DNA of 64,000 nucleotides from positions 682,001 through 746,000 of the forward strand of contig CDPCPM010000049.1 in NCBI GenBank assembly GCA_976551045.1, written 5' to 3'. The DNA comes from Glaucostegus cemiculus. Its lineage: Eukaryota. The notes beneath the pieces are model-generated. The model was not told the origin of the DNA, did no database searches, and was given only the letters and a program-made list of their open reading frames with translations. Positions 1-64,000 of this stretch are shown here, piece by piece (position 1 is the first letter of the stretch; every line of letters begins with the position of its first letter). The translations under genes were made by a program, and so were the position numbers.

Positions 1-919
1 AACAAAGAGGAATTGATATAATTCAAATATTCCTTCCTTTATAAGAGTTGTGTTATAGATTAATCACACGTGTTGATTCTCTTTCTGTCTGATTTTATGG
101 GCAGTAAAGGCTGCAATATTGGTGGGAAATAAAAGGGAAAAGATCACAGGAATATAAAACATGAATGCATTGAAGCCAATATGTTTCCAGACTCCTTTGC
201 TTTGGCAATAGCTTGCGCACAGAGTGAGTGGAAAGCAACTAAATTACTGCTCAACTGAAATATATTGGAATGTTGCAAAGGTTGGATTGCCTGGCGTAGC
301 CACCTGCAGAATTAAGGGGTTTTAATCCAAAGGTTAGGTTAAATGTTGGTAATTAGCAACTGTCATTGTCGATTAGGTTCGGGTCTGCAATCATTTGCTT
401 CATTTTGAGAGACTTGTTTTGAATCAATGGCAGTTCATAAACTAGAAATCAATTCTTCTGATTCATAAACTACAAATCAAAATAAATACTGCTGCTGACC
501 GGGAATTAGAAAAGAGACAGAAGAGACTGCAGATGATGGAAACTGGAATAAGTAGTAAACTGCCGGACCGCTGAGTTCTTCCAGAAATTCATTTTTTACC
601 AATTGGAATATTTTATTCAACAGACCAACACGAAGCTGACGATTTATGTTAATTTACTTCTGATGAGAAAAATTACAGCTGTAGTTGAAACAAAATGAAG
701 CATATTTGACTAGGGCGTGCCTGTGTATGCTTGAGTTTCAACATATGTAGGTTCCAGATATACACACTAGAGCCTTGGTTCTAATCGCCATTGACCCTCC
801 TTGCCAATGGACCAAGATCTCACTCTGCCAAGATTGCGTGTTAGTTGACTTCAAATGACCAACCCTCGTTAAAGTACTTGACACGCAGGAATTATCCACT
901 TCACAGTGGCGAGTCGTTC

Positions 920-1160
920 CCTATCCACCTACCAATCACCAGCCTCCAACTTTCAACATCACCCTTTCCAACTGACTCCATCTGCCCATCATCCTCCACC
1001 TCACCTGGTTACTCATCACTGACCAGCTCCTGCCTTGTCCCTCCTTCTCACCTATTTCTACCTACCATCCTGCCTCTACCCTCCTGTCCTGATATATGCC
1101 TTGACCCGAAACGTCGGCTGTCCCTTTGACTCCACAGATGCTCAGCAGAGTTCCTATAGC
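920..1160 (+). mobile_element. Degenerate Penelope-associated terminal repeat fragment
   Basis: Motif gacccgaaacgtc...tccacagatgct recurs at 27297-27335; recognised as a common elasmobranch repeat end. Confidence 0.4.
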
Positions 1161-1308
1161 AATTTGAATAGAGGCATCTGCAGTATAGTTATAGAAGTCA
1201 TGGGTCTGTGTGTAGGTATCAATTGACTTCCACTGGAAAATGAATAATGTACAGTAAATGATAAAGTAAACGGTTCCAATCAGCATGTCAAGCAATTTTA
1301 TAGAAAGA

Positions 1309-1314
1309 TTTATT
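1309..1314 (-). terminator. Candidate polyadenylation signal AATAAA for NLR-A
   Basis: tttatt on plus, about 185 nt downstream of the predicted stop. Confidence 0.45.
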
Positions 1315-1498
1315 GCCTTGTATTGAGATAACAATTGAAAACATTACAAATAGAATTAGTAAAATATTGACCGTATCAAGAGAGGCTTATCTTTATACAA
1401 GGTAACTGACAATGCACAAACGATGCATTCAGCAGTTTGGCACTATCACGAAGAGTCCGGTTCCCTGCAGCAGATGCGGCTGTTCTAGCCCGTTAAGT

Positions 1499-1519
1499 CT
1501 AAGCAGATTCTGTCCCAGA
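1499..1519 (-). CDS. NLR-A terminal exon coding part (SGTESA-stop)
   Basis: Acceptor ttgcAG at 1521-1520. The alternative frame LGQNLLRLNG... is homologous to the NLR-B last exon LWGNQFSSDG... Confidence 0.6.
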   Translation of the reverse strand, partial: SGTESA

Positions 1520-4500
1520 CTGCAAAATAACATGAGATTAGAAAATAAAAGCACGGCTTCAAATAACGTAGGGTAACACTCATATATTATGTATTCTCGG
1601 GAACGATGGGTAAAACATGAAAACACAATCAATAAGGAGTCATTCATGTGAAACTGCTCAGCCATTAAGTAACATCATGGTCAGTCAGAATTGACAGCAG
1701 CTCCATGTCACTATTTCACATATCCCCATAAATCTTTTACAAGACATAAATCTATTTTGGCCTTGAATTAATTCCAAAGCATCTGGGATAGGTGATTCCG
1801 ATGTTTGAGGACATAATAAGGATGACTCCCTATTTTGAATCTGTCCCTGTTTCCAGACTTCCCCTGGTCGAGCAAACGGCCAATCAGCAGCTACCTTGAA
1901 CAAAATGGTAGTGTTATTTCAAAGTGCTCTCATTTCATTCTTTGAAACTTCAATGAGCACAGGTCCAACCTCCTCAGCCTTCCACTGATCCATTGAGGTG
2001 TGTTCCATCAGTGCACGTACGTCCCTCCTTGAATAAGTGAACCAAAACTACACGCACTACTCCAGATATGATTCATTAATGTATTGTACAGATGGAGTAG
2101 AATTTTCTTGCTTTTATACTGCTTTGCAATGAAGGCCTACATTCCATTTGCCTCACTTATTACTTGCTGTGCGCCAAAATCCAATAGTTGTAGAGGCCGA
2201 AAATCTGATATTGAAATAGAAAATGCTCGTCATGTTCATCAAGCCACAAAGCTTTCACAAAGGGGGTGAAAAATTGGTAGTTGCTTCAATTTTCTAGTTG
2301 GTAGATATGAGTAAGACATTGTGTGGGGTTCTATGCATTGCAATAGACATTAGAAGATACACTTACTGCATCTACTCCAGACTCCTGCTGATCAGTGGTG
2401 GAGAAAGGGGAATCAGGTTGGTCTGATGAGAAGCTTGATCCCAAGTTGACATCCTTCATTTTTTGAACTGTACTGAGACTGGAGATGAGATCCTCGGAGC
2501 AGGAATCAGAGATCCCAATCCTGGCAAGTCTAATAGAGGGGTGAGAGTGAGTGAGTAAGTGAGAGAGGGAGCGAGAGCACAAAGGGCTGATAGAGGGAGA
2601 GTGATGGAGGGAAGGGGCGGAGAGAGAAAAAGAGGCAAAAAGAGAGAGGGAGAGAGAAATTAGAACAAGAATAGGTCTCCATTTCTATGTAACGATGGAA
2701 TGCTACGGAAACAGTACACCAGTAATAATCGTGGAAAGCCGGGACAAGCTAAGTGTCAAGAGTGCCCATCACAGGCCGATATTCACCCCAGTTTCTCTAT
2801 TTTACATTCTGGATCCATCAGAGCTTCGTTCAGCACTTTCATTCCTGTGTCTCCCAGTTTATTGTCATTCAAGTACAATCCCGTCAACGAGTCATTTTTC
2901 ATGAGCGCAGATGCAAGATCCTCTGCACAAGACGGCGTGAGGCCATTATTGTTCAATCTGTCAGAGAATCAAATCTCATAACATTATAAAAATAAAGACA
3001 GGAATGTGACAAAAGTTGCTGCGAATAACTGTATTTCCTATTTACGAATTAGAACATAGTTATGGGCTGATATTGAGGCTTCAATCATCCATAAATTATA
3101 CCAGGCTTTCAGAATCTCCCATACGTTCACTCAGTTAGGTGCTTACCGCAATTCCTGTATCTTGCATTCTGTGTCCTTCAGAGCTTCAGACAGCAATTTC
3201 ACTCCTGAATCTCCCAAATTATTATCACCCAGTGAGAGGTCCGTCAATGAGGGATTAGTGCTGAGAGCGGAGGCAAGATCCCAGGCACAAGAAGCTGTCA
3301 GACCGTTATTATTTAGACTAGGAATGAGAGAAAGGAAACAAAATTAAAATGAGCTTTGGATGGGAAGGAACGAATCCGACCAAATGTCTTACATTTAGTT
3401 GTAGTCTCACATTTACAGAATAGAGCAGGGAATTCTGTGCTGTCTTTAAAGACTTTAATCTTTCCTCAGTGTTATTAATGCTTTTAGAAATTGCTTTCAT
3501 CTCATTCAATCTGACACTTGCCTCAGCTCCTGTATGTTACAGACTGGGTCCCTGAGAGCCGCAGACAACACTTTCACTCCAGAATCTCCCAATTCGTTTT
3601 CACCTAGATCTAGTTCAGTCAGTGTTGGTGTTGTATTGACAGTGGAGGCGAGATCTTGGGCACAAGAGGCGGTAAGACCATTTTTATTCAAGCTAAGGAT
3701 TGGGGGAAAAAATTTAAAGATTATAAACATAAGAAGATCAGTAAATGTATTGCAAACAAGTGTAAGCATCACAGTCTATCACATGTACTATCATATGTAC
3801 TGTTGGAGAAGTTTAATTCATGTACATTATTGCTCCATTGAGAATCATCCACAGTCTCAGTCAATCACGTACTTACCAAAGTTTCTGTATTTTACAGTCT
3901 GGGTCCCTCAGAGCTGTAGATAGCACTTTCACACCTGAATCTCCCAGGTTGTTATCGCCCAGTTCCAGCTTCGTCAGCGAAGGTGTTGTGCAGAGCGCGG
4001 AGGCAAGATCCTCGGCACAAGAAGCAGTGAGACCGTTGTTATTCATCCTTGGCATGAGAGAAGAAAAGACGTAATTTGAAGATTAAAATAAAGACAGGAA
4101 TATTGGTGACTTTGGTGTGAATGACTGATGCTCAACATTTACACAACAGAGTACGGGAATATGAGCTGCAGTGAAGGCCTCTTAACTCTGAAATGTATTG
4201 AGATTTTCAGAATATCTCAAAGACTCCCTCAGGAAGACACTTACCCCAGTTCCTGTATCGGACACTCTGAGTCCCTTAGAGCAACGGTCAGTCGCTTCAT
4301 TCCCGAATCTCCCAGTTTATTATGACCCAGGTCTAGCTCCTTCAGAGAACGGTTTGTACTGAGAGCTGGAGCGAACATTTTGGCACAAGAAGCCGTGAGT
4401 CCGTTATTGTTCAGACTAGAATCAAAAAAAGTAAAAAACACAGAGTAAAAGAATGACAGGAAGATTACTGAATTGTTTCAAGTAATTGCATACTTGCATT

Positions 4501-7500
4501 AATAGATTAGAGCTTGCGAATCAGTGTGTTTATAAAAAGTACATTCATCCATACACTTCATTCCGTCCTTGGTCTCGTATCCGCTCACAGAATCTTACCG
4601 CAATGTCTGTATTTTACAGTCCTGTATCGTCAGAGCTTCAGAAAACTGTTCCACTCCAGAATCTTCCAGTTCATTATCACCCAGGTCAATCTCCGTCAGT
4701 GACCGGTTTGTGCAGAGAGCAGAGGCCAGATCCTCAGCACAAGAGGCTGTAAGATTGTTATTATTCAGGCTGAGGGTCAGAAAATGGAGCCAAATAAAGA
4801 GATGAAAGGAAAGCAGGAGAATTGCTCAATGTGTTTTGAATAATTATAGTGAAGTAGTTACAAATAAGTGCTTTGGATGTCTTACTGGTATTGAACCATT
4901 TTTCATCCTTAAACATTATAAGAGCTATTCTCACACGATCGTGTGCTTACCGTAGTTTCTGTATTTTACACTCAGGGTTCCTCAGAGCTTCACACAGTCG
5001 TTTCACTCCAGAATCTTCGAGTTTGTTATTACCCAGCCCCAGCTCTGTCAACAACGAGTTTGCAGTGACAGCCGAGACTAGATCTTCGGCACAGGAATGC
5101 GTCAGATTGTTATTATCCAGTCTGTGGTACAACAGAAACACTATGTGAGAGAGAGAGAGAGAAAAAGAAAAAGTGATGAAAATGAACAAACGAAAGAGAA
5201 ACAAGATGACAAAGAATGCAGCAGGAAAGTGAGATGGAAGAAGAAAGAAGATAGAAAGAGCAAGGGAAAGTGTGAAAGAGACAAAACAAAGTTGAAATGA
5301 AAAGAGAGAGAGAGAGAGAAAATACCAACAGAGAGCAATATGGAATATGAGATGGGGGTCGGCGTAAAGAGAGAAGAGGCAAACTATATATAAATAATGG
5401 AGAGAGCGAGGAAAAAAGGTGAAGAGAAGAAAGAAGACAGAAAGTGTAAAGACAGTGGAATAGTGGACGACGTAAGAGGGAAATGGGGAGAGAGTAACTG
5501 GTGGAGGGGGGGAAACAGAAAGGACGGTAGAAAGTAATGTGGAAGGAGGGTACTACAGGGGAAATATGGACACAGAATTAAAAGAGAAAGATGAGAGAGA
5601 AATAATGAAAACAGGGAAATAGCAAGAATAAGGTAATATCATGGCAGTTTTGAAATACATGTTAATTATAAATCTGCCTCTACCAATAATAAAATGTAGA
5701 TTTGAAATATCTAGATATTCTGTTTACAATTTCACATAGTTCGTGTCTTACCCCAATGCTTGTATTTCTGACTTAGGTTCAGTCAAAATCTTGGACAATA
5801 TTTTCATTCCGGAATCTCCCAGGTTATTTCCTTCCAACCTGAACATAAATGGACAGATGATGCCAAATTATGGATGTCTGATAGATTTGGTGCTTTCACT
5901 GAGCATTGTGAAAACATGAAATGTATCATATATAGAACAGCATCTCCTATAAATTAAAGTCAAAGAACGTTATACCTATTGAAGGAACAATGCGTTTCTG
6001 AAAACCTTTAAATGCTCCTCGCCATTTTCCCTATTCACTGGCCATCAGAAATATCCTCCAGGACTTTTGTCAGGACGAAAGAAATTCGTTTTATGTTTGT
6101 TGCTTCATCATTATCATGTTGTTTTCGGAATAGGCGATCTCTGCTTCCAACTAAAATAATTTCTAAATGATATTTTGTTTTAGTTTTACAATCACTTGCT
6201 ACTCCTGAAAGTACAATCCAGATTTTTTTTCCCCCATCTGGAAGGCAGTAATGTTTTCTAAGTTCTGTCGAAATGTTGAATTTCGATCAAATAAGAATGC
6301 AATGCCACATTTTGATTGACGTCACAAAATCCGTATTGGTGGTGGCGTCAAGCTGGTAGATATGAAGAATGTTGGGAGTATCGGTGTGATACTTCTACGC
6401 ATCAGTGAAATGTTTTGCACCTTCTTCATGCAATTATACTTATCATAATTCTGAACTATTACTGCCAAGACAATGGCTTTCTTTTCCTTTCTCATACCAT
6501 AGCTGTTTGATGCTAAATTGCCACTAAAATGGGTAAAAACAACCGCCTTGAGTAAAATGGATGAGTATTAGTTCTCAATCCCATTGACTAATTTACTCAT
6601 GGGAACTGAAAAAAAATCAGATGCTACTGTATGCTAAACAAACAGGGATTATATTTTGATTAATCAGTAATTGTTTAGTTGTAAATATTTGCTTGCTGTG
6701 GGACCAAAATTTGATTTCTTTAAGAATTGCAGTACAAATTGTAGCTCATGTTGTTCCATTGTTTAAGAAAGGCTTAAAGAGTAAACCAGGTAATTACAGG
6801 CCAGTGAGCCTGACATCAGTAGTATGAAAATTATTGGAAGGTGTTCTGAGAGATAGGACATATAAGTATTTGGGCAGCCAAGGGTTGATTAAGGATAGTC
6901 AGCATGGATTTGTGCGAGGTAGATCGTGTTTAATGAACCTTGGAGTTTTTTTGAGGAGGTCACTAAGAAAATAGATGAAGGAAAGGCTGTGGATGTAGTC
7001 TACATGGACTTTAGTAAGGCCTTTGACAAGGTCCCACATGGGAGATCCGTTCAGAGGGTTCAGTCAATGGATATCCATGGAAAGGTTGCAAACTGGATTC
7101 GAAATTGGCTGAGTGGGAGAAGACAGAGTGGTTGTAGATGGTTGTTTCTGAGACTGGAGGCCTGTGACTAGTGGTGTGCCTCAGGGATCTGTTTTGGGGC
7201 CATTATTGTTTGTTGTATAAATCAATGATCTAGATGATAATGTGGTAAATTGGATTAGTAAATTTGTGGGTGACACTAAGATTGGAGGTGTAGTGGACAG
7301 CAAGGAAGGCTTTCAAAGCTTGCAGAGGGATCTGAACCAAATGGAAAAATGGTCCAGAAAATGGCAGATGGAATTTAATGCAGACAAATGTGAGGTGTTG
7401 CATTTTGGAAGGACAAATCAAGGTAGGACATACGCAGTAAATGGTAGGGCACCGAGGAGTGCAGAGGAACAAAGGGATCTGGGAGTTCAGGTACATTTTT

Positions 7501-10500
7501 CCTTGAAAGTGGTGTCACGGGTAGACAGGGTTGTAAAGAAGGCTTTTGGCATTCTGGCATTTATAAATCAAAGAATTGAGTATAAGAGTTGGAATGTTTT
7601 GGTAAGGCTGTATAAATCATTGGTGAGACCAAATTTGGAATATTGTGTGCAGTTCTGGTCGCTGAACTACAGGAAGGATGTCAGTAAAATTGAAAGAGTG
7701 CAGAGGAGATTTACTAGAATGTTGCTGGGTCTTCAGGAGTTGAGTTACAGGGAAAGATTGAACAGGTTAGGACTTTATTCCTTGGAGTGCAGAAGAAATG
7801 CAGAAGAGTGCAGAAAGGGAAGACATGATAGAAGTTTACAAAATGATGAGGGGCATATTAATACAAGTAGGCTTTTTCCACCCAGATTAGGAGAGATGAG
7901 TATGAGAGGACATGGCTTTAGGGTGAAAGGGGAAAGGTTTTGGGGGGAACATTAGGGGGAACTCCTTCACTCAGAGAGTGGTGGGAGTGTGGAACGAGCT
8001 GCCATCTGACGTGGTAAATGCGGGCTCACTCTTAAGCTCTAAGAATAACTTGGATAGGTACATGGACAGGAGAGGTCTGGAGGGTTATGGACTGGGTGCA
8101 GGTCAATGGGACTAGCAGAATAATGTTTCAGCACAGACTAGAAGGAAATCAGTTAGTAATTTGTAGAGTATTGAGAAAGTTGGTGCTCTATTGGTATGCA
8201 AAAGAATAAAAATCACGTTAATGACATATTTTGTTGCAAATTCAGTTGATATTGAATGAAAGAAATAAAGAATCACCTCAGCACTTGGCATTTATGCAGG
8301 ACCGGTTCAAGGCGCAGGAGCCCTTCATGCTGAAGAAAGCAGTTCTGAAGATCAAGCTGGCTTATTTTATGACAGAGTTTAATGGCATGCGACACCACAG
8401 CACAATCAATTGGTGTGAGTGATAATGCCTTCTCAGGATCTGAGTCTCCAAATGCAAGTGTTGGCACAGAGCCCAGCGTAGTTTCAGCAAGTCTACGATT
8501 CTGAGTCTCAAACAGAAAGTGCAATGTGTTCAGCAGGGTTCTTTTACCAGTTTCACTCCACGTGCTTCCAATCTGGTTTTTCACCTTCTCCTTCACCCAG
8601 TCAATAACTCGGCATGTTGTTTCGTGAGGAAATGTTCCCAGAAACTCTTGCAGTGGTCGAGCTGACCCAGGGAAGGAGAGACCAGCAACAAAACGCAGCA
8701 ATACCTCAAATCGCCCATCTTTCTCGCTGTGGGTTTCAGTGAGGAGCTTCCAGATATCCCCAGGATCTGGAGTCAGGAATTGTGCAAGTGCGGCCACAAA
8801 TTCTTGGATGGTAAGGTGTGGGAAGGTGTACACCACATTCTGGATACAATCTTCTCTCTCCAAAAGTTCCACCAGGAAACCAGACAGGAACTGGGAAGGC
8901 TGCAGATTGTGTTCGGTCAAATCTTCATTTCTAAACACAATTTTCTTCTCGGCCACTCCTCTGAAGGCCATCTTACCCACCCTCAGCAACATATCTTGAC
9001 AATTTTCAGTCCCTGTGACATGTTTCTTAAGGATGTCGTAAATAAAAAAAGAATATAATTGGGTGATAGTCTTGGGAATTAGCTGCAGCTTCCTGTCTCT
9101 TTGTGTGAAGAAGGGTCCTAGTGTCTGGCCGAGGATGCAGCAGTAGGAGGGATTGTAGCTCATGGTGTACAGGATCTCGTTCTCCTTAATGTGTTTGAAA
9201 ACAGCTGCTGCCACAGTCTGATCTTCAAAAAACCTATTGAAATATTCTTCCCGTTCCTTGCCAACAAATCCCATGATTTCAACCCAGGGATTGATCTGCG
9301 CTTTTTCCAGCAAATGCAACGCAGTGGGACGGGTGGTCAGTAGCACTGAACATCCTGGGAGCAGCTTGCGCTGTATCAGACTGTACACAATGTCAGATAC
9401 TTCGCAAACACATTCGGGATCAGTGCAGATATGCTGAGGTTTTCTGTTTCTCTCATCGTCATTAAAATCGATATGGCCCTTGAATTCATCAAAACCGTCA
9501 AATATAAACAGCAAAACAGTTGGATTCTTCCAGATTTCTTCTATAACATCCTCCAGATAAGGAAATGAATTTAAAATCAGCTGTTTCAAAGTCACTTTGC
9601 CGTTAATGCCATTCAGATCACGGAATTTAAAACTGAAAACAAATTGAAACTCTGGGTATAGGGTCCCCGTGGCCCAGTCGTGAACTATTTTCTGCACCAA
9701 GGTTGTTTTTCCAATCCCTGGGACTCCACAGGCAGCTGCTGAACACCCTGAATTAAATTCCTCAGCATGCCCGTTAGATCTCTGCACCAGACGGACTTCC
9801 CGGGACAAGCTACTTCGAAATAACTGATTGATGTGGATTTTTTCCAGATTTTTCTTTAGATTCCATGCTCTGAATTCTTCATGATCTTTGCCACGTGCCA
9901 AAAGCTCATGCTCCACCAGCTTCCATTGTCGGATCGGAGAAACGATCGTCAATTCGGTGTATCGGTCACCCAGCTGGGAAATCTTAACCTTTTCCTTCAT
10001 CGGGCTTGTCTTCATTTCAAATCTCTCATTCAGCTTTCGGAGCGTTTCTTTGTGTTCCTTGTGAACATCTTTGATCAGAGCAAAAAGGGTTTTAGCACTT
10101 CCCTGCGTTATGAATTGCAAAATTAAGTTGCGGCTGTGTACGATTTCGATTCGAATGTAATATTGTTGCCGGTTATTTGTACGGAACTAGACGTTAAATG
10201 TAACATTCCCAACATGGAACTGAGTGTTTATAATGATCTTGCTCTCCCCTTGATTCATTGCCTTTCCCTTCCCATTCTGTGCATCTCTGTCTCTTACCTC
10301 TCCAATTCTCCCTCCCCCCCCCAACCTCGCGCTCCCTCCTCCCAACCTCCCACGTTATCCACCCTCCCACCATGCCCACTCGACTCGTCTCACTGCTTCA
10401 GTTCATGCACAGCTGCCTCTACCCAACCCTTTCTCTCTTGCGACTCAACTCCTTGCCCTCGCTCTCCTCTCCTACCATGCTTCATTCCTTATCTTCCCAG

Positions 10501-13500
10501 GACACCCCGTTACTCTGCCCATGCCATCATCCTCCAAATGTCTACCCCTTTGCCAACCCCTTCCTATTTATTGCCCCCACATCACTCTCTCTATCATCTC
10601 CCTCTCCTTTCCATCCATGCACCATCTTTCTCTTCAACACTAAATGAAATGTATTTCTTCTTCCTGGATACGTAGTGTTTGTCATTTTCATAGGGACCTT
10701 GAATTGTTACTCAAAGGGAAGTAGAGCAGTGTTATGGAGAAAGGGGAAGGCAGGACTAATTAGACAGCTCTGTCACACAACTGACAATCAATTAAATGGG
10801 CCAAACTTTTTTCCTGCACTTTATATGTCGATATCAAAAGCAACTCTTCTGTTCTTCCTTTCTTAATTATCTTTGTCAAAGATGCAAATGGTGACATGTC
10901 CCCCAGCCATGCATTGCTGAAGTTGCAGGAAAATAAAAAAAATCTCAATGATCATTAGGGGCACAGATAAGGGGACTGGTAACAGCTTTTATCCCAATTT
11001 AAAGAGTATCAAACTGATGGGCATAGGCTTAAGGTGTGAGGAGAAAGATTTAAATGGCACATGAGGGACAGGGTTTCCACACAGACGGTAACAGTTTTAT
11101 TGAATGAGCTGACAGAGGAAGTGCTAGAGGCGGGTGCAATTATAACTTTTAACAACCATTAGGCAGGCCCATTTATAGGAACAATTTGGAGTGATATGGG
11201 CCAAACGCAAGGAAATGGGACTAGCTCAGTTAGGCAACAGTTGGCATGGACAAGTTGGGCAAAGGGCCTGTTCCCATGCAACATAACTCTCTAAACAGCT
11301 GAATGCCGAGTAACCTACAAATTATTTCCATTTGAATATCAATTTTTATCAGTCCTTAGTCTTCAAACAATTGGAAAAGTTTGCTGTTATTACAAGAACA
11401 TTTCAATACAAGATGTATTTCTGCTGTTATAAAGAATCTTGATGAGACCACATCTGGGATACACTTGTAAGGAGAGAGAGAAGGAGAGAGAATAACAAAG
11501 AGAGAGAATGTCAACAATGAATTATGAGATTCATTCTTGAAAAGGAGCGGGGCGGTGATCCAATGAAGAGTTTAAGGAGAATGGACCAATACTCCAGAAC
11601 TTAGAATGAGCTGTGATTCAACTTAAAGCAACAAACTTCACACAGAGCTTGACGTGCTAAATGGAGGGATGGAACAAATTGCGCTGCACTGGCCACCAGA
11701 ATTGGGTGTCATTGCCCCAAAGGAAGGGTTGGCCACTCAAGACTGGGATGAAGAGAAATCTTTGGAATTCTCCATCAAATCAGTCGTGCAGTCTCTGTCG
11801 CTGTGTATAATGGATATTAAGGGAATCACACATGGGACGAGTGCTTGAGAGTGGCTCTGAGGTAAAAGATCAGTCAATAGCTGATTAAATGGAAGCTCAA
11901 TTAAGAAGGATGGAGTCACCTGCCCTTGTTTCTATTCACGAGCTCTTACTGAGCTTCCAAGAATGGACAGCTGACGGAGGACACAATTGAATTCTCCCTG
12001 ACGTGAATCTGGATATGCGAACACAAGTGAAACAAGAAGAACCCTATTTCCATTGCAAGTAGGTAGAATTAAATGTCTGTTGAAGTATATGACTAAAGAG
12101 TAGGCATTGCTGCCAACTTGGAATCCCTGCCCATTTCCATGGCTCGTTCACACTTCCGGACCCGAGCACTGCCAGCTTTTATGGCTAACCATTTATTGCC
12201 ATGGAAAGGCAGTGGTGAGCCATCTTCTTGAACCTCTGCAGCCTTTCTTATCAACGAAGATGCTGAGTGGAGTTGAAGGAGTGAGACGTTGGTGATGAAG
12301 ACACCGTGATATATTTCCAAGCCTGGATGTTGTGAGACATGGAGTGAAAGTGCGGATGGTGGTGGTTTTCCTATGTTTACTGCGTGTTTGCAGCATGGAA
12401 GGGATTGGAGTTGACGAGGTGCATAACGGCATTGCATTTTATAGATGCCACGTACTTCAGCCACTGTGTGCTATTGGTGGAGGGAATGAATACTTTGTGT
12501 AGTGAAGTACAAATCAAGTCAACTGCTTTGCTTTGGCCAACGTCAAGCTTCATGAGTATTGTTGAAACTGAACTCATCTTGGCAAGCGCCCTCCGAACGT
12601 GAATTGTTGAGTGGAAAAGTTTGTGGTGTCAGGAGATGACACAATCACCTCAGGATGCCCAGTGTCTGAACGTTGGCAGCACAGGATCTATATGGCTGAC
12701 TAGTTCAGCTGTGCTATTAGGAAACGCTGAGCCCTAGAAGGTTGATACTGAGGGTTTCAATGGGGGATTGGGGGCGGGTGCATTCAATGGCAGGAGCTAG
12801 TGGTTAAACTCCACTGTTGAAGACATCTGGCATTTTTCTATCAGTTACCGTGGATTACCTTGACTCAAAGTAGTCCAGTCTCTGCTATATATAGACACGA
12901 AGCCTGTCAACTGTGAAGGAGTTGTCCATGGAATTGAAGCTTGTGCAATCATTAGCCAAGAGCCCACTTCTGACCTTATGATGGAAGGAAGGCCGTTGAT
13001 GAAGCAACTGAAGATTATGGGGTAAAGGAACGTCGTGGGGCTGGTATCTTTTATCTTTAACAAATACAACCCTTTGAGCGCGATGTGACTTCAACCGTTT
13101 GGTGCATTGTCCTAGATGCTCTCTTGGCTTCAGTTTTATCAGGACAAGCTAACAAATTATATGGTTAAATGCTGCCTTAGTGTTGCTACACCACCTACCT
13201 TTCAGGTGACTGGGTACTTCCGGTATTCTTTCTGGGATGGCTGCATAGCTTGGAAGAGCGGTACCTGTTTGAACCAAGCACAACCGATGAGCTTGTAGAT
13301 GCGTTACATCAGTACAATAGGCTGCTTTAACATTGACATTAAGGTGAGAATGCGATGGAAGTATACCGTGTTCCTCCACGTCTTTCAAAATGCTGTCCAG
13401 TTTAGGTACTCCATGACGCATGTTTGCAAAGGATTCCCACATAACTCTTTGGGCTGAGGGACCTTTCATCATCACCATATCCAGGAGAAGTTTGGAGCTT

Positions 13501-16500
13501 TCTGCTTCACGCCCTTTGTCTGCAAGTTCAGTGACCATCTGGAAGGAAACAATAAGTAATATGATCAGAAGTACAGCAAATCAACCGGATGCACAAAGGT
13601 AGTGGTCAGTGAGATGAGGAGCAGTTATGTTAGTATATTAAGCAAAATCAAGATAGGTTACTTCCGACACTGGAAGCCTTGAAACTTGCCGAGGACGTGA
13701 TATTGTAAAAAATGTGACATCTTGCTAGAGTTTTAAACTCATCTGATTGTGTACACGGCATCAACTTCCATAGTTTTTCATACTTTATGTCCCATTGTCT
13801 CCAACAGCCCACTGCATTAAATTGCCTCTGTGTGACTAACTATGTGATCAAGCGCTGATGGATCCCAGCAGTATCCCCATAATATGCATTGCTAAATAAC
13901 CACAGTTTAATTACAGACAGATTTATGCGCCGCTTACAACAAAGGTACGCAACGTCAAATGTGGCGTGATGGATCTGGTAAATATCTGGATATTCCAGCT
14001 TCTTTCATGCATCCAAATGTTGGTTGATTGAACTGCATCATTTGAAAGGGCAGCGTAGTGGCAGCTCAGGACTTGGGAGTGCTAGGTGCCTGGAACGTGT
14101 TGTCAGGGAAAACATTGGAAGCAGGTACGAAAGCACATGAACAGGCAGACAGTGTACGGATACAAATCACATGCAGGCGATTGGGATGAGTTGAAATTGG
14201 CAATATAGTCGGCACAGGTATCATTGGCCAAATGGCCTGTTCCTGTGCTGTTCTCTTCTGTGTTCCATGTTAAATTCCAACTGAGCCTCCCATAATTTCC
14301 AGTAGGAACACCGCTCACTTCAAACTCAGCAAGTGTTTCAAACACTCAGCAGATCAGCAGTAGCTGTGGAATGAGAATATTTCAGCTCGGAGACTTTGCT
14401 GGAACTGAGAACGTGAGATTAAATTGCACAGAATGTGGAGAGGAGAAGGGGAATATCAATAATGAGTTGAAGCTATGGTTGCTGCAGGGATGAACTGCTA
14501 ATAGAGCAGTTAGAGGCATCAGAGAAGTGTAATGTGTTGTAAATAGCAGGATACGCTGTCCAACTAGAGAGGGGAAAAATGTGCCAGTGTTGAAATGGGT
14601 GGACTGCAGTGGTAAAGGCCAGAAAGCAAGTCCAACAACAACACAAAGTGATGCAAACACTCCGCATGTCAGCCAGAATCTCTGGATCAAGAAATGGAGT
14701 TGGTGACTGTTCTTCATAACTCAGGCTGCAAGACTGATTCTCAGTTTTCACTGGGTAAAGCTTCGTGTGGATTATCCCGTTGAGTTCCATCTGAGCAGTT
14801 CCTCGTGTTAAGGCCATGACGCCAGTTCGAGCCGATCAGCTAGGACCCCAGTTCCAACTGATCCAAACTATTATCATCAGAGGGTAACCCTGAGTTCTAT
14901 CTGATCTTGGTTCTACTTCCCTCCAATTCCAATGGTAGCAAATCTAATCCACAGATTGTAACACACCATTGTCTAAAACTAACCACTCCTTCACCAACTG
15001 GTTTTCAGTTCAAACGGCATGTCTCCTTCATCCCAGATTCCAAGAAATGGATTGATGTTTCATCACTAGAGTGACACCTAGTCCAAACTGACCTAATTCC
15101 ATAAAAACTGTGACCCTCATTTGCAAATGAAAGACAACCACTTTCAAGAGGGCAATTACCTGTTCTAAATGTGCAGGGTTAAACTGCAAGTGGGGACACC
15201 CAGTTCTGTCCAATCCCCAGACTGTGTACTCAAATTCCAATACACTTACTAAAGTCCAAGCGCTGTTCCTCATATTTCTGTGAGACAGGCCGGTGATTCC
15301 AAAACTGACCCCCGAGTTCAAACTCTCCGTCTTCCAACAACCTGTCTCCAGTAACAACCATCTACTCTAATCCCTAGAAATTGATTCTCAGATCTGACAA
15401 TGTCCTCTAATCTTGTGAATGGCTCTGAGTTCCTGCTGACACACTCAAAACTGGAACAGACACTTGCAACTGACCAACCACTAATTCAGTTCAAACTGAC
15501 AGACATCTCCTTCCCAGACTGTGGCACATCCAAAGCTTAGTTCCCCCCACCCCATTAATGGACCAACTCCTAAACCCCAAACAGCGAACTGCAGCTCCAT
15601 CTGACCGACCACTCATCCAGCAAAAGGCCATTCATTGTAACTCCAAAACATATAATCCCAACACTGATTCCTTTCTAACTGGGCAATCAAATTGGAAAAA
15701 TGCAACCCTCAGTTCTAGATCCATTTTACCAATCGTATTTATTCCACTTCGCTGATCTTTGACCCTTCACTAATGGGGACGGCTTTTCCATTAACTCCTT
15801 CCTTACTTTTTTCAGATTTTAGCTCATTAACCTTCTGTTCTGCAGAGAGCAAATCTAACTCCTCCAATTTATCCAAATACCTGAAGTCCCTCTTTCTTGA
15901 GTAAGCTTTTTAGCACCCTCCCTAAAGACCTCCTGTCGTACTTGAGTGTGCCCCCAGATCTGGGCGCAATGATCCATTTTTTCTAGTGATAGAGTTCTCC
16001 AAACTCTGATACCAGTTTCTGGCTCTTGCACTCTCTGTATGTGTTTACACTGCTCAGGGCTCTGTACAGTTATAAAACCCTATTTCACACTAACCCTTCT
16101 CCTTTCATCAAAGGATACATGTAAACCCGCACTCTTTCCTTACTTGTACTCTTTTGAAAATTGCAGCCTCTCCTATACATTGCCTTTTCCCTCTCTTCCT
16201 ACCAAAACGTACACAATTCTTAATGAATGTGAACACCAACGACCCTCCGAAACCACTGACCTGTTGCTCTCTCCTTGAAATATACTATACTCCTCACATT
16301 TTACTACACCTCTACATTTTGTTTTGACCTGTACATCCAGATCTAATTCACGTATGCATGTTCAGAAAAATCAGCAGGTCCCTGGCTGACCCCAGCAGAA
16401 TTTGGTCCGAGCACTAGTCAAATCAGTACTCCCAGTACTCTCTCCGTTCCCGCTACTGAGCCATTACCTTTCCTTGCTGTTTCAGCCTATTATTCCACGC

Positions 16501-19500
16501 TATTCAAATCTGATGAAAAGCCTAAAATGCCTTTGGAAATCCATAGAATCTACATCAACAGGATTCTAGATTTAGTTCATTGAAAATCTTCAGTAAGTTA
16601 GTTAAACGTGATTTCTCATCAATAAATCGCTAATGGTTTTCTCTTCTATATCCACATTTAACCAAGTGATAGCAACTTCCCCCTGTTTCTGGCTGTGAAT
16701 CCTTGTTTCTGCCACCTCCGGGTGAAAACATGTTTGCGTTTATATTTCCATCCAAATACCCGAATCTCGGGCTCCTGTTCTTTGCTTCACCACCCTAACC
16801 TCGCCCCTTGACCTGGCGGAGACAAAACAATGCATCCTTGCAATACACTGTATTGGCGCCTAATGCATTTGTGTTCTGTCAATCACATCATTTTTCCTCT
16901 TTTGTAAAGATGAGTCTTACTTTATCCAATCTTCACTTGCATCTGTAGGTTTAAAGCCGTTGCGGCTCCCTCTGGACTGCACTATTTCCGCTGCAATCAC
17001 GACATTCATGTGATGACCAGAAATGCACTCAGCATGCAATTCTAGCAAAGTTTCACGGTTCGTATATTCTGTGACTTGAGTAATAAACAATTTATTTTCA
17101 CATGTTCAAGTGCCTTATGACCTCTCTCCCTCTACCATACGGGAATCTCTGCACAAAGGGTCGAATAAACCTCCTTTTTCAAAGCAGTCAACCTCTTTCT
17201 TTATTGCGTATTCCATTTAAATTTTCCAACTACTAATTCAGTACGTTATATTTCTCCTGGATCAAATTCAATTTGCTATGTCTCTGCCAAGCTGATCAGT
17301 CTAGATATGTCTCCCTGACTTCTAAAACTTCACACAGCACGGTCATTAGTATTTGAATCATTTTATCATCTGCAAATATTGTTATTTCCAACAACAGGGC
17401 ACTTCTTCAGCACTGCACTCGAATGTTCGCTTAGTCATTACTTCTCGAATTCTGCAGCAGGTTTTCAAATCAGAATTGGTTGAACTGCCATAGTACTGCC
17501 TTCTATCTGAAGAGATTTATTTTGTCTGAACACAAGATCTCATTTCAATGTCACTTTCTTGTAAATCTATTAACCCACTTTTCTTCAATTATTGTTGCCT
17601 CCACATAGGCTTTCAGACACAGAACACACGGTACAAACTCCAGAATATTGTGTATTTAACGGGTAGAATTTCCCCACCTTCCTCATCCAATGTGGTTTAC
17701 CCACTCACCTGATGATCTGCTGCATTAAATTGTTCTTTGAACATCAATGTTAGGCTGACCCCTTTCACTCCTTGTTCCATCGCCTGTACCAATCTGGGTT
17801 GGTAGAAGTTCGTCACATTGAATATGTCACAATCACTAAAACGCTGAAGAATTGGAGAAACTGTATCTGTAGAAGTAAATTACAGAAATATATTGAGAAT
17901 AATGCAAGAAATAACAACTGCATTTGTATAAGTCGTTTTTCCTCGTTAAAGATACACCATTTGTACTTAAAAGCGGATGAAACATTTCACTACTGTAACA
18001 CAACAAATGTTACTTTGTGCACAGTAAATTCTCTCTCCGTCTCGCTTCTTGTCTCTTTAGCGGCCTTTAGAGGTTAAGCTTCATTCTCACATGGGTACTG
18101 CCTGGATGATGGGATCTCTAGGGGCAGGGCACAGATGAACAATACATGGAGGGCGACTGACTTGCTTATTATGTGCGCATTCATTCATCTATTTACGCTG
18201 ACGTTCTGTCTGCTCCTCATGCATAGGCACAAGGTTCGTGGACCTTTCCGAATGTACCTTTTCCACTTTCAGCAGTTATAGGCCAAAAAATGCCCATCGT
18301 TTATGGGAATATTGTGTTTATTTTTCAAGAATGCTGAGCAAATATCTCTGAAACTTTGTTTGCCACTGTCCTCTTTACGATCACTTTCACTTGCAGAGCT
18401 CGGAGTTGATAATCTGCTTGGAGAGTCTTGTGATAGCCATGTGACCAATGTGACCTGCCCAATGGAATAAAACGATGATTGTCTTCATAAAGAAGGCACA
18501 AAAAGCTGCCAAAATGCCAGAGAGCCAAATGTCTGCCATGAATGAGGAACAGGAGGAAAAAAAGAACTTGTAAGAAAAATAGTGGTGGTGAGACTGAACA
18601 TGGATAATCCACATTGCAGGTTATCTACATCGCAGTTTTTTTAAAAAGAAAAAGTAGCTTTGGCAATAGTGAACCTACTTATTAGCATCTTTTGCAATTC
18701 TATAAAATCTGGAAATGATCCTGTAGCTTGGAGGGTGGCAAACCTTACCCTGGTATTTAAGAAAGCAAGTAAAGATAACACAGGGAACCTCAAGCCTCAG
18801 ATATTATTGGTATTGGTTTATTATTGTCACTTGTACTGAGGTACAGTGAAAAACTTGTCTTACAAACCAATCGTACAGGTCAATTCATTACACACTGCAG
18901 TTACATTGAGTTAGTACAAACTGCATTGATGTAGTACAGGTAAAAACAGTAACAGTACAGAGTAAAGTGTCACAGCTACAAAGAAAGTGCAGTGCAATAA
19001 GGTTCAAGGTCACAACAAGGTAGATCGTGAGATCATAGCATTCAATAGTCTTATCACAGTGGGGTAGAAGTTGTCTTTAAGTCTTGTGGTATGTGCCCTC
19101 AGACACCTGTATCTTCTACCCAATGGAAGAGAGAAGAGAGAATGTCCTGGGTGGGTGGGTTCTTTGATTATGCTGGCCGCTACACCAAGACAACGAGAGG
19201 TAAAGACAGAGTCCAAGGAGGGGAGGCTGGTGTCTGTGATGCACTGGACTGTTTCCACAACTCTGCAGCTTCTTGCAGTCCTGGGCAGAGCAGTTGCTGT
19301 ACCAAGCCGTGATACATCCAGATAGGATGCTTTCAAAGGTGCATCAGTAAAAGTTGGAGAGAGTCAAAGGGGACAAACCAAATTTCTTTAGCCTCCTGAG
19401 GAAGAAGCACTGGTGAGCTTTCTTGGCCATGGCATCTATGTGATTTGACCAGGACAGGCTGGTGATGTTCACACCCAGGAAATGAAGCTCTCAAACCTCT

Positions 19501-21813
19501 TGACCTCAGCACCATTGATGTAGACAGCTACATGTATGCCACCCCCTTTCATGAAGTCAATGACCAGCTCTTTTGTTTTGTTGACATTGAGGGAAAAGTT
19601 GTCATTGACACCATTCCACTAAGCTCTCCATCTCTTTCCTGTACTCCGACTCCTGTATCTCAAACAGCTGAGCAGCTTCCAAACCAAACAGTGATACATT
19701 GAGTTAGGATGCTCTCAATGGTCCCCCTATAGAAGGTTTTCAGGACAGAGGGATGGGGGTGCGCTTTCCTCAGTCTCCGCAGGAAGTAGAGGCGTTTCTG
19801 AGCTTTCTTTGTGAGGGCCGTAATGTTAGTGGACCAGGTCAGGTCGTCGGTGATGTGCACCCCCAGGAACTTGGTGCTGCGTACTTGTTCTCCACGCAAG
19901 TCAACGCGCACCGATGGATGACGATGTGTTGTTCAAAACTGATACCAGTTACTAAATTGTCCTCAGACTCTCTCCTCTGTTAAATGTTACGAGCAACCTA
20001 CTGTGCATATCGCTGGATTGGAAAACTGGCATGAGAATCGCGGAGCAAATTTATGTGCAGATTCTTCTGGGTGTGGACCGATGTCCAAGACTTTCAGTCA
20101 ATCAAACAGCTTCAGGTGCCTGACCTGACAACTTCATGAAGCACAAAATCTGAGCCAAAGGAATTTCAGTGGCCTGGACAAATATTACTTTGGTGTCTGG
20201 GCAGTGGGAGCAGTATGGGATCCGTCGTCTTTCACTCCAAATGCCAGCAGACTTGGCCTGTTACCACGCTGTAAATTCAATTTTTTAAAATTTTTAAATT
20301 TTTATTTCAGACAGGTCATGTGTTTCAACTGACGGAGCACCTAAGCTCAACTCACACCATGAGTTCACCATATAATGTCTATCATCAACAAGAGAGTCCA
20401 ACCACCCGTTTTTGATATTCAATGGCATTACCATCACCAGTTCTCCCAAGGTTAATATTCTGGGGCATTGCCATTTGCCAGAAAGTTCACAGAATGAGCC
20501 ACATAATTACTGTGACCATGAATAATTCGGGCCGACGGATCCTGCGGTGAGGATCTCATCTCCAAGTACCCCAGATACTCTTCATCAATTACAAAGCACA
20601 TATCAGTTCTGTGATGCCTAAATAAGAACCAGTTTTAGACATTTGGAAACTCTGATAATTCAGATTCACTGGTACTGGAATCAGTGTCCTGAAGATTCAT
20701 TTCCTCAACCATCAGCACACAGTAACTGCAGAACGTACCATCTATAAAGTGCGCTGCAGTTAGTTCCTCATTTCATTCCGAGAGGCCAACCAAAACCCGT
20801 GACTCATGCCACTCAGAAAAAGTATGGCAGCCTGTGCTTGAGAACAACTTCAGCTTCACTCACAGTCCCACACTATCCTGACTTGGAATATATTGTTTTT
20901 CCTTCAAAACCTCCGGATCAAAATGCTGCAACATCCTGCTCAAGAACACATGGGAATGTCTTCAGAGAGATTGCAACAGTTCAAGAAAGTGGATCACCAA
21001 CATTTTAGCAATAGAAATCAGAGGTGGAAAGAACTACTAACAATGCCAGTGGTGCAAGCATTCAAAGAATACACCAATAAAGAAAGCTAGTGAAGAAACC
21101 AATAAAGAAATCTCCCCGCCCATCCTTCCCCACCTGCGGGAAGAGTGTGCAGGTGAGTTGGACTCACAAACAGCTGACCAAAGACCAAGGCGATCTATCG
21201 CCTGTGATTTAAAATATGACACTTCTGGGAGTTTTTTTTAATTGTCTATCTTGATCTGACTTTACTAATTTCCAGAGCTGATACCAACGTCAAGGAATTA
21301 AGTTATCTGAGACCTGGTCCATCAGACAACTATTTTGGGCAATTTCTCACATCAGATTTCTAATGCTATTGATCACGAGAAGAAAAGACGATCATGGAAT
21401 CGTCCACCATGGAAACACAGCTCACACTGATCGCCAAGTACTCATTAGTGAATACGCTTTGTTCTCTCCACATCCCAACCAACCACTGACATTCTGCCAC
21501 ACACAGCCCAAATTCAGTGGCAAATTAACACAATTAACATAGCCACTGGCAAATGCAAAGGACGGGGTTGAACAGTTTGTCATTAAATCTGTGTGGAAAT
21601 AGATAGATGACCTGGGCCACTGTGGCCAACTGGAGTCACAGGCCATTTCAAACCTGATCAAGGAGCTGTTATTAGCAACAGTGATTACACTACTTACGCC
21701 ACTGCGGGACTAACTACTAAAACTGAACCAAATTTCCCGTAATTTATTTTGCACTTGCCTGGGTTTGCTTGTGTTCCAGGTAGCTCCTGATTCCCATTTG
21801 AATTTGCAGCCAT
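1499..21813 (-). CDS. NLR-A: CARD-like/FISNA/NACHT/LRR NOD-like receptor (chondrichthyan NLRC3/NLRP3-like family), multi-exon, about 1236 aa
   Basis: Hand-spliced coding exons (minus): 21813-21759, 17866-17709, 13538-13367, 13264-13199, 10068-8277, 5838-5752, 5121-4951, 4769-4599, 4415-4245, 4047-3877, 3692-3522, 3317-3147, 2957-2787, 2529-2367, 1519-1499. All phases are compatible and total 3711 nt. Walker A GVPGIGKT, Walker B LLFIFDGFDE, sensor-1 TTR, winged-helix FPHLTIQEFVAA. Confidence 0.88.
1690..2180 (-). mobile_element. Old CR1 LINE 3' fragment
   Basis: Residual CR1 RT-like sequence (accaaaactacacgcactactccag; gcctacattccatttgcct). Confidence 0.45.
2367..2529 (-). CDS. NLR-A penultimate exon (partial LRR, then frameshifted tail)
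   Basis: LARIGISDSCSEDLISSLSTVQKMKDVNLGSSFSSDQPDSPFSTTDQQESGVDA; 163 nt versus 168 nt in the paralog; donor GTAAGT. Confidence 0.75.
2787..5121 (-). CDS. NLR-A array of seven 171-nt RNase-inhibitor-type LRR exons
   Basis: Exons 5121-4951, 4769-4599, 4415-4245, 4047-3877, 3692-3522, 3317-3147, 2957-2787. Each encodes LxxNxLTxSCAxDLxSAL...LxLxxNxLGDSGVKxLxxALxxPxCKIQxL. Confidence 0.92.
5140..5640. repeat. GA-rich low-complexity tract
   Basis: Purine-rich (GA)n/GAAA runs in an NLR-A intron; a similar tract lies at 2540-2660. Confidence 0.7.
5752..5838 (-). CDS. NLR-A first (87-nt) LRR exon
   Basis: LEGNNLGDSGMKILSKILTEPKSEIQALG; phase 2-2. Confidence 0.88.
6741..8143 (+). mobile_element. 5'-truncated CR1 LINE (RT and 3' end, disrupted)
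   Basis: ORFs 6926..7171 (VDVVYMDFSKAFDKVPH) and 7242..7955 (KFVGDTKIGG, RPNLEYCVQFW), with stops and frameshifts. Confidence 0.92.
8277..10068 (-). CDS. NLR-A FISNA-like + NACHT + HD1/WH/HD2 exon
   Basis: ORF 8273..10120 with intact NACHT motifs; acceptor caaAG, donor GTGATT; 1792 nt. Confidence 0.95.
10945..11930 (+). mobile_element. Degenerate CR1 3' fragments
   Basis: CR1 3'-end-like sequence (gggcataggcttaaggtg...aagggcctgttccc) and a second older piece (gagaccacatctgg). Confidence 0.6.
12140..13130 (-). mobile_element. Old CR1/L2-group LINE fragment
   Basis: Reverse strand reads FSCFINGLPSIIRSEV (RT domain); same family as 20410-21020 on plus. Confidence 0.6.
13199..13264 (-). CDS. 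NLR-A 66-nt linker exon
   Basis: GTALPSYAAIPERIPEVPSHLK; phase 1-1; same size as paralog exon 49713-49778 and shares EVPSxLK. Confidence 0.82.
13367..13538 (-). CDS. NLR-A exon, C-terminal half of CARD-like domain
   Basis: MVTELADKGREAESSKLLLDMVMMKGPSAQRVMWESFANMRHGVPKLDSILKDVEEH; 172 nt, same size as paralog exon 49441-49612. Confidence 0.9.
15780..17400 (-). mobile_element. Highly degenerate CR1 fragments
   Basis: Residual RT motifs (ggaaatccatagaatctacatc; tcatctgcaaat). Confidence 0.4.
17709..17866 (-). CDS. NLR-A exon, N-terminal half of CARD-like domain
   Basis: DTVSPILQRFSDCDIFNVTNFYQPRLVQAMEQGVKGVSLTLMFKEQFNAADHQ; AG/GT bounded; homologous to 48493-48659. Confidence 0.85.
18325..18620 (-). 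mobile_element. RTE-clade LINE C-terminal fragment
   Basis: HWAGHIGHMAITRLSKQIINSEL matches the RTE-type RWAGHVxRMxxxRLPKxxxYxEL motif. Confidence 0.6.
18803..19652 (-). mobile_element. Rex1/Babar-type LINE 3' fragment
   Basis: Closely similar reverse complement of 35735-36615; ORF 19010..19336 (PTHPGHSLF...TTRLKDNFYP). Confidence 0.88.
19657..19920 (-). mobile_element. Second Rex1/Babar subfamily fragment
   Basis: [36 protein letters not shown]...IESILTQCITVWFG. Confidence 0.8.
20410..21020 (+). mobile_element. Old CR1/L2-group LINE 3' fragment
   Basis: Shares motifs with the reverse complement of 12140-12800 (atcctgacttggaatatatt; gttcaagaa). Confidence 0.55.
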
Positions 21814-21839
21814 GTTGATCATAGCATCTGTAGCCGTTT
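21759..21839 (-). CDS. NLR-A start-codon exon (MAANSNGNQELPGTQANP)
   Basis: Acceptor ttcacAG, aacATGGCT at 21813, 18 codons + G (same coding length and phase as the NLR-B start exon), GC-type donor GCAAGT. Confidence 0.72.
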
Positions 21840-21904
21840 CTGTGAAGACATGCAAGGAGAAACGGTGGCATTAGCTTTCATGCCATTGGGAGTTTAATTT
21901 GAAT

Positions 21905-24900
21905 TCAGAATCATAGAACCATTGAAGACTACAGCACAGAAAACAGGCCATTCGGCCCTTCTAGTCTATGCCGAAATATTATTCTGCCAGTCCCATTCAC
22001 CTGCACCCAGTTCATAACCCTCCAGACCTCTCCTGTCCATGTATCTATCCAATTTATTCTTAAAACTCAAGAGTGAGCTTGCATTTACTGCATCAGATGG
22101 CAGCCTGTTCCACACTCTCACCACCTGCTGAGTGAGGAAGTTCCCCAAATGTTCCTCCTAAACCTTTCCCCTTTCACCCTAAAGCCATGTCCTCTTGTAC
22201 TTATCCCTCCTAATCTAGGTGGAAAGAGCCTACTCGCATTTACTCTGTCTATGCCCCTCATAATTTTGTAAACTTCTATCAAATCTCACCTCATTCTTCT
22301 ATGCTCCAAGGAATAAGGTCCTAACCTGTTCAATCCTTCCCTGTGACTCAACTCCTGAAGACCCAGCAACATTCTAGTAAATCTTCTCTGCACTCTTTCA
22401 ATCTTACTGATAGCCTTCCTATAGCTAGGTGACCAGAACTGCACACATTACTCCAAATTTGGCCTCAATATCTGAAACAACTTCACCATAACATCCCAGC
22501 TCCTATACTCAGTACTTTGATTTATGAATGCCAGGATGCCAAAAGCCTCTTTTACAATCCTGTCTACCCATGACACCACAATCAGGGAATTATGTATCTG
22601 AAATCACAGATCCCTTTGTTCCTCTGCACTCCTCAGTGCTCTACCATTTACTGTGTATGTCCTACCTTGATTTGTCCTTCCAAAATGCACACCTCACACT
22701 TGTCTGCATTAAATTCCATCTGCCACTTTCTGGCCCATTTTTCCAGTTGGTCCAGATCCCTCTGTAAGCCTTGAAAGCCTTCCTCGCTGTCCACAACGCC
22801 TCCAATCTTCGTGTCATCAGCAAACTTGCTGATCCAATTTACCACATCATCTAGATCATTGATGTAGACAACAAACAACAATGGCCCCAGCACAGATCCC
22901 TGAGGCACACCACTGGTCACAGGCCTCCAGTCTGAGAATCAATCATCCACTACCACTTTCTATCTTCTCCTACACAGTCAATTTTGAATCCAGTTAACAA
23001 CCTTTCCATGGATACCTAGTGTCTGAACCTTCTGACCTAACCTCCCATTTGGGACCTTGTCAAAGACCTTACTAAAGCCCATGTAGACAACATCCACAGC
23101 CTTTCCTTCATCTACTTTCTTGGTAAACTCCTGGAAAAACTCTACAAAATTCGTTTAACATGGTCTACCATGCACAAAGTCATGCTGACTATCCTTAATC
23201 AGCCCTTGATTGTCCAAATACTTGTACATCCAATCTCTCAGAACACCTTCCAATAATTTACCTACTACTAATGTCAGGCTCACCAGCCTGTAATTAACTG
23301 GTTTACTTTTAGATCCGTTCTTAAACAATGGAACATCATGAGCTATCCTCCAGTCCTCCAGCACCACACCCGTGGCTAAGGACATTTTAAATACATCTGC
23401 CAGGGCCCCTGCAATTTCTACACTAGTCCCTCTCAATATCCAAGGAAATACCTTATCAGGCCCAGGGGATATATCTAACTTTATTCACTGTAAGGCAGCA
23501 AGCACCTCCTCTTTAATCTCTATATGTTCAATGACACTACTGCTCGTTTCCCTTCCTTCCATATCCACTATGCCAGTTTCTTGAGTAACTGCTGATTCCA
23601 AAAAAAAACTTTAGGATTTCCCCCATCCCAAGGCTCCACACATAGACGGCCGCTCTGATCTTCAAGAAGAATTTTCTCCCTTACTATCCTTTTACTCTTA
23701 ATATACTTGTAGAAACCCTTCAGGTTTACCTTCACATTATCTGCCAAAGCAGATGTCTTCTTTTCACCTTCCTGATTTCCTTTTCTAGTATTTTCTTACT
23801 TTTTCTATACTCTTCAATTACCTCATTTGTTCCTAGTTGCCTATACCTGCTATACACCTCTTTCTTAACCAGACCACCAATATCCCTTGAAAACCAAGGT
23901 TCCCTATGCTTGTTAACTTTGGCTTTAATCCTGGCAGGAACGTGCAAACTCTGTACTCTCAAAATTTCACCTTTAAAGGCTTTCCACTTACTGAGCACAT
24001 CCCTGCCAGAAAACAACTTATCCCAGTCTACTCTTCCTAGAATCTCTCTCATTTCCACTAAATTGGTTTTTCTCCAATTTAGAACCTCAACTCGAGGACT
24101 AGACCTGTCTTTCTCCATAATTAACTTGAAACTAATGACATTATGGAATGCTCACCTACACATACTTCTGTCACCTGACCTGTCTGGTTCCCTAATAGGA
24201 GAACAAGTATTTCATTCTCTCTCGTTGGTACCTCTATATATTGATTTAGAAAACTTTCCTGAACACATTTGACAAATTCCAAGCCATCCAGCCCTTTCAC
24301 AGTGTGGGAGTCCCAGTCAATATGTGGAAGGTTAAAATCCCCTGCTATTTCAACTTACTGTGTCTTACATCAGTCTGCTATCTCACTACAGATTTGCTCC
24401 TCCAATTCTCTCTGACTATTGGGCGGTCTATAATACAACCCTATTAGTGTAGCCACACCCTTCCTGTTCCTCACCTCCACCCATATGGCCTCTGCAGACA
24501 AGCCCTCCAGGCTGTCCTGACTATGCACAGCGGTGATTTTTCTCCTTGACTAGTAATGCCACTCCTCCCCCTTTCAGCCCTCCCCCTCTATCACGTCTGA
24601 AATAACTGCACCCCGGGACATTAAGCTGACAGTCCTGCCCTTCCTGCATCCAAGTCTCACTAATAGCAATAATGTCATAATCCCAAGTGCTAATCCACGC
24701 CCTAAACCTCAGTTACTACAATACTTCTTGCATTGAAATAGATGCACCCGAGAACATTTCTATCACGTACAAACTTTTGATTTCTGTCTATACCTGCAGT
24801 CCTCGCGTGACCTTTCTCCTCCTCCACCTCACTATCTGCTCTAACACTCTAGTTCACCTTGCCTTGCAAATCTAGTTTAAACCTCCAGAGCAGCACTAGC

Positions 24901-26705
24901 AAACCTACCCCAAGTATCTTTGTCCCTCTCCAGTTCAGGTGCAAACCATCCTGTCGGAACAGGTCCCACCTTCCCTGGAACAAAGCCCAATTGTCCAGAA
25001 ACTGGAAGCCCTCCCTCCTGCTCCATCTCCTTAGTCACATATTTAGCTGCATGATCCTGCTATTTCTAGCCTCACTAGCTCATTGGCATAGGTAGCAATC
25101 CTAAAATTGCAACCTTGGAGATCCTGCCCTTCATCTTTGCACCTAATTCTCTAACTCTCTTTGCAGGACATCCTCCTCCTTATGCACATCATTGGTCCCT
25201 ACATGGACCACGACATCTGGCTGCTCACCCTCCTTCCGGAGATTGCGCAAGTTGACACTGTGGTTGAGAAGGCATACGGTGCATTGTCCTTCATCAATTG
25301 TGGAATTGAATTTAGAAGCCAGGAGGTATTAATGGAGGTATATAGGATCCTGGTCAGACCCCACTTGGAGTATTCTCAGTTCTGGTTGACTCACTATAGG
25401 AAGGATGTGGAAGCCATAAAAAGGGTGTAGATTTACAAGGATGCTGCCTGCAATGTGGAGCATGCCTTATAAAAGCAGATTGAGGGAACTCAGCCTTTTC
25501 TCCTTGGAGCGACAGAGGATGAGGGGGGACCTGATAGAGGTATATAAGATGATAGGAGGCATTGATCGGGGGGATAGTCAGAGGCTTTTCCCCAGGGCTG
25601 AAATGGTGGCCACAAGAGGACATAGGTTGAAAGTGCTGGGGAGCAGATATAGAGGAGATGTCAGGGGTAAGTTTTTTACTCAGAGAGTGGTGAGTGCATG
25701 GAATGGGCAGCCAGCCATGGTGGTGGAGGCAAGTACAACAGGGTCTTTTAAGAGACTGTTGGATAGGTACATGGAGATGAGAAAAATAGAGGGCTATAGG
25801 TAAACCTAGTAATTTCTAGGGTAGGGACATGTTCGGCACAGCTTTGTGGGCAGAAGGGCCTGAATTGTGTTGTAGGTTTTTCTATGTTTATAATATTGAG
25901 AACTCAGTTAAAGCCATTTCAGACCCTGGCACCAGGGAGGCCACAGATCATCCAGGATCCTTGATCTCTCCCACAGAACCGCCAATCTGTCCCCCTGACT
26001 ATCAAATGCCCTATCATTACTGCTCTCTTCTTTTCCCTCCTTCCTTTCGGAGCTGAGGGTCCCATCTTGGTGCCAGAGACACGACCACTGCAACTTATCC
26101 CTGGTAGGTTGTCCCCACCAGCAGTATCCAAAACTGTATACTTATTATTGATGGGAACAGCCACAGAATTGATCTGTTCTTTCAGTCTATACCCCTGACT
26201 ATTTCTGGCTCTGCCTCATGAATGATCTGGAGTTCATCCAGCTCCTGCTCCAGTTCCCCAACTCGGTTTGTCAGGAGATGCAACTGGATGCACCCTTTAC
26301 ATGTGTAGTCATCAGGAACAAGTCCACTGTCCCTGACTTCCCACTTACTGCATATGGAGCACATGACTGCCCTAACTGCTGCCTTCATTACCTACTCCTC
26401 CGTTAATTAAGTTAAAGGAACTTACCGGCCTTACCTCTCTGGGAGCAAGCTCTTCCTCAGCCTCTGCTTGCTGAAGCCTCTCAAGCCAAATCCTCAAAGC
26501 TCCACTCCTACCCTGAGCCACTCAGGCTCTAGCCACCCCTCTTCAGTTACTCCTCCTTATATTTGTCCCTGCCAATTACCTCAAGTACACACTCCCTCTA
26601 ATCAACTACTCAAAACTCTGTTTAACCCTTCAGTTATCCTCCACTTATTAAGCTTTTTAAATACACTCACTGTACCTGCTGCTCCAACAGCTCCCGGGCT
26701 GCTTC
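21905..26705 (-). mobile_element. Near full-length CR1 LINE (5'UTR, ORF1 zinc finger/esterase, ORF2 APE-RT), decayed and interrupted
   Basis: ORF1 pieces 26182..26388 (CxxC...CxxC + coiled coil) and 25919..26164 (SGNH esterase-like); RT pieces 22648..22920 ([16 protein letters not shown]) and 23155..23436; 3' tail near 21905. Confidence 0.9.
25245..25890 (+). mobile_element. CR1 3' fragment nested in ORF1 of the minus-strand CR1
   Basis: ORF 25441..25803 (LFSLERQRMRGDLIEVYK...FFTQRVVSAWN) followed by a ttctatgtt tail. Confidence 0.88.
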
Positions 26706-27049
26706 TGTGAAAGAAAATCCCGCGAAACACACAAGCTTTTTGAATACACTCGGAATCATAGTCAGGTTTATAATCATTGTCTTCTGTGATAACCTGCATC
26801 TTCAGTTTGTATCATAACTGGTTAATTCAGATAAAAGTCCATCTATCTGTTCCAGTATCTTTGTCCACAGACGGCGTCTGGCTGGCGATCATTCATAGCG
26901 TTAACATACAATTGTCGATTTCAGGAAACTTCCTGTGCTTTTTTTTTAAATTGCAGTCCCAGCATTTGTTTTGTCTGCTCCCGCTTACACTCTTACACAG
27001 GAGACACAAGTACTTGTGGATAATGGAATCTGAAGCCATAAGCAATTTG

Positions 27050-27380
27050 TACCAGGAACTCGACAGGTCGAGAAACATTTGTGGAGAAAGGAAATGCCAA
27101 AGTTTCGCATCGGTATCCTGCATCATGTTGGAGAGTGGGGAGGGAAGATCGCAAGAGGTTCTGCCTACTCCACCATTCCACCTGGGCTCTTTTTCACCAG
27201 CCCTCCTTGATTCATGTATCACCTGCCGGCCCCTGCCTCATCACTCTATTCTCTTTAAACCGGCGAGCTTCTCTCTCAGTCCCAATGAAGCGTCTCGACC
27301 CGAAACGTCAACAACTCCTTTCCACCACAGATGTTGCATTACCCACTGAGTCCCTCCAGCAGTTTGCTTTCTGCTGTATT
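27050..27380. mobile_element. Short non-autonomous element with Penelope-associated ends in both orientations
   Basis: tgtggagaaagg...gtttcg at the left end and cgaaacgtc...cctttccaccacag at the right end are roughly inverted. Confidence 0.4.
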
Positions 27381-27849
27381 CTTTCACGTCTCCACGTGAT
27401 AGCCCATCAGGCAACAAATCTTGAATACCTTCACAGTCTGCACAAATACCACCACTTGCTCCAGTTAATCTCTGTTGGTGACAGACTACTCCACACATAA
27501 CCTCCCCAGCGAATTAAACAATAATTTCAGCATTTCCTCGCTCTGATGAAGAGCAGTTAACCTGAAACATTAATTCCTTCAACAATGCCGGGACTAACTG
27601 AGCAATTCCACTGTTTCTTTGCAGATAATTCTCATTAATTATGATGTCAGGAATTGGAAGATTGAGCAGAAGCTTTCCGAGATGCGGAATTTGCACTGTT
27701 GAATGAACCTTGCGTTAATGACTACACAGTGAGTGCGGATGAATCTTCCAAATAGGTTCTCATGAAATTACAGCTACAGGTCTAACCATGGAATCGATAA
27801 CTCTTAAACGCAAACCACAAGGAATGGGGTGGAAATGGTGTCACTTAAT

Positions 27850-30800
27850 GCGGCCAGGACATCAAGCGGGGAGCATGAGGACATAACACTACGATGGGAC
27901 TATTACAGAGACACGGCTGACACCAGTGCAGGAATGGATATTGAAGATTCCTGGTTTTCAGTGATTTAAAAGGGATGGGGGGGGGGGGGGGGAAGAAAAG
28001 GAGGAGGGGTGGCGATACTGGGCAGGGACACTATTACAGATGCAGAAAGGGTGGATAAAATTAGAAGGATCCTCTCTAGAATCAATATGGGTGGAAGTTA
28101 GGAAAAAGAAAGCAGTTAATCTACTGCGAGTATTCTATAGGGATACTGAGGAGCAGATTGGGAGGCAGATTTTGGAAAGATGCAAAAATAACAGGGTTAT
28201 TATCGTGGGAGACTTCAACTTCCCAAATAGTGCTCAGCACCTACTTAGTGCCAAAGGTTTAGATTTGTTAAGAGTGTCCAGGACAGATTTCTGTCATGGA
28301 ATGTTGACAGGTCGACTAGAGATGATGCCATATTAGATCTAGTTTTAGGTAATGAAGCAGGTTAGGTGACAGATCTATCAGTGGATGAGCATTTCGGGGA
28401 CAGCAACCACTGCTCAATAACCTTTAGAATTGTCATGGACAGGGATAGAAGATATTTCATTGGGGAAAGGTGAACTATGAAGCTACAAGGCGAGAACGTG
28501 AGAGTGTAAATTGGGATGGCATTTTTGAAGGGAAGTGTACTGTGGAGATGTGGTGGATGTTCAGGGATCTTTTGCAGGATGTTAGGGGTCCCAGTGAGGC
28601 AGAGAAGGAATGACAGGGTGAAGGAACCATGGGTGACAAGGGAGGTGGAACAACTAGTTAGGAAGAAGGTGGTCTGAAGGTCAGGACCTCGAGGGTAGCA
28701 ATCTCAGGACTGCTGTCAGTGCCATGCGATAGTGAAGGAAGGAATAGGAAGAGATGGCAGATAAATACATGGCTGAGAAGTTGGTGCAAGAGGGAGGGTT
28801 TCAGATTTTTGGATCACTGGGATGTCTTCTGGGGAGGGAGGGACCTGTACAGAGAGGACGGGTTACATCCGAACCAGAGGAGGGGGCCAATATCCTTGCA
28901 GCCAGATTTGCTAGAGTGGTTCAGGAGGGTTTAAACTAGATTGTGAGGGGGAAGAGAACCGGAGGGGTAGGTCTGAGGAAGAAAGGGATGGGGAGAAGTT
29001 AAATCTGACAGGTAGAGAGGCTGTGAGAAAGGAGAAGGAGAAGCAGAAGCAGAGTACAGGCTACAGAAGTAGTAAGGTGAGAGGGCTAAAGTGCATTTAC
29101 TTGAATGCGAGAAACATCAGGAATAAGGGAGATGAACTGAGAGCTTGGATAAGTACATGGAACTATGATATTGTGGCTATTACAGAGACATGACTGACAG
29201 CAGGGCAGGAATGGATATTGAATATTCCTGGTTTTCAGTGATTGATAAGGGATGGGGTGGGGTGGGGGAACAAAGAGGAGGAGGGGTGGCGATACTGGTC
29301 AGGGACACGGTTACAGCTGCAGAAAGGGTAGATAATGTAGAAGGACCCTCTCTAGCCTCAATATGGATGGAAGTTAGGAACAAGAAAGGGGCAGTTACCC
29401 TCCTGGGGGTATTCTATAGGCCCCCACCCCCCGTAGCAGTAGGGATAATGAGGAGCAGATTGGGAGGCAGTTTTTGGAGAGGTGCAAAAATAATATGGTT
29501 ATTATAATGGAAGACTTCAACTATCTAAATATCAATTAGCACCTACTTAGTGCCAAAGTACTTCAGACGGGGCGCAGTTTGTTAGGTGTGTCCAGGACAG
29601 ATTCCTGACACAGTATGTTGACAGGCCGACTAGAGGGAAAGCCATATTAGATCTAGATTTGGGTAATGAGCCAGGTCAGGTGACAGATCTATCGGTGGGT
29701 GAGCATTTGGGGGACAGCGACCATTGCTCCACAACATTTAGAATTGTCATGGACAAAGATAAGAGCAGAGAGGACAGGAGGATATTTAATTGGGGGAAGG
29801 GCAAATTATGAGGCCATGAGGCAAGAACTTGGGAGTGTAAATTGGGATAATATTTTTTAAGGTAACTGTACTATGGAGATGTGGACGATGTTCAGGGATC
29901 TTTTGCAGGATGTTAGGGATAAATTTGTCCCAGTGAGGCAGAGAAGGAATGGTAGAGTGAAGGAACAGTGGGTGACAAGAGAGGTGGAACAACTTGTTAG
30001 GAAGAAGGGGGCAGCATACATAAGATGTAAGCAGCAAGGGTCAGACAGAGCTCATGAGGAATATAGAGTAGCAAGGAAGGAACTTAAGAAAAGGCTGAGG
30101 AGAGCGAGAAGGGGACATGGAAAGGCTTTGGCAAGTAGGGTAAAGGAGGATCCGAAGGCTTTTTTCTCTCGCAGAAGGATGGCTAGAGTAAAGGTAAGTC
30201 TGATTAAAGACAAAGGTGGGAGGATGTGCCTGGAAGTGTGGAAGTGGGTGTGGTTCTCAATGAATACTTTTCTTCAGTATTCACCAAGGAGAAGGGTCTT
30301 GATGATGCAGAGAACAGTGTGGTTGAGGGAAATGTTCTAGAGTGTGTTGATAGTAAGAGGGAGGATGTGTTGGAGTTGTTAGAAAATATTAGGACAGAGA
30401 AGTCCCCGGGGCCTGACGGAATATTCCCCAGGCTGCTTTGTGAGGCGAGGGAGGAGATTGCCAAACCATTGGCTAGGATCTTTGCGTCTTCATTGTCAAC
30501 ATGAATTGTACCGAAGGATTGAAGGGTGGCAAATGTTGTCCCCTTATTCAAAAAAGGTAGTAGGGATAGTCCAGGGAATTACAGACCAGTGAGCCTTACA
30601 TCTGTGGTGGGTAAGCTGTTGGAAAGGATTCTAAGAGATAGGATCTATGGGCATTTAGAGAATCATGGACTGATTAGGGACAGCCAGCATGGCTTTGTGA
30701 AGGGAAGATCTTGCCTCACAAGCCTGATAGGGTTCTTTGAGGAGGTGACCAGACAGATTGATGAGGGTAGTGCAGTGGATGTGGTCTACATGGATTTCAG

Positions 30801-31485
30801 TAAGGCATTTGACAAGGTTCGGCATGGTAGGCTTCTTCAGAAGGTCAGAGGCAAAGAGATCCAGGGAAGCTTGGCTGTGTGGATTCAAAATTGGCTTGCC
30901 TGTAGAAAGCAGAGGGTTGTGGTGGAGGGCGTGCATGCAGATTGAGCGCTGTGACTAGTGGTGTCCCACAGGGATCAGTTCTGGGACCTCTACTTTTTAT
31001 GATATTTATTAATGACTTAGATGAGGGGGTGGAAGGGTGGGTTAGCAAGTTTTCAGATGACACAAAGATTGGAGGCATTGTGGATAGTGTGGAGGGCTGT
31101 TGAAGCTTGCAGAGGGATATTGATAAGATGCAGAGCTGGGCTGGGAAGTGGCAGATTGAGCAATCCGCAGAAGTGTGAGGTGGTACACTTTGGAAAGACA
31201 AACTCCAAGGCAGAGTACAGGGTAAATGGCGGGATTCTGGTTAGTGTGGAGGAGCAGTGGGATCTAGGGGTCCATATCCACAGATCCCTGAAAGTTGCCT
31301 CACAGATGGATAGGGTAGTTAAGAAAGCTTATGGGATATTAGCTTTCATAAATCGTGGGATTGAGTTTAAGAGCCGTGAAGTGATGATGCAGCTTTACAA
31401 AACTCTGGTTAGGCCACACTTAAGAGTATTGTGCCCAGTTCTGGTTGCCGCATTATAGGAAAACTGTAGAGGCTTTGGAGAGGGC
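27850..31485 (+). mobile_element. Composite CR1 LINE: APE fragment (27850-28670) followed by a second copy running from ORF1 esterase to RT
   Basis: ORFs 28040..28336 (IVGDFNFP), 28719..28934 (DGLHPN), 30226..30504 (KSPGPDG), 30526..30945 (NYRPVSLTSVVGK, DFSKAFD). Confidence 0.9.
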
Positions 31486-31730
31486 CAAACTTCCCCTGAT
31501 CCCTTTGCCTCTGACCTTCTGAAGAAGCCTACCATGTGGAACCTTGTTAAACGCCTTACTGAAATCCATGTAGACCACATCCACTGCACTACCCTCATCA
31601 ATCTGTCTGGTCAGCTCCTCAAAGAACCCTATCAGGCTTGTGAGGCAAGATCTTCCCTTCACAAAGCCATGCTGGCTGTCTCCAATCAGTCCACATTTCT
31701 CCAAATGCTCATAGATACTATCTCTTAGAA
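31485..31730 (-). mobile_element. Inverted CR1 RT fragment
   Basis: Reverse-complement match to 30625-30870 (SQHGFVKGRSCLTSL...DFSKAF). Confidence 0.88.
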
Positions 31731-31864
31731 TTGCTGAGGTACTGCCCATAAAGTTCTGAAAAAAATCCATAGGTTCAGGGGTACTGCCTGAGGAGGGCAA
31801 CATTGAAAATATTACACCCTTGCTCAAAAATATTAACCAATTAACTACAAACCAGTTCATGTTA

Positions 31865-34800
31865 TAGAACCCCCTCCCCGGCATACTACTAGCTAATGTC
31901 CAGTCCATTGAGAACAAAGTTGATGAACTAAGGGCAAGACTGATGTACCAAAGAGAACTGAGGAACTGTTGTGTACTATGTCTCACTGAGACATGGCTCA
32001 CACCTGCCTCACCTGACTCTGCTATTCAACCTGATGGCTTCTCAAGTCATCGACTGGACCGTACAGAGTTCTCAGGCAAAGTTAAAGGCGGAGGGGTATG
32101 CTTCTTAATCAAGATCTTGTGGTGCTCAGACGTTACAGTCCTGGCAAGCTCCTGCTCACCAAACCTAGAATATCTAATGAAGTTTTGACTGTTCTATCTG
32201 CCAAGAGAGTTGGCTTCAGCTAGTGTGATAGCGGTCTACATCCCACCACAGATAGACATGAAGCCTGCACTCAATGAGTGATACTCTGTAGTCAACAGAC
32301 TTGAGACAGGATACCCTGAGGCCCTCTTCATCATTGCAGGGAACTTCAATCAGTCCAACCTCAAGAATGTGTTACCAAAATAGTATCAGCACATCTCCTG
32401 CTCCACCAGGGGCACCAACACCTTTGCCCACTGCTGTACAACCAACAAAGATGCCTTCTGAGCCACCCCTCGTCCTCACTTTTGGAAATCAGACCACCAG
32501 GCTGTGCTCCTTCTCCCCGCATACAGACAGAAACTGAAACAATAGAACAATAGAACAATACAGCACAGAACAGGCCCTTCGGCCCATCAAGCTGTGCCAT
32601 CCTACAAACATCTCCCAAACTAACTCTTTCCACCCTCATATCCTACTATTCCACATTCTTCCATGTGCTTATCTAACAATCTCTTAAACCTGTCCAACGT
32701 ATCTACCTCCACTACCACCCCAGGCAGTGCATTCCATGCACCAACCACTCTCTGGGTGAAAAACTTCCCTCTGACGTCTCCCCTATACTTTTCACCTATT
32801 ATCTTAAAGGCATGCCCTCTCGTCTTGAGCATCTGCGCTCTGGGAAAGAGGCGCTGACTATTAACTCTATCTATTCCTCTCAATATCTTAAACACCTCTA
32901 TCAAGTCCCCTCTCATCCTCCTCCTCTCTAATGAGTAGAGCCCTAACACCTTAAGCCTCTCTTTATATTCCATACCCTCCAATCCAGGCATCATCCTGGT
33001 AAAACGCCTCTGCACCCTCTCCAACGCCTCCACATCCTTCCTATAATGCGGCGACCAAAACTGAACACAATATTCCAAGTGCGGCCTAACTAGAGTTTTG
33101 TAAAGCAGCATCATCACCTCTCTGCTCTTGAACTCAATCCCTTTATTTATAAAAGCCAACATCCCATAAGCCTTCTTAACAGCCCTATCCACCTGCGAGG
33201 CAACTTTGAGCGAACTGTGGATATGAACCCCCAGATCCCTCTGCTCCTCTACACTGCCAAGAACCTTACCATTTACCTTATACTCTGTCCTGGAGTTTGT
33301 CCTCCCAAAGTGCACCACCTCACACTTCTCCGGATTAAACTCCATCTGCCACCTATCAGCCCATTTCTGCATCCTATCAATATCCCCCTGTAAGCTCCTA
33401 CAGTCCTCCACACTATCTACCACACCACCGATCTTGGTGTCATCTGCAAACTTACCAACCCATCCCTCCACTCCTTCATCCAAATCATCTATGAATATAA
33501 CAAAGAGTAGAGGCCCCAGAACCGATCCCTGCGGGACTCCACTAGTCACAGCCCTCCAATCCGAGGGCACTCCCTCCACCATAACCCTCTGCCTTCTACA
33601 GGAAAGCCAATTTCTTATCCACACAGCCAACCTCCCCTGGATACCTCGACCTCTGACCTTCTGAAGAAGCCTGCCATGAGGAACCTTATCGAACGCCTTA
33701 CTAAAATCCATATACACTACATCCACCGCCCTGCCCTCATCAAGCTTCCTCGTCACCTCCTCAAAGAACTCTATCAGGCTCGTGAGGCAAGATCTTCCCT
33801 TCACAAAGCCATGCTGACTGTCCCTAATCAGTCCATGACTCTCCAAGTGCTCATAGATCCTGTCCCTCAAAATCCTTTCCAACAGCTTACCTACCACAGA
33901 CGTGAGGCTCACCGGTCTGTAATTTCCCGGACTATCTCTACTGCCCTTCTTAAACAAGGGAACAATATCCGCTACTCGCCAATCCTCCGGCACCATCCCC
34001 GTGGACAACGAGGACTCAAAGATCCTCACCAGCGGATCAACAATCTCCTCCCTCGCCTCCCGAAGCAGCCTGGGGAATATTCCATCGGGCCCCGGAGACT
34101 TATCAGTCTTGATACTAATTAACAATTTCATCACCTCCTCCCTCTCTATAGCTACATACTCAAGAATATTACCCTTGTCAGCACTCACCGTCACATCATC
34201 AAGGCCCCTCTCCTTGGTGAATACAGAGGAGAAGTATTCATTAAGTACCTCCCCTACCTCTGCCGCCTCCAGGCACATCCTCCCACCTTTGTCCTTAATA
34301 GGCCCTACCTTTACCCTAGTCATCCTTCTGCCCTTCACATAAGAGAAAAAAGCCTTGGGATTTTCCTTAACCCTACGAGCCAACATCTTTTCATGTCCCC
34401 TTCTAGCTCTCCTCAGCTCTTTCTTAAGTTCCCTTCTCATCCGGTACGGAGGATCCGGTACGGAGAGTCGTGCAGTGCCAGTCTGAGGAAGCAGATGAGC
34501 TCCTACGTGACTGCTTTGAGACAGTGGACTTGTCCCTGTTTAAAGACTCAGCTGCCAGCCTTGATGAGTAAGTCACCACCATCATGGATTTTATCAGCAA
34601 GTGTGTGGAAGACTTTGTACCAAAGAAGACAATACAGGCATTCCCAAACAGGAAACCATGGATCAACCGGGAGATTCACTCCCTACTGAAGGAGAGGACT
34701 GCTGCACACTAATCTGGTGATCCTGATCTGTACAAGACGTTGAGCTATGACCTTTGAAAAGCTATCAGGGATGCCAAGAGGCAATACCAACTCAAAATAG

Positions 34801-36615
34801 AGTCCCTGACCAGCCACCAGTTATGACAGGGCTTACATGTCATAACAAGACGAAGTCAGACTACAGAGCTAACAACAGCACATCCCTTCCTGATGAACTT
34901 AACTCATTCTATGCGCATTTTGAACAAAAGGGAAATTGATTGTCACCATCCACCCTGTCAGCCACCAACGCAGCTGAACCTGTGATCACAGTGGAGGATG
35001 TAAGATCAGTCTTCCTGAGAGTGAACACAAGGAAAGTACCCGGCCTAGATGGTGTCCCAGGCCACATGCTCAGATCCTGTGCTGATCAGCTGGCAGAAGT
35101 ATTTGCAGACATATTCAACCTATCCCTGCTTCAATCTCAGGTTCCCTCCTGTTTTAAGAAGACCACTATCATCCCGGTACCAAAGAAAATCAAAGCAAGG
35201 TAACATGCCTCAATGACTACTGACCAGAGCCTCTGATATCCACCATCATGAAGTGTTTTGAGAGGTTGGTCATGGCATGCATCAATTCCAGCTAACCAGA
35301 CAACCTGGATCCATTGCAATTTGCCTATCAGCAAAACAGGTTTACAGCAGATGCCATTATCCCTGGCCCTACACTCAACTCTGGAGCATCTGGACAGTAA
35401 AGACACATATGTTAAGACTATTGTTTATTGACTACAGCTCTGCCTTCAAAATGATAAATCTAAGCAAGCTTGTCACCAAACTCGGAGACCTAGGACTCAA
35501 CACCTCCCTCTGTAACTGGATCCTTGACTTTCTAACAAACAGACCGCAATCAGTGAGGATAGGCAGCAATACCTCTGGCACGATTATTCTCAACACTGGT
35601 GCCCCACAAGGCTGTGTCCTCAGCCCTCTACTCTACTCCCTATACACTCACGACTGTGTGACCAGATTTTGCTCTAACTCCATCTACAAGTTTGCAGATG
35701 ATATCACTATTGTGTGCTGTATCTCAAACAGTGATGAGTTGGAGTACAGGAAGGAAATGAAGAGCTTAGTGGTATGGTGTTATGACAACAACCTTTCCCT
35801 CAATGTCAACAAAACAAAAGAGCTGGTCATTGACTTCAGGAAAGAGGGCAGTGTATATGCACCTGTCTACATCAATGGTGCTGAGGTTGAGAGGGTTGAG
35901 AGCTTCAAGTTCCTGGGTGTGAACATCACCAACAGCCTGTCCTGGTCAAATCACATAGATGCCATGGCTAAGAAAGCTCACCAGCGCCTCTACTTCCTCA
36001 GGAGGCTGAAGAAATCTGGTTTGTCCCCTTTGACTCTCACCAACGCATCAGAGAAAGCATCCTATCTGGATGTATCATGGCTTGGTACAGCAACTGCTCT
36101 GCCCAGGACCACAAGAACAAGAAGCTGCAGAGAGTTGTGGACACAGCCCAGCGCATCACAGACACCAGCCTCCCCTCCTTGGACTGTCTTTACCTCTCAT
36201 TGTCTTGGTGTAACAGCCAGCATAATCAAAGACCCCACCCACCCGGGTCATTCTCTCTTCCCTCCTCTTCCATCGGACAGAAGATACAGGGGTCTGAGGG
36301 CACATACCACCAGACTTAAAGATAGCTTCTACCCCACTGTGATAAGACTATTGAACAGTTCCCTTATACAGTGAGATGGACTATGACCTCAATCTACCTT
36401 GTTGTGACCTTGCACCTTATTGCACTGCACTTTCTCTGTAGCTGTGACACTTTACTCTGTACTGTTACTGTTTTTACCTGTACTACATCAATGCACTTTG
36501 TACTAACTCAATGTAACTGCAGTGTGTTATGAATTAACCTGTACGATCAGTTTGTAGGACAAGCTTTTCACTGTATCTCGGTACAAGTGACAATAATAAA
36601 CCTATACCAACACTA
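31865..36615 (+). mobile_element. Rex1/Babar-type LINE (APE 31865-32540; RT and 3'UTR 34452-36615) split by a CR1 insertion
   Basis: LCLTETWL...GGGVCFLI endonuclease; [21 protein letters not shown] and KFADD RT motifs in ORF 35277..36374; reading RQKLK|..EDPVRRVVQC resumes across the insertion. Confidence 0.9.
32541..34440 (-). mobile_element. Young 5'-truncated CR1 LINE with uninterrupted 606-aa RT ORF
   Basis: ORF 32620..34440 with complete RT (QGSVLGP, FADD); (TTCTATTG)n tail at 32541-32560. Confidence 0.95.
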
Positions 36616-37754
36616 ATTCTTACATTAAATGCGCAAAAAAATCCTGTCAGTTCTATTCAATTCCTTATTTCTTCTTGCCAAAGATATTTGATTTGGATCG
36701 GTCCTTGATGTTCAGAGCCAGGTGTCTGTGGGAATGCAGCTACCTGTGCACAAGATAGATTCCGACACGCACATTCCTCAGAACAAGGAGCGGCCTTTCC
36801 GCTGAAAAGTTATGGAACTGGTTTCACCATCTTCTGTTATGTGATCTCTGAACAAAGCTTGTTTATAATTTCATTTACTGCATTGTTTCCTGTTACAACC
36901 AATGGTGGTATCAGGGAAACAAACGTCTAAATCACGTCCTGCATTTCCATTTATCATAAATGACGGATAGTTCCATGACTGAGGTTAATCCTGAGTTAAC
37001 AGGACTTTCCCATCCGTCAGTCAATTTAGATGTCATTTTCTTACGCATAAACTTCTCAGGTTTCCTTTCTTGTGTAAAACGTGATTTCTGTACGCGAACA
37101 GACAGGACATTCGGACAGGACATTTTGGATTCAATGCAGTAGCTTTTGTTTTAACTTTGGTTTTCCAATAAACATCTTACTATCAACAGCAGCTCCAGAC
37201 TCCCACCGAATTCGCTTTCCATATCGAACAATACTGACTGCCGCCGTAATTATGAACTACTTACACTAAATTACAGACGTCATCTATCTCTGTAAGTGCT
37301 CCACTGTTGGAAGCAGATCATGTTCCATCTGGGCAGAGAGGGATACTCGATCTGTGCCTGTGTCATCACCGTTTACTAAGCTAAAGCCCGAGGCTGGTCG
37401 ATTATATGAATAAAACATTGAGGGCACCAAACCGCGCAGTATGCAAGGAAAATAGAAAAATAGCAAAATGGGTCGGCAGAAGGCAAGTCACAAGCCAAGC
37501 CAGCTGGAATTTCAGATCCCACTTTGAGCAGAAAATGCCTCTGAATTGGAATACGAAAAGTACCGTTAATTCTAGACCTTCTTTGTGTCCCTGAATGATA
37601 TCAAGGTATGCTGACCGGAGGTGGTGAGGGTGGAGAGATCAGGACAGGGCGATCACTGAAGTTCTGGCCCAGTGTACAGGTGGACTGCTTCAGTCCTGGT
37701 TCCACCCACCCTCACAGAACAGCAGGATGCCCGGCCCAGGCCAGGTCAGGTCAG

Positions 37755-38115
37755 ACAGCGGGAGGAGGGGGAGTGGGGCAAATTGAGGAAACAAGGCAGA
37801 ATATCAGAGGCTGCATTAACCTTACCTCATGGTCACAAGTAGTTTCTGTCTCGATTTACGTATGGGCTTTGCAGGTTAGATCCTTGTTATTCTCTGACAA
37901 CCTATCGCCTTAATTTTCCTTGTTTAACCTTAGCCAATGGCAACCTGTCCTTGTTCTCTGAGGTTCTGAGCTCCGCCCTCTGTATGAGCTGTGCTGACTG
38001 GCGCTGGACGAGTTTCAGCTCAAACAGATCATACCTTCCTTGGGACAAGGAGCGGCGTTTGTCGTGAAATCAAATCAAACCGGTTTGGCAACTTAATCCC
38101 ACATCAACTGTCATG
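37755..38115 (-). promoter_or_regulatory. Predicted NLR-A promoter and non-coding exon 1 (donor at 37825-37824)
   Basis: GC box at 37973-37978, CCAAT near 37934, strong donor GAG|GTAAGG; inverted homolog of 41775-42140. Confidence 0.65.
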
Positions 38116-38276
38116 GTTACTAACTTTGCTGATTACTTCTAACTACAAGGGGCGTTAGCAATGCTGAAACACAAATAATTTTATTTGTAGTGCTAAACTT
38201 CCATAGCCGTTCTCCCCAATGTTTACTTGAGCGTTTTTCGTTTACGAAGAAACTTTGGCGTTGAAACTTTGGCATT

Positions 38277-38528
38277 GGGCGACACGATAGCGCAGCGGTT
38301 AGCGCGACGCTGTTACAGCGCCAGCGATCGGGGTTTCATTCCCGTCGCTGACTGTAAGGAGTTTGTACATTCTCCCGTTTCTGCGTGGGTTTCCTCCGGG
38401 TGCTCCGGTTTCCTCCCACATTCTAAAAAAAAGACTACGGGTAGGTTAATTTGGGTGTTTAACATGGGCAGCGCGGACTCGTTGGGCCGAAAGAGCCTAT
38501 TACCACGCTGTAAATAAAATAAAATAAG
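38277..38528 (+). mobile_element. tRNA-derived V-SINE (HE1-like)
   Basis: tRNA-like head (tagcgcagcggttagcgc, B-box-like ggtttcattcc), V-domain gggtttcctccgggtgctccggtttcctcccac, CR1-like 3' end gggccgaaagagcct, (AAAAT)n tail. Confidence 0.85.
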
Positions 38529-38669
38529 AATCCTCATGAGGGCTAGCGATCGCTTTCATATTCCCCTTACTCCTCCAACAAGTGTCCATGTGAAACATTT
38601 CTGGAATTTGTTCCCCTCGAAAGGAAGATCTCCTGCTCCTTCTGGAAATATTCGACGAATAAAGCTAAG

Positions 38670-38741
38670 TATTTTTTTTCTCTGAAACACTTTCAGAGAA
38701 AGTGAAAGTGTTCTCAGGAAAAGTGTTTCGGAGGGAAAATA
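38670..38741. promoter_or_regulatory. Palindromic GAS + IRF-E/ISRE composite element
   Basis: TTCTCTGAA (38678-38686), TTCAGAGAA (38692-38700), GAAAGTGAAAGT (38698-38709) and TTCTCAGGAA (38711-38720) inside an imperfect inverted repeat. Confidence 0.55.
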
Positions 38742-38791
38742 TAATCCCTGTATGTGCACAGCCCATTGACATAAACTGATATTGTCAGGCG

Positions 38792-38851
38792 AAGCAGCAA
38801 CTCCTTATTGTACGCAGCAAAAACTTATTATAAGCAGCAAAACCTTATTAG
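38792..38851. repeat. 3 x 20-bp tandem repeat (gcagcaa...cttatt)
   Basis: Units at 38792, 38812 and 38832. Confidence 0.75.
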
Positions 38852-39479
38852 AACGATTTTAACTTGGCCGGAATGTACTTTGGAGACGGGATGGCGTTCA
38901 TTCCGGTCTCTGGGCACCTGATGCTGGTTTCACGGTGCTCCGCATAATGATAATGTAAACAACTGAGTCACTGTCCCAGTTTTCTTCTTTTAACCCATGT
39001 GACGACGTAGTAATTTTGCGGCGTGTTGCTGAGCACAATGAGAAGCATATGGAGTGAGCTGAGGGTCGTTTATCGTCCCAGCTGCTGATCTGCAGACCAC
39101 AGTGTGTATCGAAGATGCCGACCCGTCAGGTTGGAATAACTACCAGTTGCTCCTTTTCCCAATTTATTTGTCAAAGTTATTTTTCATGTGTGCCTGTGGA
39201 TGGCGAGCAGGGTCAAGCAAGCCCGTGTGTAAAGTACCTTGCATCCAGTCACATTCGGGGACCACACGGAGCTATAGAGCAAAATATTATTTCCTTACTT
39301 TTTGAGGCAGAATATATGTACTTTTCTTTGTACTTCATGATATAACGCAGCGAATTCTCGGTTCCGCAGTTGATCTACAGGTCACAGTGCGCAGGTCCCA
39401 AGCTTTCTTCTGCACCATCCTTTATAAAGAAGATTCAGTTCTGGAGGACGAATAAGACTAGGACATAATGAATGATAGG

Positions 39480-39810
39480 GCCCCGGGAAACGTTTTGGAA
39501 CAAAGATACCTTGAGGTCCATGGATCCCTAAATGTGGTAGCACAGGTAGTTGAGGTTGACAGCATCGGGGATATTTGCCGTCATTTACCTCGCCGTGGAA
39601 GATAAGGGCAGGCAGGTTATGGCGCAACTTTATAAAACATTGTGTAGGTTACATCTGGAGCACTGTGTACAGTTGATAACACTGCAGAGGAGATTGACCA
39701 GGAAGTTGCGCGAGTTGGAAAATTTTCTGTTGTGAGGATAGACTGTAAACACTGAATTTGCTTTCCTTGGAGCGGATAAGACCGAGGACGGAACCTCATA
39801 AAGAGTGCAA
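39480..39810 (+). mobile_element. Degenerate CR1 fragment
   Basis: ORF 39550..39735 (QLYKTLCRLHLEHCVQ). Confidence 0.7.
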
Positions 39811-40439
39811 TAGCATGGAACCTTTCAAACATAACAAATAGCGGGAGCTGGTTTAAGTCAGTAGTCGGACAGAGAGCATCTCCTCCAGCACTACAAAGTG
39901 GAGTGTAAAGGGCTCTCACGTGTAAAAAGCTTTGTTTTGCATGCCAGGCGGATAGATCATTCCAAACATAAGTACATCGAAGAATGGCAATTGTTTCATA
40001 CCAGCGACAACAGAAACACAGAGATCCATGTATAAATGTTAGAATCTGTTTGTTAATACCTCCTTGTAATAAGTGAAATAAAAACGTTAGATATTAAACA
40101 TTAACCCCAAAACTAAATTCGAATTGAGTGTGTGTGGCAAATTCCCAAACGCCAAGTCTTGGAATATTTCTCAAGGTTCAGTTCAGCAAGTCATCAGGTA
40201 GAACGAAGAGCAAAGACTTTTGCAAAATCACAGTAGACAGGAGAGAAGATGTACAGAGAATGTAGAGAGAATTTATGAAATCCACATGTTCCACGATGGA
40301 AGCCAGACTACACCTCAATAACCAATGATCTCCATTGCTTTGTTCCGAAGTATCTGCCGCACCGAGGGCACTCGATAGGTGGCCGCCCACAGATAACACC
40401 ACTCACACACCTCTGCACTACTGTCCAGGTGCCTTAAAG

Positions 40440-40800
40440 GGACATTCAGCAAGTAGCAAACTGGCTCGTAACACAATAACAAGATATAGAAAATTGTCTT
40501 ACAGAGAAAGTACAGAGCAGATTGACAAATTAGGTACAAGGACCATTACGAGGTAGATCGAGAGATCAAGCGTTCCTCTTTGTCGTAGAAAATAGACGTT
40601 CAAGAGTCTGATTCAGCGGGCGTGAAACTTTCCTTGGTCATGATGTACGTGTTTTCAACCTTTGTATCTTCTGCTAGATCGAAGGGGGGAGAACAGAGAG
40701 TGACCGGGTGGGAGAGCTCTCTGATTATGTTAAATAATTTCCCGAGGCAGCGGGGAGTGTAGACAGTGTCAATGGAAGGGAGGTTTTTTTTCTGTGATGT
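40440..40800 (-). mobile_element. Rex1-type LINE 3' fragment
   Basis: Similar to 19000-19240 (aggtagatcg; tgtatcttct; gggtggga...gattatg; ctgtgatg). Confidence 0.6.
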
Positions 40801-41774
40801 TCTGGCACCGGCACCTACAGCTCCAAGGCATAGAAGGCTGCAGTTAAATCGCAGGTCAAAGGCATTACTACGGACAGGTAGTCCGTCGGTATTGACAGGC
40901 TGGGCGGAAGAGGCTTTTCTCTGCGGTTTGACTCTCTGACAAAGAATAATAAACCGCAGTAAAGCGAAGGTGATGACGACGAAGAACCGGAGAGGATGGA
41001 CCAGTGGAGGAAGGGTGGGTACCTGTACTGCAAAATGAGCGCTTTGCGCCTGCCTTCACTCCAGGAGAGGCACCATAAATAACAAAGGTGCAACTTGTTA
41101 ACTCCATAGAAAAAGGACAGGGCAGACTTCTTCTGCCAACTTTTGGACTTCCTCATGAAAGTTAATTGACTATTTTCAGGTATGTCCTCAGATAACAGGA
41201 TGCAGCGAATCCGTGTATGGGCTCAGACCGTGACTTAATGCTCTCCATCTCACACAGGGGATCCTTGGTCTTCACCCCTTACCCAGAAGGAAGGAACATG
41301 TGAACTGGGAATGTTCTACATCTCGGCCCTTCGGCTCAAAGGAACGGGGCTTCTCTCAGCAAGCGTGTGTTCCTGCTTGTAGCACGCCGCTGTCTTACTG
41401 TTTGTCCTCAATAACAATTTGTTTTAACTGCTGGAAAAAGCATTCCAGCAGGTAAGTAGTTAACCGTGTCACTGTCCCGAGCAGTCTGAGATTAAGCATC
41501 TGGTTCCCCGAGATCGGACTGAACCTCATCCAATGGAAGGTGCAGATTCCTGGCGGGGATAGTAACCTTTCTCCGATTAGGTATATTGAGAAATTACTGT
41601 TTAATTTAAGAATGTTAACGTGTCTCACACGGGTTCGATACACTGTTTACGTGATTTTCATTGCAAACTCCTTGTAAACGGATGGAATATGTACAATTTT
41701 TTGCACATTTACTGTATGTACTAAACATCTTGCGACTGGAATTGTTGGATAAAGTGTTTTCGCCAAAAGTGTTC

Positions 41775-42140
41775 ACACTTGAAGTGGGAGTAAGTTGTCG
41801 AAAGGCTTTAGTTTGATTTCCCTGTCCCGGGACAGGTGAGGAATGTTTGAGCGGAAACGCATCCTGTGTCGGGTAGCACTGTCCACACACAGGGCGGAGC
41901 TCAGAACTTCCTAAAACAAGGAGCAGATCAAATTCACAGCTTGGGTCTCACTCAGTGAAACAAAGGACATTCGCCCCGTTGGTTGGGGTGGAATGATAAG
42001 GAAAGAACCTGCGAGATCTGCACGGAAATCCGGACAGAAACTACTTGCCACCGTGAGGTAAGGTTAATGCAGCCTCTGATATTCCTGTGTGTGTTTCCTT
42101 AAATTAAATTGACCCCCTCCCCCTCTCCCTCCTCTCCCTG
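41775..42140 (+). promoter_or_regulatory. Predicted NLR-B promoter and non-coding exon 1 (donor at 42058-42059)
   Basis: GC box at 41892-41897, adjacent ETS-like ACTTCCT, strong donor GAG|GTAAGG, CpG-rich sequence downstream; homologous to the NLR-A promoter. Confidence 0.65.
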
Positions 42141-44287
42141 TCCGAGTTACGCCGGGCCCGGAGATTCGGCCGACTGTGAGGGTGGGTGGATCGGGGACTG
42201 TGGCAGTCCGCCTTTACCCCGGGCCGGGTACTTCAGTGCTCAGCCCACTCCGTTTCTTCCAGAGGCACATTGTCCGCTAGTTGTCGAACATAATGTACGA
42301 CCTGGAGCTCAAAAGGATTCAACGCATTCTGGTTCAGAAAAAAAACGTTCGGCAAACTAGAATGAGACTCCTCAGATGACTGCGTTTGTGACCTGGTTGC
42401 TGCCGATGTTCCGGGACCTTTTACACTGGTAGTGAGCACTGGGATATTTTCACATCTAGTCCAGCAAACGGGAGACCAGCAGCTCATGCGGAACTCTCCG
42501 TGCATGGTGGGCTCGCTGGTACAGGTCGATTATCGCTCTCCCGGGAATTCCGACTGTATTTATCAAGGACTGCACTGAGTGTCGTCCGGCTACAACCGGC
42601 AAAGGTTAAGTTTGTCTCTGAACAACTTTGATCAGTTATCGTTTGCAGTGACAGCCAACTTTGTTTGGCATCGGAAGTGAGTTTAGTGGGAGAAGAGAGC
42701 CCTGACACTTCCAAATTAATGAAGCGATTTTCGTTGAACTAGATTATGAAGACGCGTCCCTCCCATCAACCAGAGAAACCTCCAGGCTGATTGATATTGA
42801 GTCCTTTCTGAAAGCAACACACACACCGGTATGGCCACCTGAAACGTCGGAAACGTCCCACGGAGGAGGGTGTGTATATTTAGAAAAGTAACGATCAGAT
42901 CAACAGTAAAGGGAAGACTGCAGGGTTTTAGACCAAGGAATATATCAATTGGAAATACCGCCGATTAGTTTTCTGAGATGAATTGTGAGAATTAATGAAA
43001 GAACTACAGATGTGGCTATCTGAAGTAAAATACTGTCGGAAACTCTCAGCAATTAATGCAGCATCTGTACACGTAACGTTTCAGCTCCGGGACCCTGGGT
43101 CAGAATATTTTATTAACATGTCAGTTTGGGTTTTATTGCATTTTCCTGTGGTAGAAAGGGTTAAGGATAATTTTAAAGCAACTGTGCTCACAGTTGAACA
43201 GGCAGTTAGTTGTTCAAACGTTTGGATTTGATTTCAGGAGAGAGGCCACTCCCTGTTCTAAGGAATGTGTTTGTTGGAATCCGTCCTGTGGACAGGCCGC
43301 TGCTTGCACACAGACGCGGAGTCTCACAGAACAATGTCCTTAAAAATAAATCAAACATCCTTCTTTTAACTGCCTGCAGTGAGGTTACCAGGAAACTACG
43401 AGGAAATATATCCGCACCGAGACAAAACATTCTCGCGGAACTAAGGTGTGAATAATGGGCGTCAGATATTTATGTCTGATATTTACTTAATCAAGTGGCT
43501 GGGCTTTTTGATCAGTGAACCAGGAGTCATTGGTTCTGTTTTAAGCCTCTTCTGGCGCTGGTGATGTTTAAGTTCCTGCTGTCTCCTGATGCTACTCTTG
43601 GGATTTTCCACAATTCGTGCTAAAACAAGGAATGTGTCCAGGGAAGACTGGTGGCGTGTGGATGTGAGACAGTGCACAGAATGCGATCTATGCATGAACG
43701 TGGGAAACCTGGAAATATTTCTGTGAATCAGGATCCAAATTAAGTTACATATCCCATCGGTTAATAATATCGTAACCAAAGGAGTTGCAAGTATCTCCTG
43801 GTTTTCCCAGTTAAGACAACATTCAGCGAAATGTCAGCGAATTTTGTATTTTCTCTTTGTAACTGCCGGTTCCAATCTTAAACCAGCAACCTTTAACATT
43901 CTGAGAAACGGAAAGACGGATATGTGGAAGTACTGCATATCTGTCATCACAAAATAACTCCCAGTAATAGGAGAGAACCAAAGGAATAAGCAAAAACGGA
44001 GAATTAAAGAAATTATTTATCAGTGAAGAAGTCGGTAAGCCTGAGAGCTGATGGATCCCAAGGACCCAATGATCAACAGCCCACATTTTTGAAGAGGTCA
44101 TGAACTCTCATCCCAGGAGAGTCTGGGAAAGAAGTATAATTCTGGGATTGGGCATAGTATGAGTCTGGGTGGATGAGCCCTTGGTGACCAGCCTGTGTAC
44201 GATTCCGTGTTTGTGAATTAGGCAGTGATTTCCTATTCACTTTAACTATTGATTGATCCACGTTATTTTTGTTTTGGTTTATTACAG

Positions 44288-44374
44288 AGGACCAGAATTT
44301 GACAACAGTTGTCACGAACATGGCTGAAGGTGCACACAAGGGAGGAGATCCAGCGATCTCACCAACAGAAAAGG
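44288..44374 (+). CDS. NLR-B start-codon exon (MAEGAHKGGDPAISPTEK)
   Basis: Acceptor ttacAG, aacATGGCT at 44320, phase-1 donor GTTCGT joining in frame to 48493. Confidence 0.72.
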
Positions 44375-47300
44375 GTTCGTGTGTGTTACAGAATTCCTTC
44401 AAATTATAAACATTGTCTTGACTGTGGGTCTGAGATTAACGTAGGAACCACAGTTCACAAAAAGAGGGAATGACACAGGGGAGTGGGGAAGAGATTGTTA
44501 ACATCTACGGCAGTAGCAAAGAGGTACACGGACTGAGTGGTAGATTCCCCTTAAATGGGATTCCGGTGAATGATTCCAGTTAAAGCAGTGAATGACTCCA
44601 GAGTTTTCATGAGGAACAGAGGGACCCAGCAAGCAGCAGGTCTCCCAAAGCAGAACGGTGATGGAGACAGTAACGGGACAGTGATAAATATGGTGTTTCT
44701 ATTGTCACACAAATAAGCAGTCTTTTCCAGAGAGCAGGTTGCAAAAGGAGATACTGCCTCACCAGATTCAGCGGAAAGAGGAGACTTCAGCAGGTGGAAC
44801 CATGTCTGGGAAGGGAAATAGGGTGGAAATTAGTTGTGGTTGGAAGCAGTAACAGGTGTGAAGGGCGGTATGTCCGCCTCCTTGGCCGGCCCTTCGATCT
44901 GCAACAAACATCACTCCATGCATATTTGGTATGTTGAAAGCAGGAGAGATGTGATGCTGTGTCCAAAGGGCGGAGCTTGACACTGCATCTGACTTGCAGC
45001 GAGATGGTCTTATGATGCTTCGATGGAGAATTTGGTAAATAGCAAGTAACACTCTTGTCAGTGACGGTCAGAACTTACGAACGTTTTTTTTCTAATGAGG
45101 AAAATGTTTCTGGAGCTGCATTCATACAACATCCATCTGTAATAAAACAGGCAAGGTCGGGAACACTCAGCTAATCAAACAGCATCTGTGGAAAGAGAGC
45201 CGCACAAGGGCCCCCGAAATACCTTATTTCTTCCCGAACTGTGCCTTCCCATTTGCCAGAGCGAGCACAGCCCTTGACTGCATCTCATCCGTTTCCCACA
45301 CATCTACCCACAACCTGTGTCCTGGACAAAGCAAGAGTAAACCTCGTTCTCATCTCCCACTCCACCCACCTCCACCTTAATGGGTCACCCTTCACAGTCT
45401 CTGCCAACTCAAGCATGATTTCACCACCAGACGGGCAATCACCATTCCCTTTCTTTGCAGCATTTCAAAGGAATCTTTGACTCCCTAGTGTGGTCTTCTG
45501 TCCCTGTGTGTGGCAAAGCCCAACATTAGCAAAGGAGAGACAACATTTGACTTTTCACCTCTTCTTACCAACCAGAGAGGCAAACTGTCTTTGCAAGTGA
45601 AACAGCGATTCATTTGCACATTTTTATCCAGTGTTCTGCATTTGGTTTTCACTGAGGTGATCTCCATTTTGGCGAATCCAGTGCAGAATAGGTAATCACA
45701 TTGCAGAGCCTTTGAATTCTGTTCACAGGGGCAACTGAGCTTCCAGCTGGCTGTCAGTTTAATTCACCGGCCCCCTCCCCCTCTGCCCCAACTCTCTGTG
45801 GTCTCCAACACTTTCCAGTGAGGACCAACACTGGCTGAGAAACAACATCCCCTCACCCACATGGTCACAGACAGCCTTCTGGACTCAGTGGAGAATTCCA
45901 ATAAATTTAAGCAGTTCCTGCTTTCTGTCTGTATCAAAACTTGCACTTCTGCCTGTTCCTCCTCAATGATTTTGTCTCAGCTTTGCCAGTACATCCTGCC
46001 CTACCGAGCATGTCCTACTGCTGTGAGCAAAAGATAACACAGACAAAGCGGTATAACCCAGCTTTAACTGCTATATTCAGACATTGTGTTTGTTTTGTTC
46101 TACCCATCCCTCCTCCACCTTCTCTGCCTCTGAAAACAAATTTGTTCTTCTCTTTCTCCCGCTGGAAAAGATCGGTTTCCTTGTCTACAGAGGTCAGCTG
46201 CCCTGAGCATTTTCTGTTTTAATTTCAGTTTTCCAGTATGAACATTTGAAAAAATGTTCCCAATCCAAGTGGAAGTTGACCAGCAATGGGACTAACAATA
46301 GCACAGTTCTGTTCGTGGGAAAATAGTCTCTGGAGTTATCTGTCTGAATGGCGCACAAACGAAAACTTTTTACTGTATCTCGGTATATGTGACAAGAATA
46401 AACCAACTGCCAATTACTGGCAAATCCGGCATTTATCACCCATTCACTGTGGGTCATTGGATACAGTGACATTTGGGTCCTTTCACAGGGCAATCAGGAG
46501 TCACACCGAAGTCAGACTATGAGGACGGGAGACTTCCTTCCGTTCAGGCGAGCCGGGTGTGCACTACACCAGTGGTGTCTCTTCGTGCTCACTTTCACTG
46601 TTTTTTAGATTTTAACTCATTTAATTACATTAACAGATTCCCTGCTGTATTGGTGGAATCTCTTGGGGATGAGCAGCGACCAGCAGTTTCAGTCCATTAC
46701 AGACGAATTGTCGAATTGAGTAACCAGAAACCTAGGAAATAGGAGCAGGGGTTCGTCATTCAATGCTTTGCGACCGCTCCGCTGTTCACTCTCGTCACAG
46801 CTGATCATCCAGATTCAGTGCCATGTTCAAACGTTCTCCTCTTATCGCTTGTTTCCCGCCGAACAGAAAAGTAACATCTAGTAATCGAAATATTTAATGA
46901 TTTGGCTTCAATTGATTTCTGCGGTACAGAATTCTGTAGTTGTATCTCGTCTTCGTTCTAAATGGCTTACGCTTATCCAGATCCTTGGCCCTGGACTACC
47001 CCGCAGCAGGTCGGATCCTCCTCCTGCAGTTATTATGTCCAGTTTTACAATCGTTTTGTCGGTTTCTGTGAGCTACCCTCTCATTCTTTTCAACTCCAGT
47101 GCCCTTAAACCTAAATCACCTAATTTCATACATCGGTCCTGCCAATCAGACTGGTGCACATATTATGAACATCCTTGATAGCAAGATCATCCTTTCTCGG
47201 GTAAGGAGACCGAAAATGCTCACAAAACTAGAACTGCAGTCTCAGCAGGACCCTGTATAATTGCAGCAAGATATTTCTGTACCTGTACTGGAATTTTCTG

Positions 47301-50300
47301 CGTACGAAGGCCAGCATGATTTACTTCCTTCTGCTCCTGCATGTTTACCTTTAGGAACCGGTGAACAGACGCTTCCAGACTCGCTGCACCTCCCTTTTCC
47401 CGATCTGTCACCATTCTGATAAGCTGCCTTTCTGATATTGCCACCGAAGTGGATTTACTCTTTTTTTTTTATGTACGCTGTTTCTGGCAAGTGCTGATTC
47501 ACTTCCTCAACCAGTCCAAATGAACCCATGGCTTCTTTGCATTCTTTTCAAGGCTCACTGTCCCAAACTTCCTTGGTTCTTTGACAAAGTTGGCAATGTT
47601 ACATCTAATCCCCTCATACAAACCATTAATATGTGCTATGAACAGCTGGATCCTGGCACTAGTTCATGTGCTACCCCACTAGTCACTGCCTTCCACTTGG
47701 AAAAAGGATCGTTGATTGCCATTCTCTTTCCTGTCGACCAATCACTTTTGTATCCATATCAGCATTTTAGTCTCAATTCCAATTGCTTTAATTTTCATGT
47801 GAGGGTCTAACCTGGGGCCTTACTGAAAGCTTCATGCAAGTCGATCCCCTAGTCCAGGGTCTTCGATTCTGCAAGGTACATCCTCAAAATACCCCAGTTG
47901 GTTCATCTGGCATGACTCCCCCTTCACAAATCATTGCTGAATTCTTCCTATGCTTTCTCTTTTTCTCCTCTTACGTCTTCTACATTGGTTCAGGATTACC
48001 CTCATCATTTTTGTAGGAGGAACCACTCTAAAATTCCTTATTTTCTCTCCACCTTTCTGTTAGTTTTGTGTTAGCTAGCATCCAATCCACTGAAACTATT
48101 TCCGAGTCTAAAGAATGTTAGAAAGCGACTGTCAGTGCCTCCACTATTTCTAGAGGTACTGCTGTCTGAGGTACTCTTCGCCAGTTGAAATGACATTGCT
48201 GAACTAGGTAATTGCACGAGCTACTGGTGAGTACACAGTGACAACAAAGTTGATCCAGGGGGCCCATAGGACGTTAACTTCAGTCCAGTCATATTGTATT
48301 CATTTGAAATACCTTTGTTAAGATCAGACAATGTGGAGCAGCGGCTACAGCAGGTGGGTTGAGTGTGTAGTGTTTCGAATTTTGTTTGGTGCTGTGGCAC
48401 ACAGCAGCTGTGTCTTTTGGTTCTAGAGAGGATGTTGTTGTTGTCCAATAGGATGAGATAATTTATTTAGCTTTCTGTATTTCTCTTCACAGATCCGAGC
48501 TCAGTATTCACCGAGCTCTTGGCAAATTGGGACGATTTCAAGCTCTTCCAGTTGACATACTTCTACCGGGACCGTCTGGAACAGGCGATAGAAGGAGGAG
48601 TGCACGGAGTCAGTCTGGCATTAACGTACGAGAGGCAGTTCAGTGGATTGGAACATCGGGTGAGTGGGGAGGAAAATGATCGCTTTTGGGTTATTCACAC
48701 ATCATGGACCGTCCGAATGTCAGAGCTCAGAATTGTCGGGCGTTAACGTGGAAACGCAGAAGAAAAATTAGGAAATCAATTTATGAAACTGAAAATATTG
48801 TGGATCTGAAGCAATAACAGAACAGAGTGAAAAAAAACCCTGCGCATTGTTCAGAGGGAGATGGAACAGTAATGTTAGTGTAGACATGGAATAAAGGAAT
48901 TTAAATGGAGATGTGACGGGAATCTACAGTTAATCTCTGGGAATATTGCAAAATGTGACAAGGGGAAATCAGTGCATCATCTGTTAGACAATAAACCCGT
49001 TGTTTTGTTGTACACCAGAGGACTGAGATCATTTATCACATCACTAATTCTGCAGCTTCCTAAAAACTCATCACTCTCCTAGAAATATCGTCCAATTTTC
49101 TAAATTCATCTCTGATCATTATTTTCTGTTTATGTTCCACACAGCACTTGGGGCAGATATTTTCCAGCTTTTAAGGATTTGGAACCAAATCGGGGGTGTG
49201 GAGTTTAGTCACAGATCTGCCAGGATCTCATTGACTGGTGGAACAGGCTTGAGGGTGAAGGTCCCTCCCTGTGTTCTGCTCCCAGAATGTACGACCGTTT
49301 TCAGGCAGGATCAGCACCCGTCCCTGTGACTGCTCACATTGTGGTAGAGGGTTCCCGTCACAGAGCGGGTCATTTACTTCTCATTCTCTGTATGAATCTG
49401 TCAGTCCACTCCTCAAATTATTCACTGTTACTCTTCACAGAAAGTCACTGATCTCGCTGATGAGGGCAAGCGGGCATACAGTTCCAAACTCCTCATGAAC
49501 CTGGTGATGGAAAAGGGCTCCGGAGCCCGGAGGGTAATGTGGGAAACATTTGTGAAAATGCGGAATGGCGTTCCAAAGTTTGACAACATACTGAAAGAAA
49601 TACAGGAACACGGTGAGATAATATCGGAGAGGAATTCAACCTTGGATTCAATCATTGCACTATTTACAACCTTATATATTTGATTTCCTCAAATTTGTTT
49701 AAATTCAAGCAGGTTTTGATCCAAGCAATCTAGCAAAAATCGCCCAAGGTTTACACGAGGTGCCCAGTGAGCTGAAAGGTAAGGGATGAAACGACTGTTC
49801 CAACAGTACCTTTTAGTGGACTGTTCCACAGCAAACCACAGGGACAAATGTTGGCACTGTAACACAACAAACGGTAGGACAAATGAAAGACATCTGTTTA
49901 ATGGAGAGGTTTCAAGGGACATTGTTATGAGGGACAAGGCAGAGAGTTGGTCAGCTTCAGGAAAGGGATCAGATCGCTCTGGGGCTTGTAGCTGCAGATC
50001 CCTCCACTCGAGTCAGAACGATTAAAGTCAGGACGGACAAGAGGGAGAATCTGGAGGAGGGAGAAACTGGACAATTGCTTCACATCCCCCCAAAAACATC
50101 AAACCCTTCCCCACCTCCATCCTAAACAATCCTCACCTTGAATCATCTTTCTCACCTTGAATCATCTCAGAGTAGAATTTCCTATGGTTGGGTGCCCACA
50201 TCACTTCTGGTCAAGGAGTAACAGTCTTATTCCCCTTATTTAGAAGAGCATAAAATTCCCCAGGTAATCTGTTCAATTCCAAGCAAGCAATGTACTCCAC

Positions 50301-53300
50301 TCTGACAAACTGCATTCCCTCGGTGCAATCAATGCTACAGGTAACCAGTTGAATTTCAACGACAATAGTCCTGTGATGTCCACCAAGTGACAGTTAGCGA
50401 GGCTGAGCTGGGGAACAAAGTCCCCCAGCTCAGCCCACAGTAGCTGAAGTGCATGTGCGCTAATGGTGTGTAATGAATTTTGGAGAACTTGAGGAAATGT
50501 GAATTAATGCAGAGAAACTGAGAGTTGTGGGGTAGGGCGAGCAAGGTGGAAAGGCTTGCAGAATTCTGTAGACGGTGCAATTGATTAAAGCATGATAGTG
50601 TCGGGTGGGAAGGTAACGTGCATCAGTAAGCAGAAGGTTGCAGTGCAAACAGAGCTTGGTACAAGTCAGTGCACGGATCAAGAATTTGGAAGGCTTTATA
50701 TTTACAGAATGTGATGGTACAGACAACTCTACAAGTAACAAAAGAGAGACCAAGGTTCAAGATGCAAAAGGGAAAGGAGGACAGAAACTGCAGAACTTAA
50801 TCTTGCAACAGGCCATGCTTCACCTAATTTATCTGAAGTTTTTGAACGTGATACAAATAATCCCTGCCAGAACTCTTGTTCAATGAAGTCCAGAGATGCA
50901 GTCTTCCTTATTGAACCAGAAACATATTGATCAGAAAGTTGACAAACCCCACCACTTCTCTATCGCTTCTGTTATTTCAATCCCAGTCTTTATTTGGAAA
51001 TCAAAGCCGCTCAATTTCATTGCATCATGGACTTACTACATCTCTACAGTTCGCCCGCATACTTGTTCTCCATTGTTCTTCCTGCTGGTGGGCTCGAGAA
51101 CAATCTCAGCAGTCTAACCCCCTCCCATATTGTTTCTAGATGTGAAACAAAAACATTTCTCCCTGATCATTGGAGAACCCCCTCGGCCAAGCACTGCCGT
51201 ACTCTTGCTGCTCGTTTCTTACTCTTGCTGTCTGGCCTGAATGCAGTGAATGGATGAATATTGAAAAAAAAACAGTCCCTCCTTTTTTTTTAGCCAGGTC
51301 ACCATTGTTGCCGCTATGCCTCTGTCATCAACTTTGAGATTTCATATAAACATAAACACTTTTGGCATGGTCATGATCCACTGTGCTGGCCGACACACTC
51401 GTGACAAGGTCTTGACACTATGATATATCTACATACTTAGCAGGGTACTGATATACAATGAAACCCCCCACACTCCTGGGAGGATCCCAGCACGCTGCGA
51501 AACCGCCCCCCCCCCCCCACTCCTGTCAGGGTCCCAGTACGCTGTGAAACACCATAAATTCCTTGAATATTCCTCAAGTTGTGAAATTACTTCCTGAATG
51601 GCTTCCTGCATGATCTTCCTCTCATATCTTTGGCCGTATCTAATCTGTTTCCAACACCTCTGCTCTCACACCTCTGTAGCCGGACCGGACAAGAACAGCA
51701 TTTCCACCCCAGGGAACTCCACAGTGGATCATCCTGCACTCTTTCTTTCAGTTCCAACAAGGTCTAAGCATCAGATACCCAATCCCCACCACCCCTTCTA
51801 GCATTTCCAATGGATTGCTTCCTTCATAACTTCAGGGTCTGCTCTTCCATCTCCACCAACCACACCCTATCTTATGGCAATCTCCTGCCTTAACACAGAA
51901 CATGCTTTTTTGACAAATTAACATCATCAGCCTCTTTAACCAGTCAAGGATAGTGCATGGCATGCATACAATAAATAAAGGAAATGTATTTTACATGTGC
52001 ACAATGGGAAATATCCATAAATTAATCCATGGATGCAATTATTGCCAATACATTTCAGTCGTGGGTGTGGATGATATTTCTAATTAGAAGCTGTGACTAC
52101 GTCAGGACTGATATTCAAGAACAAAATCCAACGAATTGCGAATTGCTGAAATTGTATTCGCAGTAAAGAATATAGAAGGATAATCATTGTTTGTTGGAAA
52201 AAAATCACGATCCAAAATGAATCAGCCCCTGTGGGAAGTGCTTCCACTGGACACTCACTCCCACCTTTCCTTCCCACTGTCAACAAAACGATGTCTACCT
52301 ACCTCTTGATCCACTTATTACCTCCCCGAAACATCTGTAATCCATTCTATTTCAATTATCCTTAAGAATGAACGAAGCACTTACTTCATGTTGTGTTTCA
52401 CGGTTGAAACGTCTCCTGATTGTTTTGGAAATTGTGGGCTTGCTGTGTCCTCTAACTTTGGAACTTTCATATATGGTACTGCAATGACCAGTCTCTTGTT
52501 CAAAAACAACATACTGAACCCTTTCGGGCTTCCCTCAACCCCAAATCCCAAAGCCTTGCAGAACCCTTCTGATTCCCTTCCGCAGCTTCTAGTTAACAGG
52601 AACCTTTGCTCATGATCCACTGACTGCAGAATTGAAGGAAATATTCCACAGGAATTCTCTCAATGCTGAAATCAGGAATTTATCCTGTCCTTTGTCAATC
52701 TGTCACTTCCTGGCATGCAGCATTGCAGATGGCCAGACTGTGTTCCGGCTGAGGTAATAAAGTGGAGTCTGAGAAGAGACGGCAGGTTTATGGAGGATAT
52801 GTCCAAGGTTACATCCCTGGAAGCCAAAAGGCATGGCTGTCAGTGGATGTCTGGAAACTTGGAGGAGTCCAGGGACCATGAGCAGTGTCAGGCCGGAGCA
52901 GATTACAGAGACGGGGAGGCTGTTGGGGGTTCTAGCGGTTTATGAATGGATGTTAGGATTTTAAATCAGGACATTACTAGAGTAGCGGACAAACCCACAG
53001 AAAGGTTTGAGGCTGCTGGCTGAATAGAACATGGTGAGAGTGAGGGTATGGGTATCAAGGTTGAAGTACCACCAGGCACATGATGCCAGAACCATACACA
53101 TTTTCCCTTTCCCTTCCCATTCACCATATTGTAGGACCATTTCCTCTGTAATTCCCTTCTTCTCACTTCCATTAATATTGACTCTTCTTCTTACATCATC
53201 TTACCTGTTCTCTTACCTCTCCCCTTCCCATCATTCAGGACATATTCCCAGAGAGGCACTTGCACTTCTTACACTTCAGTGTAAGGTGCTCACAATGTAG

Positions 53301-55357
53301 CCTCCTCTATAGTGGGGAAACCAGATTGGGTGACCACTTTGTAGAACAACTTCCCGTTTCTGTTGCCTGTACAGTTGTAAGGGTGACTCTGAGATTTCGA
53401 TTTCCTTCCACACTAATCCTTCAGCACTCCCTGTCCCTTCTGACTTTGGCCTTGCACACATTCCGCGCATTTACTGTGGAGAAAACAATGGAGGCGAAGG
53501 AAATGAGTGGTGACGTATTGGACCACAAGAATTAGCAGAGTAGAGTTAATAGAAACCTTAAAGTGTATTAAGGTGGATAAATCACCAGGAACTGTATTCT
53601 CTGACCCTGTGGGAAGCTAGAGAAGAAATTATGGTGGCTCTTGCAGAGATTTTTGCTTCATCTTGTGCTACACATGAGGATCCGGTGGATGGAGAGTGCT
53701 AATGTGGTAAAGGCTGGCAAAAAGGCTGGAAACTACAGGCCAGTGAGCCTGACATTGGTGGTGGATAGATTGCTGGATGGGATTCTGAGGGACAAGAGCT
53801 AAAAACATTTAGGGAGACAGGGTCTGATTCCAGACAGTCCGCACGACTTTGGGGCAATTCATGTTTGGGAAAACTCTTGTAGTTCTTCGAGGAGGTAACC
53901 AAGGGGTACATGAGGGTAGGGCAGTGGACGTTATCTATATTGACTTTAGCAAGGCCTCTGACAAGCTCCCTCCAAGGCAGCCTAGTCTGTAAGGTGAGGT
54001 TGCATGTGATCCAGGGAGAGATAGCTGATTGAATTCATAATTATCTCAGTGCTAAGAAGAAGAGAGTAATGGTCAAGGTAGTATCCCAGACTGGAGCCCT
54101 GTGTCTAGTGGTATGCGGGGACTTTTGATGTTGGTAATTTATGTAAACGATTTGGATGTAAATGTACAAGGCACAGCTAGTAAGTTTGGGGATGATATTA
54201 AAATAACTGGTGCAGAAGGTCATAAAAATTACAGGGAGATCTTGATCAGCTAGGGGTGGGAGCTGAGGACTGGCAAATTGCTTTCAATCCAGATAAATGT
54301 GAGGTATTGCATTTTGGGAGATCAAACCATGGTGGGACCAATCCAGTGAATGGTAGGGTCCTGTGGAGCGTTGAAGAAGAGAGGGACCTCAGAGCACAAC
54401 TACATTGTTCGCTGAAAGCGGTGCCTCAGTTAGACAGGACGGTTAAGAAGGCGTTTGGTACACTAGCTTCATCGCCTGGGGCATTGAGTATAGCAGTTAG
54501 GAAGTTATGTGGCAGTTATATAGGACGTTCATGAGGCCTCACTTGGAGCATTGTTCATAGTTTTGGTCACCCTGTTATAGGATAGATATTAGTAAACCAG
54601 AAAGAGTTCAGAAAAGATGCTGCCTGGTCCTGGGGCCCTGAGATACAAGGAGAGGTTGCACAGATGAGGACTTTATTCGCTGGCACCTAGCAGATTGCGG
54701 GGTGACCTGATACAATGTCATGAGGGGCACAGGCAGGGTGAAAACACAGAGTATTTTTTTCAGGAATGACAAGCTGAAAACAGGAGGGCAAAGGTTAAAG
54801 ATCACAAGTGAGAGATTTAAGGGGACATCAAGGGCAGCTTCTTCACGCAAAGGGTGGTGTATATTTGGAATGAGCAGTCATGAAAAAATGGATGATGCAG
54901 GCACATTAGCAACGTTTCAAAGCAATCTAGATGAGTACATGTATACAGAAAGTTCACAGGGCCGTGGGCCAAGTGCAGGCAGATGGGACAAGCTCGCTGG
55001 GCAACACTGTCGGCATGGAAGAATTGGGCCAAACGGCCTGTTTCCCCGCTGTGAATGACTCTATGACTCTACCCAACCAAAAGTCAAGGGGCAGCACCTC
55101 ATCAAGCAGTTGATGCAATGATCAACCGGTTACTTTGTCCTTTCTCCACAGATGCTGCTTCTTCTATTTCCTCCACCTTCATACAGATTTATGGCAGTGG
55201 GTTGGCTCGCCCCGCTGTCCTGCGGACACATACATCATTCAGTCTCTCCCTTCTCTGTGTCCAAAGACAGGCTGGTTTTCCAACTTGCAGTTCAAATGAA
55301 AATCGTATCCCAGTAACATTAACTCTCTGTCTCTCTCTGTATTGCTCTCTCTCTCTT

Positions 55358-55432
<75 letters not shown>

Positions 55433-58400
55433 TGGTGCTGCCTGATCTACTGAGTATTTCCAGCACATTCTGATTGTATTTTGAAGCAACGACAGTGGAA
55501 TGCCTACGAATCACCAGTGTGCCCTAGGACAGAATACATAATCCCATGTTCCCTATCTGAGCCCTCAAGATCAACACTGAGGTTTTTAAAATAGGTTATC
55601 CAAGGAAAACATAGTTGTGGTTGTAGTGGGAGCATAAATAAAAGATAGGCGGGAATTAGTGAACAATCAGAGGAACATTCACCTTCAGAATGTGAGGGTC
55701 CGATTATTTTTCAACCATTGCTCTCTGTCGACTCGCGTGTCTGTAACAAGTGTAAATTCCTGCACTGAAATCCACTTTTGAGTTGAAAGATTATTCACCC
55801 AGTTCACGTAGTCTTAAATGCTGAGTTTTGCTCTAATAATTCACTACTTTCTGTCTGTTCCCATGGAAGATTTACAACAGAAACACAAGGACACTCTGCG
55901 GGCACAAACTGAAACACTGAGAGTGAACACAATCCTGATGAGGGAGAAGGTTAAGGTTTTCCAGCTGGTTGATCGATACATTGAGCTTACGGTCATTTCT
56001 ACCATTAGAGATTGGAGATTTGTGGAACATGAGCTGCTGGCCAGAGGACGGGAGCATGAGGAGTGGAGGGAGAAATATCTCCAGAGAGAGCTGGAAAAAA
56101 TACGAACTGATCAATTGTTCCAGATCAGCTTTTCCCGGAGTAAATCCAAATCTGGGAGTACAGCAGTAGTGGCTGGAGTCCCAGGGATCGGAAAATCAAC
56201 AATGGTGCAAAAGATTGTTTATGACTGGGCCACAGGGAAGATATTCCAACACTTCCAATTTGTCTTCAGTTTCAAATTCAGGGATTTAAACACGATTAAC
56301 TGTACCATAAACCTGTCGAACCTGGTCCTCTTTTTCTATCCTTACCTGAGGAATGTTCTGGAAAAGCTGTGGAGGAATGCAGAGAAATTGCTGTTTATAT
56401 TCGATGGTTTGGATGAATTCAAGGACAGAATCGATTTTGCTGACAGTCAGAGAGACAGAGAACCTCAGCACATGTGCACAGATCCAGAATTCCGGTGTAA
56501 AGTCTCGGATATTGTGCACAAGTTAATCCAGCACAAGTTGCTCCTGGGGTGTTCAGTGCTAGTGACCACCCGCCCCACTGCACTACATTTATTAGAAAAG
56601 GCGGCGATCAGTGTCTGGGCTGAAATCCTGGGATTTGTGGGTGAGGAACGCAAGGAATATTTCAGCAGGTTTTTTCAAGATCGTAAGGTGGCAGCAGCTG
56701 TGTTCAAACACGTGCAGGAAAACGAGCTCCTGTACACCATGAGCTACAACCCCTCCTACTGCTGGATCCTTGGTCTGGCACTTGGCCCCTTCTTCACACA
56801 AAGAGGCAGGTATCCTCAGCAAGTTCCCAAGACCATCACCCAACTATATTCCTACTATATTTACAACATCCTGAAAAACCACGCTCGTGAGATTCAAAGC
56901 CCTCGTGATGTGTTACTGAGGGTTGGTCAGATGGCCTTCAGAGGAGTGTCCGAGAAGAAGATTGTGTTTACTGACGGAGATTTGATCAAGTCCAATCTGC
57001 AGCCTTCCCAGTTCCTGTCTGGGTTCCTAATGGAACTCTTGGAGAGGGAGGATTCTTCCCGGAACGTGGTGTACACATTCCCACACCTCACCATCCAAGA
57101 GTTTGTAGCCGCACTCGCACAATTCCTGACTCCAGATCCCGGGGATGTAGCGAAACTCCTCACTGAAGCTCACAGCACGACAGATGGAAGATTTGAGGTA
57201 TTTCTCCGTTTTGTTGCTGGTCTCTCCTCCCCAGGGCCAGCTCGGCGCCTGGAGGAGTTTCTGGGTTCATTTCCTCATCAAACAACCTGCCGAGTGATTG
57301 ACTGGGTGAAGGAGCACGTTAAACGTCAGATTGCGAACACAGGGAGTGAAGCTGGTAAAAGGAACCTCCTGAACACAATGCACTACCTGTTTGAGACTCA
57401 GAATCGTGCCCTGGCTGAGGCCGCACTGGGATCTGTGGATACACTTTCATTCCATGGATTGCGACTGACCCCGATTGACTGCGCGGTCCTGTCTCACACC
57501 ATCGGGCTCTGTGATTCAATAACACATCTCGATCTTGATTGCTGCAACATTCAGCACGAAGGACTCCAGCGGCTGGGACCTGGGCTGCACAAATGCCGGG
57601 AGCTGAGGTGACTTAATTTGGTTCTAATTCTAAATTGTAAATTTTTCCCATTTTTTGTTTCTGTGTGATGCTCTCCCTCTGTGTGACTCTCTCCCTCTGT
57701 GTGACTCACACCCACTCTGAGTCACTCACTCCTTATCTGTGTGACCATTCCCCCCTCTGTATGTCTCTCTCCTCTGTTGACTCTCTCCCCAGTTGTGTAA
57801 CTCTCACCTCCATGTGACTCACCCCCTCTGTGTGACTCTTGTCCACCACTTACCCTCCCACTGTGTGACTTTCATCTTCGTTCTCCCAGGCACCCTTGCT
57901 CGATGTGACCTGCTCACCCCAACTCGGCATGACTCCCCCTCCCCCCTCCCCCGCTGTGTGATTCTCCCGGACACCCCGCTCAATGAAACTCTCTCTGTCC
58001 TCTCCCTGTCACTCCCACCACGAACAACCCAACTCTGTGAGTCTCTCCCTCGCCCCACCCTCGCTATGTCACTCACTCACCCAGCTCACCCCTGTATGAC
58101 TCTTCCCTCTCTGTGATTCACCCCTCATGCTGTGTAACTCTTTCACTATCTGTGACTCTCTGACACCCCTGTGTGACTTTCTCCCCGTCTGTGTGACTCC
58201 CCCCCCCCTGCCCTCTGTGTGACTCTCAACCCCAGTTGTGGTGCTAAATGGCAATTTTCTCCATTTTGTTTTGCTTCTGTCAGGCTCTCTCCACTCTGTG
58301 CAACTCACTCCTCAATCTGAGTAACACTCCATCCCCACTCTGTGTCCCCAATCTGCTATGTGACTCCTCACCCGCTGTGTGATTCCCCCTTTGCGTGATG

Positions 58401-61400
58401 CTACCCCCTCTCTGTGACTCTCCCACACCCCCGCACGATGTGACTCTCTCTCCTCTCCCGCCTCCCTTGATGCGACCTTCCCCCAACTGTGTGACGTTTC
58501 CCCACTCTGTAACTCTACTCCAAACGCAGCGTGACTCTCTCCCCACTCTGGTTGCTTGAAGCTCCTCCCCTCACCGTGTGACTCTCTGCACCGCTGTAAC
58601 GTTCTCAGCCCCGCTGTGTGATGCTCTCCCCCCACTGTGTTATACTCCCCATTGTGCTCCTATCTCCTCGTTGTGTGACTCTGTCTGACTCTCACCTTCT
58701 GTGTGACTCAGTCACCCTTTGTGTGACTCTCTCCCATGTCCTCCCTCCACTTGACCTCACTCTCTCTCCTCCAACCCCACTCGATGTGACTCTTTCTCTC
58801 CCAGCCCCATTCCAGGTAACTTTATCCCACCTCCTCACCTTGTGACACTCTCTCCCTCTCCCTCGGTGTGATCGTGTTGCAAACCCCTCGGTGTGACGCA
58901 CTCTCTCTTTCGGTGTGAAACATTCTCCCAAACAGTTGGGGGAGGGGTAGTGGAGGGAGAGTGTGTCACACCGAGACGGTATCACCTCCTTGGTGTGACT
59001 CTTTATCCTATACCCACTCGATATAACTCTCTCTTCCACATCCATGGCGTGACTCTCACCCACCCAACCACCCCGCTGTGTGACTCTCTTTTACCATTCA
59101 TGGTGTGAATCCCTCTGCCACCTTTTGTTGTGACTCTCTCTCTCTCTTTCTCTCTCTCTTTCACACTCCCCCCCGTGATGAGACTCACTCTCCAAGCCCC
59201 ACCCAGCGTCTCACTCTCCCCCCACCCCTGGTGTGACTCTCTTTCCCATCCATACGCAGCGGGAATCTGTCCAACACCCTCGGTGTCACTCTCTGTCCCA
59301 GAACCAATTGGCGTGACCCTATCTGACACCCCTACCCTCCGCTCCGCTCCCCTTGCTATTCTCTACATTTCTACGCCCCATTCTGCCCCGTGGGGGACTC
59401 TTGTGCCCTCTCCTGCTGTGTGTAATGACCACCGTCCCCTCCACCACCTCAAGTATGTACCAACTCCTCTTCCCCCACCAGTCTCTATAGCTCTTGAAAC
59501 GCACGCCCAACATTTTCTCAGTCATTAGTGAATGACTGGAGTCACACAATTATTCACTGATGTTCTGTGAAGCTGGGGATTAAGGGGAAAAATTTGGTAT
59601 TGATTATTAATTTCCTGAAGTGTTTCCTCTAATATATGCTTTATATCATACTCGCTGTTTATATTTAGACTGGCGCACAATGACCTGGGAGATTCAGGGG
59701 TGAAACTTGTGTCTGCTGCTCTGAAGAACACAAAATGTAAAATACAGAAACTGCAGTAAGTAACAGACTGAGAGTGAATGTGTCTCCAGTGACTGGGTCT
59801 CTTACAGTAAACATTAATGACTAGAAATTGTATTACTGATAAACACTGGGGATTTGTACCATTTCCTGTCATTTTGTGTCCTTCACCTTCACACTCTCTG
59901 ACCTACAGACTCGTGGGGAATGATCTCACAGATTCTTGCACCGAGGATCTCGCCTCCACTCTCAGTACAAACCGCTCACTGACAGAGGTTAACTTGAGTG
60001 ATAACAATCTGCTCGATTCAGGCGTGAAACTTATGTCTGCGGCTCTGCGGAACCCCGAGGGTAAATTACAGAAACTGTGGTAAGTAGCAGACTGTAGAAA
60101 TGGTGTTTACAGTCACTGGGTGTCTGACACAGAACATTAGTATGATCAGTAATTGTGTTAGTGATAAACACTGGGTTTTTACACCGTCTCCTGCCTTTCT
60201 GTGTCCTTCACCCTCTTTCTTTGATCTCCAGGCTGTGGAACAACGGTCTCACAGATTCTTGTGCCCAGGATCTCTTCTCTGCTCTCAGTATAAACCACTC
60301 ACTGATGGATCTAAACCTGGGTGGCAATAAACTGGGAGATGCCACAGTGAAACTGGTGTGTGTTGCTCTCAGGAAACCAGACTGTAAAATACAGAAACTG
60401 AGGTAAGCACTAGACTCTGTGAGTTTGTATTTACTGTCACTGGGTGTTTGACATTGAATATTAACTTAATAAGTAATTACGTTACGAATAAGCAGTGCAG
60501 ATTTACACTGTTTCTTGCCTCTCTATGTCCTTCACTCTCAGTTTAATCTAATCTCCAGGCTGGCGTGGAACAGTCTCACAGATTCTTGCATCGCGGATCT
60601 TGCCTCCGCTCTCAGTACAAATCGCTCATTGACATATCTGGACCTGAGTGATAATAAACTGGGAGATTCAGGAGTGAAACTGATCTCTGCAGCTCTGAGG
60701 AACTCGGAATGTAAAATACAGAAAATGGAGTAAGTCTCATGCTGTGATCGACTGTGTTTACAGTCACTAGGTGTCTGACATTGAACAGCAATATGATCAG
60801 TAATTGTGTGACTCATAAGCACTGTGGATCTGGACAGTCTCCTGTCTCTCAGTGCCCTTCACCGTCCGTCTCTCCGATCTATAGGTTGAATAATGTCGGT
60901 CTTACATCTGCTTGTGCCAAGGATCTCCCCAACAATCTTGGTAAAAACTGCACCCTGAAGGAGCTGAACCTAGGTGGTAATGATCTGGGAGATTCAGGAG
61001 TGAAACCGTTGTCTGCGGCTCTGAGGGACCCCGACTGTAAAATACAAAAACTGGGGTAAGTACCAGACTGTGAGAGATTGTGATTACAGTCACTGGGTGT
61101 CTGATGCTGAGCAGGAAAATGATCAGCTATTGTGTTACTGATAAACACAGGATTTTCACCGCTCCTGTCTCACTGTGCCCTTCACCCTCATGCTCTGTGA
61201 TCTCCAGGTTGTACAAAGTCGGTCTCACAGATTCTTGTACTGAGGATCTCACCTCCGCTCTCAGTACAAACTGCTCACTGAAGGCGCTGGATCTAAGTTG
61301 CAATAACCTCGGAGATTCTGGTGTGAAAATTGTCTCTGCGGCTCTCAGCAAATCAGAATGCAAAATACAGAAACTGGAGTAAGTACCAGAACGTGTGGGA

Positions 61401-61917
61401 TTGTTTTGCAGTCGCTGGGTGTCTGACACGGAACACCAATGTGATCAGGAATTATGTCAGTCATAAACACTGACCTCATTCTCTCTGATCTCCAGGCTGT
61501 ACAATGTCGGTCTCACAGATTCTTGCACCAAGGATCTCGCCGATGCTCTCAGTACAAACCGCTCACTGACGGGTTTGAATCTAAGATACAACTCTTTCAC
61601 AGACCAATCTATCCCTGCTCTCTGCCGTCTCATACTGAGCCTCCCGAGACTCGAGTGGATCAGGTGAGTGTGTGTGTGCTAATGTTCAGTGTGATAAACT
61701 GTCACCTGATCCGTGAGCTTTTCTGGTGATATTTGTCTGTAAGTGGTGTTGAAATCTTAATCCCAGTCCCCTGTTATTGACACTGCTGTGCATCTGTTTA
61801 TTTCCTCTTCATTCTTCAATCTGTTTCAGGCTGTGGGGGAATCAGTTCAGTTCCGATGGAGAGAACCAGCTGAAGTCGCTGTGGGGATCCAGACCTGGCC
61901 TGAGTGTGGCGCTGTGA
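44320..61917 (+). CDS. NLR-B: CARD-like/FISNA/NACHT/LRR NOD-like receptor (chondrichthyan NLRC3/NLRP3-like family), multi-exon, about 1131 aa
   Basis: Hand-spliced coding exons: 44320-44374, 48493-48659, 49441-49612, 49713-49778, 55870-57607, 59669-59755, 59909-60079, 60232-60402, 60559-60729, 60885-61055, 61208-61378, 61496-61663, 61830-61917. Total 3396 nt, open to TGA. Walker A GVPGIGKS, Walker B LLFIFDGLDE. Confidence 0.92.
45280..46100 (+). mobile_element. Degenerate Penelope-like element (GIY-YIG region)
   Basis: DKARVNLVLISHSTHL and LQVKQRFICT segments resemble Penelope RT C-terminus/GIY-YIG. Confidence 0.5.
46730..48150 (-). mobile_element. Old CR1 LINE fragment
   Basis: 3'-end motif gaaataggagcagg and residual RT sequence (accccactagtcactgcc). 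Confidence 0.6.
48493..48659 (+). CDS. NLR-B exon, N-terminal half of CARD-like domain
   Basis: DPSSVFTELLANWDDFKLFQLTYFYRDRLEQAIEGGVHGVSLALTYERQFSGLEHR; cacAG / GTGAGT. Confidence 0.9.
49441..49612 (+). CDS. NLR-B exon, C-terminal half of CARD-like domain
   Basis: KVTDLADEGKRAYSSKLLMNLVMEKGSGARRVMWETFVKMRNGVPKFDNILKEIQEH. Confidence 0.9.
49713..49778 (+). CDS. NLR-B 66-nt linker exon
   Basis: GFDPSNLAKIAQGLHEVPSELK; phase 1-1. Confidence 0.82.
53220..53460 (+). mobile_element. Penelope-like GIY-YIG fragment
   Basis: VRCSQCSLLYSGETRLGDHFVEQL in ORF 53260..53535. Confidence 0.6.
53460..55070 (+). mobile_element. Degenerate CR1 LINE (RT to 3' tail)
   Basis: ORFs 54256..54534 (FNPDKCEVLHFGRSN) and 54720..55058; tail atgactctatgactct. 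Confidence 0.85.
55323..55429. repeat. (CT)n microsatellite
   Basis: Long near-perfect CT dinucleotide run. Confidence 0.95.
55870..57607 (+). CDS. NLR-B FISNA-like + NACHT + HD1/WH/HD2 exon
   Basis: ORF 55818..57611 with intact NACHT motifs; 1738 nt. Confidence 0.95.
57660..59330. repeat. Degenerate TGTGTGACTCTC / C-rich minisatellite in the NACHT-LRR intron of NLR-B
   Basis: Dozens of tgtgactc-like cores separated by C/T-rich spacers of variable length. Confidence 0.85.
59669..61917 (+). CDS. NLR-B LRR exons (87 nt, five of 171 nt, 168 nt, terminal 88 nt)
   Basis: AG/GT-bounded phase-2 exons encoding RI-type LRRs; ends LWGNQFSSDGENQLKSLWGSRPGLSVAL-TGA at 61915-61917. Confidence 0.92.
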
Positions 61918-61956
61918 ACATATTAATGCATGAACGTCAACGTCGTCGGAATGGGA

Positions 61957-64000
61957 ATAGAACATAGAACATAGAACAGTACAGCACAATACACGCCCTT
62001 CAGCCCACAATGTTGTGCCTTCCTTCTAACCCCTTCCTTTCACATATCCCCCTATTTTAAATTCCTCCATATGCTTATCCAGTAATCTCTTGAACTTGAC
62101 CGATGTACCTGCCTCCACCACCACCCCAGACAGAGCATTCCATGCCCCAACCACTCTCTGGGTAAAAAAAAACCCTTCCTCTGATATCTCCCTTGAACTT
62201 CCAACCCATTACTTTAAAGTCATGCCCTCTTGTATTGTGCATTGATGCCCTGGGAAAGAGGCACTGGCTGTCCACTCCGTCTATTCCTCTGAATATTTTG
62301 TACACCTCTATCATGTCTTGTCTCATCCTCCTTCTCTCCAAAGAGTAAAGCCCGAGCCCCCTTAGTCTCTCCTCATAATCCATACTCTCTAGTCCAGGCA
62401 GCATCCTGGTAAATTTCCTCTGCACTTTCTCCAATGCTTCCACATCCTTCCAATAATGATAAGATCTTTATTTATCACATGCACACAGTACTCTAAGTGT
62501 GGTCTAACCAGAGTTTTATAAAGCTGCATCATTACCTCACGGTAATCTCTTAAACCCGATCCTTCAACTTATGAAAGCTAACACCCCATAAGTTTTCTTA
62601 ACTACCCTATCCACTTGTGAGGCAACTTTCAGGGATCTGTGGATATCTGCTCCTCCACACTACCCAGAATCCTGCCATTAACTTTGTACTCTGCCTTGGA
62701 GTTTGTCCTTCCAAAGTGTACCACCTCACACTTCTCCGGATTGAACCCCATCTGCCACTTCTCAGCCCAGCTCTGCATCCTATCAATGTCTCTTTGCAAT
62801 CTTCAACAATCCTCTATACTATCAACAACACCACCAACCTTTGTGACGTCTTCAAACTTGCCAACCCACCCTTCTACTCCTTCATCCAAGTCTGTAATAA
62901 AAATCATGAAAAGCAGAGGTCCTACAACTGATCCTTGTGGGACACCACTAGTCTCAGCCCTCCAATCTGAATGCACTCCCTCCAACACAACCCTTTGCTT
63001 TCTACAGGCAAGCCAATTCTGAAGCAACATGCCCAAGCTTTCCTGGATACAATGCCCTCTAACCTTCTGAAAAGCCTACCATGTGGAACCTTGTCAAATG
63101 CCTTACTAAAATCCATGTAGACCACATCTACTGCAATACCCTCATCAATCTGTCTGATCACCTCCTCAAAGAACCCTATCAGGCTTGTGAGACATGATCT
63201 TCCCTTCACAAAGCCTTGCTGGCTGTCCCTGATCAGACCGTGATTGTCTAAATGCCCATCGATCCTATCTCCAAGAATCCTTTCCAACAGCTTGTCCACC
63301 ACAGACATAAGGCTCACTGGTCTATAATTTGTTGGACTATCCCTACTACCTCTTTTGAATAAGTGGACAACATTTGCCTCCCTCCAATCCTCCGCTACTA
63401 TTCCAGTGGACAACGAGGACTCAAAGATCCTAACCAGAGGCTCAGCAATCTCCTCCTTCACCTCGCGGAGCAGCCTGGGGAATATTCCGTCAGGCCCTAG
63501 GGACTTATCTGTCCTAATATTTTCTAACAACTCCAACACACCCTCTCTCTTAATATCTACATATTCTAGAATATTACCCTCACCAACACTGTCCTCAGTA
63601 TCATCAAGACCCCGCTCCTTGGTGAATACTGAAGAGAAGTATTCATTGAGGACCTTGCCCACTTCCACAGCTTCCAGGCACATCCTCCCACCTTTGTCTT
63701 CAATCAGACCTACCTTTACCCTAGCCATCCTTCTGCTCTTTACGTACGATAAAAAACCTTGGGATTCTCCTTAACCCTACACGCCAAAGCCTTTTCATGT
63801 CCCCTTCTCACTCTCCTCAGCCCTTTCTTAAGTTCCTTCCTTGCTATTCTATATTCCTCACGAGCCCTATCCTACCCTTGCTGCTTACACCTTATGTATG
63901 CTGCATTCTTCTTCCGTTCCATCTCTTGTTACCTATGGGGCCTTCACCCTGTCATTCCTTCTCTGCCTCACTGGGACAAATTTATCCCTAACATCCTGCA
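61957..64000 (-). mobile_element. CR1 LINE (RT and 3' end), continuing past the window edge
   Basis: ORFs 62075..62443 and 62922..63728; (TTCTATG)n tail at 61957-61978. Confidence 0.93.

Follow-up and report, generated by a model that had tools for sequence, protein, structure and literature searches.

Two divergent genes and the spacer between them

The window analysed here, a stretch of 64,000 nucleotides from Glaucostegus cemiculus (assembly GCA_976551045.1, contig CDPCPM010000049.1, positions 682,001 to 746,000), holds two complete CARD-NACHT-LRR genes that lie head-to-head. Gene A runs on the minus strand from 21813 to 1499 and encodes 1236 amino acids, and gene B runs on the plus strand from 44320 to 61917 and encodes 1131 amino acids. 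Both were stop-free when spliced between these ends, as the original prediction had proposed. The coding exons of gene A measure 55, 158, 172, 66, 1792, 87 and 7 x 171 nt, followed by 163 and 21 nt; those of gene B measure 55, 167, 172, 66, 1738, 87 and 5 x 171 nt, followed by 168 and 88 nt, and the matching architecture claimed earlier was thereby confirmed. Two splice sites of gene A have GC donors, among them that of the first coding exon (55 nt, 21759-21813, minus strand), which matches the N-terminus of P0176, the RefSeq model of the Pristis orthologue. P0176 equals the gene A model in length and likewise ends in a short exon.

In gene A (all minus strand), the CARD is encoded by exons 17866-17709 and 13538-13367 (together 13367-17866), and a 66-nt linker exon of the spliced model follows at 13199-13264. 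The 1792-nt NACHT/WHD/HD2 exon (8277-10068), recognised by Pfam and alignment, carries A-type insertions of 12 and 6 amino acids, the shorter of which was found in all A orthologues. The LRR exons (87 nt and 7 x 171 nt, 2787-5838) have a predicted concave face that is Asn-rich and acidic, and the Ser/acidic tail (1499-2529, exons 2529-2367 and 1519-1499) is conserved in orthologues. In gene B (all plus strand), the spliced model begins with a 55-nt coding exon at 44320-44374, followed by CARD exons 48493-48659 and 49441-49612 and the linker exon 49713-49778 (together 48493-49778), the 1738-nt NACHT/WHD/HD2 exon at 55870-57607 and LRR exons of 87, 5 x 171, 168 and 88 nt at 59669-61917, whose predicted concave face is variable.

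Pfam recovered NACHT (7e-38 in gene A, 8e-36 in gene B), NOD2_WH and NLRC4_HD2 in both genes, all above cut-off, and LRR families above cut-off in P0176. Single CARD exons gave no Pfam match, and an Atlas search that returned CARD clusters at 0.89 was treated as a lead only; the predicted fold decided the identity of the domain. The N-terminus of P0176 was predicted to fold as a CARD (pLDDT 93), with a TM-score of 0.81 and an rmsd of 1.8 to NLRC4-CARD (Foldseek E 0.11, probability 1.00). No Pfam match to PYD was obtained in either gene or in P0176, and the death-fold matches listed for the P0176 model were CARDs. Among solved structures, the NACHT-LRR part was closest to NLRP3 (E 1e-110). Walker A and B were intact in both genes, in agreement with the original prediction, as was sensor-1, and Pfam and motif alignment revealed neither an integrated extra domain nor a degenerate ATPase motif in A or B. 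With NACHT/WHD/HD2, LRRs, a CARD fold and intact ATPase motifs, both genes are NLRs. The differences described between them also held: identity was 57/110 in the CARD, 392/579 in the NACHT exon and 216/371 in the LRRs, and the C-terminal tails did not align.

For gene A, the promoter and a non-coding exon 1 are predicted at 37631-38111 on the minus strand (GC box 37973-37978, donor after 37826), and for gene B at 41775-42261 on the plus strand (GC box 41892-41897, donor after 42057); start sites and non-coding first exons are predictions for both genes. The two blocks are 68% alike and paralogous, in line with the homology that had been suggested. The promoter is family-wide: in an alignment of 51 copies the GC box was present in 43, and identity was 68.5% between A and B, 67.7% between A and its best other copy, and 73.8% between B and its best other copy. 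The B block had 195 candidates genome-wide, and the 40 scored were 70-78% alike. That gene conversion had acted specially on the promoters of A and B was rejected as a general effect because segment identities fall within the family range; only one 29-nt stretch at the exon-1 donor is identical in A and B and matched exactly by no other copy. Similar promoters would give A and B similar expression, equally so for much of the family.

Of the control region of about 3.9 kb that had been proposed, the spacing stands, but the single shared promoter is replaced by two separate paralogous promoters and a partly repeat spacer. This spacer (38112-41774) consists of repeats and single-copy DNA and recurs between the promoters of other cassettes: blocks 39432-39673 (a LINE remnant), 40811-41284 and 41427-41584 occur in the same order, at 59-67%, in four of them, and 38560-39500 is single-copy in the genome. 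One IRF-type site was found in the spacer (0.2 expected), and no kB or GAS sites. The IRF-type site sits in a 52-base stretch that is replaced in a contig of one close relative, and shared immune elements were accordingly rejected. At about 91-92%, contigs of two close relatives connect each promoter with the spacer DNA next to it and tile most of the spacer, with gaps in 39920-40740 that are uninformative. No contig in six runs of these relatives bridges the whole spacer, which has no bearing on absence. The head-to-head layout is probably present in both relatives, and since their contigs join each promoter to its spacer side, the pair is probably older than one species.

Gene lineages and copies of the cassette

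In trees, A and B fall among the shark and ray sequences of the expanded, NLRP-related family of elasmobranchs. Gene A is single-copy: of 765 candidates in this genome, the 73 that scored best included no paralogue above 70%, and six other batoids have one to three A-type models per species. Sawfish, stingrays, manta and skates all have an orthologue of A (Pristis XP_051885774, Leucoraja XP_055486245, Amblyraja XP_032883671/2, Hemitrygon XP_072894819, Hypanus XP_059815422, Mobula XP_072131660), whereas P0188 is not one. The A-type sequences form one clade of eight (support 100/100) that follows the species tree, and A stands as sister to every other sampled batoid member of the family. The LRR face and the tail are conserved. 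Face identity to gene A was 66/70 in Pristis, 53-56/70 in stingrays and manta, and 48/70 in skates, and tail identity was 54/61 in Pristis, 38/61 in Hemitrygon and 25/61 in Leucoraja. Judged from these comparisons, A is an unusual gene retained across skates and rays.

Gene B is a member of a fast-turnover family of several hundred copies. Its NACHT exon is 79-84% alike to the other 74 paralogues listed, and shark proteins reach 76-79% to it. The best match to its LRR face was 25/45 and the median 16/45 (58 proteins). In the trees, B is joined to proteins of Pristis and Mobula (100/99) and lies apart from this genome's own recent expansion. No B orthologue above 85% occurred in 240 listed rows, and none was found in Pristis, whose A is 90% identical; the B-like proteins of Pristis (79-83%) are on scaffolds other than that of its A orthologue. 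In a chimeric Hypanus model, the A-type gene is preceded by A-type LRR exons in antisense and by a third, divergent type, and not by a B-type gene. In Mobula, the A orthologue is about 1,600-1,900 accession numbers from B-like models on the same 112-Mb chromosome, a distance too weak to serve as evidence.

The head-to-head layout is repeated elsewhere in the genome. Five further minus/plus promoter pairs, 4.2-4.4 kb apart, were present among 35 motif matches. At 26 further promoter loci, a full divergent second promoter was found in 4, a weak remnant at that place in 8, and none within about 9 kb in 14. The partners in other copies are ordinary family members. In four copies, the NACHT DNA of the two partners is 91-94% alike, and their inverted 5' arms agree at 81-85%. 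In the C695 cluster strand alternates at 14 of 17 junctions, 7 of them head-to-head, and most of these units are recent block copies (95-99% alike); independent inverted arms are also present in C695. No further NLR exons lie within 130 kb on either side of the A/B pair. The neighbouring gene is PNPLA8; in a Patatin family search the A/B locus was not among the matches listed.

The idea that partners are kept or lost together fared poorly. Among 12 other cassette copies traced to genes, both genes were open in 1, one in 6 and none in 5, where open refers to the NACHT exon only, so that 6 of the 7 copies with any open exon retain a single one. These counts are not fully independent, because four copies with a dead gene in the A position are related, three of them having the same stop. 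Nor do A-type and B-type clades recur as head-to-head pairs: AU tests rejected a clade specific to the A position (p = 0.0007) as well as one specific to the B position (p = 0.00001), and A is single-copy. Of the proposed cooperating pair, what survives is that the layout recurs as a copied block and that A and B evolve differently; the paired clades do not.

Origin and function of the pair

The reading that we favour, and hold to be probable, is that A and B each have their own family-wide promoter, likely descend from an old inverted-duplication cassette, and are predicted self-sufficient receptors, not obligate halves. Common descent, and not teamwork of sensor and executor as in plants, likely explains why they are neighbours, because an old promoter block has been copied many times, usually with one working gene kept. 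The head-to-head cassette would have been copied as a block around the genome, and in the copies gene conversion with adjacent genes likely homogenised the partners, or else one partner or both of them died. At the isolated locus beside PNPLA8 both genes would have survived, with A keeping its own path.

In NLRs such as NLRP3 and NLRC4, the LRR domain holds the NACHT domain shut until a ligand is bound, and nucleotide exchange leads to NACHT oligomerisation. In A and B alike, a ligand would open the LRR-held NACHT, nucleotide exchange would give oligomers, and the clustered CARDs would recruit a CARD-bearing caspase or adaptor. The likely role of gene A is to detect a single fixed ligand or to guard a single conserved host protein, since the number of its LRRs and their concave face are kept across batoids, and gene B is likely one of many diversifying sensors.

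By analogy, a low-copy, retained A beside a variable B is the asymmetry of plant sensor/helper pairs, and this counts against the reading we favour. So does the persistence of the layout, seen in the strand alternation of C695 and probably in two close relatives. A could be a shared helper or modulator for the family's many variable sensors, in the way that NLRC4 serves NAIPs or NRCs serve solanaceous sensors, with B as one client and the linkage as a relic of the founding duplication. The low copy number of A, its sister position and its fixed LRR count, face and tail are in keeping with such a role, and a trans-acting helper would permit cassette copies to retain an open gene with no live neighbour. 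We nevertheless judge it unlikely: the A NACHT changes faster than that of the bulk family (Pristis-Mobula 75% vs. 86%, Pristis-skate 73% vs. 83%), the opposite of what is expected of a constrained executor, bulk members still have a CARD and ATPase motifs (of about 325 motif matches, 304 showed a canonical Walker B), and no A-type shark protein was present among 120 listed of 396 matches, although sharks do have the family. A bolder version, in which the NLR expansion of batoids was founded by the cassette at this locus, A is a batoid-wide, low-copy helper with a fixed LRR face and acidic tail that serves several hundred diversifying sensors, as a vertebrate equivalent of the plant NRC network, and B is its still-linked original partner, appears more doubtful still.

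We give even less credence to the view that B came late, as an ordinary family member that was inserted upstream of an older A, with the likeness in layout owed to B's upstream DNA and repeated independent inversions. The non-repeat spacer homology (40811-41584) is indeed on B's side, the A-side block is a LINE remnant next to DNA without another copy, and independent inverted arms exist in C695. But in other cassettes the remnant agrees with this one in order and strand with respect to both promoters, the second promoter or its remnant falls there at the expected distance, and B lies outside the genome's recent expansion.

Least probable of all, and very unlikely in our view, is the original proposal of an obligate one-to-one sensor/executor pair co-regulated from a shared spacer: the genes lie head-to-head at a distance of 3.9 kb, with no other NLR nearby, and are divergent (NACHT 67%, CARD 51%), both have stayed intact while a gene was lost from most cassette copies, and the arrangement is probably present in two close relatives, but the lack of a B orthologue above 85% in the 240 listed rows, the separate Pristis scaffolds, the Hypanus model, the rejected position-specific clades, the lack of an integrated domain or degenerate ATPase and the replaced IRF-type site all speak against it.

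On the favoured reading, that of neighbours by descent, the spread of a very large NLR family in vertebrates may proceed through a head-to-head block with two promoters, of which one partner usually dies or is homogenised. The useful lead is gene A. In a family with few one-to-one orthologues, it has a tractable orthologue in skates, sawfish, stingrays and mantas, which makes it the obvious gene for testing ligand sensing and the existence of a helper.

Comparison with known systems

A literature search yielded no paper on vertebrate head-to-head NLR pairs or on this batoid lineage, and the terms NLR and NACHT were absent from the main text of two batoid genome preprints. RefSeq names models of this family "NACHT, LRR and PYD domains-containing protein 3-like", and despite that name the N-terminus here is a CARD, not a PYD. 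The NLRP-related expansion of cartilaginous fishes reported from whale shark (PMC8455134) is, in the accessible part of that account, likewise large, lineage-specific and subject to birth-and-death turnover; that part describes neither a head-to-head cassette nor an A lineage found across batoids. Our trees were built without whale shark sequence. The zebrafish NLR-B30.2 (NLR-C) genes, as far as the available portions of two accounts go (10.1101/022061, PMC11192531), also number hundreds, are clustered and have a NACHT homogenised by gene conversion, and the term head-to-head is absent from both papers. Unlike them, A and B have no B30.2, and FISNA was below cut-off (15.2 of 28.1 bits).

With NAIP/NLRC4 and the NRC network (PMC10561179, in part) the locus shares one low-copy lineage beside many variable paralogues, and the modelled CARD of P0176 is closest to NLRC4-CARD; unlike in those systems, the variable members here have their own CARD and ATPase motifs, and the A NACHT is not slow-evolving. 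The plant pairs RRS1/RPS4, RGA4/RGA5 and Pik-1/Pik-2 comprise, according to the sections consulted of PMC10561179 and PMC6709784, distinct sensor and executor clades, the sensors often with integrated domains. Divergent head-to-head NLRs, one partner more variable at its sensing surface, are common to those pairs and to A and B. Unlike in the plant pairs, position is no predictor of clade here, no extra domain is present, and in most cassette copies no more than one gene survives. Head-to-head orientation by itself is thus no indicator of a sensor/executor pair in this NLR family.

Structure of the two genes and their promoters

Gene A (coding 21813-1499, minus strand, 1236 aa) and gene B (44320-61917, plus strand, 1131 aa) are complete divergent CARD-NACHT-LRR genes without internal stops, with exon sizes as originally predicted. 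The splicing of gene A is independently supported, because P0176, a RefSeq model of its Pristis pectinata orthologue, equals its length and matches each of its domains at 88-93% identity. Pfam NACHT, NOD2_WH, and NLRC4_HD2 scored above cut-offs in the NACHT exons of both genes, and the ATPase motifs (Walker A and Walker B, as had been proposed, and sensor-1) were intact in both. Judged on the P0176 model (pLDDT 93), the N-terminal domain is a CARD; its top structural matches were the CARDs of NLRC4, CARD8, and caspase-1. NLRP3 was the closest solved structure to these NLRs, and the closest named proteins to A and B were batoid, which identifies the genome as that of a ray. The first intron of gene A (16 kb) consists mostly of LINE fragments and contains a CR1-type reverse-transcriptase open frame of 639 codons (32623-34539, minus strand).

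GC boxes were verified at 37973 and 41892, each within a 480-base block ending in a predicted exon-1 donor; the two blocks were 68% alike. This promoter block is family-wide, with 195 candidates in the genome. In an alignment of 51 copies, 43 of them with the GC box, A and B were 68.5% alike, and the best other copy reached 67.7% for A and 73.8% for B; by this alignment the two promoters are no nearer to each other than to other family copies. Since the block is family-wide and the A-B likeness is not special, the ~3.9 kb predicted to be one shared control region is instead two separate promoters and a spacer. Many family genes, including gene B, carry a weaker second copy of the block ~1 kb inside intron 1, possibly an intronic regulatory element; weaker copies in the window lie at 43190-43330 and 36680-36878.

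Copies of the cassette in the genome

The exon-1 donor motif gave 35 matches, among them five further minus/plus pairs spaced 4.2-4.4 kb. In four such head-to-head blocks of two promoters and a spacer (cassettes), the spacers were collinear with that of the window over three blocks (59-67%). Because one of these blocks derives from a LINE and the remaining two fall on the gene B side, it is their order, strand, and spacing that argue for a single origin. Among 26 further promoter loci, hand-picked from the top matches to the promoter block and the donor motif with known pairs and some near-duplicates left out, a full divergent second promoter was present at 4, a weak remnant at 8, and none within ~9 kb at 14. 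The C695 NLR cluster (G000:C695:20001-530000, L021-L071) holds 18 NACHT exons (5/18 broken), and strand alternates at 14/17 junctions, largely via recent block copies 95-99% alike.

Twelve other cassette copies were traced to their genes over ~28-59 kb per side, C1449, a near-copy of one, being uncounted. Both NACHT exons were open in one copy (on C463), one exon in six, and neither in five. In four related copies the A-position gene was broken and the B-position gene open; three of them have one stop in common and are thus not independent. The partners in these four were 91-94% alike to each other and ~75% to gene A, and their 5' arms were 81-85% alike in inverted orientation, a sequence pattern that gene conversion would be expected to produce.

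First-look searches returned 791 and 765 candidate relatives, several hundred overall, and a 30-base NACHT motif 270 matches (≤3 mismatches); these are not gene counts, and some contigs look like duplicate haplotypes. The same scores recurred at mirrored positions (C222/C695; C260/C306/C406/C463; C695/C1449), which suggests that haplotypes are represented twice or that duplication was very recent, and that family counts are therefore inflated. Several RefSeq models (P0001-P0006, P0008) have two NACHT domains, and P0080 and P0117 have extended N-termini, that of P0117 containing two CARD stretches; in some of these, neighbouring tandem genes may have been annotated as one.

The A and B lineages and their surroundings

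Gene A had no paralogue above 70% among 73 scored candidates in the genome, and none of 150 candidates scored against its last LRR exon was a close copy. Its orthologues (1-3 models per species) were 90% identical in Pristis and 72-74% in Mobula, Hemitrygon, Hypanus, Leucoraja, and Amblyraja. A-type proteins form one clade (support 100/100) whose branching matches the species tree; its sister group is the remaining sampled batoid members, and shark proteins fall outside both. Two insertions in the NACHT exon and the LRR array are common to the A-type proteins, and a Ser/acidic tail is present in most of them. The predicted concave LRR face of A matched its orthologues at 66/70, 53-56/70, and 48/70 positions, conservation equal to or above the rest of the protein; the best match for that of B was 25/45. 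Gene B had no match above 85% among the 240 listed of 821 and 1558 matches, and grouped with Pristis P0054 and Mobula P0080 (support 100/99). The two genes differ in kind, and their evolution has been asymmetric. A skate A-type protein of 1219 aa is encoded whole on ~4-kb contigs (P0011, P0196, P0197, P0199), which implies that these contigs are spliced transcripts and that the gene is expressed in a skate.

That A is a shared helper is unlikely, and a network in which it serves as helper NLR to many diversifying sensors, with this locus as founder cassette, is decidedly so. The A lineage is single and conserved; its NACHT diverges faster than that of the remaining family (Pristis-Mobula 75% vs 86%).

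Conservation of the pair is favoured by contigs of two close relatives, which cover the region at ~91-92%: X8 links the A promoter to the spacer, X9 the spacer to the B GC box, and further contigs cover the gene B CARD exons; none bridges the repeat-rich spacer middle. The evidence against it is indirect. The Pristis B-like proteins examined lie on five other scaffolds and none on the 50.9-Mb chromosome of the A orthologue, although a Pristis B may have escaped annotation. Visual inspection of the 240 listed matches found none on the same contig as an A orthologue other than in Mobula, a single chromosome of which carries many family members.

A chimeric Hypanus model, in which the A gene is preceded by A-type LRR exons in antisense and by a member of a divergent third type, also counts indirectly against conservation of the pair. 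This divergent member (P0184 residues 98-678; P0188) sits on a long branch and its Walker B is degenerate, making it a possible ATPase-impaired type. No other NLR exon was found within 130 kb either side of the A-B pair in this genome. A 298-aa open frame (G000:C49:770245-771138, L013:4245-5138, plus strand) ~26 kb past the gene B stop belongs to PNPLA8 (iPLA2-gamma), forming that gene's large N-terminal exon, and provides a locus anchor for synteny comparison.

Origin of the cassette and comparison with known systems

In a 28-row tree, forcing all A-position genes together was rejected (AU p = 0.0007), as was forcing the B-position genes together (AU p = 0.00001). The original prediction of a paired-NLR system is partly supported: it stands for the head-to-head layout, which recurs as a cassette, but recurring sensor and executor clades were not supported, and both partners are rarely kept, with both NACHT exons open in 1/12 copies. 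The two genes of a cassette thus lack the behaviour of paired NLRs, and that A and B, for all their shared layout, form an obligate pair is scarcely credible. A late insertion of B is likewise very improbable.

The locus holds two intact receptors with two promoters in a copied cassette. Most probably, an inverted duplication made the cassette, which would then have spread as a block, its partners being homogenised or lost and each surviving gene functioning alone. In established NLR activation, ligand releases the inhibition imposed by the LRR, whereupon NACHT domains assemble into oligomers and the clustered CARDs engage a caspase or an adaptor. A and B would act likewise, A likely on a fixed target and B on a variable one.

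An NLR expansion, presumably of this same family, is already described for the whale shark (PMC8455134). Our literature search, mostly outside subscription papers, found nothing on a vertebrate head-to-head NLR cassette or the A lineage. What is new here is an NLR expansion built on such a cassette, and the one conserved batoid lineage within it, gene A, is worth following. Plant NLR pairs are defined by distinct sensor and executor clades (PMC6709784), whereas position-specific clades were rejected for the ray cassettes. In zebrafish NLRs, NACHT domains are homogenised (10.1101/022061), and the likeness of the partners in the four related ray cassette copies is similarly conversion-like.
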